Source: a virus
Direction: 5' to 3' (one strand)
Virus record (IMG/VR): IMGVR_UViG_2910705042_000001
Length of the DNA: 48,201 bases
Shown here: positions 1-48,201 of the stretch, one piece after another
Position numbering within the stretch: position 1 is the stretch's first letter
How the letters are laid out: the number at the start of each line of letters is the position of its first letter
The notes under the pieces: model-generated
What the model saw: only the letters and a program-made list of their open reading frames with translations
Told to the model about the DNA's origin: nothing
The model's database searches: none
Position numbers and translations under genes: made by a program

Positions 1-1
1 G

Positions 2-1411
2 GTCGATGAGAGAAACACTCCCTCCGGTGTCTCTCTCATCGAACGTCTTGACGCCATGGATGATGGTGCCGATGTTCGCGCAACGGTCACCGCCTCTCCG
101 CTCAGTGCCCACACGACCAAGGGGATCGAGGATTGGTGGAACCGCGCCTTCCTGACCGGAGAGACCAACCATCGGGGAAGCGTGCCCCGGATGCCCGACG
201 ACAACACACCCAACATGCACACGGGTCTGTCCGTGACGGGTCACCGTCGCACCTACCGGCGTCGCTACGACGTGGGGGACGGGACGATCAGAATGCCTTC
301 CCGCACCGCGATCAACCGCTTCCTGACCGACAACGACCTGACCGCAGTTGATGTGCCGGTCCTTTTGAGTGAAAACGGGCGCGACACCCAGGCCTTCGTT
401 CGTGTCACTCGCAACAACATGGGCCAATTCGAGGCCTGGGCACTAGGAACCTCCGGCGAACTGGACGTACGCATGTCGGAGTCAGTCATGGCTGCTCTCG
501 AGCGTCGCCACCGGGAGGTTGCCAGCGTTGATGACCTCATTGCCCGCCGCAGTCAACGCCGATCCTTGTACGGGGTGCGGGTGGATGGAAGCAATGGAAC
601 GTCTTTCATTTCAGGACTCGCCTACGACGAGACCTCGTCGACGGTCACGGTGGCAATTGGGGATCGCGCCTACCAGTACGTGGCTGACCGGCGGGTCTAT
701 GAGCAAATGCAGCGCTCGAATGCTCCCGGGCACGTCTTCAACGATCAACTGCGCGGAAAGATCGCCAGCCGCCGACTGGACAAGTGTCCCTCGTGTGGAC
801 GGTTCGCTGGGCAGGATCATGTCTGTCCGATAGCCGCACCTGCCAGCTATGCCTCCTCCACGTTCATTCAACATATCGGGGCGAAGCGACTGGCACCGGG
901 TTTCCCGCCGAAAGGTTCACGTCCCACCGTTCAACAGTGGGTTTATCCCGGTGGAGATGGGGAGTTGGGATGGTCACGTCACGCGATCAGTGCCGTCCTA
1001 TATGACCATGCCGACAAGGACTCCGTTCCGCGCTATTTCAGAGAAAAACCCAATGGGGCAAACGGTGTTCTTCATTTTGACGGACTGGGTCGGCGCGACG
1101 TCGACAAGCTTGCAACCCTCATGCCCGAGAACGAACGGTGGGACAACTCGTGGGCGCTGAAGGCCTCCCGGATCCCAGAAGTGAAGCTGGGCGGGTGGGT
1201 GAGTTCACCAACCAAGGGCGAACACATGACATTCACCCGTGCGACAATCTCGGATACAAAAATCGCGCGGGAGATTCGGGCAATGGGCGGACATGTGGAC
1301 GAGAGGTCGTCCACATGGCGCAAGCTTGCCGCGACCTATGGGCTGCCGAAACCTTCTGCACCCATGTCTGTGAGCGTGGATGAGCGTGGCGATGTTGTCA
1401 TCGACCTGTGA
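2..1411 (+). CDS. 5'-partial hypothetical protein with KTSC-like domain and CPxCGRF..HxCP zinc knuckle
   Basis: Frame is open from base 2 (VDERNTPSGVSLIERLDAM...), so the gene starts before the window. SFISGLAYDETSSTVTVAIGDRAYQY...SNAPGHVFNDQLRG resembles KTSC; CPSCGRFAGQDHVCP follows. Confidence 0.6.
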   Translation, partial: VDERNTPSGVSLIERLDAMDDGADVRATVTASPLSAHTTKGIEDWWNRAFLTGETNHRGSVPRMPDDNTPNMHTGLSVTGHRRTYRRRYDVGDGTIRMPSRTAINRFLTDNDLTAVDVPVLLSENGRDTQAFVRVTRNNMGQFEAWALGTSGELDVRMSESVMAALERRHREVASVDDLIARRSQRRSLYGVRVDGSNGTSFISGLAYDETSSTVTVAIGDRAYQYVADRRVYEQMQRSNAPGHVFNDQLRGKIASRRLDKCPSCGRFAGQDHVCPIAAPASYASSTFIQHIGAKRLAPGFPPKGSRPTVQQWVYPGGDGELGWSRHAISAVLYDHADKDSVPRYFREKPNGANGVLHFDGLGRRDVDKLATLMPENERWDNSWALKASRIPEVKLGGWVSSPTKGEHMTFTRATISDTKIAREIRAMGGHVDERSSTWRKLAATYGLPKPSAPMSVSVDERGDVVIDL

Positions 1412-1473
1412 TGCCCACATCACGTTTTGGTAACGAACAATCCTGCGACGTGTGAATACACCTGTCAACATAC

Positions 1474-1481
1474 CCGCACAC
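1474..1481 (+). promoter_or_regulatory. CCGCACAC promoter-like octamer (leadered gene 1548)
   Basis: CCGCACAC-GGAGTAGGT|G; SD AAGGAG before ATG 1548. Confidence 0.6.
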
Positions 1482-1547
1482 GGAGTAGGTGTACTCGTCG
1501 CACCCAAAAACAGGCGACAATAAACTGAAGACTCTCAAGGAGAACAC

Positions 1548-2753
1548 ATGTCTACTCACCGTAAGGCGTGGATTGCGGGCATTTCCGCCTTTGTTGCCAT
1601 CGCAGTCATCTTCGCCGGCGTTCTTGTCTGGCGAAGCAACGCCCGAGACAACCGCATCGCCGAATGGAAGGAAGCCGCCACCTCGCTTGCCCAGACGTTG
1701 GGAGTTGCCCGAGGGACAGTCGCGTATGCCGGACTCGTAACCGATTCGATTGGTGACACTGACGTCGACACATCCCTGACAAAGGCCTCCACAACTGACC
1801 GTGAGGCACTGGAGGGGATTCTGGAGACCGTTGATCTGGACATCTTCACTCCCGCCGAATCGGAGGAGACATTTACGCTCGCCGATGTCAGCGTGCTGGA
1901 TACGAATACCGATGATCTGTGGAGCGATGTTCCCTCCACGGCGGGCTTCTATCGACTCGGTGATGACGGCGGTGTTGTGGGTATCAATGCTGCCGACACG
2001 GTGACTTTCCCTACCGAGTCGGTCATGGAGAAGAAGGAGAACACCGAAAGACTCACCGCATTGGATCAGAGCTTGCGCACTGCCATTGGCGCGGTCTCCG
2101 CCAGTTCTCAGTCTTTGTCCGAGGGGATCGCCACAGCCCGGCTTGAGGCGGCAACCGCCACGTTCAATGATTCCCACGAGGCCCTGACTGACGCGATCAC
2201 CGCAGGAGAGAAGGTTCTCAAGGACTCAGAGGGTAAGGTCTCAAGCAACGAGACTCGCCAAGACTTGCGAGACAAGCTCGATGCGGCGATTGAGGCTCGG
2301 GATGCCGACGATCCGACGGATGTGGATGGTCTGCTTGCCATGGTGGAAGACATGGATTCTCTTGCCGCGTCGGTGACGAAGGCATCCACGTCTGTCACTG
2401 AGACGGTGGCTGCGACGAAGGCTGCCGCAGAGGAAGCTGCGGCCAAGGCGGCTGCTGAAGCGGCGGCAGCCAAAGCTGCGGCGCAAGCGTCCAACTCGTC
2501 ATCGGGCAGGTGGTCTGGCACGTCGTCCTCATCCGGTTCGTCATCGTCAGGCTCATCATCCTCATCCGGTTCGTCGAGTTCGAGCGGTTCCTCTTCGAGC
2601 TCAGGCGGCAGCGGCGGTAAGTCCGGCTCTGTTGGCTTCGCTCCCGGCACGCAAGTTACAACATGCACCGACGGACAAATCAGTATTTCGTCGCTTGGAT
2701 ATACGACCCAATGCAGGAATGGTAAGTGGGTGACGATCTCGAAGAACCCCTGA
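1548..2753 (+). CDS. Membrane-anchored/secreted coiled-coil protein with Ser/Gly-rich linker
   Basis: N-terminal hydrophobic helix, Ala-rich helical region, S/G low-complexity linker, short two-Cys C-terminal module; SD AAGGAG. Confidence 0.75.
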   Translation: MSTHRKAWIAGISAFVAIAVIFAGVLVWRSNARDNRIAEWKEAATSLAQTLGVARGTVAYAGLVTDSIGDTDVDTSLTKASTTDREALEGILETVDLDIFTPAESEETFTLADVSVLDTNTDDLWSDVPSTAGFYRLGDDGGVVGINAADTVTFPTESVMEKKENTERLTALDQSLRTAIGAVSASSQSLSEGIATARLEAATATFNDSHEALTDAITAGEKVLKDSEGKVSSNETRQDLRDKLDAAIEARDADDPTDVDGLLAMVEDMDSLAASVTKASTSVTETVAATKAAAEEAAAKAAAEAAAAKAAAQASNSSSGRWSGTSSSSGSSSSGSSSSSGSSSSSGSSSSSGGSGGKSGSVGFAPGTQVTTCTDGQISISSLGYTTQCRNGKWVTISKNP

Positions 2754-2850
2754 AACGCGACCACACCTCTTCTCACGCCCCTTGCCGGTCACCCGGTGAG
2801 GGGCGTGCGTTGTCTGTGAGATGAAAATACCGGGCCCTTCTGACAGATTC

Positions 2851-3651
2851 TCATGCGGCGATGGGCACGCGTTGATGATGGTCGCGGAACCACTTCGACG
2901 TGTAGCAGGGTCGGCATAGACCTTTCGCATAGTGCTTGTCTCCACACTGGCTACACACTTTGGCCGGACGATAGACAACCTCATGAGGGTGTTCTCGATG
3001 GTACTTGCACAGGCCCGTCTCGTTGGAAACGCGAGGGCATCCTGGTATCGAGCATGGTGTTCGTTCGGCGACGAGGGTCACGAGAGGATCGCCCGTCGTC
3101 TTGAGTCGGTGGTAATGCTTGTTGCACAGTCCGCGTCCATGGAGTTTCTGTCCACATTCAGGAACCGAGCAGACGACACCTTGAGGACGTCTCGTTCCAA
3201 CTGGCATGTCCATGGGGCGCTGGTAGACCTCCCGGTAGCGATGACGGCTGCACCACAGCTTTGTCTCTTTCGGGGTGCGATGGCATCCGGGATAGATGCA
3301 CTCGCGTGGGGCTGGCGGTCGGGACGTGTCGACCTCCGGCTGAATGATCGTGTCTACCGGTTCGGGCAGGTGGGTGATCCAGTGGGCGAGTCTGTCGTCC
3401 CCGTGGCGTGTAGATGCGAGGCGTGCCCCGGCTTGGGTCAACACGGTGACTGTGCGTCCGCGTCCGGTGATGGTAGCAATCGTCACCTTCCGTACTCGCC
3501 GCTCACCCAGTCCGGTGACGAGAGTCTGAATGTTGCGAATGTGAAGCTCACGGGCAATGTCTGCGGCGATGAACAGGCGTGATCCGTGTTGGACGACCGT
3601 GCGCACAACGGCGTTGTTGTAGCTGTGGACATAGACAGTTTCGTAAGTCAT
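2851..3651 (-). CDS. Bro-N (antirepressor-like) domain protein with four Cys/His zinc-finger-like repeats
   Basis: VRTVVQHGSRLFIAADIARELHIRN is Bro-N-like. Repeats: CIYPGC..CSRH, CSVPEC..CNKH, CSIPGC..CKYH, CSQC..CRPC. Start placed at ATG 3651 by the octamer 9 nt upstream. Confidence 0.65.
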   Translation of the reverse strand: MTYETVYVHSYNNAVVRTVVQHGSRLFIAADIARELHIRNIQTLVTGLGERRVRKVTIATITGRGRTVTVLTQAGARLASTRHGDDRLAHWITHLPEPVDTIIQPEVDTSRPPAPRECIYPGCHRTPKETKLWCSRHRYREVYQRPMDMPVGTRRPQGVVCSVPECGQKLHGRGLCNKHYHRLKTTGDPLVTLVAERTPCSIPGCPRVSNETGLCKYHREHPHEVVYRPAKVCSQCGDKHYAKGLCRPCYTSKWFRDHHQRVPIAA

Positions 3652-3660
3652 GGCTACTTC

Positions 3661-3722
3661 GTGTGCGGGTCGTGCGGAGTGAATGAACACACACCACGGG
3701 GTTCCCCAGATCTTCCGCACAC
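3661..3722. promoter_or_regulatory. Divergent pair of CCGCACAC octamers
   Basis: Minus copy 3661-3668 is 9 nt from ATG 3651; plus copy 3715-3722 is followed by ATAGGAGAT|G, upstream of gene 3782. Confidence 0.7.
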
Positions 3723-3781
3723 ATAGGAGATGGAACCTTCCACGGTTCCGCGCACACCCTTCGTCATAGAAAGGAAACGGT

Positions 3782-6700
3782 GTGAGCCTCTCCATCAGAA
3801 TGAAAGCGGCGGCGTCCGCTCTGACCGCAGGAGTTCTTCTCCTGTCCGGTCTGACAATAGCGCCAGCCGCCACCGCCGCCACAGGAGGCGGAGCAGCAGG
3901 AGGTAGTGGTGGAAGCGCCGCTAACCTCCAGCAGGTCCTCTACGTTGCAGATAATAGAACGGAAGCCTTAGCAGGCAACCCCGCACAAGGTTGGGGACAG
4001 GATTCCACGGATTTCGCGTGGAATCAGATCACCTCCTACACGGGAGGAAGCTTTGTCACAGGCTCCTACGGCAAGGACACTGTCGATTCGACATGCCAGA
4101 CAGCCATCAATCAGGCCGTCGCGCGAACCACGGGTGCAAAGACCGCCCGCGTCGTTGGACTCATGGTCTGGTATGCGCCCAACTTCTACAACGGGCAGCA
4201 CTCCCTCGGGACAACCGGAACCGAATATGGGAGAGCCGACTTTGGGGACCAGTGGGCAACAGCAAAGTCCGGACTAGCAGGTTACGAGTCTGACGAAGTT
4301 CAAGCTGTCTACGACGAGTTTCAAGCCCAGTTCAACAAGGTGGGTTCAACAGTCTCTGTCGTCTGCGTGGCGCTCAACGACCTCGAACCCGATTCGGGAT
4401 ACACCCTTGATGTAACAACCACAGCGAGCTCCACCTTCCCCTTGGCGGGCTCGGCAGGAGCAGTACAAGACACCATCCACGCATCCAGCACGCCAACGAC
4501 CCGCGACACTGTGTCCGGGGATGTCACACTTCACTGGGACGGCGTTGAAAGCAACGCGGCTCAGGTCACCAAGAGCGTGAACATATCCACGTCTGGGGAC
4601 ACGAAGTCACCAACCTTTACCCCCTCGGACTTTGGGTGGACCGGATGGCCTTCGGGTAAGTTCTGGTTTGACGTCAAGGTTGCCGCCCAAGGGGGTTTGA
4701 CCACCTCCGTTGATACGCCTAACCGTGAGGCATCAGAGACATGGACGGCGTCTATTCCCAGTCCGTACAAGTCCCTCACCACTGGTGACCCGGCGGATTC
4801 CCTGAGTGATACACAAGTCCTCGCATCTGGAATGAGCTACAACGCCATCATCATGGCGAATACTGCCGGATACTCGACCATGTCCATCACCGACACCATT
4901 CAGACAGATCAGGTCTACATCGGCTCGACAACCGCAGACGATCCATCGGCCGTCTACGTGCTCAACCCCGATCGGGACAAGGTCAATGGTGCGAAGGTCA
5001 CGATCAACCGTGACACTGACGGGCAAGTGACTGTCTCGGCCACTATCTCCGACATCCCGTCGAAGTACACCGGATCGGACTACATGCTCGTCGTGCCAAC
5101 CTATGTCTTGCCGACAGGCGAGGACTACACGATCACGGACGACTCGAAGGCGTGCTACGGGACGTCGGGAGACACGTGCGTTACGGGCAATTCCGCGACC
5201 ACCCGCAAGGTCACCCCGACACCGGACAAGGTGTGGGTTCTTGATGAAGAAGGCGCACTTGTTGCCTCTGATCCGGATCAGACCAATCAGGCGGGTGCCG
5301 ATAACAAGGTGTTCCTCATGGGCGATGCCGTGTCAGCTGTTGTCAACGGCTCTGTCCCAGCCAACCTCGCAGGAAACCTCACCCAATACGTCATTGCTGA
5401 CGACTGGACCGATGCGTCCCAGTACGTCGACTTCTCTGACGCCTCCCAAGTGAAGGTCTATTACGAGGACTCCAAAGACAGCGGCACCTACACTGACGTC
5501 ACCAACCAGTTCACGATCAGTATCGACGGCACCGTCACCACGGCGACCGCAAACGAGGAGTTCTTGTCCCAGACTGCCGGTCAGTGCAAGAGCGCGCCGG
5601 TCGACAATAACCGCGCCCTGTCGTCCGCCGACAAGTGCCGCACCGTCAAGCTGGTCATCTCGGGTCAGTTCCGCGACGACTACGACACCGATGGTGAGAC
5701 GGTCAGGTTGACCAATGCCGGATGGGAACAATGGAACAACGAGACCATTGCAACCAACGAGCCTCCGGTCTACACGTGGACCCCCAACCCGAACAAGCAG
5801 GTTTTGGGATCCAACGAAGAAGATGGCGACAACGCCTACGAGAACATCAACGGACTGTCCGTCTTCGCGGGCCAGAAGCTGGAGTACTCGGTTGGCATTG
5901 ATCTGAACATCCCGAGCAACACCGCTCGCGGCGTCACATCGCTGGCAGTTCAGGACGTCTACGACGTCAACTTCACACCAGACAAGTCCTCCGTGGAGAT
6001 CTGGGATTCGCGTGACGCGACCAACCCCAAGGCTATTGCGGCCAAGAACTACACCCTGACATGGGATGAGTCCGGTCATTCCTTCACCGTCACGTTCACC
6101 GACAAGTGGGTTGCCGCCAATCTCGGGGAAGGCTCCGAATGGCTCACCCAGGGCTGGTTGACTCTCCGCTTCACGGGTACCGTGAACGACGATGTCGCTG
6201 CCGGTACCACCGTTGAGAATCAGGCATTCGAAATCATCAATGGCGCGAAGACCGCCACCGAGATTCCGACTGTCACCATCCCCACGGTCACCCCCGATAA
6301 GGAAGACCTCAACACCGACCTCATCGACATTGATGGAAAGACTGTCGTCAAGGGGGACACCATCGTGTACCGCCTGACGCTAGACGCCTCCATAAGCGCC
6401 GACAAGCTCGCCTACTATGTCCACAAGCTCGGAATGATCGACGACTACGACGAGGACTACCTCGACGTGGCCGCCTCCAATGTTGTCGTGACAAACAAGG
6501 AAACGGGCGAGGATGTCACATCCAAGTTCAACATCCAAGTTTCCGACGGCAAGCTGTATGTCTTTGCTAGACAGGTCGACTCCACCAACAGTGCGGGTGA
6601 GGTGGTCTCCGGAGACCCGCAGCCCACCGACCTCGCTGCATATGCAGCCGCCGACATCATCCCGGGCACGACCCCCATCATCGACCAGTCGTTGCTTGGC

Positions 6701-7864
6701 AACACCTACTACATCACCTTCCGCGCGACGGTGACGCAGCAGACCGATGGGTACGTCATCGAGAACCAGGCCACCCAGAACATCGAGAACATGACCTTCC
6801 TGACGAAGATCGTGTCCAACCCGCTCAAGGACATCAATCCTGACAAGGATGTCGTGGCCTCCGAGGCAACGAACAGCGAGTCCCTCACCGGCAAGGAAAT
6901 CGAACTCAACTCAGTGTTCAACTACCAGCTCAACTCTTCCTCCATCCCAGCTAACCGGGCCTACGAGGCGAGCCAGTGGTCCATCACCGACACCTTCGAC
7001 AAGACGTATGACTACTACACGGGAACGTGGGCGGTCTACGCCAATGAAGACATCTACAACGGAGACACACTCGTCTACGCCAAGGGTGACCTTCTCCAAG
7101 ATTCGGCGGGACACGAAACAGAGACGGCAACACGACTCTTCAATGTCACGTTCGATGAAGATTCCTACACCTTCACAATCACGGCAACCGACGCATTCCT
7201 CGATCTCATCAACACCCGCACGGACCTTTCGCAGTCATTCTCCGTCTACACGCAGATGATTCGTATTGCACCGTCGGACAAGGTCGAGAATGTTGCGACG
7301 GAAACCTACAACAACGTCGAACGCGACACCAACGTCGTGTGGACGTACACTCCGGAAAACCCAGCCATTGATGTTGAGAAGTGGGACGTCGAATCCGGCA
7401 AGGATCACGGCGACCGCGACTCGGCTGACGATGCGCTCGAAGTCACGGATGATACGTCGGTCAAGATCGGCTTCACCATCACCAACACCGGCGACGTGCC
7501 GCTGACGAACATCACCCTGACGGATGAGACCACTTCCGGTACGGGAACGATGGAAGACATCTCCTGCGAGACGCCGCTGGCTTCCCTCACTCTCAATGTT
7601 GGCACGTCAGTTGAATGCACGGGGACCCTGACGGGCCTCACAGCTGACACCACCCATACCGACAATGTGACGGCAACTGGAGAATCCATCTACACCGGCG
7701 CCAGAGTCTCCGATGCGGACCCGTGGAACGCCACAGTTGTTGACGGAAGCGGTTCGGGCGGCCTTGCCCACACAGGCGCGTCCGTCGTCGGAATGTTCAT
7801 TACCGGCATCGTCCTTGTCGGCGGAGGCGCACTTCTCGCCATCCGTCGTCGGACAACCGACTGA
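3782..7864 (+). CDS. Large sortase-anchored surface adhesin (antigen I/II / SspB-like Ig repeats), LAHTG sorting signal
   Basis: Signal peptide; Thr/Asp-rich beta repeats (PxK...I.Y....DDYD...ENQA); C-terminal IGFTITNTGDVPLTNITLTD domain; LAHTG + TM helix + RRRTTD tail. Confidence 0.85.
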   Translation: MSLSIRMKAAASALTAGVLLLSGLTIAPAATAATGGGAAGGSGGSAANLQQVLYVADNRTEALAGNPAQGWGQDSTDFAWNQITSYTGGSFVTGSYGKDTVDSTCQTAINQAVARTTGAKTARVVGLMVWYAPNFYNGQHSLGTTGTEYGRADFGDQWATAKSGLAGYESDEVQAVYDEFQAQFNKVGSTVSVVCVALNDLEPDSGYTLDVTTTASSTFPLAGSAGAVQDTIHASSTPTTRDTVSGDVTLHWDGVESNAAQVTKSVNISTSGDTKSPTFTPSDFGWTGWPSGKFWFDVKVAAQGGLTTSVDTPNREASETWTASIPSPYKSLTTGDPADSLSDTQVLASGMSYNAIIMANTAGYSTMSITDTIQTDQVYIGSTTADDPSAVYVLNPDRDKVNGAKVTINRDTDGQVTVSATISDIPSKYTGSDYMLVVPTYVLPTGEDYTITDDSKACYGTSGDTCVTGNSATTRKVTPTPDKVWVLDEEGALVASDPDQTNQAGADNKVFLMGDAVSAVVNGSVPANLAGNLTQYVIADDWTDASQYVDFSDASQVKVYYEDSKDSGTYTDVTNQFTISIDGTVTTATANEEFLSQTAGQCKSAPVDNNRALSSADKCRTVKLVISGQFRDDYDTDGETVRLTNAGWEQWNNETIATNEPPVYTWTPNPNKQVLGSNEEDGDNAYENINGLSVFAGQKLEYSVGIDLNIPSNTARGVTSLAVQDVYDVNFTPDKSSVEIWDSRDATNPKAIAAKNYTLTWDESGHSFTVTFTDKWVAANLGEGSEWLTQGWLTLRFTGTVNDDVAAGTTVENQAFEIINGAKTATEIPTVTIPTVTPDKEDLNTDLIDIDGKTVVKGDTIVYRLTLDASISADKLAYYVHKLGMIDDYDEDYLDVAASNVVVTNKETGEDVTSKFNIQVSDGKLYVFARQVDSTNSAGEVVSGDPQPTDLAAYAAADIIPGTTPIIDQSLLGNTYYITFRATVTQQTDGYVIENQATQNIENMTFLTKIVSNPLKDINPDKDVVASEATNSESLTGKEIELNSVFNYQLNSSSIPANRAYEASQWSITDTFDKTYDYYTGTWAVYANEDIYNGDTLVYAKGDLLQDSAGHETETATRLFNVTFDEDSYTFTITATDAFLDLINTRTDLSQSFSVYTQMIRIAPSDKVENVATETYNNVERDTNVVWTYTPENPAIDVEKWDVESGKDHGDRDSADDALEVTDDTSVKIGFTITNTGDVPLTNITLTDETTSGTGTMEDISCETPLASLTLNVGTSVECTGTLTGLTADTTHTDNVTATGESIYTGARVSDADPWNATVVDGSGSGGLAHTGASVVGMFITGIVLVGGGALLAIRRRTTD

Positions 7865-7876
7865 CGACAACTAGGA

Positions 7877-7920
7877 CAAAGGAGGTGTGGTTGCCCAACC
7901 GAGCAACCACACCTCCTTTG
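7877..7920 (+). terminator. Stem-loop terminator after adhesin
   Basis: Perfect 18-bp inverted repeat CAAAGGAGGTGTGGTTGC / GCAACCACACCTCCTTTG. Confidence 0.7.
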
Positions 7921-7950
7921 CATGTACCCCACGAAAGGAACACAGCGAAC

Positions 7951-8601
7951 ATGAGCGTTGACGATGCACTCGCAGACGACACCATGTTCATCGGAACCGT
8001 CTATCGGGGACTGTGGATCTACCACAAACCCCCACGAACCCTCGCTCGCGAGGTTGGCCACAAGAACTCCCGAAGCATCACAACGTTTGTGTGGGCCATC
8101 CGCTACCTGTGTGGTGAGGTGCCCGAATCCCGACTTCACCCACTGCCCAGAGAATACGCAGCGTCGTTCCTGCGCAGGACGATCGACACGTCTCTCGACA
8201 TGAGGCTCGTCGAGGAGTGTTGGCAGCTTCTCAGCAGGCTGACAGGGGAGGAGCCGCCACATCAGGAACCGGGCGTTTACGTCTACTCGTATCCGACCTA
8301 CATCGGGGCGGGCGATGTCCAGCGCGACATGAAGATGAAGATTGGTGCGAGCACATCAATGCTTCGACGCTTGGAAACTCAACGCCGCCACACGGAAGTT
8401 CCCGAAGACCTCGTTGTCCTTCGGATTTACCCTTGCCCCGACCCGTTTGACGCCGAAAGCCACATCCATGCAATCCTCACCCTGTGTGGTAAGCATGTGG
8501 AGAGCCTGACAGGTGGAACCGAGTGGTATGAGACGAGTCTGGTGGCTGTGGATGCCATCTGTCGCGCAATGGGAATGGAACCTAGCCCAGATGCGACATG
8601 A
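7951..8601 (+). CDS. GIY-YIG / T5orf172-like domain protein
   Basis: GVYVYSY...KMKIGASTSMLRRL...AESHIHAIL...GGTEWY; SD GAAAGGA before ATG 7951. Confidence 0.7.
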   Translation: MSVDDALADDTMFIGTVYRGLWIYHKPPRTLAREVGHKNSRSITTFVWAIRYLCGEVPESRLHPLPREYAASFLRRTIDTSLDMRLVEECWQLLSRLTGEEPPHQEPGVYVYSYPTYIGAGDVQRDMKMKIGASTSMLRRLETQRRHTEVPEDLVVLRIYPCPDPFDAESHIHAILTLCGKHVESLTGGTEWYETSLVAVDAICRAMGMEPSPDAT

Positions 8602-9307
8602 GCATCGGCCAGCCGATGTAGTAGATGATGGGGAAGGCGATGGCCACAACCGTTAAGGAGATGACGTAGGCCTTTTCTCGCGTTGACCCCGTGTCCCCAA
8701 GGATTGGCACGCGCAGGTTCGTCGTGATGAATGGGTAGAGGAGCGGAACGCCTTCTGTCGTGAGCATGTCTCCGGCCACAGAGTGAACCGCAGCTCCACC
8801 AGCCATGCACGCAGCAATGATGAGTGGGTTCATGGCGACAAGGAATCCCATGATGGCCATACCGGCAGCGACAAACCATCCGGGGATCCCTCCCGGATCC
8901 AAGTGGAGGGCAGCCAAGGCGATGCCGGCCATGAAGCCGATGAGTAGCCCTGCCCCCATATTCAGCGTCGTCTCATGAATGGTAAGGACTGCCGAATCAA
9001 TCTCAGGGATCGTCACATGCCACAACGAGGCGAAATAGGCGAGCGCGCCAAGGATGAGCCACCCGACGACAGAGTGAGTGCCTTTGCGGTGTCCACCAGA
9101 GATGATGTTGACGCCATGGGACACGACTTTTGTCAGCGGGGGAAGCGAACGAGAGATGGTCGCCCCCGAATGATCGAGGTCCGGCGCGATGGCCGCACCT
9201 GCGACAAGCGCTGTCGTGGCAATGATTGTGGGGACCGGCTGTGGGTTGAGAGTCAGACAGATGGAGGCGGCCGCGAGGCCAGAAATGGTGTGTGAACGTC
9301 CAAGCAT
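8582..9307 (-). CDS. Membrane-bound metal-dependent hydrolase (YdjM/DUF457-like)
   Basis: GRSH...APDLDH...HRKGTHS...HSVAGDMLTTEGVPLLYP with several TM helices. Confidence 0.8.
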   Translation of the reverse strand: MLGRSHTISGLAAASICLTLNPQPVPTIIATTALVAGAAIAPDLDHSGATISRSLPPLTKVVSHGVNIISGGHRKGTHSVVGWLILGALAYFASLWHVTIPEIDSAVLTIHETTLNMGAGLLIGFMAGIALAALHLDPGGIPGWFVAAGMAIMGFLVAMNPLIIAACMAGGAAVHSVAGDMLTTEGVPLLYPFITTNLRVPILGDTGSTREKAYVISLTVVAIAFPIIYYIGWPMLMSHLG

Positions 9308-9316
9308 ACATAGGTA

Positions 9317-9365
9317 GTGTGCGGATGCCTCCCCACCGGGTTCGCCAGCACGGTGTCCCGCACAC
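9317..9365. promoter_or_regulatory. Divergent pair of CCGCACAC octamers
   Basis: Minus 9317-9324 is 9 nt from ATG 9307; plus 9358-9365 is 9 nt from ATG 9375. Confidence 0.75.
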
Positions 9366-9374
9366 AGGGAATGT

Positions 9375-9692
9375 ATGGACTTTCTTTCTCATCATTTCTC
9401 TGCGTCGATGACGCGAGCCATTGACCTCGCCAGTGCAGCCCACACCGACCCGATCGACTTCTGCAATGCGCACCACATCGCGCCTGTGGATGGGTCGACT
9501 CTTGTGTTCGCTGGAACCACAGGCCAGGCCGATGTTCGTATCGTCTTGGCAGGTTCATCCACGCGAGTATCGGTGACTCATGGAGAGGCAACAGTCACCA
9601 GCGACATGCTCTCCGACGGTTCGTTCACACTCGTGGCAGACGAACCCGGACGCTGTCACATTGACGTGACTGACGCGGGGAGCATGTCATGA
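9375..9692 (+). CDS. Hypothetical protein; probable truncated member of the CCFH family
   Basis: IDLASAAHTDPIDFCNAHHI resembles the N-terminal core of genes 13989, 21683 and 31689, but the CCFH tail is missing. Confidence 0.5.
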   Translation: MDFLSHHFSASMTRAIDLASAAHTDPIDFCNAHHIAPVDGSTLVFAGTTGQADVRIVLAGSSTRVSVTHGEATVTSDMLSDGSFTLVADEPGRCHIDVTDAGSMS

Positions 9693-10579
9693 GGCGTGTG
9701 TCTGGCGTTGCGGGCGCGGCGCTTGTCTCACTGTGTGTTGTGGCGTGTGCGTGGTCTGAAGCGCCCAGTTCTGTGTCTGTGACGGCGAAGTCTTCTCCGA
9801 CGGTTGCGTCGAATGCCGTGATGGAGGTGGGGCTTGCCTCACCAACGCCCCGACCCAGCCCGTCGGCTACACAGACTGCCAGTCCCACTGTCTCCCCGAG
9901 TCCACAGACTGCCAGCCCCACCGCCTCCCCGACCCCCAGCGCGGAGCCGTCATATGTCTCCACACCAGCCAAGGGGGTGCTTCACACGAGCGTGCCCTCG
10001 TTGAATGTGCGTGGTGGTCCGGGGGTCGATTATGCGGCCAATGGGTCCCTGTCTGCGGGGGAAAGTGTCTCCTATGTGGCCACGAGCAACGGGTGGTATG
10101 AGCTTGAGCGTGGCGGGTGGGTCAGTGGCACGTATGTAGAGCAGGGCTCTGCCCCCGCTGCCTCATCTGACTCCGTGGCCTCTTCATCCACACCTTCGAG
10201 CAGTTCGACTCCCGTACCCACGGTGCAATCAACGCCAACCACGTCCGCACACGCGGTGTGGATACGGACCCACGGCGGACAGGCAGAGATCGACCAACGC
10301 AGCGGGGCCGTCTATATCGACGACGTCGCAGGCTGGCTCGGAAAGCCCTACATCGCCATGCACAATAGCGCCGGTGCGAGGGAATGGACGACGTGGAATG
10401 TGGGAGAAACAGTCACACTGACAGGCCTCATATCCGGGACGTACACAGTTACTGCCATGACGTGGGGCGTTCAAAGGGATGAGTCGTCAAAGCTCCTTTC
10501 CTTGCCCGGAACCATTCTCCTTCAGACGTGCCAAACCGGGGGCGGGGGAAACCTCGTTGTCTCGCTTGTTGGTAAGTGA
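9689..10579 (+). CDS. Exported SH3b-domain protein with C-terminal sortase-like domain
   Basis: Hydrophobic N-terminus, S/T/P linker, SH3 motif LNVRGGPG..Y....NGWYEL...GWVSGTYV, then YIAMHNS...LLQTC. Confidence 0.65.
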   Translation: MRRVSGVAGAALVSLCVVACAWSEAPSSVSVTAKSSPTVASNAVMEVGLASPTPRPSPSATQTASPTVSPSPQTASPTASPTPSAEPSYVSTPAKGVLHTSVPSLNVRGGPGVDYAANGSLSAGESVSYVATSNGWYELERGGWVSGTYVEQGSAPAASSDSVASSSTPSSSSTPVPTVQSTPTTSAHAVWIRTHGGQAEIDQRSGAVYIDDVAGWLGKPYIAMHNSAGAREWTTWNVGETVTLTGLISGTYTVTAMTWGVQRDESSKLLSLPGTILLQTCQTGGGGNLVVSLVGK

Positions 10580-10584
10580 GACCG

Positions 10585-10592
10585 CCGCACAC
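10585..10592 (+). promoter_or_regulatory. CCGCACAC octamer
   Basis: CCGCACAC-TACTAGGGC-ATG (10602). Confidence 0.75.
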
Positions 10593-10601
10593 TACTAGGG
10601 C

Positions 10602-11936
10602 ATGAACATGAGTGCGGGTGCCCGTGAGCGCCAAGAGCAGTTCCGTCGTCCGACCGGAGAATATGGAACCCAGCCGGGAGTAAATGCGCCGGGGGCGATC
10701 AGCCTCGTCCAAACCCCCGTCCGCTATTCCTTCATTGAAGAGCGTCAGAGGCAAGAAGACGAATATGAGGCCCGTTTTGATGGGATGCCTAAGAGGTTCT
10801 TCTCCACGGACCTTGAGACGAAGCGTTCACTTGATAACCTCGCAAAGGCAGCCTCCACCCCGCAAGATGAGACATTGGATTTTGAGACGATTTCCGAGCT
10901 GGCAGGATCGTTGGGGATCACCGGACTGACAGAGGTGAGCGACAAAACACGTGGCTTCCTCGGGAAGAATCCGGGGGAGCACGCGTGGGTGGGCAGGGTC
11001 GGTGATGCGCAGGTCATCATCTCCTCCCACAGGTCCGGCAGCGCGTTTGCTCGGTACACGTTTCGCCGAAACCCTGGCGATCCGGCTGTTGAGGGGCGCG
11101 GGTTCTACATGCTCGATGCCCGTTCATTGGCGGGGGCCGCCCGTATTCAGCACGTGACGGGCAGCGACCTCTACAGTCACTTCACCCAGATTGGGACGAG
11201 GGAAGAGAGGGTTGCTCTACTCGAAGAGCTTTCCGCCACCAAGAAGTCATTGATGCAGGCCCAGAATGAGGGCCGTAACTTCCAGCTGAACAAGAAGTAT
11301 GTCTCGGATCGCAAGTCCGAAATTGCCACGGCATTCTCGGACAAAAAGCACCCCGACACCATCCATCAGCGTCTCATGTCTCAGACACAGTTGAATGACT
11401 CGTTCGATCAGGTGGAGATCGACAATGATGTCTCCGAGGCCGATTGGAAGGAGTTCGAAGAGGCGTGGGCTGACACGAAAGACAAGCTTCCACCCATCCC
11501 TGAAGATCGCAAGCCGAAGTTGCGCATCCGCTATTTGGGTAAGCACCGGGCCGCTGGGCTATTCTCGCCTCACCACAACACGGTTGCGATCGACGTTCAC
11601 ACATCGGGATCGTTCGTTCACGAGATGGGTCATTACTACGACCACATGGTCTATTCCTCCCCGTCACTGTCGAAAGGATTCTCGTCACTAGCTCAGCGCT
11701 ATTCGGCGACGCTGGATGTGCCCGCTGACCGGACGGGCAAGTATGGGCGGGACTACTACACGACCCCAACTGAGATTCACTCCCGCCTTTTCGAGGTATA
11801 TGCGCACGAGCGGCTCGGGGTGCGTAATCGGATGTTGGACCCGTCCCGGTTCTCTCGGTTCGATTACGCCCCGATCATGAACAACCCGGGGTTGAAAGAG
11901 GACGCGTTCGCCTTCTTTGACAAGATGTTCGCCTGA
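10602..11936 (+). CDS. Tagged protein with zincin-like metallopeptidase (HEMGH) / LPD1-like C-terminus
   Basis: N-tag RQEQFRRPTGEYGTQPGVNAPGAISL; GLFSP...SFVHEMGHYYD; YYTTPTEIHSRLFEVY. Confidence 0.65.
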   Translation: MNMSAGARERQEQFRRPTGEYGTQPGVNAPGAISLVQTPVRYSFIEERQRQEDEYEARFDGMPKRFFSTDLETKRSLDNLAKAASTPQDETLDFETISELAGSLGITGLTEVSDKTRGFLGKNPGEHAWVGRVGDAQVIISSHRSGSAFARYTFRRNPGDPAVEGRGFYMLDARSLAGAARIQHVTGSDLYSHFTQIGTREERVALLEELSATKKSLMQAQNEGRNFQLNKKYVSDRKSEIATAFSDKKHPDTIHQRLMSQTQLNDSFDQVEIDNDVSEADWKEFEEAWADTKDKLPPIPEDRKPKLRIRYLGKHRAAGLFSPHHNTVAIDVHTSGSFVHEMGHYYDHMVYSSPSLSKGFSSLAQRYSATLDVPADRTGKYGRDYYTTPTEIHSRLFEVYAHERLGVRNRMLDPSRFSRFDYAPIMNNPGLKEDAFAFFDKMFA

Positions 11937-11956
11937 AATGTCTGGTTGGGGCGCTC

Positions 11957-11964
11957 CCGCACAC
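11957..11964 (+). promoter_or_regulatory. CCGCACAC octamer (leadered)
   Basis: CCGCACAC-TAGGCCAGT|GAAAGGAG; ATG 11989. Confidence 0.7.
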
Positions 11965-11988
11965 TAGGCCAGTGAAAGGAGCGCCCAT

Positions 11989-12882
11989 ATGACCGACTAT
12001 CCCAAAGCGCCCGCTAACCCTCTCGACCTCATCACTGACGAGTTTGGTTTTCAGATGTGCATGATGACACCAGAAGTTGCTGATGTGTGGCTGCGAGAGT
12101 TCAACAACCACAACCGGCCCCTCTCAGCCCCAGTGGTGAAAACACTGGCTTCCACCATTGAAAATGGCGAGTGGAAACTCACTCACCAAGGTATCGCCAT
12201 CGACAAGGACATCAACCTCATTGACGGGCAACATCGCCTCGCTGCGATTGTCTCTTCGGACACGACGATCCCGATCATGATCACGTGGGGTGTGGACCCG
12301 GATGTCTTTGATGTCATCGACACTGGACGCCGACGCTCCGGAACTGACGCCTTGGCTTTGTCCGAGTTCTCTTTCCCCAACCAGAATCTTGTTGCTTCGG
12401 TAACGAAGTTGTTGACGATCCGCAGGACCCGCACCCTTGAGAGCTTCTCAACCTCCGCAATACATCTGACCAACGCTCAGTTGCTTTCCCGACTGCGCGA
12501 GTTGAACCTTGAGGTCATGGAGGCGTCCGTGCCTATCGGGCAACGCTTCCATCTTCTCGGAGCAACGTCGGTAGGTGCCTTCACCTACGACGCACTCTGC
12601 GCTGGTGCTCCGGTTAACGTCATCTGTGATGAGTTCTTGACCCCCGTCGCAAAGCGTGTGGGGCTGCGCTCCCAGTCCGACCCCCGGTATGCGCTCTCGA
12701 GCTATATTGATCGGTCGAAGAATCGCCGCAACAACGACCGCACGCGTGCAGACGTGTACGCCACCATGTGCAAGGCGTGGAATGCGTGGGTTCGGGGCCA
12801 GGACCGCAGCATCTTTCGCGACCCGAACGCATGGGTTGACATCGTCGGACTACCCGACAGACAAACACGCTCGCACCCATGA
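11989..12882 (+). CDS. ParB/Srx-like N-terminal domain protein
   Basis: NNHNRPLS...GEWKLTHQGIAID...LIDGQHRLAAIV...IDTGRRRS. Confidence 0.7.
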   Translation: MTDYPKAPANPLDLITDEFGFQMCMMTPEVADVWLREFNNHNRPLSAPVVKTLASTIENGEWKLTHQGIAIDKDINLIDGQHRLAAIVSSDTTIPIMITWGVDPDVFDVIDTGRRRSGTDALALSEFSFPNQNLVASVTKLLTIRRTRTLESFSTSAIHLTNAQLLSRLRELNLEVMEASVPIGQRFHLLGATSVGAFTYDALCAGAPVNVICDEFLTPVAKRVGLRSQSDPRYALSSYIDRSKNRRNNDRTRADVYATMCKAWNAWVRGQDRSIFRDPNAWVDIVGLPDRQTRSHP

Positions 12883-12921
12883 CTCTCATGACTGCGAGCG
12901 TGCTGTGTGTCAGGTGGTGGC

Positions 12922-13113
12922 TTATTCGGCTGTCACGTTCCAGTGCATAGAGTTGTCGGACTCGGAGTAGGTGGACTCGTCGGTGTCGTTGGAGAATCTC
13001 GTCACTGCGTCGAAGATATCCTCATCATCCCGACTTGTTTCCTGTGGTAGATCACCTTTCACGATGACCGTGTCGTCATCCGGGTTTGTCACCTCGAACG
13101 TGTGGTTGTTCAT
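12922..13113 (-). CDS. Small acidic hypothetical protein
   Basis: 63 aa, very D/E-rich; no clear SD. Confidence 0.35.
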   Translation of the reverse strand: MNNHTFEVTNPDDDTVIVKGDLPQETSRDDEDIFDAVTRFSNDTDESTYSESDNSMHWNVTAE

Positions 13114-13203
13114 GTTCGTACGAAGGGAATACTGTCCGGGAGGCGGAGGATCGACGTGCGCTTGACGAAGTCGTGGACCTTGGATATCACCGACGGATCA
13201 TCT

Positions 13204-13497
13204 ATGTCTCCCAACGCCTGCGAGCTCATTGAGCTCATGGAGCAAGCACTGGGTGACACCGAACAGTTCTTCTGCAACAAGGTCATGAGGAACGTGCCCG
13301 GGCAGCCGGGTGCCTATGAAGGGGTGTTCGCCAACGCCTACGTGAAAGTTGACTTCTCGGGCGTCTTTGTTGTCAGTTCCATTTCGATCGAACGGGAAGG
13401 TGTCGTGGTCGACGTGGACTCATCGGGCGAACGTGAGATGCGTTTCTCAGCCTCACCGCAGCGGCCCCGCACACAACTGGGGTATGAGTATCAGTGA
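13204..13497 (+). CDS. Hypothetical protein; possible truncated CCFH-family member
   Basis: LIELMEQALGDTEQFFC...YEGVF resembles the family N-core; no CCFH tail. Confidence 0.35.
   Translation: MSPNACELIELMEQALGDTEQFFCNKVMRNVPGQPGAYEGVFANAYVKVDFSGVFVVSSISIEREGVVVDVDSSGEREMRFSASPQRPRTQLGYEYQ
13467..13474 (+). promoter_or_regulatory. CCGCACAC octamer
   Basis: CCGCACAC-AACTGGGGT-ATG (13484). Confidence 0.75.
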
Positions 13498-13966
13498 TGA
13501 CGCGGCTAGTCGCCGTGAACAGTACCGCAACCCTGTCGGACAGTTTGGTACCCAGTCGGGGGTGAATGAACCCAGCGGAGTATGCCTGTCCACACCTGAA
13601 ACGTCATACGACGACACGACAGTCGACACTGCGGCAAACAACGCCCTGCGTGCCGCGTTCTGGACGGACGCCGATGAGATCAATGAGGACGGCAAACTCT
13701 CGGCGTACGACTTCTCCGATCACGCCTGCGAACAGATGACACAGGACCTGAAAGACTTCTACGCCCAAGCCGGACCCATCATCGAACGCACCGGTATGTC
13801 TGCCGACCACGTGGGCCACAACTTCTGGTTGACCCGCAACCACCATGGGACGGGTTTCTGGGATCGAGAACTCGGTGACGATGGGGACAAGCTCACCGAC
13901 ATTGCCCAGTCCTTCGGAGAAGTCTCACTCTTTGTCGATGACGACGGGAAGTTCGACTACGAATGA
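13484..13966 (+). CDS. Tagged acidic phage/plasmid-type protein (GHNFWLTRNHHGTGFWDR)
   Basis: N-tag SRREQYRNPVGQFGTQSGVNEPSGVCL; start set by the octamer. Confidence 0.7.
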   Translation: MSISDDAASRREQYRNPVGQFGTQSGVNEPSGVCLSTPETSYDDTTVDTAANNALRAAFWTDADEINEDGKLSAYDFSDHACEQMTQDLKDFYAQAGPIIERTGMSADHVGHNFWLTRNHHGTGFWDRELGDDGDKLTDIAQSFGEVSLFVDDDGKFDYE

Positions 13967-13971
13967 GACTG

Positions 13972-13979
13972 CCGCACAC
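13972..13979 (+). promoter_or_regulatory. CCGCACAC octamer
   Basis: CCGCACAC-TACCTCGGT-ATG (13989). Confidence 0.75.
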
Positions 13980-13988
13980 TACCTCGGT

Positions 13989-14693
13989 ATGAATATCAGT
14001 GATGACGCGGCCAGCCGCCGTGAACAGTACCGCAACCCCATCGGACAGTTCGGCGCCCAGCCGGGAGTCCACTCTCTCGGACAGGTGAGCCTCAACCCGA
14101 GCCGGTTTACCGACCAGGAGCGAGAGTTCATCCAGATGGGGCGGCGGGCCAGTGCGCGTCCCTACCAGTTCTGTGACGAGCATGGCATCAGCGCCTCAGA
14201 CAAGAATCATCCCATCTTCACAGGATTCGTGGGGGACACCTGTGTCACCATTGCCGTCCACCCAGGCGACGAGAGACTGGTGATGATGGAGCGCGACGGC
14301 ATGTCTATGGAGGTGCGCCAACGCTCGGGTGAGAGTGAGCCCTACCGCATAGATTTCTCCAGTGCTGGGCACGCATACGTTCACACCATTGATGAGGACG
14401 GACGTGTCTTCGATAGCGTCTCATACTTGCGGACTGGAGAACTGTCGGCCAGATGCTCCGACCCCCAGTGGCGACAATACACAACAGCACACACCAATGG
14501 CGTCGACAATCTCGTGCCCGTCACCTTCATCCCCGGCAAAGAACCGGGAACCTATACCGATCCTTTCGGCAACGAAACACTCAGCCAAAGGGATGTTGAC
14601 GAGCGTTTCAGCCCCACCACGTGTTGTTTCCACTCCGACTTCGATGACTCGATCTTCGAGGATACCTCTGCCTTCCTGACGGAGACTCACTAA
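13989..14693 (+). CDS. Tagged CCFH-family protein
   Basis: N-tag SRREQYRNPIGQFGAQPGVHSLGQVSL; tail DERFSPTTCCFHSDFD. Confidence 0.7.
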   Translation: MNISDDAASRREQYRNPIGQFGAQPGVHSLGQVSLNPSRFTDQEREFIQMGRRASARPYQFCDEHGISASDKNHPIFTGFVGDTCVTIAVHPGDERLVMMERDGMSMEVRQRSGESEPYRIDFSSAGHAYVHTIDEDGRVFDSVSYLRTGELSARCSDPQWRQYTTAHTNGVDNLVPVTFIPGKEPGTYTDPFGNETLSQRDVDERFSPTTCCFHSDFDDSIFEDTSAFLTETH

Positions 14694-14777
14694 TGGCAGG
14701 GGCGCGCCCAATACCCAGCGAATGTGTGCCTACACAACCGAAACCTCTATGACAAAAACACGCATTTCGTCTGACAC

Positions 14778-14785
14778 CCGCACAC
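14778..14785 (+). promoter_or_regulatory. CCGCACAC octamer
   Basis: CCGCACAC-CACTAGTGA-GTG (14795). Confidence 0.7.
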
Positions 14786-14794
14786 CACTAGTGA

Positions 14795-15493
14795 GTGAGC
14801 ACCCCATACGCTGAAGAAGACCATCCACGAGACCCCCACGGGCAGTGGATGTCCACGTGCACGCGCAATAGCGCATCACGCGTGACACTCGCCGCTGCGG
14901 ACACGCATTCTCCTGACGAAGAAGTCCTGCGTGCAGCACAATCCATGTTCACCAACCCTGTGCGTTCCGTCATCGAGCATCACCTCGAACCGATCGCGGG
15001 TGTGGACCACGAATACGCCGGCGTCATTGACTCCCTCCACGTGCGTCTTCACTTATCCCCATCCATGACCATCGCCGAGGCAAAGGACCCCATCCACGGT
15101 GTCGAAGCGACCATGCGCACTCACGTCTATGAAGGGTTCTCCGTGATAGTGCGTTGGATGACCGAAGAGCGGGAAGAGAGCCACCACATACTCCCTTCCG
15201 GTGAGACATGTGATGTCCTCGAGTCCCACCAGTCAGGCCGTAATGTCCGCACACGCCAGCCGAATGGGGACGTTCGTTTCGAGTTCCTGTCAGCCGATGA
15301 GGCAACCTACATCACGGCGGATGAAGAGTATCCAAACGTCTATGTCGCCCATGACGGCTCGACATACACCCAAGGCGAAGTCGACAAAACGTTCGGCCCC
15401 GAGTGTTGCTTCCATACAGATTTTGACCCCAAGGCCTTTTCTACGCCCGCCGTGTTTCATGTGTCAGGTTTTCCGCACACAAGGGAGATATGA
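14795..15493 (+). CDS. Tagged CCFH-family protein
   Basis: N-tag YAEEDHPRDPHGQW...VTL; tail DKTFGPECCFHTDFD. Confidence 0.7.
   Translation: MSTPYAEEDHPRDPHGQWMSTCTRNSASRVTLAAADTHSPDEEVLRAAQSMFTNPVRSVIEHHLEPIAGVDHEYAGVIDSLHVRLHLSPSMTIAEAKDPIHGVEATMRTHVYEGFSVIVRWMTEEREESHHILPSGETCDVLESHQSGRNVRTRQPNGDVRFEFLSADEATYITADEEYPNVYVAHDGSTYTQGEVDKTFGPECCFHTDFDPKAFSTPAVFHVSGFPHTREI
15473..15480 (+). promoter_or_regulatory. CCGCACAC octamer
   Basis: CCGCACAC-AAGGGAGAT-ATG (15490). Confidence 0.7.
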
Positions 15494-16182
15494 GCATGTC
15501 GACCTTGAATACCACGCGGCCCCACAGATGGTGGGTTATCGCGCTTTCATGCGTTGTCATTCTCGCCATGGTGGGCGGCGTCTTCCTCATCTGTGAAGGA
15601 TTGAAGAAGACCCCAGTGGAATCCATGCCACTTCCCACCCAGACATACTCAGTATCCCCTGAAGAAGCGATCGAATCCGCGCAGGCACAAGTCGGCGGTG
15701 ACACAGATTTCAGCGTCGACGACATGACTGGCCCCTCCATCTGGATACCGGCCCTCGACGCATATGCGCCAATCGTTGCCCAAACGGCATTCGAAGATTC
15801 CAAGTACAGCGGATTTCAAACACTTGTCATTCCTTCGAACCCACAGACAGCCGCATGGTATGCGGACGGTGGGCCTTTAGCTGGTGGGACTGACGGGACA
15901 ACACTCGTTGCTGCCCATGTCGCCACCGCCGCGAACAGAGGGGTCTTTTGGGGCATTGAGAACGTGTCTGCTGGCTCAGTCATATGGACAAAAGACGAAG
16001 AGGGAACCCTTCAAGAATGGGCCGTCACCCACATGTGGGTCGCCGAACACCAAGCATTCCCGCAAGAGTACTTCGCCTCCACCGGAGAGCGGCGCTTAGT
16101 TGTGACGACATGTGGGGGGAGCGTGAACGACCAGGGCTATTACGAACAGAACATCTTTCTGATTGCAACACCAGTTCTATGA
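15490..16182 (+). CDS. Class F sortase
   Basis: N-terminal TM; IWIPALDA; AWY..GP....GTTLVAAHV; RLVVTTCGG...Y..N. Confidence 0.85.
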   Translation: MSMSTLNTTRPHRWWVIALSCVVILAMVGGVFLICEGLKKTPVESMPLPTQTYSVSPEEAIESAQAQVGGDTDFSVDDMTGPSIWIPALDAYAPIVAQTAFEDSKYSGFQTLVIPSNPQTAAWYADGGPLAGGTDGTTLVAAHVATAANRGVFWGIENVSAGSVIWTKDEEGTLQEWAVTHMWVAEHQAFPQEYFASTGERRLVVTTCGGSVNDQGYYEQNIFLIATPVL

Positions 16183-16216
16183 CCACACGCCCATGTCCTA
16201 CTTTCAAGGAGTATTT

Positions 16217-17926
16217 GTGAACACGGCACTCACATCCCGACACGGGAAACTGTTACACGTCATGGGGTCCCTGACCCTCGTCGCCGCACTGGCCATGGGT
16301 AACATACCCGCTGCACAAGCCGCCAGCTACGACTCAGATGCAACGATCGACCAGATCGTCATGTTCTCTGACTACGACAACCTCACAGCAAACTACCCGT
16401 CGGCCATCAAGCAGAACCAGTCCATCGCTGTTTCCATCAACAACGCGAACTACAACACCTCGCGCGCAAAGACAGCTGTCTCGGATGCGTCGATCAAGTT
16501 GTCGAACGTCTCTCCGGCTCTTGGGACAAAACTGGGCGCGTATTTCAACGAACTTCTGTCCGCAGGAAAACTCCCCAAGACAAAGGCCATGCTCGAAGGG
16601 GAGACCCCCGGTATGGAAGTTGATGATGCGTCGTCCAAGACCGCAAAAACGCACTTCAATGTGGCGCGCCCCTTCACATCAAATATCGGCATCAAGAAGG
16701 TATCCTCCTCCTCGGTCTACAGCGTCGGAGCTCTCAGCTTCCCATCTGGACACGCACGGACCTTCCAAGTAGAGGCTCTCGGGCTGGCAACGCTGCTCCC
16801 TGAGCTTGCACCACAACTGTTGGCTCGCGGTGCCGAAGGTGGGGAGTCCCGGGTCGTCCTTGGCGTGCACTACCCACTCGACGTCATCGCCGGGAAAGCA
16901 ATGGGCACCCGTATGGTCGCTCAGCGCTGGGCCGATAAGGACTACCGCACGAACGTCATCCTCCCCGCACAAAAGGAACTCCGGGCAGCACTCGAGTCCA
17001 AGTGTGGCATGAGTATCGCCAAGTGCGTTGCCTCCGATACTGCATGGAAGAGCGACGAGGCTTCCGTGACACAGGCAACCTCGCTCATGACCTTTGGCTT
17101 CACCAAGACAGGGAAGAGCGGTGTTGCTCTTGAGGTTCCTGAAGGCGCTGAAGATCTTCTCCTGACCACATTCCCGAACCTGACAGACGAACAGCGTCGC
17201 CAAGTTCTCGCGCTCACTGCCACCGATTCGGGTTACCCCCTCGACCTATCAGGGGCCACGAAAGTCTCTTCGAAAGTCACCTCTGAAGACATTGGTTGGA
17301 CCCGTCTAAACCTGGCGACAGCTATGACCTCCACCCCAATCGTTCAGTCTGACGGCTCCATCAAGCTGTCGACCGGATCCTCCACAACAGAATCATCGAC
17401 CCCCTCCGCGACACCGAGTGCATCAACAAGCCCATCTGCATCGGCCACCGCGACCTCTACCCCAACCCCAACAACCACCACGGCAGTGCCACCACTGACT
17501 GCTCGATACCGTTCCCACGTTGCCAGCCTTGGATGGCTCGGATACGTGGAGAGCACCACCAAATCAGGAGACGGAAAGCATCAAATCGAAGCTATCCGAA
17601 TCAAACTCGACGGCGTGCAGGTACGCGCCCACGTGCAAAAGAAGGGCTGGACATCTTGGGTCGGTTCAGGCGAAACGGCCGGAACAACAGGGAAAGCCCT
17701 TCGCGCCGAAGCCATCAGCATCAAGCTGACCGGTACGAATGCGTCCAAGTACGACATCTACTACCGCGTGGAGGTTGACGGACTCGGATGGCTCGGATGG
17801 GCCAAAAACGGCGCGAACGCTGGCACCACCGGCTACGCGAAAAAGATGCTCAACTACCAAGTTGTCGTTGTTGCAAAGGGTAGCGCTGCTCCCGGATCAA
17901 CAAGCGGGGCTGTCAAGTCCAAGTAG
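16217..17926 (+). CDS. Secreted PAP2-family acid phosphatase with C-terminal ChW (clostridial hydrophobic W)-like repeats
   Basis: Signal peptide; KTHFNVARP, SFPSGH, SRVVLGVHYPLD; YRSHVASLGW / AHVQKKGW / GTTGKALRAEAI repeats; SD AAGGAG before GTG 16217. Confidence 0.85.
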   Translation: MNTALTSRHGKLLHVMGSLTLVAALAMGNIPAAQAASYDSDATIDQIVMFSDYDNLTANYPSAIKQNQSIAVSINNANYNTSRAKTAVSDASIKLSNVSPALGTKLGAYFNELLSAGKLPKTKAMLEGETPGMEVDDASSKTAKTHFNVARPFTSNIGIKKVSSSSVYSVGALSFPSGHARTFQVEALGLATLLPELAPQLLARGAEGGESRVVLGVHYPLDVIAGKAMGTRMVAQRWADKDYRTNVILPAQKELRAALESKCGMSIAKCVASDTAWKSDEASVTQATSLMTFGFTKTGKSGVALEVPEGAEDLLLTTFPNLTDEQRRQVLALTATDSGYPLDLSGATKVSSKVTSEDIGWTRLNLATAMTSTPIVQSDGSIKLSTGSSTTESSTPSATPSASTSPSASATATSTPTPTTTTAVPPLTARYRSHVASLGWLGYVESTTKSGDGKHQIEAIRIKLDGVQVRAHVQKKGWTSWVGSGETAGTTGKALRAEAISIKLTGTNASKYDIYYRVEVDGLGWLGWAKNGANAGTTGYAKKMLNYQVVVVAKGSAAPGSTSGAVKSK

Positions 17927-17974
17927 GTCTGCGCGGACTCTTTACGCGCACACACCAAAAAGAAAGGAAACCAG

Positions 17975-20857
17975 ATGAGTCCCACAACACTCAAGAGGCC
18001 TTCCCGGCTTCTTGCGGGGATCACTGCGCTGATGTTGACGGGAAGTGCACTCGCGCTCCCAGTCGCGGCATTAGCCGTTTCAAACCCGGCAGAAACGCTG
18101 GGCGCGGCGGCACAACCGTTCTATGCCTACGTGAAGGCAGGAGAAACTGTCTCTGTTAAGGTCGATACGGCCGAAGCAAGCTGGGTCCGCGACAACACCG
18201 GCGCTCAGACCAACCTTGTCAAGGGTAAGGTCACTGAGCTTGAAGCCACCTCCGATGGTGTGTGGCAAATCTTCGTTGGCGGTGACCGCGTCGCAACCTC
18301 GGTGACACCCAAGGAATTGCAGCCATTTGATATTCAAGTGATGAGCGGACAGTCCGAACAAGAAGGACGCATCTGGACCGAGCGTCTCTCGATGCTCCAG
18401 GATGGTGGTTCTTCCGTCCAAGACGGCGCTGACCTGACCTTCTGGGCGATCAACGACTCAGGCTACGAGTACAAGATCGACCTCGCCAACTACAACGGTG
18501 TGAACTCGGCTATCGAGTTCGATGCCGTGGGTAACGTGGAAGATGACTCGTGCATCTCTTCGTTCGCCTCCGCTGAGATCGCAGGCGACGGCGATGAATG
18601 GGAGGTTCGTCCCGATTGCGCCGGAAAGTACCGGTTGTTCTTTGAAGAGCCGTCTTCCGAGTTGCCTGACCAAGCAACCGTCGTCAACTCCTACAGTGCT
18701 GACGGGGCGAATAAGACCGTGTGGGTCAAGCCTGATCCGTTGGACGCGGCTGCGCTGGTATCGGGAACGACACTCAGCTTCACCCAAGGCAGCAATCCAG
18801 CATCCCTTGGCGGCACGTTCAACATCTCTGTCCCCGAACGTTTCTCCGGCACCGCGATTCTCGAAATCGACGTTGATGGCAATGGCTCCTACGACGACGA
18901 CATTGACGTGTCTCATCGTGTGGCAGCATTCGACTCCAGCACGAGCACCTCTGCCCACTGGACGTGGGATGGTACAGATGGTCAGGGCAACGCAATCAAT
19001 GCGTGCACTGCCACCCCATCAGCTCGCGTCGTCTTCGACCGAGTGGGAACCGTCCATGTCCTGTCTGAAGACGTGGAAAACCGTTCTGGTGGCATCACGA
19101 TCACCAAGATCAACGGTGACCAAGCCGGAGACACGACCGTCTACTGGAACGATTCTGACTTGGGCGACACCTACTCCAACGCGGATGGAACCCAGCGCAC
19201 CCGTATCGACGTGGAAGCAAACCGTGTCAACAACTCCCAAACGGGTGTTGATTCATCGGCAGGCGTCCACAAGTGGTCTGCTCCAACCAGTAGCTCGAAC
19301 ATGTCGTGGGGCGACCGACGCATGATCGACGACTGGACCTACACGATCCTCCCTGAAGGAACGGCAGCTGCTTCTGTTGCTGTGGCATCGACACTCGATT
19401 CCTGCTCTTCACTGGCCATCGAAAAGGAAGCTGTCTCCACAACCAACATCACTGACACAACCGCGACCGTGCAGTGGCTTGTCACTGCACACAACACCTC
19501 GGATGTGACCGCGACCGACGTTGTTGCCGCCGATGTTTTCCCGGAAGGGATTGTCGACGGGCAGACCGAAGTCCTCAACGTTTCCGCCGGCACGTTTGAC
19601 GTCGAAACGGGTGTCTGGACGATCGGAACGATGGAAGCTGGGGGCGAGGAGTCTCTCGCCTTCACAACCGTCGTCGAGCGCGACAAGGATGCAGAGACCA
19701 CCGTGACCAACCGTGTGTCGATCGCCAACCCTGACAACCCCTTCGGGCCGGAGAACGAGGACCAGTGCACCGACGACACGCTCAACCAGTGTGACGAAGA
19801 CACGGTGACGATTCCGCCAACACAGACGGCAACACTCGCCATCGAAAAGAAGGCTGTTTCCACCTCGGACATCACCGATACAACTGCAACTGTTGAGTGG
19901 CTCATTACCGCTCACAACACCTCGGACGTAACCGCGACCGACGTTGTTGCCAGCGATGTCTTCCCGGAAGGGATTCTCGATGGACAGACCGAGCTCGTGG
20001 GAGTCTCCACAGGCACGTTTGATACCGAAACTGGCGAATGGACCATTGGGACCATGGATGCTGGTGCACAAGCAACCTTGTCGTTCACGACTGTTGTCGA
20101 GCGCGACAAGGACGCAAACACGACGATCACTAACCGTGTGTCGATCGCCAACCCTGACAACCCCTTTGGCCCGGAGGACGAGGACCAGTGCACCGACGAC
20201 ACACTCAACCAGTGTGACGAGGACGCTGTCACGATTCCGCCAACACAGACGGCAACTCTCGCCATCGAGAAGGCCGCCGTCGACGTCACAGACGTAACCG
20301 ACACAACCGCAACTGTTGAGTGGCTCATTACCGCTCACAACACCTCGGACGTAACCGCGACCGACGTTGTTGCCACCGACGTTTTCCCGCAAGGGATTCT
20401 CGATGGACAGACGGAGCTTCTCGATGTCTCAGTCGGAACATTCGATGCTGATGCAGGCGTGTGGACGATCGGAACCATGGAAGCCGGACAGCGTGAAACC
20501 TTGAGCTTCACAACTGTTGTCGAGCGCGACAAGTCCGCAGAGACCACGGTCACCAATCGTGTGTCGATCGCCAACCCTGACAACCCCTTCGGGCCGGAGG
20601 ACGAGAACCAGTGCACCGACGACACACTCAACCAGTGTGACCAGGACACGGTTGTTATCCCGGTGACGACACCAGAAACTCCCGCTACCCCCGAAAGTGG
20701 TGGCGGAAAGGGTGCTGTCACTGGCGTGGCCTTTGACGAGACCAACCCGGCCCTTGTCGGACTCGGCGTGTTGCTTGCGCTGGGAGCAGCCGGTGGAGGC
20801 GTCTATCTCTACCGTAAGAATCGCAATCACACACTCAGCACCGACGACACTGAGTAA
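17975..20857 (+). CDS. Cell-surface protein with three DUF11-like Ig repeats and an AVTG-type sorting signal
   Basis: Signal peptide; 3x LAIEK..WL.TAHN..DVV..DVFP.G..WTIGTM..NRVSIANPDNP; GAVTG + TM + RKNR tail. Confidence 0.85.
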   Translation: MSPTTLKRPSRLLAGITALMLTGSALALPVAALAVSNPAETLGAAAQPFYAYVKAGETVSVKVDTAEASWVRDNTGAQTNLVKGKVTELEATSDGVWQIFVGGDRVATSVTPKELQPFDIQVMSGQSEQEGRIWTERLSMLQDGGSSVQDGADLTFWAINDSGYEYKIDLANYNGVNSAIEFDAVGNVEDDSCISSFASAEIAGDGDEWEVRPDCAGKYRLFFEEPSSELPDQATVVNSYSADGANKTVWVKPDPLDAAALVSGTTLSFTQGSNPASLGGTFNISVPERFSGTAILEIDVDGNGSYDDDIDVSHRVAAFDSSTSTSAHWTWDGTDGQGNAINACTATPSARVVFDRVGTVHVLSEDVENRSGGITITKINGDQAGDTTVYWNDSDLGDTYSNADGTQRTRIDVEANRVNNSQTGVDSSAGVHKWSAPTSSSNMSWGDRRMIDDWTYTILPEGTAAASVAVASTLDSCSSLAIEKEAVSTTNITDTTATVQWLVTAHNTSDVTATDVVAADVFPEGIVDGQTEVLNVSAGTFDVETGVWTIGTMEAGGEESLAFTTVVERDKDAETTVTNRVSIANPDNPFGPENEDQCTDDTLNQCDEDTVTIPPTQTATLAIEKKAVSTSDITDTTATVEWLITAHNTSDVTATDVVASDVFPEGILDGQTELVGVSTGTFDTETGEWTIGTMDAGAQATLSFTTVVERDKDANTTITNRVSIANPDNPFGPEDEDQCTDDTLNQCDEDAVTIPPTQTATLAIEKAAVDVTDVTDTTATVEWLITAHNTSDVTATDVVATDVFPQGILDGQTELLDVSVGTFDADAGVWTIGTMEAGQRETLSFTTVVERDKSAETTVTNRVSIANPDNPFGPEDENQCTDDTLNQCDQDTVVIPVTTPETPATPESGGGKGAVTGVAFDETNPALVGLGVLLALGAAGGGVYLYRKNRNHTLSTDDTE
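19410..20660 (+). repeat. Three intragenic tandem repeats, ~423-bp period
   Basis: Near-identical blocks starting near 19410, 19833 and 20256. Confidence 0.85.
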
Positions 20858-20868
20858 TCTTCCCTAAC

Positions 20869-20916
20869 CGAAACAGGGGACGTTTCCAGTCGATTCTGGG
20901 AACGTCCCCTGTTTCG
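20869..20916 (+). terminator. Stem-loop terminator
   Basis: CGAAACAGGGGACGTT(T)CCAG ... CTGG(G)AACGTCCCCTGTTTCG. Confidence 0.75.
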
Positions 20917-21060
20917 TGTGCGGTACGAGGCGCCCCACACATAACGCCTAGAACGACGACACTGACCGCGTCGCCCAACTGGAAAGGGACACCCCCCGAC
21001 CTCTTCCGACAGATCTCGACATGATCCGGTTTAACGACAGCGGTGAATTGCCCCGGCTAC

Positions 21061-21068
21061 CCGCACAC
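21061..21068 (+). promoter_or_regulatory. CCGCACAC octamer
   Basis: CCGCACAC-AAAGAAGGT-ATG (21078). Confidence 0.75.
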
Positions 21069-21077
21069 AAAGAAGGT

Positions 21078-21686
21078 ATGACCACACACCTTGAATACGC
21101 CGCCATCGTCAACCTCGCGTTGGGCGTGGACGAGCATCCAGACCAGTACAATCTCACCGCCTTCCATGAGGAAGGGTATTCCGGACTCAACGGCATCGTT
21201 GATGGGCACGACGTGACGTTGATCCACGATGCCGACGGGAGCATCACAATCCTTATCTTCGATGAAAGTGGCGTCGGAAAGCAGATGCAGATTGTTCATA
21301 GCGCCGATGGGGGAGCCTCCTACCACCTGAGCCTCGACAATGTCGGCGCGATCAGGCACATGTCCGAAGCATCTGGGGCGAGCCTGGACTACATTGGCGG
21401 ACCACGCCCCACCTCTGATGTCTCCATCCGGCGTATCTCGCCAACCGGTGATGTCAGCTTTGAGTACTTCTCCCATGAGGGAGGACAGTCAATCTGCGTC
21501 AGTGGGCGCTCAGGTCTCCCCGGCTCGTATGTGGCGACAAACATCGTGTCTCACGACGTTCGAGTCCTCACCCAAGAGTCTCTCGACCAGATGTTCGGTC
21601 CCCAATGTTGCTTCCACTCCTCATTCGACGAGGCAACATTCGATGAGAACGCCGCCTTCCTCCGTGAGGGTAGTGCTCGGCTATGA
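21078..21686 (+). CDS. CCFH-family protein (untagged)
   Basis: Tail DQMFGPQCCFHSSFDEATFDENAAFL. Confidence 0.7.
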   Translation: MTTHLEYAAIVNLALGVDEHPDQYNLTAFHEEGYSGLNGIVDGHDVTLIHDADGSITILIFDESGVGKQMQIVHSADGGASYHLSLDNVGAIRHMSEASGASLDYIGGPRPTSDVSIRRISPTGDVSFEYFSHEGGQSICVSGRSGLPGSYVATNIVSHDVRVLTQESLDQMFGPQCCFHSSFDEATFDENAAFLREGSARL

Positions 21687-22342
21687 CTGTCACCTGCCAC
21701 GAGTCCACTTCTACGCTTCCTTCTTCTGTACAGGTGTCTCTCGCGCATCTCATCACGCGTGACCCGTGGGATTTCCAACGATCGTGCGGGATGGGAATGT
21801 TCACGGAAGAGGAAGAGAGCGGGTTCTCCGGCACGATCGGTGAGCTCCGCATCGGTTATGTGTGCCACCGGGGAGAACAGTGTGTCGTCATTGAACGCGC
21901 CAACCATGCGGTGTTTGCACTGACCACCCGTACAGACGGATTCATCTGCGAGGTACCCAACCACTTCACATACGAAGTTCACGGGGGCATCACCTATGAG
22001 ACCATCCATGGAGCATCGCATTCCCTGAACATTCGCGTCACGTTCTCTCACGAACGCGTCCGTCTGCGTCACATCGCACCGTTCACGCTCGAGGTTGATA
22101 ACACGCAGCCCAATCCCATCCTCGACGTCTGCCCGTCGGAGGATGGTTCGGGGTCGTACACCGTGTATGACAGGGACGCCGGCACATCACAGATAATCGA
22201 CCAGGACGAGGTTGACCGTCGCTTCGGTCCCGAATGCTGTCTGCATTCCAGCTTCGACACGTCGGTATTCGACACCTTGAAGAATTATGTTCTCACGGGT
22301 GAGTCCGAGCTTCATTTGCTGGGCTTCGGACGCAGTATTTGA
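21683..22342 (+). CDS. CCFH-family protein (untagged)
   Basis: Tail DRRFGPECCLHSSFDTSVFD; ATGA overlap with the previous gene. Confidence 0.7.
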   Translation: MTVTCHESTSTLPSSVQVSLAHLITRDPWDFQRSCGMGMFTEEEESGFSGTIGELRIGYVCHRGEQCVVIERANHAVFALTTRTDGFICEVPNHFTYEVHGGITYETIHGASHSLNIRVTFSHERVRLRHIAPFTLEVDNTQPNPILDVCPSEDGSGSYTVYDRDAGTSQIIDQDEVDRRFGPECCLHSSFDTSVFDTLKNYVLTGESELHLLGFGRSI

Positions 22343-22382
22343 TGGCTCAAGCTCGGCCAGTTCAATAGGATTCAGAACGCTC

Positions 22383-22895
22383 CTAATAGGCTTGGTCGGT
22401 AGCCTCGTCAAGCGTAGGCACTGAGTCATGCATGTCTTCGGCGTAATACATGACATCGGACAGCAACGTGTATGCTTTATCGAGCATCGTGGCTAGATCT
22501 GGGAAATCCACGTATTCTTTGGTTTCCGGAAGAGATCCTGCGCATCGGAACGCCGTTCCGGATCTGTCAGCCTCATGTAACATCACGATCATGTTTTCGA
22601 CCGATTTCGGGAACGGTTCTGGCAGGTCCAGCGCCGTGTAGTGCTTCTTCACTTGGTCCAAAAGCTTGTGGAGATCGTGCCCCAGCTTGTTCTTCAAGTA
22701 TTCTTCTGAGTCGGATTGCCTGAGCTCAGGTGCTCGCCCGTCCACGTAATTGGCTCTCAGCGCGACAAAGCACCGAATCATGTTCTTCAACTGAAGCTCG
22801 AACGCCTGTCGGTAAAGAGTCGCACAAGCGGTCAGGATGGATGCAAGAACCCAGCCGGAGCGGGATCGCCGGATTACGTTGATACCGGCTATCAA
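22383..22895 (-). CDS. Hypothetical HEPN-like protein, N-terminus uncertain
   Basis: LYRQAFELQLK...GHDLHKLL...DRSGTAFR pattern. Confidence 0.4.
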   Translation of the reverse strand: MIAGINVIRRSRSGWVLASILTACATLYRQAFELQLKNMIRCFVALRANYVDGRAPELRQSDSEEYLKNKLGHDLHKLLDQVKKHYTALDLPEPFPKSVENMIVMLHEADRSGTAFRCAGSLPETKEYVDFPDLATMLDKAYTLLSDVMYYAEDMHDSVPTLDEATDQAY

Positions 22896-23066
22896 CTGGG
22901 ATTTCTCGCTGGCCCAGTTGCTTGGGGATCGGGCTGCCTAACCGTCGAGAGTAGGGTTCTTCGCTATCGCGGCTGGCTTCCGTAGAGGGGTGAACCAGTC
23001 GGGATTTCGCGCGCAGTAATAGCTAAGCAGCAGATAGCTACAACAGAAATAACTAGCGTAAACGTC

Positions 23067-23110
23067 GCGCTGCTCCTTTCCCGCAGGAGTTCGGGAGAAA
23101 GGAACAGCGC
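23067..23110 (-). terminator. Stem-loop downstream of res
   Basis: GCGCTGCTCCTTTC ... GAAAGGAACAGCGC. Confidence 0.55.
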
Positions 23111-23158
23111 AAAGACGTGCTAACGATCAGAGTGCCGCGTTTACAAGGCTCCTATTTG

Positions 23159-25798
23159 TCAGATATCTGTTGCGGCTTTGAGTGCATCCCGGAATTCGGA
23201 CATGCGGTTCTCCTGGTTGTAGAACGGCAGGCCGATGATTCTGTAGTCGGTATTGTCGACGTAGATGGTGTGCGGGATAGCGTTCTGCTCGATGGCGAGC
23301 AAGAATTCTTCCTTCCATTTGTCGGTTTCGAGTAGGTGCGTACCCTTCGGCTCCACGTAGATCTGTTGCTGCTGGTAGGGCTGGCCCTTCCGGCGCAAGA
23401 AGAGGAGGAAGTCGGGTTCGAATCGTTCGCCGGTCTCAAACGAGTAGATGGCGAGCGGCGCCAGCCGTTCGTTGCGCACCAGGCAAACCTCGTCGTAGCG
23501 CTGTTTGAGGTCGTCGACAACGGTCGAGAAGTACTTGACGAAGGATTTCTCTTCGCTGGTGCCATAGTTGTCGTTGTAGACATACCATTCGGCGTTTTCA
23601 AGGTTAACGCGACGGATGGAATCAGGATCGCTGCTTTGGCTAGTTCCGATCCCACCTTCGACCGGATTCGCGATCTGTAGGCGCTTGTTGCGTAGTACCT
23701 CGTTCAACCGTTTGGCTTCGAACTGATGCGTGCCACGGTAGGTGACCTTGATGCCTGCCATGTAGCTGGCGACGGCTCGGAAGACTATGTCTAGGCCAGT
23801 CCTCAAGTCAGCCGCAGTGAGGTCTACAGTGTCGCTTTGGAAGGTGATCTCAGTTTCGCCGAGGTAGTCGCTAGACGTGATGAACTCGCGGGTCGATTCC
23901 AAGTGAGGGAAATAGTGCTTGAGCGCCTCGAAGCGGAGTGCGTCGTAACGCGCCAACGATCCCAAGGTCACATTCAATGGCATCTCGTTGATCCTACGGC
24001 GGATCGTATGCACCTTCGGATTCTCGGACTTGTCTGTTTGCTCGGTGGCTGTATCGAAGAGACTAACGAGCCGTGAGGGGGCGTGGCGGACATCGCGTTG
24101 GTAGATCGCCGACTTGACCCGGTTCTCCAGTTGGGTCACTCCATCCCGGGAGACTTCCTCGCGGCTGTTACTGAACACCATCGCGTTGTGGTAGAAGTCA
24201 GTCTGTTTGAACGACGATTTGAGTTCGTAAGTGACTTCGGTGACCTCATCAGGCAGTAAGCCTGTTTCACGTAGCGCGAGGCGTAGCTCGGTGATGTACT
24301 TCGAGTCCTGCTTGGAGTGGTAGAGCAGGGTTTCAAGGAGCCGGTTGGGGCTGTCAAGGTCGTGATCGTACTTGCGGACGGACTTGTCTGCCTGGTCGCG
24401 ATCAATGGACTCGTTTTCAAGAAGGAACGGGAAGTAGCGCGCTCCGCGCCCGATCAACTGAGCTTCCTTGATCGTGTACGCGCCGGGCTTGCCTGCTTTG
24501 CCTCCCTGACGAGTTTCGTAGAGGCGGACGATGTCGTAGAGGTTTAGGACGTCCCAGCCTTCGTTGAGCATGTCGACCGTGAAGATGATCCGATACGGGT
24601 TGGAGTGATCTTCGAGGGAGTTCACTGCCAACTGCTTCTCAGTCGAGTTGTCGGTCGAGCCATTCATGATGATGGCGTTCTCTTCAGCAAACCCCTGCTG
24701 GATGCTTGAGCGCAGGGAGCGTAGGCTCGGATCCTTCTCCTGGAAATAGCCGATGGCTTGTTTCATCAGGCCGTCGGTGGCCAAGTCCTGGATTTCGGAC
24801 TCGGTGAGTCGTTGGAGTCGCTGGAAGAACTGGTCGTAGAACGCTTTCGAATCATCGATCCTTTGCGACTTCAACAAAACAACCGGTTTCGAGTACACGC
24901 CACCATCAGCGAACAGTGCACGGCGATACTCAGACAAGATCAGTGATTGAAGAGTCCTTCCCCAGGGATCGAAGACAGATTGGAAGTTCTGGAAGTCCTT
25001 CGTGAACCCAGACTCGCGGAATCGCGCCAGCGGGTAGTCAAAGACAATCTTGTCCTTGTACTTCCGAAGAATGTTGCGGTCACGCAGATCGACAGTCGCC
25101 GTGAACTCCAGCAGCACATTATACCGGTTACCTAGAAAGGCCGAGATGACCGTGTATTCCCATGAGCGGTCCTCCTCGTCCTCGGACTTCGTGGCCCTCT
25201 TCGTTCGCGTATTCACGTGGTGTGACTCGTCAGAAATCATCACCACCGGTGCATCCTCGAAGTCATCGCTTGTGAGCGCGTTTTCCTTCGGATCAAGGAA
25301 ATCCATGTGCAGTTTTTGCGTCGTCGAGAAACAGAGGTTGATAGCGTTCGGATCGGCGGCAGCGAAGTTGTTGACCTCGTTGATGGGAACCCGCATACCA
25401 TCGATCTCAATTGACTCGGCGAACAGATACTTCGCTGAAGCCGAGTCCAAGAAGTTGGCTTTGGTTTTCTCGATGATGTTCGTTTGATTCACGAAGAACA
25501 GGAAGTTGCGGTATCCGAGCGAGTAGTAATGCAGGATCAGGCCAGCCATCATCACGGTCTTACCTGAACCGGTCGCCATGTGGTAAAGCAAGTGCGTCTG
25601 TCGGTTCTTCGAGAAGTTCTCGTTGCTCAGATATTCGAGCGTGTTTGAGAACGCGTGCTCTTGGTATTCGCGCAACTCGATGTGCGGGGCGAGATTCTGC
25701 TCGATGTGGGCAGGTAGCTCGTGTCGATTCCCGAAGTCATAGAAGAGGTCGAGTTGCTGGAACAGGAGCATGTCTTGGGTAGTTGGGACGCTCATCAT
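23159..25798 (-). CDS. res: Type III restriction endonuclease (Res subunit)
   Basis: SF2 helicase motifs MATGSGKT, DESHH, FTAT, EGWDV, QLIGRGAR; C-terminal PD-(D/E)xK (FEPDF...VEPKG); overlaps the mod stop. Confidence 0.9.
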   Translation of the reverse strand: MMSVPTTQDMLLFQQLDLFYDFGNRHELPAHIEQNLAPHIELREYQEHAFSNTLEYLSNENFSKNRQTHLLYHMATGSGKTVMMAGLILHYYSLGYRNFLFFVNQTNIIEKTKANFLDSASAKYLFAESIEIDGMRVPINEVNNFAAADPNAINLCFSTTQKLHMDFLDPKENALTSDDFEDAPVVMISDESHHVNTRTKRATKSEDEEDRSWEYTVISAFLGNRYNVLLEFTATVDLRDRNILRKYKDKIVFDYPLARFRESGFTKDFQNFQSVFDPWGRTLQSLILSEYRRALFADGGVYSKPVVLLKSQRIDDSKAFYDQFFQRLQRLTESEIQDLATDGLMKQAIGYFQEKDPSLRSLRSSIQQGFAEENAIIMNGSTDNSTEKQLAVNSLEDHSNPYRIIFTVDMLNEGWDVLNLYDIVRLYETRQGGKAGKPGAYTIKEAQLIGRGARYFPFLLENESIDRDQADKSVRKYDHDLDSPNRLLETLLYHSKQDSKYITELRLALRETGLLPDEVTEVTYELKSSFKQTDFYHNAMVFSNSREEVSRDGVTQLENRVKSAIYQRDVRHAPSRLVSLFDTATEQTDKSENPKVHTIRRRINEMPLNVTLGSLARYDALRFEALKHYFPHLESTREFITSSDYLGETEITFQSDTVDLTAADLRTGLDIVFRAVASYMAGIKVTYRGTHQFEAKRLNEVLRNKRLQIANPVEGGIGTSQSSDPDSIRRVNLENAEWYVYNDNYGTSEEKSFVKYFSTVVDDLKQRYDEVCLVRNERLAPLAIYSFETGERFEPDFLLFLRRKGQPYQQQQIYVEPKGTHLLETDKWKEEFLLAIEQNAIPHTIYVDNTDYRIIGLPFYNQENRMSEFRDALKAATDI

Positions 25799-27780
25799 TC
25801 GCCCTTCTGGTAGAAGGACTTCGTGAACGCGACGTCAGCCTCCGACAAGCCGAGGTCAGCATCTTCGACTTCTGCGGCGTTGACGTACAGCCGGTTCTTG
25901 TCGACCAGCTCAGCCACGGTCATTTTCTGGTCGTCGAAGGACAGCTCCGCGAACTCCGACGCGGAAGTTGCTAGTTCGTCGGGCAGGACAGATGGTCGCA
26001 GCAGGCCACGCTCAGTCGCTCGATCGAGTACCAGCTGAACCTCATCCGTAGTTGTGGCGTTCCGCAGTTCGCTCATCAGCTGCTCGCCCTGCTCGGCAAG
26101 CTCGACGTAGACGAACGAGCCGCCCCCATTCCATCCGACGCTCTTGCTAACCCCAGACTTGTCACCATGGATCACTTTGCGCAATCGGACAAGAGGGCTG
26201 TTGTTTCCATAGTCAAGCTGTTCGATACCTATGTATCTGCGGCCCATTTTATGTGCGACGGCAGCCGTCGTACCAGAACCGAGATGGTAATCGAGAACCA
26301 AATCACCCGGATTTGTGTTCAAAGCAATAATGCGTTGAAGGATTTTCTCAGGCTTCTTCCCTCCTTTTAATGTAACGCCCCCCTCAGCTGCAATGCCTTC
26401 GTACGGGGTATCAGACCATATGTTTGTAACCTGCATGCTAGGCACAAGCTCATTATCGATCTTGCGGACCTTCTTCGAATAGAATGCCAATTCCTGGCCG
26501 TTATTTACGTATACGGTGTACTGGTTTTCTCGTTCGATAACAATAATGTTCTCACCCGCCTGCCTTGAGGCGTCACGTGCCGCTACAACTTGAGCACCAG
26601 CCTTATCGCTAATAGCCGTGTAGCGGAACACCGAGTCATTGTGCTGCAAAGCAAATTCAGCTGCCATTTCCTCGACTGCGGCTTTGCCGAGCTGTCCCCG
26701 CATTTTTACTACGCTGGAAAATCCGTTCTGTTCTGCGAGGTAGTCGTAAATGCTTACGATTCTCCATTCGTCAGGCGCTTCACCTTTGTTCGTTACGTAG
26801 TACTTATAGTTGTTGTCCCACTCTGTGGCCACATACTGTGTGTTGTATCGCCACTGACGCTTATCCTTTCCGAACGCAAGAACATACTCCGCTGTTTCGA
26901 AGACTCCAGCGTTTACGCTCGCGAATCCCGAGGGCGACTTTGTGCGGACAGTGATCTTGTTAAGGAAGTTCTCCTCGCCGAATACTTCTTTTAGCAAGAG
27001 ATGCAGTTCGGCAACTCCATCATCACTTATTTGAACGAATATGGCTCCGTCTGGAGTGAGGAGCCGACGGGCCAACTGCAATCGGTTTTCCATGAACGTT
27101 AGCCAGGTGCTCTTCTTGAATTTGCTGTTGTAAGCAAAGGTGTCTTCAGCTCTTGCCGCATTGAAGTAGTAAGGCGGGTCGATGTAAATGCACTTGACTT
27201 GGCCTTCGTACCGTTCTAGCAGTGAGCTCAGGGCGAGCAGATTGTTGCCTTTGATGAGAAGGTTGTCGTGCTCATCGAACTCAGTAACGTGTTCTTCCCC
27301 TTCTGCCGTGTATCGAGTCGCGTTGCTGAAAGCTTTGGGGGCTAGGAGTCGGCCTATTTCGTCTGGTGCGAGTGTTTCGTTGTAGAAGATTTCGTCGCGT
27401 TTTTCGTCTTCTTTGTCTTGACCACCTTCGAGTACGCAGTCTTTGTATGGCCATACGAGGGAGACTTCGGTCGAGGAGGTGAGTAGGTCGTGGTCGTTGA
27501 CGGAGAGGCCGATCTTGTTGCGATAGCTGGTGTAGCTGTCGGGTAGGAATTCTTTGGAGTTGACGACCCACATGAATTTCTCTTGGTCGAAGATAGTGAT
27601 CCCATCTACGTCTTTGAAAAAGTGTCCTTTCAGAACCGATGAGGCCATGAGCAGGCGAATCAGTTGTGAGTCGAGCTGGCTAACAGCGTCCTGGATTCGT
27701 GGTTTGAGTAGTTGCCCCTCTTGGGTAACGAAACGTTCATCGCTTTTGAGGATAGTTTCAAGTTCTTGGAGAAACTTCAA
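25795..27780 (-). CDS. mod: Type III adenine DNA methyltransferase (Mod subunit)
   Basis: IKGNNL, IYIDPPY, KPEKIL, DYHLGSGTT; likely TTG start at 27780 (ORF is open to 27849). Confidence 0.9.
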   Translation of the reverse strand: MKFLQELETILKSDERFVTQEGQLLKPRIQDAVSQLDSQLIRLLMASSVLKGHFFKDVDGITIFDQEKFMWVVNSKEFLPDSYTSYRNKIGLSVNDHDLLTSSTEVSLVWPYKDCVLEGGQDKEDEKRDEIFYNETLAPDEIGRLLAPKAFSNATRYTAEGEEHVTEFDEHDNLLIKGNNLLALSSLLERYEGQVKCIYIDPPYYFNAARAEDTFAYNSKFKKSTWLTFMENRLQLARRLLTPDGAIFVQISDDGVAELHLLLKEVFGEENFLNKITVRTKSPSGFASVNAGVFETAEYVLAFGKDKRQWRYNTQYVATEWDNNYKYYVTNKGEAPDEWRIVSIYDYLAEQNGFSSVVKMRGQLGKAAVEEMAAEFALQHNDSVFRYTAISDKAGAQVVAARDASRQAGENIIVIERENQYTVYVNNGQELAFYSKKVRKIDNELVPSMQVTNIWSDTPYEGIAAEGGVTLKGGKKPEKILQRIIALNTNPGDLVLDYHLGSGTTAAVAHKMGRRYIGIEQLDYGNNSPLVRLRKVIHGDKSGVSKSVGWNGGGSFVYVELAEQGEQLMSELRNATTTDEVQLVLDRATERGLLRPSVLPDELATSASEFAELSFDDQKMTVAELVDKNRLYVNAAEVEDADLGLSEADVAFTKSFYQKGE

Positions 27781-28669
27781 TGTGCGGCCTCTTCCTTCAT
27801 AGTTAGGGTTGTTGTTAGTTGCGCGTCCATCTGTCTGCAAGGAGCGCATGAACTTTTGACAAGCAACCGAATGGCTGCGTAAGTGCAGAAGTGCCGGCTA
27901 GACAACCGCCGCCCACTCTGTGTTGAACGGCGTCGTAACGCGTCATCGGCGACCCAGAAGAATAATGCCAACTGGCTCATGCGTCTTCTGCCTTATCTTT
28001 GTCCGCAGGCACAACTTCGAGGATGTCTGCCATTTGGCAGTCGAGTGCTCCGCAAATGCGCAGAAACTTGTCTGCCGTGTCCCACACGATCCGGGCCGTA
28101 GCCGATGCTGCTGCCCTCGTTGCCTCGTTCGCCATGCCTCGTTGCTCCTATGTTTTCGCGCACTGATACCACTCACTCACCGTGAGTCGGCCTCTTTGCA
28201 TGTGGTCTCGCGAACCTCGTGGACGTGTTCGGCGAGACCGTTCACCACGGATTACCCTAGTCTGTCATCTTCATGGAGAGCCATGTGGAATCGTATAGCG
28301 GGAGTTACTGCTTCACGTCGATGAGGGTGTATGCGGCCTCGTCTTCGTCGAAGAACTCTTCTCCGTTGACTTCGGTCATTTCAAACATCGACTCGTGCAT
28401 TTCGCACTGTACGAGGTACTCACCACCTGCAAGGGCCTCCTCTTTCGCGACGCAGAAGGTATCCTGCTCCCGTTCTTCCGTGGCATGTGAGCAAGGATGA
28501 CGTGGTATATGTGGTCCACTCCTCTTTACTGTCGGCCCCGCTCCCTCGGTCCAATCGCGACCCACCACCGACGCCTTAGAGCTGAGGCGGCGATACGGAC
28601 ACATCCGCCAATGTCAGTGCACCGAGTGGGGAGTTCACATCCGGCGGTGCATGGGCAATCCATATATCG

Positions 28670-28677
28670 CCGCACAC
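28670..28677 (+). promoter_or_regulatory. CCGCACAC octamer
   Basis: CCGCACAC-TACTGGGGT-ATG (28687). Confidence 0.75.
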
Positions 28678-28686
28678 TACTGGGGT

Positions 28687-29442
28687 ATGAGCGCAGTATT
28701 TGACGAGCACGATCACCCTCGCACCCCGCATGGACAGTTCACGACCAAGTCTGGACAGAACACCGCTTCAGGCGTGAGTCTGGCGGGACATGCCGCGTGG
28801 AGTATTGACGACCCCGAGTTTCAGAGGATGAACGGTTCACTGCCTCACCTAGATGGGGCAGAAATCGAGTTCGACAATGGCGAAAAGGCGATCATCCACG
28901 TCCTTTCCTTGCGTGGATCAACATCCACGTACACACACCTGACCGACCTTGAGGGGAACGAGCGTCCGATGTATATCCCGTCCCCACATACCTACCGCAT
29001 TACCTCGTGGGACGGTGACCCGCAGCGGTTGGAGAACGAACTTGAGTACGTGAATCGGCGACAAGAAACCATAAAGGCGGCCCGCGAAGAGGAGCAGCGT
29101 CGGACCGATGTCTTCAACCTTTTCGACGCTCAAGACGAATACTTCGCCGAGTCCATGACCGTTGTCGACGCCAGTGGGTCCGTGCGCATCCCGTACGCCA
29201 ATGCCGATGGGTCGCGCAGTGGATATCTCTTCTACACCCCGGAAGATGGTTCGATCCATGTTCGTCCGGGTTCGGATACGACGTCCCAGCGGTACACACG
29301 TATGAAGAACGTCTGCGAGACCAGCGCATTCGGTGAGGCCGCCCAGACGTATGTGGACGCGCACAAGGACTGCGTTGCGTGCATGAAGAGTTCGCGTGAA
29401 CAAGGCGACCTCCTCGAAGAGACCTACGGACGCCGTTACTAA
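28687..29442 (+). CDS. Tagged protein, LPHLDGA family paralog 1
   Basis: N-tag FDEHDHPRTPHGQFTTK...GVSL; IDDPEFQRMNGSLPHLDGAEIEF; YRITSWDG. Confidence 0.7.
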   Translation: MSAVFDEHDHPRTPHGQFTTKSGQNTASGVSLAGHAAWSIDDPEFQRMNGSLPHLDGAEIEFDNGEKAIIHVLSLRGSTSTYTHLTDLEGNERPMYIPSPHTYRITSWDGDPQRLENELEYVNRRQETIKAAREEEQRRTDVFNLFDAQDEYFAESMTVVDASGSVRIPYANADGSRSGYLFYTPEDGSIHVRPGSDTTSQRYTRMKNVCETSAFGEAAQTYVDAHKDCVACMKSSREQGDLLEETYGRRY

Positions 29443-29458
29443 AGGAAGAAGAACACCC

Positions 29459-30232
29459 ATGACCCATCCCACAGATGCCCGCCGAGAACTGTACCGACGC
29501 CCCACCGGAGAGTTCGGCAACCAGCCGGGAGTCAACGCAGCCTCGAGCGTGAGTCTCGCGCCAGATACGCCACACCTGAACATTGACGAGCCGAGATTCC
29601 AGACGATGACCGGACCCCTGCCCCATCTGGATGGGGCGCGAGTAGAGTTTTCCGATGGACGGTCAGGGACTATCCGAGTGAAGACCCCTCATGGTTATCG
29701 TGCTGCCGCCGCTTACGTGGAAGACGAGTCGGGAGAACGTGTGGAATCCTACATCCCACCGTCCACCACCTACCGGCTCACCTCCTGGGACGGCAGCCAG
29801 GAACGCCTCGACGACGAACTCACACTCATCCGTCTCCGCCAAGACGAGAACGACTCCTACGATGCCATGGATGAGGCGAGAGACCGTGTTGCCGGATGCT
29901 TTTCCGATGAGGACGAGCTCTTCTCGCGAACACCCTATTGCACCGATCGCAGCGGGGTGCCAGAGCTTCGAGTGCCATACTCCAACATCAGATCTCCGCA
30001 AAACTCCGGCGCGCTCTATTACAACCCGCAGACGAAAACCGTGAGAGCAGGGGCACGTGCGAACACGAGGTCTAGGAGAGCGGCGCGTATCAGGAAGCTC
30101 ATGTCGACACCTGAGTTCATGAGTGCCGCAGATGATCTTATGCGTGAGTCCGCGAACTTTCTCGATGCACAGGGCGCCCTCATCGCCCACCAGCTCCATC
30201 TCGAACACGTCTATGGGATGAGGTTCTCATGA
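29459..30232 (+). CDS. Tagged protein, LPHLDGA family paralog 2
   Basis: N-tag RRELYRRPTGEFGNQPGVN...VSL; IDEPRFQTMTGPLPHLDGARVEF. Confidence 0.7.
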   Translation: MTHPTDARRELYRRPTGEFGNQPGVNAASSVSLAPDTPHLNIDEPRFQTMTGPLPHLDGARVEFSDGRSGTIRVKTPHGYRAAAAYVEDESGERVESYIPPSTTYRLTSWDGSQERLDDELTLIRLRQDENDSYDAMDEARDRVAGCFSDEDELFSRTPYCTDRSGVPELRVPYSNIRSPQNSGALYYNPQTKTVRAGARANTRSRRAARIRKLMSTPEFMSAADDLMRESANFLDAQGALIAHQLHLEHVYGMRFS

Positions 30233-30804
30233 GTGGGTCGTTTTCTGAGTCCGAGCATTCACGGGATCCCATGGGCAGGTTCACCTCACGGGCGGGGATT
30301 CGTAACGTCCCGGACGTGAGCCTCACACCGACAGAGCCACGCTTGAGCATTGACGACCCGGAGTTCGCGGCGATGACAGGGCCCCTGCCTCATCTGGATG
30401 GGGCAGTGATTGAGTTCGATGACGGGTTTCGCGCCTATATTGGCACGCAAACCCACTACGTGGAACTCGAGACCGGCTACGTGCCTGAAGAGACCGAATG
30501 CTTCTATCGCGATCAGCGTGGAGAGACGTACAACCTCATTACCCCGTCCAATCATGCGTATCGCATTGTCTCGTGGGACGGGGATGAGCAGCGGTTACAG
30601 GACGAGTTGGCGCTTGTCCACCTGCGCAACCGCCTAGGGGAACTCGCATCTGCCGAGCCGGACAATTATGCCGATCGCATCGCCAACGCTGTCCTTATCA
30701 CGGAGACATCTCGGCTCATCCGCGAGCACCTCACATATGTGGAGACCACCTACGGCAGACGGAGAAAGGATCTGCGTTATGCGTGGGCTGGCTCCCTCGA
30801 CTAG
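30229..30804 (+). CDS. Tagged protein, LPHLDGA family paralog 3
   Basis: N-tag FSESEHSRDPMGRFTS...VSL; IDDPEFAAMTGPLPHLDGAVIEF. Confidence 0.7.
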   Translation: MSGSFSESEHSRDPMGRFTSRAGIRNVPDVSLTPTEPRLSIDDPEFAAMTGPLPHLDGAVIEFDDGFRAYIGTQTHYVELETGYVPEETECFYRDQRGETYNLITPSNHAYRIVSWDGDEQRLQDELALVHLRNRLGELASAEPDNYADRIANAVLITETSRLIREHLTYVETTYGRRRKDLRYAWAGSLD

Positions 30805-30832
30805 TCACATCCACTCGCATAAGGAGACAGAC

Positions 30833-31221
30833 ATGACCAGCGACGCAGCGTCCCGCCGAGAACAGTCTCGACGGCCGACTGGGCAGTTCGGGAAACAGAA
30901 TCGCCCCCATGGGCAGGGAAAGATTGCCCTCGCGCCGTCTATCCCCGAATCGGTGGATCTGACGGGATTTCAGCCCCGGGGAAAGGGTTTGTCAAAACCA
31001 CGGGAGAAGACAACACGGTCAGTGTCGACGTGATGGATGGGCAGGTGGTGGTCTCACATGAGACGTTCAGTCCTAGCGGCTTCCTGTCCGTCAGCTCACT
31101 CATGTTCGATCCAGATGATGGCGTGGGCATCACCCGCGCTATTGACGAGTTTTCTTCCGAGAGCCAGATAGAGCCGCCAGCACACAACTCGATTTCGCGT
31201 GAGCGTGCATGGGGGTTGTGA
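30833..31221 (+). pseudogene. Frameshifted tagged paralog of gene 34112
   Basis: N-tag SRREQSRRPTGQFG; LAPSIPESVDLTGF matches LAPGFPEGVNLTGF of 34112; similarity (MDGQVVVS) continues in another frame after ~30990. Confidence 0.6.
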
Positions 31222-31222
31222 G

Positions 31223-31576
31223 CTAGGCGATCTCTGGGGTGCCGAAAGAGATGCGGTTGCCATGCACCCACCATCCCTGCAACTGGATGGGGGTGTGTAT
31301 CAGGTTATTGTGGGCGGTTCCCATGAGAGGGAGTGGGACGACGGCGCGGTAGGTCCATCCTCGAGTCTTGGCGAAGAATGCGAGAGTGTCCCAGAGGGCA
31401 GGCTCATCCGTGGTAACGAAGTACTCGACGACTCGCAGTCCGGTGACTTTGATGATGCCGATGTGCGCGTCGGTTCCGTCCACACGGAGAGTCTTCATTG
31501 TGACATGCTCGCCTGAGCCTGCCCATGAGCCTCGTGCCGCTTCCATGACTTTGACGAGCGTGGGGTCGTTGGTCAT
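31223..31576 (-). CDS. Hypothetical protein
   Basis: 117 aa; SD AGGAG; minus-strand octamer upstream. Confidence 0.6.
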   Translation of the reverse strand: MTNDPTLVKVMEAARGSWAGSGEHVTMKTLRVDGTDAHIGIIKVTGLRVVEYFVTTDEPALWDTLAFFAKTRGWTYRAVVPLPLMGTAHNNLIHTPIQLQGWWVHGNRISFGTPEIA

Positions 31577-31623
31577 GGTGTCTTCTCCTGTGTTGTGAGG
31601 CGGTTGATATCTCCACTTCTGTT

Positions 31624-31679
31624 GTGTGCGGCTGGGTGGTTGTGGGTTGCCCTTGTGGGTGGGTGTGGGCGCCGCACAC
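31624..31679. promoter_or_regulatory. Divergent pair of CCGCACAC octamers
   Basis: Minus 31624-31631 (AACAGAAGT|G, leadered gene 31576); plus 31672-31679 is 9 nt from ATG 31689. Confidence 0.75.
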
Positions 31680-31688
31680 TACTGGGGT

Positions 31689-32348
31689 ATGAGAACAGCA
31701 TTTGATGAGTCCGACCATCCACGCAGGCCCACTGGAGAGTTCACGACTAAGGCGGGGGTCAACGCACCTGGCGGGCTGAGTCTTGAGAGCCCGTCGCGCT
31801 TCTCATCCGAGGAAGACGAACAGATCCGCCTTGCCCACGACATCATGGTTGATCCGGACGGATACGCCCGGACCCATGACATCCCGACTTTCACAGAGCT
31901 TGGCAGTCACGGATGGGCGAAACTCATCGGCGATACGTACATGTCTGCCGGAGTGAATGGGCGAGAGACTGTCGTTCACATGGGCAATGCGACGATCACA
32001 AGCTTCCAAGGAGATACATCCACCGAACGGGCATACTCGATGCGACTGGGGGATCAGAGCCGGATACGACACACAGAGGATCTCCACAGCACGCTCGACA
32101 CCATTGAGCATTCGGCAGGTGGGGTGAGCGAGCGCTTGACCGTTGATGGTGAGTCATCCATTGTGTTCACGAGCCGACGCGGAGAAGCAGTGTCGCGAAC
32201 GGGAGACGGTACCTACCTTGTCGGTCGTGGCGAAACTCTCAGTCAGTCCGAGGTGGATGAGAGGTTCGGTCCCCAATGTTGCTTCCACTCCTCATTCGAC
32301 GAGGCAACATTCGATGAGAACGCCGAGTTCTTGACTGGCTCGCGATAG
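31689..32348 (+). CDS. Tagged CCFH-family protein
   Basis: N-tag FDESDHPRRPTGEFTTKAGVNAPGGLSL; tail DERFGPQCCFHSSFDEATFD. Confidence 0.7.
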   Translation: MRTAFDESDHPRRPTGEFTTKAGVNAPGGLSLESPSRFSSEEDEQIRLAHDIMVDPDGYARTHDIPTFTELGSHGWAKLIGDTYMSAGVNGRETVVHMGNATITSFQGDTSTERAYSMRLGDQSRIRHTEDLHSTLDTIEHSAGGVSERLTVDGESSIVFTSRRGEAVSRTGDGTYLVGRGETLSQSEVDERFGPQCCFHSSFDEATFDENAEFLTGSR

Positions 32349-32378
32349 GTCTGCCTTGGTAGGTGAGGACACCTCTAC

Positions 32379-32386
32379 CCGCACAC
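32379..32386 (+). promoter_or_regulatory. CCGCACAC octamer (leadered)
   Basis: CCGCACAC-ATAAACAGT|G; SD GAGGAG; GTG 32428. Confidence 0.65.
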
Positions 32387-32427
32387 ATAAACAGTGTCCA
32401 CACACCACCCCATAAGAGGAGAACCTC

Positions 32428-33138
32428 GTGGCAGACAGTATCGAACCCGTACACGTCGACGAAGCCGGATATGAGACCCACCCAGCGTTCGGTGTCGTCA
32501 CAGTTTCTCGGAGTCACGGAGACCGTAGGGCTGTGTTCCAGTCCGACATTGAACACAACGACACGATCCGTCTGCGGGTGTTCCACGCCGACCGCAGGCG
32601 AAACCTCAAACGAGACTGGGTGCATCCGACCCAACGAATCCTTGAAATCGAGATGAGTCTGGCCCAATGGGGTGAGCTCGTCTCTTCCATCGGCATCGGT
32701 TCAGGCGTCCCTGTCACACTTCGGTCCACCGAGTCACGCCACCACATCCCCGAACTCGAGTTCGCACCGCGCGTGGAGGTGTCCTTGTCGGAAGTTGATT
32801 CGGCGGTCGACACTCTCTTGGAAGACATCACCACCTCTCTGACTGATGTGGAAGAGGCCATCGAATCCAAGGCTGGCATCCGGGCGACCCGTGACGCTAT
32901 GCGCAAGCTCCGCTCCTGCGTCGAGAACGCCCGCCCAAACGCCCGCTATGTCGTCACAGCCTTGTCCGAGGCGGCAGAAAAGGTCGTCTCCCAATCCAAG
33001 GCCGACATCGAAGCCACCATTCTTCACGCCTACGGTGCCGTTACCGGAGTGGATACTCCCGCCGCACTGGGTGGTCAGACCCACGACAGTGGACGCCTGA
33101 CCGAAACCCGCACACAAGACTCCCATGAAGACGAATGA
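32428..33138 (+). CDS. Phage/plasmid-type hypothetical protein
   Basis: ETHPAFG...IEMSLAQWGELVSS.G.GSGVPVTL followed by a coiled coil. Confidence 0.65.
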   Translation: MADSIEPVHVDEAGYETHPAFGVVTVSRSHGDRRAVFQSDIEHNDTIRLRVFHADRRRNLKRDWVHPTQRILEIEMSLAQWGELVSSIGIGSGVPVTLRSTESRHHIPELEFAPRVEVSLSEVDSAVDTLLEDITTSLTDVEEAIESKAGIRATRDAMRKLRSCVENARPNARYVVTALSEAAEKVVSQSKADIEATILHAYGAVTGVDTPAALGGQTHDSGRLTETRTQDSHEDE

Positions 33139-33739
33139 TGCGACACAATGCTGCCCCACGAGGTTCAGCGACACTGACCGTGAGCGTTTCGAGATTGTTC
33201 GGAGGGCTGACAGGTATCCGGGCGCGACCCTGCTCGATGAGAATGTGCGCGTGAGTGTCGGGGAGGGTTCGCTCACGTTTGACAAGGATATGGACGCTCA
33301 CCGCCTGCTTGTTGTTCGGGATGCTGAGAAGACCTCGATCACTGTTTCATCGGGAGGGGTGGGTCAGGTTCATCTCGATTCGTTCCACGGAGGGTATCGG
33401 GAGTGGAGCGTCGTGTCTGAAAACGGGATGCTTCGTGCCCACTACGTTCCGCTTGCCTTCGGTGCGGTGGATGTGTGTATCGAGGGTGGTGATGGAAGCG
33501 TGAACCGGAGGAGTGATGCCTTGGGTCCTGCGTGCTACGTGTTCGCAACCGGTCATGTTCTTGTGCGTCGGGGAGAGTCGGACACGTTTGTTGTCGACGA
33601 TCAGGGTTCCGGCAGGAGAGAAATCATCGGTCAGAGTGTGCTTGATGAGCGGTTTGGACCCCAGTGTTGCTTCCACTCCGGGTACGACATCGGTGTCTTT
33701 GATGAGGTTGTGGACTTCTTTGCGAGGGCTGAGCGATGA
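33125..33739 (+). CDS. CCFH-family protein (untagged)
   Basis: Tail DERFGPQCCFHSGYDIGVFD. Confidence 0.7.
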   Translation: MKTNDATQCCPTRFSDTDRERFEIVRRADRYPGATLLDENVRVSVGEGSLTFDKDMDAHRLLVVRDAEKTSITVSSGGVGQVHLDSFHGGYREWSVVSENGMLRAHYVPLAFGAVDVCIEGGDGSVNRRSDALGPACYVFATGHVLVRRGESDTFVVDDQGSGRREIIGQSVLDERFGPQCCFHSGYDIGVFDEVVDFFARAER

Positions 33740-34089
33740 ACATTGTCGTTATGCCTGCCGGGGAGTATTGGCTGACCGACCCGTGCTATGCGATCCCGGA
33801 TGAGGAATGGTCCTCGTGGGTTGAGCGGGCCGAGGCGGGTGGTGATGTCATGTGCGCCCCGGTGCGTGGGCATATGGTCATGGCGTTTGCGACCGCTTAC
33901 GGTGACGGAGTCTATGACGGTGTGCCGGTGGATTCCGGACTCATCGGGCTTGTTCCCACCCGTGTTGCCAGCCGGAGTTTTGTGGGCAGGAGTGTCCTCG
34001 TCCCGGATGGGGAGAGCCTCATCTGTGTCCGCCACGATGACGGGCGTCTGGTCTTTGGCACGATCAGTATCGAGACAGCAACTGAGTAA
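33736..34089 (+). CDS. Hypothetical protein (DPCY...TAYGDG.Y...VDSG.IG; DUF4241-like)
   Basis: Motif pattern; ATGA coupling to the previous gene. Confidence 0.55.
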   Translation: MNIVVMPAGEYWLTDPCYAIPDEEWSSWVERAEAGGDVMCAPVRGHMVMAFATAYGDGVYDGVPVDSGLIGLVPTRVASRSFVGRSVLVPDGESLICVRHDDGRLVFGTISIETATE

Positions 34090-34094
34090 GTGGC

Positions 34095-34102
34095 CCGCAC
34101 AC
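34095..34102 (+). promoter_or_regulatory. CCGCACAC octamer
   Basis: CCGCACAC-TACTAGGGC-ATG (34112). Confidence 0.75.
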
Positions 34103-34111
34103 TACTAGGGC

Positions 34112-34891
34112 ATGAGCATGAACAGTGACGCCGTCGACCGGCGAGAGCAGTATCGTCGCCCGACCGGACAGTTCGGTCATCAGCCGGGTGCGGGGGAGGC
34201 AGCCACTGTCAGTCTTGCCCCGGGGTTCCCAGAAGGGGTCAATCTGACCGGGTTCGCTGTGACGAATGGGCTCGCTTCCTTCCGTGTGGGCGATGACGAA
34301 GAGGTCACTGTGGTGATGGACGGGGAGGAAGTTGTGGTCAGCAAAGTTGTCTACGACGATGAAGGAATCCTCTACACGCAAGACGATGTCATCAACGCGG
34401 GAGATATTGATGGCGTCAACGAGTCTCTTGACCGTTTGACGAAGCGAGCTGACACACCACAGGCACACATCTGGGAAGAAGATGGGTCCACATTCACTCA
34501 GATGCCGGACGGTAGTTTGAGTGAATATCGGGACGGAGTTGTGGTGCGGCGTTGGGTGCTCCGGGATGATGGTGTTCTCCGGGTCGACAATCTCATGGTG
34601 GGGCAGGCATACGCGTCGGGTGCGACGAAAGAAGAGGTTGATGCAGCCCTTTTCCCGTCCACAAACGGACGCCCACAATTCTTCGAGCGCAACGAGATTC
34701 TGGCTGCCCTGGCCGACGGACGACAGATCGCCACCGTGTATGGTCCTGACCGTCCTGAAGTTGCTCAAGAGATCGCCAGATACGTGCAGGGTCTCGAGTA
34801 TCACCCCAATCCCAGTGAAAGAACCTTGCGAGCGATCACCAACGGAAAGCGGTACCTCAACGATGCCTATTACGGCTACGTCATGATCTGA
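34112..34891 (+). CDS. Tagged hypothetical protein
   Basis: N-tag DRREQYRRPTGQFGHQPG...VSL. Confidence 0.7.
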   Translation: MSMNSDAVDRREQYRRPTGQFGHQPGAGEAATVSLAPGFPEGVNLTGFAVTNGLASFRVGDDEEVTVVMDGEEVVVSKVVYDDEGILYTQDDVINAGDIDGVNESLDRLTKRADTPQAHIWEEDGSTFTQMPDGSLSEYRDGVVVRRWVLRDDGVLRVDNLMVGQAYASGATKEEVDAALFPSTNGRPQFFERNEILAALADGRQIATVYGPDRPEVAQEIARYVQGLEYHPNPSERTLRAITNGKRYLNDAYYGYVMI

Positions 34892-34961
34892 GCAGTTCAT
34901 GTCCTACCGGGGGGCTGCCAGAGATGGTGGCTTCCCGGTTGTTTGTGTCTGTGGGTGGCAC

Positions 34962-34969
34962 CCGCACAC
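34962..34969 (+). promoter_or_regulatory. CCGCACAC octamer
   Basis: CCGCACAC-TACTAGGGC-ATG (34979). Confidence 0.75.
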
Positions 34970-34978
34970 TACTAGGGC

Positions 34979-36235
34979 ATGAGCATGAGTGCGAGCGCCA
35001 AGGAGCGCCAAGAACAGTACCGCAAGCCCACTGGTGAATACGGCAACCAGCCGGGAGTCAACGCCCCCGGGGGCGTGTCTTTAGCCCCAGACACGTTGAC
35101 GCGTGATGAGTTTGCCCGCACTCATTCCATCCCAGGACCAGATGAGGACTGGACCCAAGAAGCCCTGACCGGAGGGTTCTCCAAGCAAGGATGGGGACAA
35201 CTCAACCACGCCACACCGATCGCCACCGGGATCACCATATGCGACGGTGAAAGCCATGGCGGCATCAAGCTTTCCCCCGAGCGCAACGCCCACATACCCA
35301 AGTCCCTGCGCACGAGCTCGGGGTGGTATGAGGAAGACTGCGAGTTCCACATTGTCTCCATGTGCTACCCAGAAGAGTTCTCCCGCTCGACGGCATGGAC
35401 GAACAATCGCAGTGCCGATGAGTGGTTTGAAGACTCGAGTGACAGCGTGCGCGGATGGTTCCCCAACCAATGGGAAGAAGCCACCGGTAGAACAATCGCA
35501 CCCGGTGAGTCTCGCCTACGCGACGAGCAGGTGTTCATGGAGGAAACGAAAGACGCTTTCCACCTGCGCACATGCAAGAGTGACGCCGAGAATCCCGGAT
35601 GCCTCATCGCCAGTCTCCGCCGCCCATCCGATGACAAAGGGGTTCTCGCGCGTGTGTCGGAAGAGGCAGATCACAGGTGTTCCCACCTCAAGGCATACGA
35701 CGAGACCTCGCTCGATGTCCTCTCCGAAGCGGTCACCCCAGTTCTGGCCGAGAAGAGGATCTATAAAGGTGCGTCACCCGACTTTTCTCATCTCTCCCCG
35801 TCACGCCGGCACGCGGCGGGAGAGGCCCTGGGCAAGCTGTACCGCTACCCAGAGGGGGTCATGAGCCGGGCAGAGCACATCGCCACACTCCCCGTCACGG
35901 GGCGTGAACACATCGGGCGTGGCTATTACATCGCCTACGATCAGAAAAACGACAATGGAACAACGACGACCCATGTGACGAAGCTGCCCAAGGAGGCGTG
36001 GGAGGCGTACGGGCACATCCCTGAACGGACAGATGTCGTAGATGACGAGCGCATCGCCCAGCGTGGATGGAGCGTTGCCGGGTTCGACAAAGCCCATGCC
36101 GCCTACGTCGCGAGCGCCCGTGAGAATGGATACCTGACGCAGAACGGGCAGGTGTCTAGGGATGCTCCGCAAGAGGCCAAGGATGTGTTTGAGGATCTGA
36201 GGGTTTTCGGTGCTCGGAACTGGTTGAACAGCTGA
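34979..36235 (+). CDS. Tagged protein with DUF7007-like domain
   Basis: N-tag RQEQYRKPTGEYGNQPGVNAPGGVSL; WG...GI...SHGGIKLSPERN...GWYEEDCE. Confidence 0.65.
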   Translation: MSMSASAKERQEQYRKPTGEYGNQPGVNAPGGVSLAPDTLTRDEFARTHSIPGPDEDWTQEALTGGFSKQGWGQLNHATPIATGITICDGESHGGIKLSPERNAHIPKSLRTSSGWYEEDCEFHIVSMCYPEEFSRSTAWTNNRSADEWFEDSSDSVRGWFPNQWEEATGRTIAPGESRLRDEQVFMEETKDAFHLRTCKSDAENPGCLIASLRRPSDDKGVLARVSEEADHRCSHLKAYDETSLDVLSEAVTPVLAEKRIYKGASPDFSHLSPSRRHAAGEALGKLYRYPEGVMSRAEHIATLPVTGREHIGRGYYIAYDQKNDNGTTTTHVTKLPKEAWEAYGHIPERTDVVDDERIAQRGWSVAGFDKAHAAYVASARENGYLTQNGQVSRDAPQEAKDVFEDLRVFGARNWLNS

Positions 36236-36418
36236 CAGGAGGTTGTCATCTTGGCTCAACCACGGAGAACAGTCGCAACCCCGTGGGTCCTGCCGGTGTG
36301 GTGAAGGCTGTATAGGCATTTTCCGGCGTCAACTCGAACCTCTACAAGGTCACGAATATCAAGACGCTTCGTGACAAGTTGGTGTTGCACTAGTTCTGAC
36401 GGAGGAGGCGAGACGGAG

Positions 36419-38329
36419 TCAGTCAAGATACCTGTTGATTGCCGCTATCAGCGCTTCTGCACGATCTAGGACCGTCTTCGTTGCTTTTGGCAGGCTCTTG
36501 CGGCGTAACAGAGCCCCAGCCGGTGCGAAGTGATTCAGGTGCCCACCGTTGATCCCGCGCTGGGCGAACGCCGCCTCGACATTCTTGACGATTCGAGGAC
36601 CCGTGGAAAGCTCTTCCGTGGTCAGAGGCTGATCTTTCAGCAAACCTCTGTAAGCATCATTGACGAGTTCGATGTAGAACCTAGGCGCGAGAAGGTCTTC
36701 AACATCAGCTTCATCGCGTTCCAGGGCGTCACCCACTTCTACTAGTCCCCCAGCGTAGAGCTTTCCGGCTTTACGTAGATCGGTGATCGTCTGTGCGTTG
36801 CCCGCTGACGAGTCAGTCAGGACGGCGACGGTTATGTCGTTCGCGCCGAACAGCGTGAGGAACGCAGGAAGTTTTGTGATACCGCCGCCAGGAACGATTG
36901 TCCATCTGTCGTCCAACCCGGTGCGTTCTGCGAGTTTCAGTTGATCGGAGAGGTATTGAAGATAGACCACATCGGATGGTCCCTCAACGAACAGTACCTC
37001 GGGACCAATAAAGAGGGTCTGCGTGAGTTCGATTCCAAGAGCTGCGTGAAGTGGGAAGGCTGACTCACCATCCACACGGAGCACGTCTGCCGAGACAACT
37101 GTGCCCAACTTCTCGTCATCGACAACGGTTCGGACCTGGTTGAAGTGCCTTGGATCGACCATGAATGGCGAGTGAGTGCTGAACAGGACTTGGTGATGTG
37201 GCGCAAGCCGTTCGGAAATGAACCGAAGGAGGTCATGTTGAGCGGTGGCGTGAAGGCTGAGACCGGGTTCGTCGAGCAACAGGATCAGGGGCTGAGTGGC
37301 TTCTGCCTCCAACTTAGAAAAGTAGGCAAGGAAAGAAAAGAACCACACGAAGCCGCGTGAGCGCTCATCGAACGGGACCGTGACACGGTGCCTGAGATTG
37401 CGGACACGAACTTGAAGCAGCGGTCCCTGATCAAGAGGTTGCACCGCTCCAGTTTCAGGCTTCGCGATGACCGTGAGTTCGACCTGTAGGTTCTTGTTCT
37501 GACTCCAGTACTCGAAAATTTCGTCACTGATCGTGTTTGATGCGTTCTCCATCTGACGGATCAAGTGCTCGTGACTCTCAGGACTGCTGAAGTCTTCTAA
37601 CTCGACTTGCGCCAATGAGAGTAGCGCGAGCAGAGCTTCCTCGCCCTTGGTCAGGTCTGCGGCGTCTCGCTTTGTGATCAGCCGGGGGATTGAGATCTTC
37701 CCTGGCATCACGTCGTAGTCGCCAAAATACACGAAGACGGGGCGGCGCTTAACAAGCACGTCGATGGCGGCAAGGACCGGATCGCTATTTCGCCATTGCT
37801 TCACCCTGGCGATCACAGCATCGCTACCAGGTGTCGTGCCTTCCATTCCTTCCAGCACGTCGAGCAACTCGGCGACCGTCGTGGCACCAGATGCTGCCTG
37901 CATATCAGTTTGCGGCAACTCAAGCCCGGTGCGGAGTGTCTCGGTGACGGCGGACTCATCCACCGTGACGCCCCACTCGCCAACCTTGTAACGGTAGCCA
38001 GTGGTGACGGTGATCTTCCGCGACGCGAGGGAGTCGTTACCAAGAACTGCCTCGACTGCCGCCACATCGTCATCATCGAGTTCGTAGGTCAGGGTCGTCA
38101 CCGGGAGGGGTTGGTCCCCTTGAACTTCGCGTGTCTTGTGGCTCGGGTAATCCAAACCTGAATCGAATGGGGTGGTTGTGATCGGGCGGCTCTTGTAGAG
38201 AGCCTGGAGGGTCGCTGTCTTGCCGGACTCGTTCTTACCCACGAGGCAGGTGACATCGGCTTCCACGTCGAACTCCGTGGGTCCTTCGATGCTGCGGTAA
38301 CGCCGGATCTCGGCATGGATCAGTTTCAC
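36419..38329 (-). CDS. OLD-family ATP-dependent nuclease (ABC ATPase + TOPRIM)
   Basis: VGKNESGKT, RSRG signature, LLLDEP, STHSP, VEGPSD, D-x-D-like LTDS, VEDLL; GTG 38329 with SD GAGGAG. Confidence 0.85.
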   Translation of the reverse strand: MKLIHAEIRRYRSIEGPTEFDVEADVTCLVGKNESGKTATLQALYKSRPITTTPFDSGLDYPSHKTREVQGDQPLPVTTLTYELDDDDVAAVEAVLGNDSLASRKITVTTGYRYKVGEWGVTVDESAVTETLRTGLELPQTDMQAASGATTVAELLDVLEGMEGTTPGSDAVIARVKQWRNSDPVLAAIDVLVKRRPVFVYFGDYDVMPGKISIPRLITKRDAADLTKGEEALLALLSLAQVELEDFSSPESHEHLIRQMENASNTISDEIFEYWSQNKNLQVELTVIAKPETGAVQPLDQGPLLQVRVRNLRHRVTVPFDERSRGFVWFFSFLAYFSKLEAEATQPLILLLDEPGLSLHATAQHDLLRFISERLAPHHQVLFSTHSPFMVDPRHFNQVRTVVDDEKLGTVVSADVLRVDGESAFPLHAALGIELTQTLFIGPEVLFVEGPSDVVYLQYLSDQLKLAERTGLDDRWTIVPGGGITKLPAFLTLFGANDITVAVLTDSSAGNAQTITDLRKAGKLYAGGLVEVGDALERDEADVEDLLAPRFYIELVNDAYRGLLKDQPLTTEELSTGPRIVKNVEAAFAQRGINGGHLNHFAPAGALLRRKSLPKATKTVLDRAEALIAAINRYLD

Positions 38330-38544
38330 GGACGCTCCTCGCTGGACGGACAGTGGTTTCCGTGATCCATCGTAGCTGTCCCAACAATCACGAGTTGCTG
38401 AGACACGGCGTCGAACAGGTGCATCGAATGGACTGATCCGCACACTGGCCCGATACACCTCCTGAAGACTCATTCTCAAATGTCCGAACCTAGAAGTACT
38501 CTTAGAAATGGGACAGAGACGAGTAGATGATAATCGAGGGCAAC

Positions 38545-38746
38545 GTGATTTACGGCTACATCAGAGTCAACACCGCGCAGCAAGCTAGGGAAGGAACCTC
38601 GCTCGCCTCCCAACGGTAGGCACTGGCTGAAGCGGGTGCGGAGCGTTTGTGCAAGGACGCCGGTCAGCCGGGAGCAAAGAAGAGCCGCCCGGCCTTGGAC
38701 GATCTGCTCAACCATCTCCGCCTTGGCGACGCGGTGGTCGTCACCA
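38545..38746 (+). pseudogene. Serine resolvase N-terminal remnant
   Basis: MIYGYIRVNT..Q...SL..QR*ALAEAG...SRPALDDLLNHLRLGDAVVVT; in-frame TAG at 38617-38619, then truncated. Confidence 0.75.
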
Positions 38747-38983
38747 CATTCATGACGCCGGTTGGTAGGGGTGTTGTCATGAGCTTGTCTCAGACGTGGT
38801 ATGACCTCGTTTCTCGGACAAATGATGGCGGAGTTCCCCGTACGGTTGCTGAAGTGCGCGCAGCGCTCGATCGGGTGGTTTCGATAGAGGAGAAGCGGAA
38901 GCTTGTTGCCTCGAAGAAGAGGGTGCCACTGTCTGTTGCGAAGAGTCTGTCGTCTGTGTCGGCATTTTGACGAAGACTGTCGA

Positions 38984-39400
38984 TCATCGAACGTGGAGGC
39001 ATCCGTTACGAATGAGTGCGTCGAGGTCCCCGAAGTCGCCGGGGCTTCCCTGCCTTCGTGTGAGTGCCGCGAGCGCCCGGTGGGTGAGGTGGACAGGTAT
39101 CGGGCCTCCTCGGGCGGAATAGGCTGTCTCAGCGCTGATTGTGCATGTGGTGAGGATGCGTAGGTCCGTTGTGGTGGTGATTTCGAGGAGTTGGCCGTCG
39201 GCGATGAGGTCGTCGATCGCGTCGCGGGGGTGAGCCGTTAAGACGGAGAGGACGCCAAGAGTTTCCTCGCGTGTGCGCAGGCACGACCAGAATCCGGTTG
39301 GGGGCGTGTGTCCATGTGCGACATAGACTCGACCGGTGTCCAGTGGACGCACTGATATGGCCTGCATCCACGGAGGCAGGGTGTTGTCAGGAAGGTTCAC
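38984..39400 (-). CDS. Hypothetical protein
   Basis: 138 aa; GTGA overlap with the upstream nuclease gene. Confidence 0.5.
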   Translation of the reverse strand: MNLPDNTLPPWMQAISVRPLDTGRVYVAHGHTPPTGFWSCLRTREETLGVLSVLTAHPRDAIDDLIADGQLLEITTTTDLRILTTCTISAETAYSARGGPIPVHLTHRALAALTRRQGSPGDFGDLDALIRNGCLHVR

Positions 39401-40203
39401 CGGCGCTTGCGCCCTTCCACGAGCCCGAAGTAGATGAGGAAGGCGATGGTCAGTGCAATGATGCTGACCGAGTTCTCGCGGGCGGTTCTCGTGATCGTGT
39501 CGAGAGCGTCACCGGAGGCTTGCACGTTCCCCTCCGTGGTAGATGTGTCTGCGCCGTGCGTGGTCTGCGAGGCTGATGGTGTGGAGCTCGTTGCCATACC
39601 GGCACAACCGTGGAGGGTCGAGACGAGAGCATCCTTGTCTTCGGGAGGAATCGTCAGGTCGTGTGTGGCAACGATCGTGGTGAAGTTGACCGCGTACTCG
39701 CACGAGAAGTCTGGGTTGGCCGGCATCCAGTCTGAGGGGCCTTTGTCGCCTTTGGACATGTTGGCCTTACCTTGGACAGCCAGAAGATTGTCAGTGTTGT
39801 TGGCAAAAGCGACCCGCTCGTCTTGAGTCCACGAGTCCGCCCCGTTCTGCCACGCCCACGAGAGCGGGACAATATGGTCAATTTGAACTTGGGTGGGCGA
39901 GGCTTTCGTGAATCGGATAGTTGTCCCCGTGTAGGGGTCTTCCAAGGTGCCGGACTGAACCTTGCAGTCACTTCCCGACACAAGGACGACATCGCTCAGG
40001 TCGCGGGCAAGAACATCATTTCTCGTGTCACACCCATTCTTGTCAGTGTCCTTCCACCCGTCGGCGAACTGGGCCGACCTGTCATACTCCGCCGACGGTT
40101 CTGAAACCGTGACGGTCAGGGCCTCGGCAGCCGCGAGCGCATCGTCGATTCCGGCATGAGTGATCGTGGCCAAGAAGGTGGTGGCGAGAAGTGCTGTCAA
40201 CAT
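39397..40203 (-). CDS. Exported HNH nuclease (DUF1524-type) with C-terminal TM anchor
   Basis: YDRSAQF..W.D.D.NGCDTRNDVL, DPYTG, QIDHIVPL..AW, FAN..DNLLAV...N.SKGDKGP..W.P. Confidence 0.85.
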   Translation of the reverse strand: MLTALLATTFLATITHAGIDDALAAAEALTVTVSEPSAEYDRSAQFADGWKDTDKNGCDTRNDVLARDLSDVVLVSGSDCKVQSGTLEDPYTGTTIRFTKASPTQVQIDHIVPLSWAWQNGADSWTQDERVAFANNTDNLLAVQGKANMSKGDKGPSDWMPANPDFSCEYAVNFTTIVATHDLTIPPEDKDALVSTLHGCAGMATSSTPSASQTTHGADTSTTEGNVQASGDALDTITRTARENSVSIIALTIAFLIYFGLVEGRKRR

Positions 40204-40212
40204 ACCCGAGTA

Positions 40213-40220
40213 GTGTGCGG
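40213..40220 (-). promoter_or_regulatory. CCGCACAC octamer
   Basis: CCGCACAC-TACTCGGGT-ATG (40203). Confidence 0.75.
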
Positions 40221-40223
40221 GCC

Positions 40224-40670
40224 TTAGTCCATGCGCACTCCGGGCAGCCCGACGTCGAAGATTGAGGCGAAATAGGTGGAGTTGTCTCTCACCCACGGGG
40301 GTGTCATATGGTCGATGTCGTCTTGGCTGACCTCTTGTGTGCCGTTGGATGACGTCACGTTGTAGGTCCCACCTTCCAGTGGTGTGACGACGCATCCGTC
40401 CAGGGACCACATGTTGTCAGGGCCCTCGCAGTAGATGTGGTCGGGCAAGATGGCGTTGCGCACGAGTCCTTCACTATCGGATCGGGTCAGAGTAAAAGAG
40501 CTGCCCGGAACGTGGACGATGAGGCGTTCACCGTCAGGTGCCGCGAAGTAGTCCACGCCGGGCCAATGCACGGAGCGTTCGGGGTTGATGGTCACGTCGG
40601 TCAGCCCATACGTGTGCGGTGTTGCCTGCCCAAAGCACAGGGACCGGGGGATCTCGAAGATGTCGCTCAT
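40224..40670 (-). CDS. Hypothetical protein
   Basis: 148 aa; octamer 9 nt upstream; C-terminus (VSQDDID...SIFD) weakly resembles the CCFH tail without the Cys pair. Confidence 0.6.
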   Translation of the reverse strand: MSDIFEIPRSLCFGQATPHTYGLTDVTINPERSVHWPGVDYFAAPDGERLIVHVPGSSFTLTRSDSEGLVRNAILPDHIYCEGPDNMWSLDGCVVTPLEGGTYNVTSSNGTQEVSQDDIDHMTPPWVRDNSTYFASIFDVGLPGVRMD

Positions 40671-40679
40671 GTGTTATGT

Positions 40680-40699
40680 GTGTGCGGGAATCCGCACAC
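40680..40699. promoter_or_regulatory. Back-to-back CCGCACAC octamers, 4 nt apart
   Basis: GTGTGCGG-GAAT-CCGCACAC; each copy is 9 nt from an ATG (40670 minus, 40709 plus). Confidence 0.75.
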
Positions 40700-40708
40700 A
40701 CAACACAC

Positions 40709-41272
40709 ATGAGCAGATATGAGATACGTCCTCGACGTCGACCAGCCAAACTCAGCCGCAGGGTGCCCGTATGGGTGGGGTTATGCGACGTGAGCAACAA
40801 GCGAAAGTACTCAACGAAGCGAGGTGCCAAGGGAGCGGCCAAAGAAGTGCGAGGAGATCGGGAGATGTCGGTCTATAGGTGTCCTGACTGTGGATACTTC
40901 CACGTCGGACACACCCATGGCATGACTCGGCAGTTCTTCCGCGACATCCGCACCGAAGAGAATCTGCAACCAGACGAGTTCGACGACAAGCCGACATACC
41001 CGGGATACACGACACTGTCACACCTCTCATTCGGTAAGAACCTCATCATTTCGATGCGTTCACGCCGCCATCCCGACCACATCTATATGGCGTGGGAGAA
41101 GGTTCGTCCAGGACAAACCCCATTCAGCGACCCGGACAGATCCGACATTCGGGAAGTCACGTGTGAGAAAGACATCCATGCTTTCATCTCCGACCATGCC
41201 TCCTACATCCTCCAGACGGAACCACAGCGCGCCCACAAACTCCACATGGAAACCCTGACAGCCCTCGGGTGA
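40709..41272 (+). CDS. Hypothetical protein with C..KRKY...YRCPDCGYFHVGH zinc-binding motif
   Basis: Motif; start set by the octamer. Confidence 0.6.
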   Translation: MSRYEIRPRRRPAKLSRRVPVWVGLCDVSNKRKYSTKRGAKGAAKEVRGDREMSVYRCPDCGYFHVGHTHGMTRQFFRDIRTEENLQPDEFDDKPTYPGYTTLSHLSFGKNLIISMRSRRHPDHIYMAWEKVRPGQTPFSDPDRSDIREVTCEKDIHAFISDHASYILQTEPQRAHKLHMETLTALG

Positions 41273-41287
41273 GACGCAACGCCGCAC

Positions 41288-41295
41288 CCGCACAC
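41288..41295 (+). promoter_or_regulatory. CCGCACAC octamer (leadered gene, cut by IS256)
   Basis: CCGCACAC-TACCCACAT|G; SD GGAGG; ATG 41336 (MSDTPELDDA) runs into the IS end at 41365. Confidence 0.6.
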
Positions 41296-41364
41296 TACCC
41301 ACATGACCAACCAGCATCACTCCTTTGGAGGACACATGTCAGATACACCAGAACTCGACGACGC

Positions 41365-42721
41365 GGGAGTGTCCGTTTAACGGTGGATGTGGTCTGGCGC
41401 ATTTTTAGTTGATTCGGCCTTCGAAGGTGATCGCGAAGGCGTTCAGGGCGGGTTTCCACCTGGTTACCCATCGTGCCCGTCCCCGCCCGGTGGGGTCAAG
41501 GGAGCGGGTCACCAAGTACAGGCATTTCATCGCGGCCTGCTCATTGGGGAAGTGGCCTCTGGCTCGTACTGCTCGCCGGAAGCGGGCGTTCAGGGATTCG
41601 ATCGCATTCGTTGAGCAGATCACTCGGCGGATCTCTACGTCGTAGTCCAGGAACGGGATGAACTGGTCCCAGGCCCGCTCCCAGAGTCCCCGAATCGCCG
41701 GATACTGGGCGTCCCACTTCGTAGCGAACTCCTCGAACCGTTCCCTAGCTGCGGCCTCAGTGGGGGCCGTATAGACCGGGCGCAGATCCCGGGCGATCTG
41801 ATCCCAGTACTTCCGGGACGCGAACTTGAACGTGTTACGGACCAAATGGATGATGCACGTCTGCACCGTCGCGAGCTCCCACGTGGTCGTGATCGCCTCG
41901 GGCAGGCCTTTCAACCCATCACAGACCACAATGCAGACATCGTCGACACCCCGGTTCTTGATCTCGGTCAAGACGCCGAGCCAGTACTTCGCACCCTCAC
42001 CACCATCACCGGCCCAGATACCCAGAATGTCGCGTTCCCCGCTGGTGGTGACGCCGATAGCGGCGTAGAACGGCCGGTTGGTGACCTGGCCGTCACGGAC
42101 CTTCACCACGATCGCGTCGATGAACACCACTGGGTACACGCGATCCAGGGGACGGCCTGCCCACTCTGTCATCTGGTCGATGACCTTGTCGGTGATCTTC
42201 GAGATCGTGTCCTTCGACACCCTAGCCCCATACACTTCGGCGAAGTGCGCTGAGACTTCTCCGGTGGTCAGGCCCCGGGCGGTCAAGAACAGCACGATCT
42301 GGTCGATCCCGTCCAGCCTGCGCTGCCGTTTGCGCACGATCTGCGGGTCGAACGAGCCGTCCCGATCCCGGGGCACCTCGATCTCGACCGGCCCGATCTC
42401 GGTGATCACCGTCTTGGCTCTGGTCCCGTTACGCGCATTCACGTTGTCGGTGACCTAGTGTTTCTCGTAGCCGAGGTGTTCGGTCATCTCCGCATCCAGC
42501 GCGGTCTCGATGACCTGTCTGGTCAGCCCGGCCAGCAGGCCTCCCGGCCCGACCAGGCTCACGCCTTGTTCCTTGGCCTGCGCGAGCAGCTGCTCGGCAA
42601 GCTCTCTTTGATCAATGATCTGTCCCGTCACGGGATCAATCATTTCGGTCGATCGTGAATCTGTCACTGCCTTACCTTTCAGTCAGGCCAGACCCACATC
42701 CACCGTTTACCGGACAGTCCC
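41365..42721 (-). mobile_element. IS256-family insertion sequence
   Basis: ~35-bp imperfect terminal IRs GGGAGTGTCCGTTTAACGGTGGATGTGG / GGGACTGTCCGGTAAACGGTGGATGTGG; no flanking direct repeat. Confidence 0.9.
41405..42667 (-). pseudogene. IS256 transposase with one in-frame TAG
   Basis: HLGYEKH*VTDNVNARNG (TAG at 42455-42457); PRDR, DAI, DGLKG, QTCIIH, TNAIES. Confidence 0.9.
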
Positions 42722-43195
42722 GCACAGTGAAGAGCCGCCAAAGGCGAAACACAGGTAGAGAGCATTCCGTTGTGCGGTGGGTGGTTGCGGGCGCGGCCCG
42801 CAACTTCCCATCGCCCACCGGGCAGGAAGTGGGTAGTTCTAGAACCACGATCTAGAAGTACCTCGCCTTCGTCCCTGCACCGGATGGAGTCACATTCAGA
42901 TTGTCAAAGCCGTCGGCCTTGAGCTGCCCCTGAGAATCCGAGCTAAACTCACCAACCCATCTTCCAAGGACCAGTTCATGTGGCCGGTAACCTCTCCATC
43001 ACACTTGGCACTGGCACCACGGGTGGGGGGTTAGGTGCGGGAGGAGGTCAGGTGTGGTGCGTTGAGTGCGCCACACCTGACCTACACACCTACTTGCGGT
43101 AGGCGGCTAACGTGTCACTACCAGAACCAAACCAGTCACCAGCAACAAGCTGATCAGAAGAACGCCCAAACACAAAGCCTGGACGAGACCCACCA

Positions 43196-43429
43196 GCCAA
43201 CCGATCCTTCACGGCTGCTGCGACGTTGCGACAGAAAATCACCTCAGTCGCCGCTCGTAATGGGGCCTCCGTCACGAAAGTGAGCTCCGCATATATCTCG
43301 ACCATTCACACCGCGTGCGCCACATTGAACACCCGGAAGAAAGGCGAGATGAAAGTAATGTGTCGTACTTGCAAAACCAAGTACGACGTCGACGACAACG
43401 CCCTTGATGTCATCGAGCTGCGAAGCTGA
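43196..43429 (+). pseudogene. C-terminal remnant of a Cas12m (type V-M/V-U1)-like effector
   Basis: ANRSFTAAATLRQKITSVAARNGASVTKVSSAYISTIHTAC..N...VMCRTCKTKYDVDDNA: HxxC/CxxC zinc finger plus RuvC-III, spaced as in the Cas12m C-terminus (compared from memory); upstream in-frame stop at 43151. Confidence 0.6.
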
Positions 43430-43474
43430 CAGCATGGTAAGTACGACCACGGATGAATCCGGGGGCTTTTAGGC

Positions 43475-43654
43475 TCAGGTAGCGCCGTCAAGAACCGGGG
43501 TTCTCTCGGGTCGGCTTACACCATCAACACCTACCTGGTTTACTTCTGCCAGGGCCAGAATCGTCTGGGCTGCGTTCACATCACGGTCTGCGGTGTAACC
43601 GCATTCGCACCTGAAAGTTCGTTCGGACAGGCTCAGGCGGGTCTTGGCTATCAT
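43475..43654 (-). pseudogene. tnpB: TnpB C-terminal remnant
   Basis: Manual translation: AKTRLSLSERTFRCECGYTADRDVNAAQTILALAE...GAT* (59 aa, below the ORF-track cutoff). Confidence 0.85.
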
Positions 43655-43744
43655 TTCCGCTACTATGACTATGGGACAACGGACTATGAGTCATATGCGT
43701 CCTGAATCACACCACCATTCTCATAAACACAAGAAAGACACCTC

Positions 43745-44257
43745 ATGCGCACTCACCCGACTTTGCTGCAGAGCAGCACAAAACTAGCCGCAATATTAGC
43801 TGCCCTGCCACTTGCCTTTTCGCTGGCCGCTTGCTCGGCGGGTACCTCCAGTCCCTCTGACGATTATTCAAAGGGTTACAAGGACGGCTTAGCCGCGGCA
43901 GCAACTTCCAGTGGGGTACCAGAAGTTGGCACAACGCCGGTTGCCTCTGATAAGCACATCGGAGTGGTACCGAACTTGGTCGGGCAGAATGTTGCCCAGG
44001 CTGCAACCTGGAGTTTGAATGAAGATTTCAGAGTGATGGTTGGAGCGGGCAACTTGTTGGTCCGGATTATTACGCCCGACGGAACACTAGTCACTGAGGA
44101 GAATGCCGCCAACTACAAGATCGTATCTCAGGATCCTGCCGCGGGCACGTCTTTCAAAATGACCTATATGCTCGATGAGAACGGCAAAGAATATGGCAAT
44201 CTCGTCGATAGCCAAGGCATCTGGGAAGTGGTTGTCAACGCCGAACCGATTGACTAA
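43745..44257 (+). CDS. Lipoprotein with PASTA-like domain
   Basis: Lipobox LAAC; VVPNLVGQNVAQA...KIVSQDPAAG; visibly lower GC than the backbone. Confidence 0.75.
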   Translation: MRTHPTLLQSSTKLAAILAALPLAFSLAACSAGTSSPSDDYSKGYKDGLAAAATSSGVPEVGTTPVASDKHIGVVPNLVGQNVAQAATWSLNEDFRVMVGAGNLLVRIITPDGTLVTEENAANYKIVSQDPAAGTSFKMTYMLDENGKEYGNLVDSQGIWEVVVNAEPID

Positions 44258-44530
44258 ATGGACGTGTGCGAGGAACGAGACGCGCCCATTGAAGAACTCG
44301 AAGTTATGCCCGACCACGTACATCTGCTTGTCACATGTGACCCTCAGTACGGGATTCACCGGCTTGTCAAGCAGATTAAGGGCAGGTCGTCACGAATGCT
44401 CAGGGAAGAGTTTCCGCACGTCAAGTCCAGGTTGCCATCCCTGTGGACGAACTCGTACTTTGTTGCCACGGTTGGCGGGGCAACGCTCGCTGTTGTCAAG
44501 CGGTACATCGAAGCGCAGAAAGACGTGTAG
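44258..44530 (+). pseudogene. tnpA: IS200-type Y1 transposase, 5'-truncated
   Basis: MPDHVHLL (HUH), IKGRSSR, LWTNSYFVATVG, RYIEAQK; N-terminal part missing. Confidence 0.85.
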
Positions 44531-44586
44531 CCGCCCTTTCCTCCCCACGGCTAAAGCCGAGGGTTTCTCGGGCGGTATCCGATGAA

Positions 44587-44652
44587 TGTGCCCGATTTTC
44601 ATGACATTACACACTGACATATCATTGATATATCAAGAAAAAATGCTTTACC
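44587..44652 (+). promoter_or_regulatory. AT-rich CRISPR leader candidate
   Basis: AT-rich stretch next to the first, consensus repeat; repeats degenerate towards the far end. Confidence 0.5.
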
Positions 44653-45385
44653 CCTGTAGTCCCAGTGGAGAGGGAACATATCTCCAACATTCCTCGTTGG
44701 AGGCCTCCGGTCGATCCCATGTAGTCCCAGTGGAGAGGGATCATATCTCCAACGGCAACCGCTCGGTACCTGCGGGACTTCCCTGTAGTCCCAGTGGAGA
44801 GGGATCATATCTCCAACTGCTGCGAAGAGCACTTCGGTAGCCCTATAGTCCCAGTGGAGAGGGAACATATCTCCAACTGACCTCCAACAGGAGATGGAGA
44901 GCATCGGCGGCTCGTCCCTGTAGTCCCAGTGGAGAGGGAACATATCTCCAACTGAGTTCCAGCATTACGACGATCAGCCGCCTGTAGTCCCAGTGGAGAG
45001 GGAACATATCTCCAACTGAGTTCCAGCATTACGACGATCAGCCGCCTGTAGTCCCAGTGGAGAGGGAACATATCTCCAACTGCTGACGATCTTCGCCGCT
45101 TTCGCGCACCTGTAGTCCCAGTGGAGAGGGAACATATCTCCAACTGCACATCACTCAGCCCGCCCCTGTAGTCCCAGTGGAGAGGGATCGTATCTCCAAC
45201 TGAACCACGACAACCTGACGGGCAAGGGCATGTCACCCCAGTGGAGAGGGAACATATCTCCAACGTTGAATCCATTGCTACTTCTCCTGTTCCTTGTCAC
45301 CCCAGTGGAGGGGGAACATATCTCCAACTCAGTTGGAGGTTTCCAGCCGCTTGTCATCCCAGTGGAGAGGGATCGTATCTCCAAC
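44653..45385 (+). CRISPR. CRISPR array: 12 repeats (36 bp) and 11 spacers, type V-M-like repeat
   Basis: Consensus CCTGTAGTCCCAGTGGAGAGGGAACATATCTCCAAC at 44653, 44718, 44782, 44842, 44917, 44981, 45045, 45109, 45165, 45229, 45293, 45350. Spacers 29, 28, 24, 39, 28, 28, 28, 20, 28, 28, 21 nt; spacers 5 and 6 identical. Confidence 0.95.
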
Positions 45386-45457
45386 TTTTCAGAATCAGCT
45401 CATTGAATCGCCCTGGGTTTGATGGAGGCTCCAGAGTTACGGATGGAGAATGGATTC

Positions 45458-45790
45458 ATGCCCCAACATAAGAACAAGGGACGCCGCTATTCCACTGAGG
45501 AAAAGGCTGCAGCGGTCCGGATGGTGCGAACGCTCCGCGCCGAGCTCGGTACGAGCCAAGGAACGACGTCGCGGGTGGCTGAGCAGCTCGGTTATGGTGT
45601 CGAGTCAGTGCGCTCCTGGGTGCGTCAAGCTGACATCGATGACGGTGTGAAAGCTGGTGTTACGACCGACGAGCAGACACGTATGCGAGAGCTTGAGCAA
45701 GAGAACCGTGAACTCAAGCGCGCGAATGAAATCCTGAAACGTGCCGCGTCTTTCTTCGGGGCGGAGCTCGACCGCCAACACCGGAGCTAG
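45458..45790 (+). CDS. IS3 transposase OrfA (HTH)
   Basis: RRYSTEEKAAAVRMV...VRSWVRQ...ELKRANEILKRAASFF. Confidence 0.9.
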   Translation: MPQHKNKGRRYSTEEKAAAVRMVRTLRAELGTSQGTTSRVAEQLGYGVESVRSWVRQADIDDGVKAGVTTDEQTRMRELEQENRELKRANEILKRAASFFGAELDRQHRS

Positions 45791-46710
45791 TGCGATTCAT
45801 TAACGCGAACAAGGACGATATCGTGGCCGGCCGAAGGCTCGGGGTCGAGCGCATCTGCAGGGTTTTGCAGGTGGCCCCGTCGACGTATTATGCCGCGCAT
45901 GGCAGACCAGCCTCTGCTCGGAAAATTAGAGATGCAGAGCTCGCGCCCAGACTGCTCGAGCTCTGGGAATCGAACTACTCCGTCTATGGCGTGCGGAAGC
46001 TCTGGAAAGCCGCGCAGCGTGCGGGCATCAATATCGGCCGTGATCAGGTCGCCCGGCTCATGAAAGCACTCGGGATTGAGGGCGTGCGCCGGGACAAGCG
46101 CGTGAAAACTACGAAGCCTGACCCGCGAATGCCGCGGCATCCTGATCTCGTGAACCGGGTATTCAGGGCGGATACGCCGAACCAGTTGTGGGTGACCGAT
46201 TTGACGTTCGTGCCGACCTGGCAGGGCGTCGCCTACGTGTGCTTCATCATTGACGCATACAGTCGCGCGATCGTGGGCTGGCGATGTGCGTCGAGCATGA
46301 AGACCGAGACGGTACTCGACGCGATCGAGATGGCACGATGGTCACGCGGCAAGCACCTCCCGGCGCTGCGCTGCCATAGCGATGCGGGCAGTCAATTCAC
46401 GTCTATTCGCTACGGTGAACGCCTCGCGGAGATCGGGGCGACGCCCTCGATCGGAACTGTCGGTGACAGCTATGACAATGCCCTCGCTGAGACGGTGAAC
46501 GGATACTACAAGGCTGAGCTGGTGCGCGGGCCAGCGAAGTCGGGGCCGTGGAAAACGGTTGATGATCTCGAGCTCGCGACGCTGGGATGGGTGCACTGGC
46601 ACAACACGCAGCGGCTCCACGGCTACCTCGGGGACGTGCCACCTGCGGAGTTCGAAGAAAAGTTCTATGCTGGGGATACCAGCGCCAAAGAACTGGTAAA
46701 AATCAAATGA
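45790..46710 (+). CDS. IS3 transposase OrfB (DDE integrase core)
   Basis: YGVRK, WVTDLT, HSDAGSQF, DNALAET. Confidence 0.9.
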   Translation: MRFINANKDDIVAGRRLGVERICRVLQVAPSTYYAAHGRPASARKIRDAELAPRLLELWESNYSVYGVRKLWKAAQRAGINIGRDQVARLMKALGIEGVRRDKRVKTTKPDPRMPRHPDLVNRVFRADTPNQLWVTDLTFVPTWQGVAYVCFIIDAYSRAIVGWRCASSMKTETVLDAIEMARWSRGKHLPALRCHSDAGSQFTSIRYGERLAEIGATPSIGTVGDSYDNALAETVNGYYKAELVRGPAKSGPWKTVDDLELATLGWVHWHNTQRLHGYLGDVPPAEFEEKFYAGDTSAKELVKIK

Positions 46711-47050
46711 GCTGAGTCTCCACTAAACCCAGGGCGATTCAGGACTCTGGACCAGAAAAGGATGGGCAGGCCGATCACAATAGACCCCCGACACGCCCGA
46801 ACCATTACACACTTTTTGGCCTTTAACCCTAGACGCAACGATTACAACGACCATAGGAAAGACATTCCACAAAAACTGTCACAACAATCGGCTAACGTAA
46901 AACCTAAACCGGCACCCACTGAAAGGCACAGCCCTCATGTCCCACGTACAAAGAAACGCCTCACTACTCGCCAAAGCATGGTGGTTGTTGCTCACCATCT
47001 GCACAGCCGGCATCCACGCGATCTTCCGCGGACGCCCTAGGTAAACCAAA

Positions 47051-47080
47051 GACCCCCGCCTCACAAAGAAGCGGGGGGTC
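47051..47080. terminator. Stem-loop
   Basis: GACCCCCGC ... GCGGGGGGTC downstream of the minus-strand genes. Confidence 0.45.
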
Positions 47081-47133
47081 ACCACCATTGGTAAAGTTAC
47101 CAAGCCAAACCAAGGAGTAAAAACAAGTCTACA

Positions 47134-47385
47134 TCACAACAAAGACCTCAAAGCTGCCTGAACCGCAGGATATGTAACACCCAACCTCCGAGCGATCTCG
47201 GACTGGGTAGCACCAGCATCGGCAAGCTCACGCATGACACGCGCACGCGCACGCCCAGCCTCCACAGCCGCCTGCCGGGCATCCTCGAGTGCACGATCCG
47301 CGACGATCAAACGATCCCAGTCCGACTCGGGAATATTTGCAACAGACTTCGGACGTCCACCCTTGCTACGAACCATAACGGTCAT
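47134..47385 (-). CDS. Small HTH DNA-binding protein
   Basis: GATQSEIARRLGVTYPAV; SD GGAGG. Confidence 0.7.
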   Translation of the reverse strand: MTVMVRSKGGRPKSVANIPESDWDRLIVADRALEDARQAAVEAGRARARVMRELADAGATQSEIARRLGVTYPAVQAALRSLL

Positions 47386-47575
47386 GATACCGGCACCTCC
47401 GCAACGATCTCACGCATACGAACAGTGCAAACAAACTCAAACGTTGCCACAACGATCACCCCTCCCCATGACGCAACGATCCCCAACGATCCGCCGTGAA
47501 TAATCTGAATACACACGGGCATCACTTGCCGACAACATGAACCTCACACCCTTTCCCAAAGAACAACGATCACAA

Positions 47576-47923
47576 CTACGCCAACAACGACGAACGATTA
47601 CTCTCACGAATCATCCGAACTGAACGCCCAAGCACTAGCCGAATATGACGATCACCAGAAACGCCACTCGTCACTAACACGCCCATGTGGGCCTGCCGAC
47701 GATCGGCATCACCCGTCAGCCCATCCCGATAACACGGAAAGTACGATCTCGAGCCGGGGTAGCATTCCCCAACCTTCACGACGGCCCATGGTTCCGCTCC
47801 CTGCGCTTGAATGAGCGACACAACACCACTCAACGACTCCGACAAATCCAGCAACGGCCCCACGGCCGCCGCAACCGAACCAGCAACGATCTGAATGCTG
47901 TCCACAACGATCACACCCCCCAA
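47576..47923 (-). CDS. Hypothetical protein
   Basis: 115-aa ORF in a minus-strand gene run. Confidence 0.4.
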   Translation of the reverse strand: MGGVIVVDSIQIVAGSVAAAVGPLLDLSESLSGVVSLIQAQGAEPWAVVKVGECYPGSRSYFPCYRDGLTGDADRRQAHMGVLVTSGVSGDRHIRLVLGRSVRMIRESNRSSLLA

Positions 47924-48201
47924 ATCTCAAACGTACAACGCAAATTCGCAACATAACCATTCGTGTACGAACGTCCCGCCGCATCCTCCAACGTCAACGG
48001 TTCTTCAACACGCTTAACAAGGCGTTCAACTTCACCCCAAAGCTCCGGGACCTCTCCGATGTGCGTAGCAACGATCTGGCTATCATCAAACGTCGGCAAC
48101 TCACACACCTTCACGACGGCCGCCCCCAATTTGAATGAGTCCAACGACTCACGCCAACGATCCGCCTCATTCCAAACGATCCCATCAGGGGACTCAACCA
48201 T
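47911..48201 (-). CDS. Hypothetical protein (probably 5'-partial)
   Basis: ORF reaches the window edge. Confidence 0.4.
   Translation of the reverse strand: MVESPDGIVWNEADRWRESLDSFKLGAAVVKVCELPTFDDSQIVATHIGEVPELWGEVERLVKRVEEPLTLEDAAGRSYTNGYVANLRCTFEIWGV

What the first reader, a model, noticed from the sequence alone, without database searches (positions are those of the whole stretch)
1474..41295. Element-specific single-box promoter CCGCACAC-N9 driving a mostly leaderless regulon
Seen: CCGCACAC lies exactly 9 nt before the ATG/GTG of 16 genes (starts 3651-, 9307-, 9375, 10602, 13484, 13989, 14795, 15490, 21078, 28687, 31689, 34112, 34979, 40203-, 40670-, 40709). The 9-nt spacer varies and is mostly not an SD. 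At 7 more intergenic copies (1474, 3715, 11957, 31624-, 32379, 38438, 41288) the same position is always a T|purine step, followed by an SD-led gene or remnant. Four copies form divergent pairs. I see no conserved -35 box, and a box at -17..-10 does not fit the actinobacterial TANNNT -10. Established: leaderless mRNAs are common in Actinobacteria, and single-box promoters read by a phage sigma exist (T4 late TATAAATA/gp55). Inference: the element runs a private transcription program through its own sigma factor, RNAP subunit or activator, encoded outside this window.
Basis: partly seen in the sequence, partly recalled or inferred. Interest (0 to 1): 0.88.

Follow-up and report, generated by a model that had tools for sequence, protein, structure and literature searches.

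The report
Private promoter of a conjugative element
An invariant 8-base signal (CCGCACAC) sits exactly 9 bases before the first transcribed base of about 50 genes of a 149-kb conjugative island and of related giant actinobacterial plasmids; it is most likely the elements' own promoter, read by a very divergent sigma-like protein that they all encode, and most of its mRNAs begin directly on the start codon.

Summary
CCGCACAC occurs 29 times in the window (2.8 expected) and 67 times in a ~149-kb integrated conjugative element (9.5 expected). The other 2.5 Mb of the genome is at chance (133 against 119). In the element 33 copies are followed by N9 and ATG/GTG plus an ORF. Nineteen more have a pyrimidine|purine step at that spot, then a Shine-Dalgarno leader. 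No one-mismatch variant is used.

The same architecture fills Micrococcales megaplasmids that share the backbone (82-90 N9-start copies each, controls 0-1). Two plasmids with related transfer genes (pMP7017, a Euzebya plasmid) and pAO1 lack it.

All motif-bearing elements, and no motif-free plasmid tested, encode one family of ~330-aa proteins. Its N-terminal half resembles sigma-70 regions 2-3 at profile and fold level; its C-terminal domain has no known fold. The family's own gene is nearly always leaderless behind the motif, and diverged clades carry variants (CCGCACAT, CCGCGTAC). In this element the gene is a tandem fusion about 66 kb upstream of the window.

Transcription starts and sigma function are untested. 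A second sigma-like gene in the element is a rival reader. This scan reached the same reading on the adjacent window (e1-5343801). I found no published description.

The parts
3649..3668 (-). Leaderless promoter: octamer 3661-3668, N9, ATG at 3651 (266-aa ORF)
9305..9324 (-). Leaderless promoter, ATG at 9307 (YdjM-like, 241 aa); divergent partner of the copy at 9358
9358..9377 (+). Leaderless promoter, ATG 9375 (105 aa)
10585..10604 (+). Leaderless promoter, ATG 10602 (444 aa, carries the N-terminal tag)
13467..13486 (+). Leaderless promoter, ATG 13484 (160 aa, tagged)
13972..13991 (+). Leaderless promoter, ATG 13989 (234 aa, tagged)
14778..14797 (+). Leaderless promoter, GTG 14795 (232 aa, tagged)
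15473..15492 (+). Leaderless promoter, ATG 15490 (sortase, 230 aa)
21061..21080 (+). Leaderless promoter, ATG 21078 (202 aa)
28670..28689 (+). Leaderless promoter, ATG 28687 (251 aa, tagged)
31672..31691 (+). Leaderless promoter, ATG 31689 (219 aa, tagged); divergent partner of the copy at 31624
33108..33127 (+).
34095..34114 (+). Leaderless promoter, ATG 34112 (259 aa, tagged)
34962..34981 (+). Leaderless promoter, ATG 34979 (DUF7007 protein, 418 aa, tagged)
40201..40220 (-). Leaderless promoter, ATG at 40203 (GmrSD/HNH nuclease, 268 aa)
40668..40687 (-). Leaderless promoter, ATG at 40670 (148 aa); back to back with the copy at 40692, 4 nt apart
40692..40711 (+). Leaderless promoter, ATG 40709 (187 aa)
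1474..1550 (+). Leadered promoter: octamer 1474-1481, predicted +1 G at 1491, SD AAGGAG, ATG 1548 (401 aa)
3715..3784 (+). Leadered promoter: predicted +1 at 3732, SD, GTG 3782 (AgI/II-type adhesin, 1360 aa)
11957..11991 (+). Leadered promoter: predicted +1 at 11974, SD AAGGAG, ATG 11989 (297 aa)
31574..31631 (-). Leadered promoter: octamer 31624-31631, predicted +1 at 31614, SD AGGAG, ATG at 31576 (117 aa)
32379..32430 (+). Leadered promoter: predicted +1 at 32396, SD GAGGAG, GTG 32428 (236 aa)
38438..38455 (+). Octamer with T|A at N9 but no downstream gene; probably a remnant promoter
41288..41305 (+). Octamer with T|G at N9, then SD and only a 14-codon ORF; a remnant or a small peptide
10245..10252 (+). 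Copy inside ORF 9689-10579; G|A at N9; function doubtful
15247..15254 (+). Copy inside gene 14795-15493; its N9-ATG opens an out-of-frame 110-aa ORF; probably not used
20916..20923 (-). Intergenic copy followed by a 17-bp inverted repeat and no gene; function unknown
23268..23275 (-). Copy inside the type III res gene (low-GC cargo); probably chance
40612..40619 (-). Copy inside gene 40224-40670; function doubtful

Best explanation
CCGCACAC is the core of a private promoter class belonging to a ~149-kb integrated conjugative element (genome 912.3-1061.4 kb, which contains the whole window).

Proposed geometry. The octamer occupies -17 to -10, and transcription starts at the 10th base after it. 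In two thirds of the used copies that base is the A of the start codon, giving a leaderless mRNA. In the rest a 15-60 nt leader with a Shine-Dalgarno sequence follows. The box corresponds in position to an extended -10 region plus the upstream half of a -10 element. In this element no -35 box is needed.

Proposed reader. Host core RNA polymerase is directed by an element-encoded, very divergent sigma-70-family protein. This protein has a sigma2/sigma3-like N-terminal half and a C-terminal domain of unknown fold. Here it is encoded as two units fused in tandem (641 aa, genome 934687-936612, minus strand). Its own gene is leaderless behind the motif, which gives positive feedback.

Status. Shown: motif statistics, spacing, element specificity, conservation in related elements, and co-occurrence with the sigma-like family. 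Inferred: the start site, polymerase binding, and which sigma-like protein reads the box.
For: Promoter.
- Enrichment is confined to the element.
- 33 copies have N9 plus a start codon; 19 more are followed by a leader with a Shine-Dalgarno sequence. A pyrimidine|purine step sits at -1/+1 in 31 of 33 and 17 of 19 of these.
- Further conserved positions are W-9, A-8, G-2, Y-1, A+1 and A+4.
- The octamers of one divergent pair (40680-/40692+) are only 4 nt apart, which leaves no room for upstream promoters.
- No one-mismatch variant is used: 0 in the element against 10 chance cases elsewhere.

Conservation.
- Related plasmids carry many N9-start copies: Arthrobacter NZ_CP104273 has 82 matches to CCGCACAC-N9-RTG against 0 for the control. 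For the 7-mer pattern CGCACAC-N9-RTG, pYJN5-1 has 83, pACHL01 has 90 and Curtobacterium pS16 has 22.
- RefSeq CDS starts coincide with N9 in the three cases I could check.

Reader.
- The family profile hit sigma factors in 31 of 33 PDB matches, best SigE at E 1.1e-4 over region 2. SigA aligns over regions 2-3.
- In the AF2 model (pLDDT 82) all of the top 50 Foldseek rows are sigma chains.
- The best VIA match is the SigE sigma2 domain (Z 7.4, rmsd 3.7, 79 aligned). About 20 of the 50 rows are sigma2 domains, and several alignments extend to residue ~190.
- A full-length family member is present in all four motif-bearing plasmids and absent from pMP7017, the Euzebya plasmid and pAO1, which lack the motif.
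- Ten further genome loci carry the family. In eight of them the family's own gene sits N9 after CCGCACAC, CCGCACAT, CCGCACAA, CCGCGTAC or CCGCCCTT.
- Variant boxes recur at other genes of the same loci and follow the sigma-like clades.
Against: - No transcript data exist, so the start site is inferred from spacing alone.
- Sigma similarity is weak. Pfam Sigma70_r2 is below its cutoff (20.9 bits). Foldseek E-values are 0.12 or worse. Z of about 7 is common for helical bundles.
- The C-terminal domain, folded alone (pLDDT 86.6), matched no sigma4 or any other fold (best Z 3.7).
- The two units in this element sit on very long branches (2.5-3.5 changes per site), yet the octamer is unchanged.
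- Co-occurrence is confounded. Other backbone proteins are also present in the Arthrobacter megaplasmid NZ_CP104273 and missing from pMP7017: the 1050-aa DUF3854-like protein, a 943-aa protein, DnaE, a PD-(D/E)XK nuclease and an SNF2 helicase.
- Motif variants also follow host taxonomy.
- The gene is inside its own regulon, so something else must switch it on first.
- The element holds a second sigma-like gene.
Confidence: 0.6

Rival explanations
1. The box is a promoter, but its reader is the element's other sigma-like protein. This is the 430-aa ORF at genome 966405-967697 (plus strand), with a sigma-like N-terminal half fused to a thymidylate-kinase-like fold. It could be expressed from a host-type promoter as an early gene.
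For: - The language-model features of residues 1-245 are closest to phage and actinobacterial sigma clusters carrying Sigma70_r2, r3 or r4 (scores 0.93-0.94).
- The C-terminal half is thymidylate-kinase-like (Pfam E 1.5e-7, PDB E 8e-9).
- No octamer lies upstream of the gene, so it could start the cascade.
- An earlier scan note (e1-5343802) favours it.
Against: - Its sigma-like half has no detectable homologue in any of the four motif-bearing megaplasmids. Only the kinase part matches, and only in two of them.
- It shows no similarity to the Arthrobacter plasmid's own group-3-like sigma.
- Atlas scores are leads, not alignments.
Confidence: 0.15
2. Host RNA polymerase with the housekeeping sigma reads the box, helped by an element-encoded activator. 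Candidates are the WhiB-like protein at genome 975050-975340 or another backbone protein that replaces -35 contacts.
For: - A-11 is invariant.
- The element encodes a WhiB (E 3.4e-16), and WhiB proteins bind sigma A region 4 in Actinobacteria (own knowledge).
- The host has only two recognisable sigma genes.
Against: - T is never found at -7 and C is invariant at -12, so both anchor positions of TANNNT other than A-11 are missing.
- The motif is at chance outside the element.
- WhiB is shared with pMP7017, which lacks the motif and instead uses an extended -10 promoter, TGtTATACT.
Confidence: 0.12
3. The box does not set the transcription start. It would instead be an operator array for an element repressor (like mycobacteriophage stoperators) or an mRNA-level start-associated sequence that acts on translation.
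For: Many oriented, identical short sites spread over a mobile element also describe stoperators and the start-associated sequences of cluster K mycobacteriophages (own knowledge).
Against: - The fixed N9 spacing to start codons holds in 33 cases.
- The same box with Y|R at N9 lies 15-60 nt upstream of Shine-Dalgarno-led genes, where it cannot act on the start codon.
- Back-to-back divergent pairs leave no space for other promoters.
- I see by eye no complementarity to the 3' end of 16S rRNA.
Confidence: 0.06
4. A non-canonical RNA polymerase of the element (single-subunit or YonO-like) reads a -17 to +4 promoter, as in T7-like systems.
For: - The box starts at -17 and a second conserved patch lies at -2 to +4.
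- The octamer is strictly invariant.
- Large backbone proteins of unknown function exist (793 and 943 aa).
Against: - No DxDGD-type catalytic motif was found in any element ORF or in six-frame translation, apart from chance hits in the cell-wall hydrolase and DnaE.
- The large unknown proteins gave no polymerase family hit.
- The 793-aa protein is shared with the motif-free pMP7017.
Confidence: 0.04

Closest known systems
Phage T4 late promoters (TATAAATA) read by gp55 (own knowledge; gp55, chain 7d7d_F, appears among the fold matches)
   Same: A nearly invariant 8-bp box around -10 with no -35 element. It is read by a very divergent, truncated sigma-70 relative encoded by the mobile element, and it defines a private regulon.
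   Different: The box sequence and position differ (-17 to -10 here, -13 to -6 in T4). There is no evidence here for a clamp or gp33-type co-activator. The mRNAs are mostly leaderless. The candidate reader carries an extra C-terminal domain of unknown fold. The setting is a conjugative element, not a lytic phage.
Extended -10 (TGn) promoters read by sigma domain 3
   Same: Conserved bases lie at -17 to -13, directly upstream of the -10 position, and make -35 dispensable. The candidate aligns with sigma A over regions 2-3.
   Different: The sequence is CCGCA rather than TGn. The downstream hexamer lacks T-12 and T-7.
Autoregulated ECF (group 4) sigma factors
   Same: The best sequence and fold matches are ECF sigma2 domains (SigE, SigH, CnrH). 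The gene lies behind its own promoter. The Arthrobacter relatives have a two-box promoter with a GGTGAGA box at -38 to -31.
   Different: No sigma4 domain was recognised. No anti-sigma gene was identified. The -10 box is far longer and stricter than the ECF CGT-type motifs.
Mycobacteriophage stoperators and start-associated sequences (own knowledge)
   Same: Dozens of oriented identical short sites spread over one mobile element, many next to gene starts.
   Different: Spacing to the start codon, or to a Y|R step, is fixed. There is no Shine-Dalgarno content. The box also occurs far upstream of Shine-Dalgarno-led genes.
B. breve megaplasmid pMP7017, which has a related transfer system (VirB4 26% identical)
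   Same: It shares VirB4, FtsK-like, WhiB, SSB and 793-aa backbone proteins. It too has a repeated element-wide promoter.
   Different: Its roughly 30-nt repeat contains a canonical extended -10 (TGtTATACT) and Shine-Dalgarno leaders. It has no CCGCACAC and no member of the sigma-like family.

Membership tests
Bacterial core promoter | Fixed distance to the transcription start, oriented with the downstream gene | tested here: inconclusive
   The distance to the start codon, or to a Y|R step, is fixed at N9 in 52 of 67 element copies, all oriented with an ORF. No 5'-end data were available.
Bacterial core promoter | Conserved in related elements while the flanks diverge | tested here: met
   The same box and spacing occur in four megaplasmids whose backbone proteins are only 25-40% identical. 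Variants occur in other families.
Leaderless mRNA regulon | The 5' end lies on the start codon, with no Shine-Dalgarno sequence | tested here: inconclusive
   The start codon is at +1 of the inferred start. The 9-nt spacer is variable apart from G-2 and Y-1. The N-terminal tag sits at a constant distance from these starts. The 5' ends themselves were not measured.
Sigma-70 family (candidate reader, alignment A1) | Sigma2 domain (regions 2.1-2.4) | tested here: met
   Profile against PDB: 31 of 33 hits are sigma factors, best E 1.1e-4 over region 2. VIA: SigE sigma2, Z 7.4, rmsd 3.7, 79 aligned. Pfam r2 is below cutoff (20.9 bits). The match is weak but consistent.
Sigma-70 family (candidate reader, alignment A1) | Sigma4 domain with the -35-binding helix-turn-helix | tested here: inconclusive
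   The C-terminal 127 aa folded alone (pLDDT 86.6, pTM 0.81) gave no sigma match: Foldseek E 1.7 or worse, best VIA Z 3.7.
Sigma-70 family (candidate reader, alignment A1) | Binds core RNA polymerase and directs promoter-specific initiation | not testable with these tools
   This needs biochemistry.
T4 gp55-type late transcription | Single box at -10, no -35, truncated sigma | tested here: met
   This element has no -35 box. The candidate has no recognisable sigma4.
T4 gp55-type late transcription | Dependence on a DNA-loaded sliding clamp and a co-activator | not tested
   The element encodes DnaE and SSB. I did not look for a clamp or a gp33-like gene.
Integrative conjugative element | Integrase plus a type IV secretion and DNA-transfer module | tested here: met
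   Tyrosine integrase at genome 912523-913713. VirB4-like AAA_10 protein, two FtsK-like ATPases, an SLT/NlpC/M23 hydrolase and SSB.
Integrative conjugative element | Flanking att repeats and a relaxase | tested here: inconclusive
   No direct repeat of 14 nt or more was found between the two ends. No relaxase family was hit among the proteins scanned.
Stoperator or start-associated sequence | Variable distance to starts (stoperator), or overlap with the ribosome-binding site (SAS) | tested here: not met
   The spacing is strictly N9. The box holds no Shine-Dalgarno sequence and also lies 25-75 nt upstream of Shine-Dalgarno-led starts.

The most novel reading that the evidence does not exclude
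A previously undescribed clade of sigma-70 relatives, with a sigma2-3 half and a new C-terminal fold but no sigma4, reads an invariant extended -10-like octamer. In this way it runs an almost wholly leaderless private regulon on a widespread family of actinobacterial conjugative megaplasmids and ICEs. Each sigma-like unit carries the same N-terminal tag as a dozen regulon proteins. The sigma may therefore be exported with the DNA through the transfer apparatus and switch the regulon on in the recipient before any element gene is expressed there.
Probability: 0.15. Interest if true: 0.9.

Novelty: new variant of a known kind. Interest (0 to 1): 0.72.

Why it matters
Mobile elements that bring their own sigma and promoter code can express genes independently of host promoter recognition. 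This is well known for phages and hardly known for conjugative elements.

Here one 8-base code accounts for about 50 promoters in a 149-kb island and for 80-90 leaderless promoters in each of several 400-kb plasmids of soil and gut Actinobacteria.

The code gives exact gene starts for hundreds of hypothetical proteins. It offers a compact orthogonal promoter/sigma pair for high-GC Gram-positive hosts. It also provides a natural system for studying leaderless initiation and sigma factors without region 4.

Tried and rejected
- Pfam Sigma70_r2 and r4_2 searches of the whole genome found nothing convincing inside the element.
- A DxDGD scan for two-barrel RNA polymerases found nothing relevant.
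- Pfam scans of about 70 element proteins gave no polymerase or sigma family.
- The exact motif was not found enriched in 337 other genomes of the host's family. The sigma-like family was not found in the 400 sampled genomes of the class other than this one.
- The word-index protein search found only the query itself. tblastn of one unit against plasmids found nothing at E 1e-3.
- A profile comparison of the two sigma-like candidates failed internally.
- Literature: searches for the motif returned only primers, and keyword searches found no description.
- A fixed -35 box (GTGAG-like) was sought in this element and not found.
- No att repeat was found.
- The host organism could not be named.

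Full report
**Observation.** CCGCACAC occurs 29 times in the 48.2-kb window. Dinucleotide-preserving shuffles gave a mean of 2.81 and a maximum of 7.

- One further case was missed: the copy at 33108 leads to ATG 33125 and a 204-aa ORF.
- The copy at 15247 also has N9-ATG, but it lies inside another gene and out of frame.
- All seven 'T|purine' copies check. Five are followed, 15-57 nt after the predicted +1, by a Shine-Dalgarno sequence and a gene.
- There are four divergent pairs, so eight copies, not four.

**The motif belongs to one element.** The window lies at 1,002,232-1,050,432 of a single 2.66-Mb contig with 57.8% G+C. Of 200 genomic copies, 67 lie between 912.0 and 1061.4 kb. An order-2 Markov model expects 9.5 there. 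The remaining 2.51 Mb holds 133 against 118.8 expected.

| Class of copy | Inside the element (67) | Outside (133) |
|---|---|---|
| N9, then ATG/GTG and an ORF of 40 aa or more | 33 | 2 |
| Shine-Dalgarno leader and gene | 19 | 17 |
| Other | 15 | 114 |

A pyrimidine|purine step at -1/+1 is present in 31 of the 33 leaderless copies and 17 of the 19 leadered copies.

- The logo reads y-CCGCACAC-W-A-n-n-n-r-n-G-Y-ATG-A.
- T never occurs at -7, and there is no -35 box.
- No one-mismatch version of the octamer is followed by N9-ATG and an ORF inside the element. There are 10 such chance cases elsewhere. The box is therefore used only in its exact form.

**What the element is.** It begins with a tyrosine integrase (912,523-913,713), and host genes resume near 1,061.4 kb.

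- Transfer and replication genes: a VirB4-like AAA_10 ATPase, SSB, WhiB, a three-domain cell-wall hydrolase, two FtsK-like ATPases, a DnaE-type polymerase, and ParA, PD-(D/E)XK, SNF2 and AAA_30 proteins.
- Genes inside the window: an AgI/II-type adhesin, a sortase, a DUF11 surface protein, a type III restriction-modification pair, an OLD nuclease and a GmrSD nuclease.
- This makes it a large integrative conjugative element. I found no att repeat and no relaxase.

**Relatives.** No other genome of the host's family carries the motif: G000 has 35 N9-ATG copies and each of the 337 others has 7 or fewer. The VirB4 protein, however, has 36-38% identical homologues on 375-607-kb plasmids of Arthrobacter, Paenarthrobacter, Pseudarthrobacter and Curtobacterium. 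It has 24-27% identical homologues on Bifidobacterium megaplasmids and a Euzebya plasmid.

| Record | N9-start copies | Control | Pattern and call |
|---|---|---|---|
| Arthrobacter NZ_CP104273 | 82 | 0 | CCGCACAC-N9-RTG, |
| Paenarthrobacter pYJN5-1 | 83 | 1 | CGCACAC-N9-RTG, |
| Pseudarthrobacter pACHL01 | 90 | 0 | CGCACAC-N9-RTG, |
| Curtobacterium pS16 | 22 | 0 | CGCACAC-N9-RTG, |
| B. breve pMP7017 | 1 | 1 | CGCACAC-N9-RTG, |
| Euzebya plasmid | 4 | 1 | CGCACAC-N9-RTG, |

- NZ_CP104273 holds 202 octamers in all against 20 expected.
- Its logo extends the box to gCCGCACACATAGGGG and adds a -35-like cGGtGAGA at -38 to -31.
- RefSeq CDS starts coincide with N9 in the three cases I could check.
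- pMP7017 has its own repeated promoter of about 30 nt, with a canonical extended -10 (TGtTATACT) and Shine-Dalgarno leaders.

**Candidate reader.** Pfam sigma models hit nothing in the element, and no two-barrel polymerase motif is present. On the Arthrobacter plasmid, a weak Sigma70_r2 hit marks a 340-aa protein that is itself leaderless behind the motif.

- Its only homologue in this genome is a 641-aa ORF at 934,687-936,612 (minus strand). That ORF is also leaderless behind the motif.
- The 641-aa ORF consists of two complete units in tandem.
- Synteny with a downstream protein of about 1000 aa is kept.
- An exhaustive HMMER search found 48 relatives, mostly of 300-385 aa.

The evidence that this family is sigma-like is as follows.

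- The family profile hit sigma factors in 31 of 33 PDB matches. The best is SigE (E 1.1e-4) over region 2, and sigma A aligns over regions 2-3.
- An AF2 model of the second unit (pLDDT 82.4) gave sigma chains for all of the top 50 Foldseek rows, though none better than E 0.12.
- The best VIA match is the SigE sigma2 domain (Z 7.4, rmsd 3.7, 79 aligned). About 20 of the 50 rows are sigma2 domains, and several alignments reach residue ~190.
- The C-terminal 127 residues were modelled alone with confidence (pLDDT 86.6, pTM 0.81). They matched nothing (best Z 3.7).
- I therefore read the family as a sigma2-3-like module joined to a new domain, with sigma4 not recognised.

**Co-occurrence and variants.** One full-length family member is present in each of the four motif-bearing plasmids (E 5e-60 to 9e-109 for three of them; the Arthrobacter one). 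None is present in pMP7017, the Euzebya plasmid or pAO1, all of which lack the motif.

A scan of species-representative genomes gave ten further loci.

- Upstream of the family's own gene, N9 before its ATG, lies CCGCACAC in two Arthrobacter loci and in Tersicoccus.
- It is CCGCACAT in Actinotalea and Cellulomonas, CCGCACAA in Promicromonospora, CCGCGTAC in Aeromicrobium and CCGCCCTT in Agromyces.
- These variants recur at other genes of the same loci. Examples are five copies of gccgcgTACCTAG with an upstream GTGAGCG in Aeromicrobium, and six to nine CCGCACA(T) copies in each of the three Cellulomonadaceae and Promicromonospora loci.
- On a tree of the proteins the variants follow well-supported clades. 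These clades also follow host taxonomy, so this agreement is not independent proof.

**Caveats and rivals.**

- Other backbone proteins are shared with the Arthrobacter megaplasmid NZ_CP104273 and absent from pMP7017. They are the DUF3854-like 1050-aa protein, a 943-aa protein, DnaE, PD-(D/E)XK and SNF2. Co-occurrence alone therefore does not single out the sigma-like gene. What singles it out is its sigma similarity and its invariable position behind the box.
- The two units in this element are extremely diverged, yet the box is unchanged.
I confirm a thymidylate-kinase-like C-terminal half and sigma-like language-model features in its N-terminal half (0.93-0.94). It has no box upstream. Its sigma-like half has no detectable homologue in the four motif-bearing plasmids. 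It could act as an early factor, or as the true reader in this element only.
- Host sigma A with an activator is unlikely. T-12 and T-7 are missing, and WhiB is shared with the motif-free pMP7017.
- An operator or translation-level role does not explain the fixed N9 spacing together with the Shine-Dalgarno-led class.

**Comparison with known systems.** The system works like T4 late transcription: one strict box near -10, no -35, and a truncated sigma encoded by the element. It also resembles extended -10 promoters. It differs from both in the box sequence, the leaderless output, the extra C-terminal domain and the conjugative setting.

I found no paper that describes the motif or the protein family. 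The repeats reported for pAO1-type plasmids belong to a plasmid group that has neither feature. This scan had already reached the same reading from the adjacent window of this genome (e1-5343801). My tests were made independently of that report.

**Verdict.** That it is a promoter I consider very likely (about 0.9). That the tandem sigma-like protein is its reader I put at about 0.6. The finding is a new variant of a known kind, namely a mobile-element sigma with its own private promoter.

Noticed in passing
window 44640-45360 (minus strand): CRISPR array of about 12 copies of a 36-nt repeat with 28-nt spacers (period 64). Two neighbouring spacers are identical. It lies inside the conjugative element. 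An earlier scan note calls it the remnant of a Cas12m locus.
   Followed up: no
window starts 10602, 13484, 13989, 14795, 28687, 31689, 34112, 34979; also the ORF starting 46 nt before the window and both sigma-like units (genome 934687-936612): At least ten leaderless proteins share an N-terminal tag of about 30 aa: (R/N)P-x-G-(Q/E)-(F/W/Y), then G-x-N-x-(P/S)-G-(V)-SL. The family profile's first 30-80 positions also hit 30-40 other ORFs on each of pYJN5-1 and pACHL01. It may be an export or targeting signal.
   Followed up: partly
L062-L071 (B. breve pMP7017, NZ_KM406416): About 20 copies of a 30-nt repeat, aTATGtTATACTgaatatgtcCACATAAAA, each followed by a Shine-Dalgarno sequence and a gene. 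This is an element-wide promoter of the ordinary extended -10 type on a megaplasmid that lacks the sigma-like family.
   Followed up: partly
genome 934687-936612 (L016:2687-4612, minus strand): The sigma-like gene of this element is a head-to-tail fusion of two complete units in one 641-aa ORF. Relatives have single units of about 330 aa, and Aeromicrobium has two separate copies 56 kb apart.
   Followed up: partly
window 23159-27849 (minus strand): A type III restriction-modification pair lies in a lower-GC stretch (50-55%) and has no functional box. It looks like cargo outside the private regulon.
   Followed up: no
L024 (Arthrobacter plasmid NZ_CP104273, 355244-356371): This plasmid also encodes a group-1-like sigma that is 45% identical to the chromosomal principal sigma of my genome. 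That gene is itself leaderless behind CCGCACAC. The plasmid has a further group-3-like sigma.
   Followed up: no
window 20860-20923 (minus strand): An intergenic octamer is followed directly by a 17-bp perfect inverted repeat and no gene. It may be a decoy, a terminator shared with the convergent gene, or a small RNA start.
   Followed up: no
L080 (Aeromicrobium sp. CTD01-1L150 chromosome, 2926547-2947374): A variant promoter occurs five times in 20 kb: GTGAGCG, about 13 nt, then gCCGCGTACCTAG. One copy sits N9 before the ATG of the local sigma-like gene.
   Followed up: partly

Follow-up and report, generated by a model that had tools for sequence, protein, structure and literature searches.

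Conjugative transfer of proteins other than the relaxase is established for F, and ParA, ParB, SSB, PsiA and PsiB of the F-type plasmid pED208 are transferred conjugatively, by a route that requires the coupling protein, and aid establishment in the recipient (PMC8406263). In the Xanthomonadales, the effectors of a T4SS carry a module called XVIPCD, which is bound by the all-alpha domain of VirD4 (PMC8740702). The signals that take non-relaxase proteins through conjugation channels are largely undefined, especially in Gram-positive bacteria.

The window described here (the whole stretch of DNA that was analysed, 48,201 nucleotides) is part of an integrated conjugative element (ICE) of about 148 kb. 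A common N-terminal peptide, the tag, is found on many of its proteins. It is a portable module under selection at the protein level, and may well label proteins for hand-over to the next cell in mating.

The tag and its carriers in the window

A preliminary description of the window had proposed a common N-terminal tag on at least 11 proteins. A six-frame search finds the core motif R-x-P-x-G-[QER]-[FYW] exactly 11 times, always on the + strand, with the core R at residue 12–15 of each of the 11 open reading frames. Codon shuffling gives a mean of 0.61 matches and a maximum of 3 in 100 shuffles, which rules out a chance origin. The features are listed below in window coordinates, unless stated otherwise.

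1..1411, + strand: KTSC/zinc-ribbon core protein; true start 47 nt 5' of the window, at genome 1002185
10585..10592, + strand: CCGCACAC box, 9 nt 5' of the start codon of 10602
13467, 13972, 14778, 28670, 31672, 34095 and 34962: further CCGCACAC boxes, 5' of tagged genes
10602..10706, + strand: type A tag on a 444-aa HExxH/LPD1-like protein (gene 10602–11936)
13484..13588, + strand: type A tag on a 160-aa acidic protein
13989..14093, + strand: type A tag on a 234-aa CCFH-family protein
14795..14890, + strand: type B tag on a 232-aa CCFH-family protein with a GTG start
28687..28782, + strand: type B tag on a 251-aa LPHLDGA-family protein
29459..29557, + strand: type A tag on a 257-aa LPHLDGA-family protein; ribosome-binding site, no promoter box
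30229..30324, + strand: type B tag on a 191-aa LPHLDGA-family protein; start overlaps the preceding stop, no promoter box
30833..31033, + strand: type A tag on a 66-aa stub (truncated; related to 34112)
31689..31784, + strand: A/B hybrid tag on a 219-aa CCFH-family protein
34112..34216, + strand: type A tag on a 259-aa acidic protein, no family matched
34979..35083, + strand: type A tag on a 418-aa DUF7007 protein (E 8e-31)
Genome 999942: soluble TcpA/FtsK-like ATPase of 569 aa, beside the tagged KTSC gene

Among the window tags the R, P and G of the core and a terminal L, 20 residues after the R, are invariant, and each is encoded by two to five different codons. The general form is an R, a loop of variable length and G-x-F; an E follows at position +9, and the V-x-L stretch ends at +14. 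Types A and B and the hybrid on 31689 are as first claimed, and the CCFH family does show all three states within one body family, with tag A on 13989, tag B on 14795 and 31689, and no tag on 9375, 21040, 21683 and 33125. The body families first named hold up, DUF7007, HExxH and CCFH among them, with the correction that 30833 is a stub whose relationship to 34112 (59% identity) is confined to the first 46 residues. The body of 10602 combines an HExxH motif with a weak LPD1 match (E 0.005) and has relatives in genomes G233 and G348, that of 13484 (query residues 43–160) matches phage proteins of about 120 aa that lack the tag (TM 0.82–0.88 by target), and a search for related loci with 34979 returned DUF7007 fragments only.

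Searches with the tag found no counterpart among the models of Pfam, NCBIfam, PHROG and PADLOC or among the PDB sequences, and a tblastn search of plasmids with one tag gave two chance matches only. No description of the peptide was found in the literature searched, most subscription papers lying outside that search.

Selection on the tag and its spread between elements

Within the tag, synonymous differences amount to 0.62–0.72 per site and non-synonymous differences to 0.17–0.40 per site, so that conservation at the DNA level only, the possibility against which the preliminary description had set its proposal, is rejected. The pN/pS ratio is about 0.3–0.6 in the tag and about 0.9 just downstream of it.

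The ICE carries four additional tags, on ORF 56–1411 and at genome 931054, 935748 and 1060293, the last being a frameshifted copy of 10602. ORF 56–1411 is the KTSC gene, which lies directly 3' of the gene for the soluble FtsK/TcpA-like ATPase; its N-terminus is a tag variant with one additional loop residue, and all ten members of the KTSC family have a tag-like N-terminus. Related megaplasmids and ICEs, with up to about 50 tags each, occur in Arthrobacter, Curtobacterium, Cellulomonas, Pseudactinotalea and Bifidobacterium. Seven replicons together hold 192 tags on 141 body families, and about one in ten of their genes is tagged. None of 6,142 host-chromosome starts lies above the tag threshold, a result that follows from the way the threshold was constructed.

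The sequence of the tag follows the replicon rather than the protein body. For 77% of tags the nearest other tag lies on the same replicon, where chance would give 19%, and identity is 7.1/25 to the tag of an orthologue compared with 10.1/25 to tags of the same replicon. The DUF7007 family has seven members in six elements; all of them are tagged, and each tag is in the dialect of its own element. The dialects are replicon-specific and differ between elements of related hosts, several can coexist on one replicon, and the tag residues are preserved in different families of the Actinomycetales as well as in phages.

Tags and VirB4 are found together in this ICE, in four plasmids and in G391, G382, G068, G409, G413, G348, G233 and G418, and perfect co-occurrence of the tag with any candidate reader ATPase is absent. 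The drafts G233 and G418 have tags and none of the three ATPases was found in them, while tags were found neither in G279, which has VirB4 and the small FtsK, nor on a Euzebya plasmid that encodes VirB4 together with a VirD4-like protein. A loose tag pattern shows no excess on the Euzebya plasmid over the chromosome background (1.4%); the tag there could be too divergent for the profiles used. A complete Glaciihabitans plasmid has about seven tags and no detectable VirB4, TcpC or VirB6 homologue, and tags therefore persist without a mating pore of their own. Profile searches for the tag over 60–400 whole genomes took in too few candidates from each genome and overlooked elements with 8–50 tags, so that blanks in those searches do not mean absence. 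A leave-out profile, built without the ICE protein, still matches that protein (65 bits, E 8e-19).

Cargo proteins and phage relatives

A hydrophobic segment of 19 residues is present in only 1 of 144 tagged proteins, against 19 of 143 products of untagged box-led genes (p=1e-5), which excludes a Sec or Tat signal, with its hydrophobic h-region after a basic n-region, as had already been concluded from the peptide. The tagged bodies are also more acidic than the untagged box-led products (p=3e-6). Their domains include LPD28/29, LPD1-like, DUF7007, Fic, GmrSD_N, NAD ligase and tRNA nucleotidyltransferase, the LPD28, LPD29 and LPD1-like matches being below Pfam's curated cut-off or without a check against it. 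Domains of the polyvalent repertoire (LPD28, LPD29, LPD1-like, the HExxH motif and Fic) are thus present on a conjugative element, and the cargo domains are of the kinds carried by the invasion proteins of phages and conjugative elements. Iyer et al. 2017 predict that such domains enter the recipient together with the DNA (PMC5512222). The tag is absent from all 15 core transfer and replication proteins tested.

The first half of the tag recurs in phage proteins that have MuF or ADP-ribosyltransferase domains, or that are encoded beside terminase or portal genes, and the MuF/ADP-ribosyltransferase class is thought to be injected (PMC9503650). The second half is found in 160 of 192 element tags and in none of 71 phage motifs, and no conserved protease site was seen N-terminal to the phage motif. 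As phages have no coupling protein, the shared first half would need a different reader in phages.

The promoter box and a sigma-like protein

The idea of a combined promoter and tag cassette is partly borne out. The CCGCACAC box is present at 134 of 199 tagged genes, but 143 box-led genes are untagged, Bifidobacterium-type elements have tags without the box, and three of the 11 tagged window genes (29459, 30229 and 30833) lack it; tag and promoter are separable.

A sigma-70-like gene (genome 935748) is tagged in six of six elements and in 16 of 17 database homologues, and is usually preceded by the private CCGCACAC promoter. Sigma-70 region 2, a three-helix domain, is the best match of its product by three methods, each weak but all in agreement. 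NCBIfam ECF-sigma matches occur in up to 8 of 18 family members (best E 8e-5, weak), and the listed Foldseek matches are all sigma chains except one (best E 0.036, weak). By VIA, this helical bundle is most similar to the sigma factor ShbA, with a Z of 8.0 and an rmsd of 2.6 across 74 residues. The protein may read the CCGCACAC box at box-N9 starts, and delivery of the protein would explain why its gene lies behind a box that its own product may read.

Transfer machinery and the proposed reader

The VirB4 of the element (AAA_10, E 2e-21) and a wall hydrolase are clear matches. The VirD4-like protein (genome 945195) has weak matches only (TraG-D_C, E 0.04) and none in the PDB, and the relaxase candidate at genome 943837 resembles Replic_Relax by eye, with no match to the PF13814 profile. 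The element also encodes two FtsK-like ATPases, the soluble 569-aa protein and a second that is membrane-anchored. The tagged plasmid pMP7017 is conjugative (PMC10832533).

The leading but tentative reading is that the tag marks proteins for co-transfer to the recipient and is recognised by either the VirD4-like protein or the soluble TcpA/FtsK-like ATPase. It would act as a short, disordered recognition peptide in two parts, bound by one element-encoded reader on many unrelated soluble proteins. The reader, most likely one of these conjugation coupling ATPases (genome 945195 or 999942), would feed tagged proteins N-terminus first into the recipient along with the DNA. Once there, the proteins would act immediately in anti-defence and in DNA and tRNA repair, and the delivered sigma-like factor would turn on the CCGCACAC regulon. 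Against this reading, no conjugation system is known to move anything close to 50 substrates of up to 700 aa, and the shuffling of 5' cassettes would by itself yield replicon-specific dialects, with no reader needed. The tags of the Glaciihabitans plasmid, the imperfect co-occurrence of the tag with each candidate ATPase, the phage motifs that have the first half only, and the weakness of each sigma match also count against it.

A bolder version, which we regard as distinctly unlikely, is a dedicated protein-delivery arm in giant actinobacterial plasmids and ICEs, in which the soluble TcpA/FtsK-like ATPase reads the tag and sends up to 50 proteins, including a sigma factor. The sigma delivery in this version can be likened to phages that inject their own RNA polymerase. 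It also takes the core of the tag to be common to conjugative cargo and phage head effectors.

A short, explicit tag would make conjugative protein transfer directly testable by reporter fusions in culturable hosts that are not pathogenic, such as Pseudarthrobacter chlorophenolicus A6 (pACHL01) and Bifidobacterium breve (pMP7017). The tag would also single out about 140 protein families, as yet uncharacterised, as candidates for a part in early invasion or anti-defence, and might be of use as a protein-delivery handle for actinobacteria.

Alternative explanations

A less likely alternative is that the tag is an intracellular docking or degradation signal and that nothing exits the producing cell. 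Its partner would be a host protease or adaptor, a chaperone, or a scaffold encoded by the element, for which the soluble FtsK-like ring and the KTSC protein are candidates, and it would time, sequester or localise potentially harmful proteins. Degrons and docking motifs are typically disordered terminal peptides on soluble proteins, which the tag fits, being predicted as disordered (pLDDT <50 in one model), and sigma factors are typical targets of timed proteolysis. Moreover, tags are kept on the Glaciihabitans plasmid without VirB4, and a host-encoded reader would explain the first half in common with phages. However, the tag is on no host-chromosome gene at the threshold used, its dialects vary between elements of related hosts and coexist on single replicons, and the cargo is of a class predicted to be delivered with DNA (PMC5512222). 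Even if the tag is intracellular, it is a motif on about a tenth of replicon genes, and in phage head proteins, that the literature searched was not found to describe.

It is quite improbable that the R...G-x-F hairpin simply hooks onto DNA, so that cargo rides on the DNA of the element, in transfer or in partition, or on DNA in the phage head, without a protein reader. The tag looks similar to the minor-groove motif R-x-x-x-G-x-F found in CCT and NF-YA proteins, DNA is the sole partner common to phage heads and conjugation, and the elements encode two FtsK-like ATPases. The tag had been described as charged, but its net charge has a median of 0 and type B tags begin with acidic residues, so that charge is not its distinguishing feature and sits poorly with binding to DNA. 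Nor would a hook account for the conserved second half (E and V-x-L) or for the confinement of the tag to the N-terminus, and the tag profile matched no solved structure.

Very improbable is the view that promoter and first codons have spread together for good leaderless translation, the peptide having little function of its own. The frequent box at tagged genes, the replicon-specific dialects and the hybrids and stubs (31689, 30833 and genome 1060293), which show 5' shuffling, would all suit such a by-product. Against it, pN is far under pS in the tag, the invariant residues use many codons, type A copies share only 54–76% DNA identity, and the same residues persist across Actinomycetales families and phages. 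Many box-led genes have no tag, and in the sigma-like family the tag is conserved to the same degree as the body.

Packaging into a particle (an own or helper-phage capsid, in the manner of the T4 capsid-targeting sequence) or a T7SS-type export complex is scarcely credible. The first half of the tag does occur in phage head-associated proteins too, and EccC/EssC are among the lower-ranked matches of the soluble FtsK-like ATPase. Searches of this genome and of four complete related plasmids for terminase (PF03354) and WXG100 (PF06013) nevertheless found neither, while control genomes were positive. Of the portable address label first proposed, the portable protein-level module on unrelated soluble cargo is therefore retained, and the particle and T7SS routes are unsupported.

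Comparison with known systems

As a co-transfer signal, the tag is most readily compared with XVIPCD, which is likewise one module common to many unrelated proteins in a T4SS-bearing organism, with a coupling ATPase as its reader, as is proposed here. XVIPCD is a folded C-terminal domain of about 120 aa with a glutamine-rich tail, associated with Gram-negative killing systems, whereas the tag is N-terminal (G at residue 9–34), about 30 aa long, predicted to be disordered and carried by Gram-positive conjugative elements, where it would be bound by the reader.

The accessible portion of the work on polyvalent proteins describes the same cargo domains (LPD1/28/29, HExxH peptidase and Fic) and an N-terminal header, ArdC-N, that is proposed to couple proteins to the conjugation apparatus; no description of the tag peptide was found in that portion (PMC5512222). 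ArdC-N is a folded ssDNA-binding domain on large proteins with 2–15 conflict domains, in contrast to a short peptide on dozens of small single-domain proteins (median 250 aa, maximum 707 aa in five replicons).

The capsid-targeting sequence of phage T4 is also a short N-terminal peptide common to divergent proteins that are delivered into the next host, but it has 10 residues, is removed by gp21 and depends on the capsid (PMC9026906). The tag shows no sequence likeness to it and no evident cleavage site, and no terminase was found. For pED208 the accessible text gives six substrates with no common signal found (PMC8406263), whereas here there are up to about 50 candidates per element with an explicit common peptide. 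Finally, FtsK and the TcpA coupling protein of pCW3 are the best structural matches of the 569-aa ATPase (E 3e-15), which, unlike TcpA, is modelled with three N-terminal alpha/beta repeats in place of a helical membrane anchor and occurs in the same element as a VirD4-like protein and another, membrane-anchored FtsK.

Selection on an N-terminal peptide

A six-frame search of the window for the core R-x-P-x-G-[QER]-[FYW] returns 11 matches, each at residue 12–15 of an ORF, against a mean of 0.61 and a maximum of 3 in codon shuffles of the same DNA. The 11 tags, peptides of about 30 residues that the preliminary description had reported at the start of different proteins, are all located at the N-termini of the ORFs it named (bare numbers below are ORF starts). 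When aligned in register the R, P and G residues and a Leu found 20 residues past the Arg are invariant, with 2–5 different codons used for each. Pairwise comparison of all copies gives 0.26–0.40 non-synonymous differences per site within the tag and 0.68 directly downstream, while synonymous differences are 0.64–0.76 in both regions. With synonymous sites close to saturation and pairs that are not independent, the direction is nonetheless clear. Selection acts on the peptide and not on the DNA, and conservation at the DNA level alone is ruled out. Type A copies, one of two variants in the window, have 54–76% DNA identity over their first 35 codons. Gene 30833 (66 aa) is a stub of 34112.

The conjugative island and its relatives

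The window corresponds to 1,002,232–1,050,432 in a complete chromosome of 2.66 Mb and lies within an island of about 148 kb, which begins with an integrase-like gene adjoining smpB and codes for VirB4, a wall hydrolase, two FtsK-like ATPases, a VirD4-like protein, DnaE, SSB and a PD-(D/E)XK nuclease. Four further tags are found in the island, at genome positions 931054, 935748, 1002185 and 1060293, and the tag profile has no match in the chromosome outside it. Two of them belong to these features:

1002185: true start of window ORF 56-1411, the tagged KTSC gene
1060293 (L006:12293-12424, island right end): broken copy of a tag

The latter repeats, with a frameshift, the promoter, the tag and the opening codons of gene 10602, and is possibly the scar of a rearrangement. 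The larger, 1,612-aa FtsK-like ATPase (L002:11648-16486, - strand; genome 936648-941486) contains, from residue 941, a stretch that matches DnaB intein structures, and the VirB4 genes of several relatives are likewise interrupted by inserts. The tagged cargo region is itself interrupted by a low-GC gene pair resembling type III restriction-modification, Res and Mod (window 23159-27849, - strand), and a large ATPase/TOPRIM-like gene of OLD type, recognised by eye, adjoins the tagged cluster (window 36419-38479, - strand).

Megaplasmids of Arthrobacter, Paenarthrobacter, Curtobacterium and Bifidobacterium carry the nearest VirB4 relatives; pMP7017, from the last genus, is known to be conjugative (PMC10832533). 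The element family is present in about 10 of 401 genomes in an order-wide sample.

Spread, dialects and portability of the tag

An iterated profile was run on ORF starts with the threshold placed so that none of 6,142 host-chromosome starts reached it, and ten entries were added by eye. This gives totals of about 38 tagged genes for pACHL01, 26–31 for the Arthrobacter zg-Y1110 plasmid, about 50 for Curtobacterium pS16 and 3–7 for pMP7017. Pseudactinotalea terrae (G391) has 49, five other sampled genomes (G382, G068, G409, G413 and G348) have 15, 12, 11, 8 and at least 6, respectively, and a Cellulomonas element has ten within 21 kb. The 192 tags collected from seven replicons are attached to 141 body families. 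Their Gly is found at residue 9–34 (median 16), preceded 2–12 residues earlier by an Arg in all but three, and is followed by F/Y/W at +2, E at +9 in 69% and L at +14 in 71%. Types A and B are two among several dialects, that of Arthrobacter reading R-Q-P-x-G-x-P-x-G-G-Q-F. Searches of family libraries and solved structures with the tag gave no match, and no description was found in the literature searched.

Tags are present in 7/7 cases of the DUF7007 family, to which 34979 belongs, and in 10/10 of the KTSC family. Orthologous bodies bear the dialect of their own replicon: in 77% of cases the nearest tag lies in the same replicon, where 19% would be expected, and identity is 7.1 of 25 positions to the orthologue's tag as against 10.1 to own-replicon tags, in a comparison of few and related replicons. 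This pattern fits co-evolution with a reader encoded by the replicon and equally concerted evolution through shuffling of a 5′ cassette. The body of 13484 matches phage proteins of about 120 aa that have no such extension, indicating that an imported gene can acquire the tag. The portability between unrelated bodies proposed earlier is borne out by the number of families and by dialects that are independent of the body.

The tagged cargo

The tagged proteins are soluble: a hydrophobic segment is found in 1 of 144 of them compared with 19 of 143 untagged ones led by the private promoter box (p=1e-5, by a crude hydropathy test), and tagged proteins are also the more acidic (p=3e-6). The sole exception is a 168-aa protein of the zg-Y1110 plasmid (L061:18229-18732, - strand). 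Among the bodies that can be recognised are Fic, GmrSD_N, NAD-dependent ligase, tRNA nucleotidyltransferase, DUF7007 and LPD1/28/29, the repertoire that Iyer et al. propose to enter with invading DNA (PMC5512222). None of the 15 core transfer and replication proteins examined in the island is tagged.

A conserved sigma-70-like gene is tagged in all 6 elements where it is found and in 16 of 17 database homologues, with the tag residues R, G, F and L more than 90% conserved. Profile, Foldseek and VIA comparisons all give sigma region 2 as the best match, though each result is weak by itself. The private box precedes the gene in pACHL01, zg-Y1110 and G391, with close variants in pS16 and G233. 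In the island the tagged copy follows an untagged paralogue in frame and is served by a ribosome-binding site of its own:

L002:9687-11612 (genome 934687-936612), - strand: 641-aa ORF of two in-frame sigma-like paralogues, the first untagged behind a CCGCACAC box, the second tagged

We infer that the sigma-like protein reads the private box. If so, an element that has just entered a cell would be unable to switch on its regulon unless the protein were supplied. Delivery would remove this obstacle, as would a second promoter read by the host.

Candidate readers

The small soluble 569-aa ATPase adjoining the tagged KTSC gene is, among plasmids, close to confined to this element family. Its model (pLDDT 89) has three alpha/beta repeats and a RecA domain and, by model comparison, shows its greatest likeness to FtsK and to TcpA, the coupling protein of pCW3. 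Gene content in two complete plasmids favours this ATPase as the putative reader: that of Glaciihabitans INWT7 carries tags, the two FtsK-like ATPases and a VirD4-like gene but lacks VirB4, and that of Euzebya carries VirB4 and a VirD4-like gene but lacks both the small FtsK and tags. However, G279 has the small FtsK but lacks tags and VirD4, and the drafts G233 and G418 have tags but lack all three ATPases. These mismatches may come from incomplete assembly or decay, but given the conflict co-occurrence does not fix the identity of the reader.

The Glaciihabitans plasmid (NZ_CP043654; L134-L136) also carries a set of Tad/T4P-like pilus genes next to the ATPase module. The 0.9-Mb G279 genome, perhaps a domesticated remnant, keeps VirB4 and both FtsK-like genes on contig C3 (L287-L289, L306-L307). 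In the Cellulomonas hominis element an RbpA gene (L283:12735-13106) separates the small FtsK from the tagged KTSC gene, with anaerobic ribonucleotide reductase genes upstream.

Function and comparison with known systems

The likeliest reading, at somewhat less than even odds, is that the tag is a signal for co-transfer of its cargo into the recipient, through a putative reader. An AlphaFold2 model of one tagged protein gives the tag a pLDDT below 50 and no secondary structure, so that it is predicted to be disordered, and a signal for docking or degradation inside the cell is a less likely, though serious, competitor. Net charge has a median of zero, and a role as a DNA hook is improbable.

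That the tag is a by-product of an expression cassette is slightly less probable again. The promoter-plus-tag cassette of the preliminary description holds in so far as 134 of 199 tagged genes have a CCGCACAC-type box, but 143 box-led genes have no tag and tagged 29459, 30229 and 30833 have no box; tag and promoter are separable. Of the CCFH family, which has 7 copies in this element and none in the other replicons compared, untagged members lie at window 9375-9692, 21040-21686, 21683-22342 and 33125-33739, most behind the private box.

Searched against 1.84 billion proteins, the tag profile finds, besides element proteins, large proteins with 2–5 internal copies of the first half of type B (F-x-E-x-x-H-P-R-x-x-x-G-x-F), some with MuF or ADP-ribosyltransferase domains or adjoining terminase and portal genes. 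A pattern scan of viral contigs gives at least 115 stretches. In phages the motif usually lies inside the protein, with a glycine-rich linker after it. The V-x-L half is present in 0 of 71 phage cases compared with 160 of 192 in elements, and hence only half of the signal is held in common. Packaging into a particle is very improbable: neither terminase nor WXG100 has a match in this genome or four related plasmids, which leaves both the particle and T7SS routes suggested earlier unsupported.

In line with co-transfer, F-type plasmids do move proteins other than relaxases (PMC8406263). The defining features of the XVIPCD of Xanthomonas T4SS effectors (PMC8740702), of the T4 capsid-targeting sequence (PMC9026906) and of the proposed ArdC-N header (PMC5512222) are absent from the tag, although on the best reading it would work like each of them.

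Follow-up and report, generated by a model that had tools for sequence, protein, structure and literature searches.

The locus described here raises the question of why a CRISPR array stands with no intact cas gene beside it, and to which CRISPR type it belongs. It lies in a 48,201-nt stretch of DNA (the window; IMG/VR record IMGVR_UViG_2910705042_000001) contained in a complete, one-contig genome of 2.66 Mb, and the preliminary description had proposed that the array, together with a short coding fragment ahead of it, represents a decayed type V-M locus. Two features are central:

43202-43429, + strand: 3′ remnant of cas12m, a pseudogene, covering residues 548-623 (end of the RuvC-II region, HCCC zinc finger and RuvC-III Asp)
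44653-45385, + strand: type V-M CRISPR array of 12 repeats of 36 nt and 11 spacers; the same repeat stands behind intact cas12m in L013 and L014

The remnant comprises the last 76 residues of the protein, in frame on the + strand, with its stop at 43429 and in the orientation of the array. The preliminary description had given frame, stop and orientation correctly and had let the fragment begin at 43196; the cas-derived DNA begins at 43202, and 43196-43201 is foreign. The remnant matched the Pfam profile Cas12f1-like_TNB (E 6e-6) and scored 20-28 bits against NCBIfam TnpB profiles whose cut-offs are 100-425, and its best matches in the PDB were Cas12m. Since it scores weakly against TnpB-type profiles, the fragment alone cannot settle its identity. 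A search for longer proteins matching the remnant found P0001 and P0002, both of 623 aa. Identity of the remnant to P0001, encoded in L013, is 97.9% in DNA and 96% in protein, and to P0002 80%. The P0001 gene, from contig JANPXT010068174.1 of GCA_034286655.1, is followed after 93 bp, and the P0002 gene in L014 after 113 bp, by the same 36-nt repeat as in the window. At full length P0001 matched GoCas12m (8PM4, E 3.5e-86) and MmCas12m2 (8HHL, E 2.7e-79), and its structural model (pLDDT 89) has a complete 620-aa Cas12m fold including the long REC2 helices, with Foldseek TM scores of 0.79 to GoCas12m and 0.75 to MmCas12m2 versus 0.34-0.41 to TnpB and Cas12f. In addition, the equivalents of the crRNA-contacting residues H12, R245, H269 and R270 are all present in P0001, and the four residues of the HCCC zinc finger in the TNB domain (H584/C587/C602/C605, P0001 numbering) all fall inside the window remnant. 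The identity to P0001, the adjacency of its gene to the repeat, and its Cas12m match and fold indicate that the remnant is residues 548-623 of a Cas12m and that the array is its cognate, as had been proposed. No cas1, cas2 or cas4 was called in L013-L017 or L080-L084, several of which are short contigs, and neither P0001 nor its alignment had a match in viral contigs or GenBank phages.

The recovery of intact loci and the reading of their RuvC residues, which the preliminary description had recommended, placed the protein within Cas12m. The P0001 triad H324/D520/D612 aligns with H317/D485/D579 of MmCas12m2, of which the window holds the third residue only. The MmCas12m2 H-D-D triad coordinates a single magnesium ion without cutting (PMC10442227), and the GoCas12m triad is H322/D497/D590 (PMC11013384); since the RuvC-III Asp is part of the triad in both proteins, its presence in the remnant is normal for Cas12m. 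Of the 118 homologues that include RuvC-III, 110 have this Asp; DxNA is the commonest form of the motif, with 63 occurrences, 47 of them among the 92 homologues having His at RuvC-I. A tree was built from 60 homologues, in which P0001 and P0002 grouped with P0003-P0008, P0010 and P0153 on a long stem (support 1.0); this clade nests among HDD proteins and apart from the D-E-D group. The tree was midpoint-rooted and contained neither a TnpB outgroup nor MmCas12m and GoCas12m, so that its rooting is provisional and it is supporting evidence, the residues being decisive. Judged by these residues, the protein is a canonical Cas12m with a predicted inactive-type H-D-D triad, rather than a form linking Cas12m to its transposon ancestor.

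The array is the single copy of its repeat in the complete genome. The 36-nt repeat was found neither in 100 related genomes nor among viral and metagenome contigs, and no CRISPR repeat family in Rfam matched it. The preliminary description had read in it a 6-bp stem with a possible CCC/GGG pseudoknot, and this was borne out by covariation across ten repeats from related loci: the two-helix layout (3 bp and 6 bp) is paired in 98.9% of cells, compensatory changes occur in seven of nine pairs, the covariation score was reached by none of 500 shuffles, and pairing dropped to 30-49% in slid controls, with the reservation that the structure was picked from the same ten sequences, which biases these values in its favour. 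In the repeats beside related cas12m genes the layout is kept and the letters differ. A single repeat taken alone folds no better than shuffles (z -0.26). The 6-bp helix stops two bases short of the 3′ end, with G.A closing as in the MmCas12m2 scaffold, and both helices are intact in all 12 window repeats. Outside the array, four solitary repeat-shaped elements, of the scattered kind described for phage Cas12m, were found versus 0-1 in shuffles, one of them within the island that carries the window (below), and none resembles the repeat in sequence.

Spacers in the array range from 20 to 39 nt with a mode of 28, and show internal deletions and one duplication: spacers 3, 8 and 11 are shortened, spacers 5 and 6 are identical, and spacer 4 (44878-44916, 39 nt), which consists of 4 nt, the last 7 bases of the repeat and a normal 28-nt spacer, is an internal deletion product. 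Spacers 3-9 (44818-45228) each begin with TG (6 of 11 distinct starts, P ~4e-5), a bias absent from the spacers of L013, L014, L016 and L017 and from the type II-C arrays of the host family. The first and last spacers (44689-44717 and 45329-45349) both contain, in reverse complement, the final 7 bases of the repeat (P ~2e-4, post hoc) and could fold back onto the preceding repeat.

Several features of the arrays in related loci were also recorded. In L013 the fourth repeat runs into the middle of a topoisomerase-like gene (2765-2889; PHROG 6247), which has a 79% match in the island at 958.6 kb. In L015 repeat-shaped elements lie directly behind a tRNA-Leu gene (3211-3630), two of them separated by a sequence resembling a tRNA T-arm, and lone repeat-shaped copies stand before the cas12m start and 5.7 kb downstream (11254). 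The cas12m gene of a Micropruina MAG (L022, 7953-9830) appears frameshifted after about 400 codons and its 13-repeat array is retained. A long hairpin stands between the cas12m stop and the array in L014 (2320-2385), L016 (2533-2590) and L017 (4797-4860); these hairpins are unrelated in sequence, and the recurring element is probably a terminator or processing site.

Comparison of the window with L013 and with the rest of the genome revealed how the locus was broken:

41365-42721, - strand: IS256-family element with inverted ends; 99.9% copies elsewhere in the genome
42722-43212, - strand: copy of the 3′ tail of a host gene for a 1440-aa surface protein and of the sequence downstream of it, 95.9% identical over ~490 bp to genome positions 2392850-2393337
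43202-43212: 11-bp microhomology join between surface-protein tail and cas12m, from comparison with six chromosomal copies and L013
43437-44581, - strand: IS605-type derivative, missing at the empty site in L013; end hairpin z -3.4, TTCAT beside the left end
43475-43654, - strand: 3′ part of the IS605 tnpB, not to be confused with the cas12m remnant (Pfam PF07282, E 3e-7; NCBIfam guided_TnpB)
43745-44257, + strand: PASTA-domain lipoprotein-like passenger gene (Pfam PASTA, E 0.0013, under the curated cut-off)
44258-44530, + strand: 3′ remnant of tnpA (Y1 transposase; Pfam Y1_Tnp, E 2.8e-30, model positions 34-121)
44582-44652, + strand: right arm of the hairpin and AT-rich leader, near-identical to L013
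45404-46741, + strand: IS3-family element, 18 bp past the last repeat, with a 99.9% copy elsewhere and an ALIL frameshift signal

The absence of an intact cas gene had already been noted; for cas12m it holds for the whole genome: by tblastn, residues 548-623 are present and residues 1-547 have no trace anywhere, so that 88% of the gene is missing. The changes are given here in no set order. The first 547 codons were replaced by host chromosomal DNA at the 11-bp microhomology near the IS256 element, the surface-protein tail copy occupying the place of the 5′ part of cas12m; five further paralogue tails match this copy, and the join differs from the donor at one position, where the window has the cas allele. 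The IS256 element abuts the foreign segment without a target-site duplication, its two flanks being different. Since it does so at the far end of the surface-protein tail copy, the sequence is suggestive of a rearrangement linked to the IS in this host lineage. A 3′ tail of about 830 bp, 95-98% identical, is common to at least six large genes for surface proteins (genome 2325-2490 kb), which suggests module swapping or gene conversion.

The IS605 derivative (1145 bp) inserted into the hairpin between gene and array and thereby split the two, with loss of ~30 bp of the left arm of the hairpin; the corresponding hairpin of L013 is intact (20 bp, z -10). The derivative keeps both ends and the 3′ (omegaRNA) region of tnpB, its centre being replaced by the PASTA-like passenger, and it has no second copy in the genome and none in 150 family genomes. 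When it is removed, the cas12m stop lies 78 bp from repeat 1 (compare the 93 and 113 bp of L013 and L014), in agreement with the distance under 100 bp given in the preliminary description. Deletions and one duplication within the array and the IS3 element behind it are the remaining damage. A promoter-like match in the leader (44596-44625) is weak and within chance. Cas1, other cas12m pieces, the alpha-helical lobe of Cas9 and cas9 were all absent from the complete genome. Since there is no effector, cas1 or cas9, the system is dead here, and we infer that the array can neither act nor grow in this genome.

The carrier of the locus was delimited in the complete genome:

Genome 912.2-1054.3 kb: island of ~142 kb containing the whole window, with a tyrosine-integrase gene beside the tmRNA gene and ~47-bp direct repeats

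The att-like direct repeat was found at 912.2 kb and 1054.2 kb, and 40 kb of the island tested against three congeners was absent from them apart from IS-type sequence. The island encodes a VirB4-like AAA_10 ATPase, an SLT/NlpC/M23 hydrolase, a second DnaE and a sortase, together with an SNF2 helicase, restriction systems including one of type III, products of genes resembling those for arsenic resistance, an antigen I/II-like adhesin and an OLD-like nuclease. The gene of this nuclease is adjoined by a broken serine resolvase gene (38548-38970, internal TAG). Hits to relaxase PF03432 and coupling protein PF12696 lay outside the island only; since neither of these two Pfam families was found in it, the ICE label rests on the integrase, the att repeat, the VirB4-like ATPase and the hydrolase. 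As read from its sequence, the island is an integrated, ICE-like element. It has homologues of genes that neighbour related cas12m genes, namely YdjM, GmrSD_C, sortase and methylase, and other such neighbours look phage-like. The idea, raised by PHROG hits, that the close relatives are phage-borne was weakened, as the ICE-like island has neighbour genes in common with L080, L081 and L083; phage carriers are possible for L015 and L017. V-M systems are enriched on plasmids, present in prophages and devoid of adaptation genes (PMC11656645, PMC10691335), and a mobile island is therefore an expected setting for the locus.

No perfect protospacer was found for any spacer, so that candidate targets are proposed with reserve and no PAM is derived. 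Two spacers gave recurrent matches:

45081-45108, + strand: spacer 7, like the coding strand of serine resolvase genes
45201-45228, + strand: spacer 9, like the coding strand of MobA/VirD2 relaxase genes, just past the His motif

Spacer 7 matched an Arthrobacter plasmid resolvase at 26/28 positions, a Rhodococcus plasmid at 25/28 and the viral contig L074 at 26/28, all at one conserved motif. Spacer 9 agreed at 24/28 positions with relaxase genes from two related genomes, which encode the same 8-residue peptide there; one of the proteins has Pfam Relaxase (E 1e-12). With 2-4 mismatches these matches are individually weak (best E 0.05); since they recur at the same motif in independent records, the candidate targets of spacers 7 and 9 are likely to be mobile-element genes, which fits the silencing of competing elements by DNA binding. 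Targeting of start codons was rejected for both spacers, whose matches lie at internal codons near residues 106 and 131. Seed matches of spacer 9 in four large viral contigs (23/28, all mismatches at the 3′ end), 10 of 11 viral matches of spacer 7 and the phage BLAST matches were judged to be chance. Spacers 2 and 5 had no viral match. No spacer of at least 28 nt matched the genome with fewer than 6 mismatches, and the genome's own relaxase and resolvases have at least 10 mismatches to the spacers.

Taken together, we put at about 93% the probability that the locus is what is left of an ordinary CRISPR-Cas12m module of subtype V-M, now dead, on an ICE-like element of ~142 kb whose integration site is the tmRNA gene. 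In its intact form, as in L013, one 623-aa H-D-D Cas12m would take crRNAs from the downstream array by way of the pseudoknot repeat. By analogy with the characterised orthologues, it would work without a tracrRNA and would bind PAM-flanked DNA without cleavage, and such binding may block transcription or replication of competing plasmids or ICEs that bear resolvases and relaxases.

The rival readings concern the nature of the fragment and the present use of the array. There is next to no chance that the fragment comes from the TnpB of some ordinary IS and that the array, an orphan of type II-C or some other type, stands beside it by accident. The fragment on its own matches TnpB-type profiles only, a real tnpB remnant lies 45 bp away, and the host family's type II-C arrays show a 36+28 period as well, with repeat ends that are alike; yet the TnpB profile scores are far under the cut-offs, the II-C repeats are other sequences, the genome has no cas9, and the occurrence of the intact gene with the identical repeat in L013 and L014 refutes the reading. 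The preliminary description had held against its own proposal a grouping of the fragment with IS-associated TnpB and identical repeats beside cas9 or another type; what was found is a remnant 96% identical to a full-length Cas12m, and repeats adjoined by intact cas12m. The remnant does resemble IS200/IS605 TnpB and Cas12f in its C-terminal zinc finger, its RuvC-III DxNA and its weak profile matches. The full-length relative departs from them: P0001 has ~10% identity to TnpB and Cas12f besides the low TM scores, with His at RuvC-I and Asp at RuvC-II in place of Asp and Glu, and unlike TnpB, a D-E-D protein of ~400 aa with IS ends and an omegaRNA, it has 623 aa and a CRISPR array, and no IS ends surround the gene in L013 or L014. 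The preliminary description had further suggested that DxNA might mark a divergent lineage between TnpB and Cas12m. Descent of the remnant from such an intermediate, retaining TnpB-like catalytic features, is highly improbable and this part of the description is not upheld. All members of the subclade carry DxNA, whereas the residues behind the Asp are others in MmCas12m2 and GoCas12m, and the subclade has a long stem and is ~33% identical to these two proteins; against this stand the RuvC-I His and RuvC-II Asp of the 96% identical relative, the frequency of DxNA among homologues, including those that have the RuvC-I His, the position of the clade among HDD proteins and the complete Cas12m fold.

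It is also unlikely, if less so than these, that the array is still used, being transcribed from its leader or an IS end to give crRNAs that arm an incoming related Cas12m or act as decoys. The intact helices of all 12 repeats, the promoter-like site in the leader and the existence in nature of a 96% identical intact system agree with such use. On the other hand, a promoter match as good as this is expected by chance, the array has suffered deletions and IS insertions on both sides, and with 98% DNA identity to L013 the locus seems to have decayed recently, so that selection is not needed to explain intact repeats.

With GoCas12m (8PM4; PMC11013384) and MmCas12m2 (8HHL/8HIO; PMC10442227) the system shares a protein of ~620 aa, the fold, the H-D-D triad, the HCCC finger, a 36-nt repeat with 6-bp and 3-bp helices, an array directly downstream and the lack of adaptation genes; P0001 differs from them in its 32-33% identity, in forming its own subclade with insertions, and in its 28-nt spacers. 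V-M and type IV-A systems on plasmids and prophages have been connected with competition between elements (PMC11656645), and phage Cas12m systems have been described (bioRxiv 10.64898/2026.09.14.751636). The present locus is like these in its mobile carrier, the absence of cas1 and cas2 and its mobile-element-like spacers, and unlike the plasmid, prophage and phage V-M systems in that it is broken and sits on an ICE-like island integrated in the chromosome. Arrays of the host-family type II-C (Actinomyces-type Cas9) offer a further likeness, with a 36-nt repeat, 28-nt spacers, a 64-nt period, and repeats that, in the cas orientation, open with C-x-x-G and close with CCAAC or CCAGC; the eight family II-C repeats nevertheless differ in internal sequence, lack the V-M pseudoknot, are linked to cas9 and are absent from this genome. 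Type II-C cas9 occurs in ~15% of the host family. The array period is 64 nt in the window, L013, L016 and L017, 63-64 in L019, and 70-71 in the more distant L022.

The locus explains the orphan array and shows how a CRISPR module on a mobile element died, through a microhomology join and three IS insertions; it does not bridge TnpB and Cas12m. P0001 and P0002, together with some eight relatives, might be a source of new compact DNA-binding tools that use other PAMs. As a tentative proposal, whose chances we consider well below even, they may constitute an uncharacterised Cas12m subclade on large actinobacterial mobile elements whose repeat ends and 28-nt spacers are tuned to borrow the II-C Cas1-Cas2 of the host in trans; our literature search found no paper on borrowed II-C adaptation for V-M arrays. 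If this were true, the TG bias at the beginning of spacers would have been left by this route of acquisition, or would reflect an unusual PAM, and the borrowing would answer how V-M arrays without adaptation genes grow. The 36+28 arrays of the subclade provide a testable handle on which Cas1-Cas2 feeds V-M arrays.
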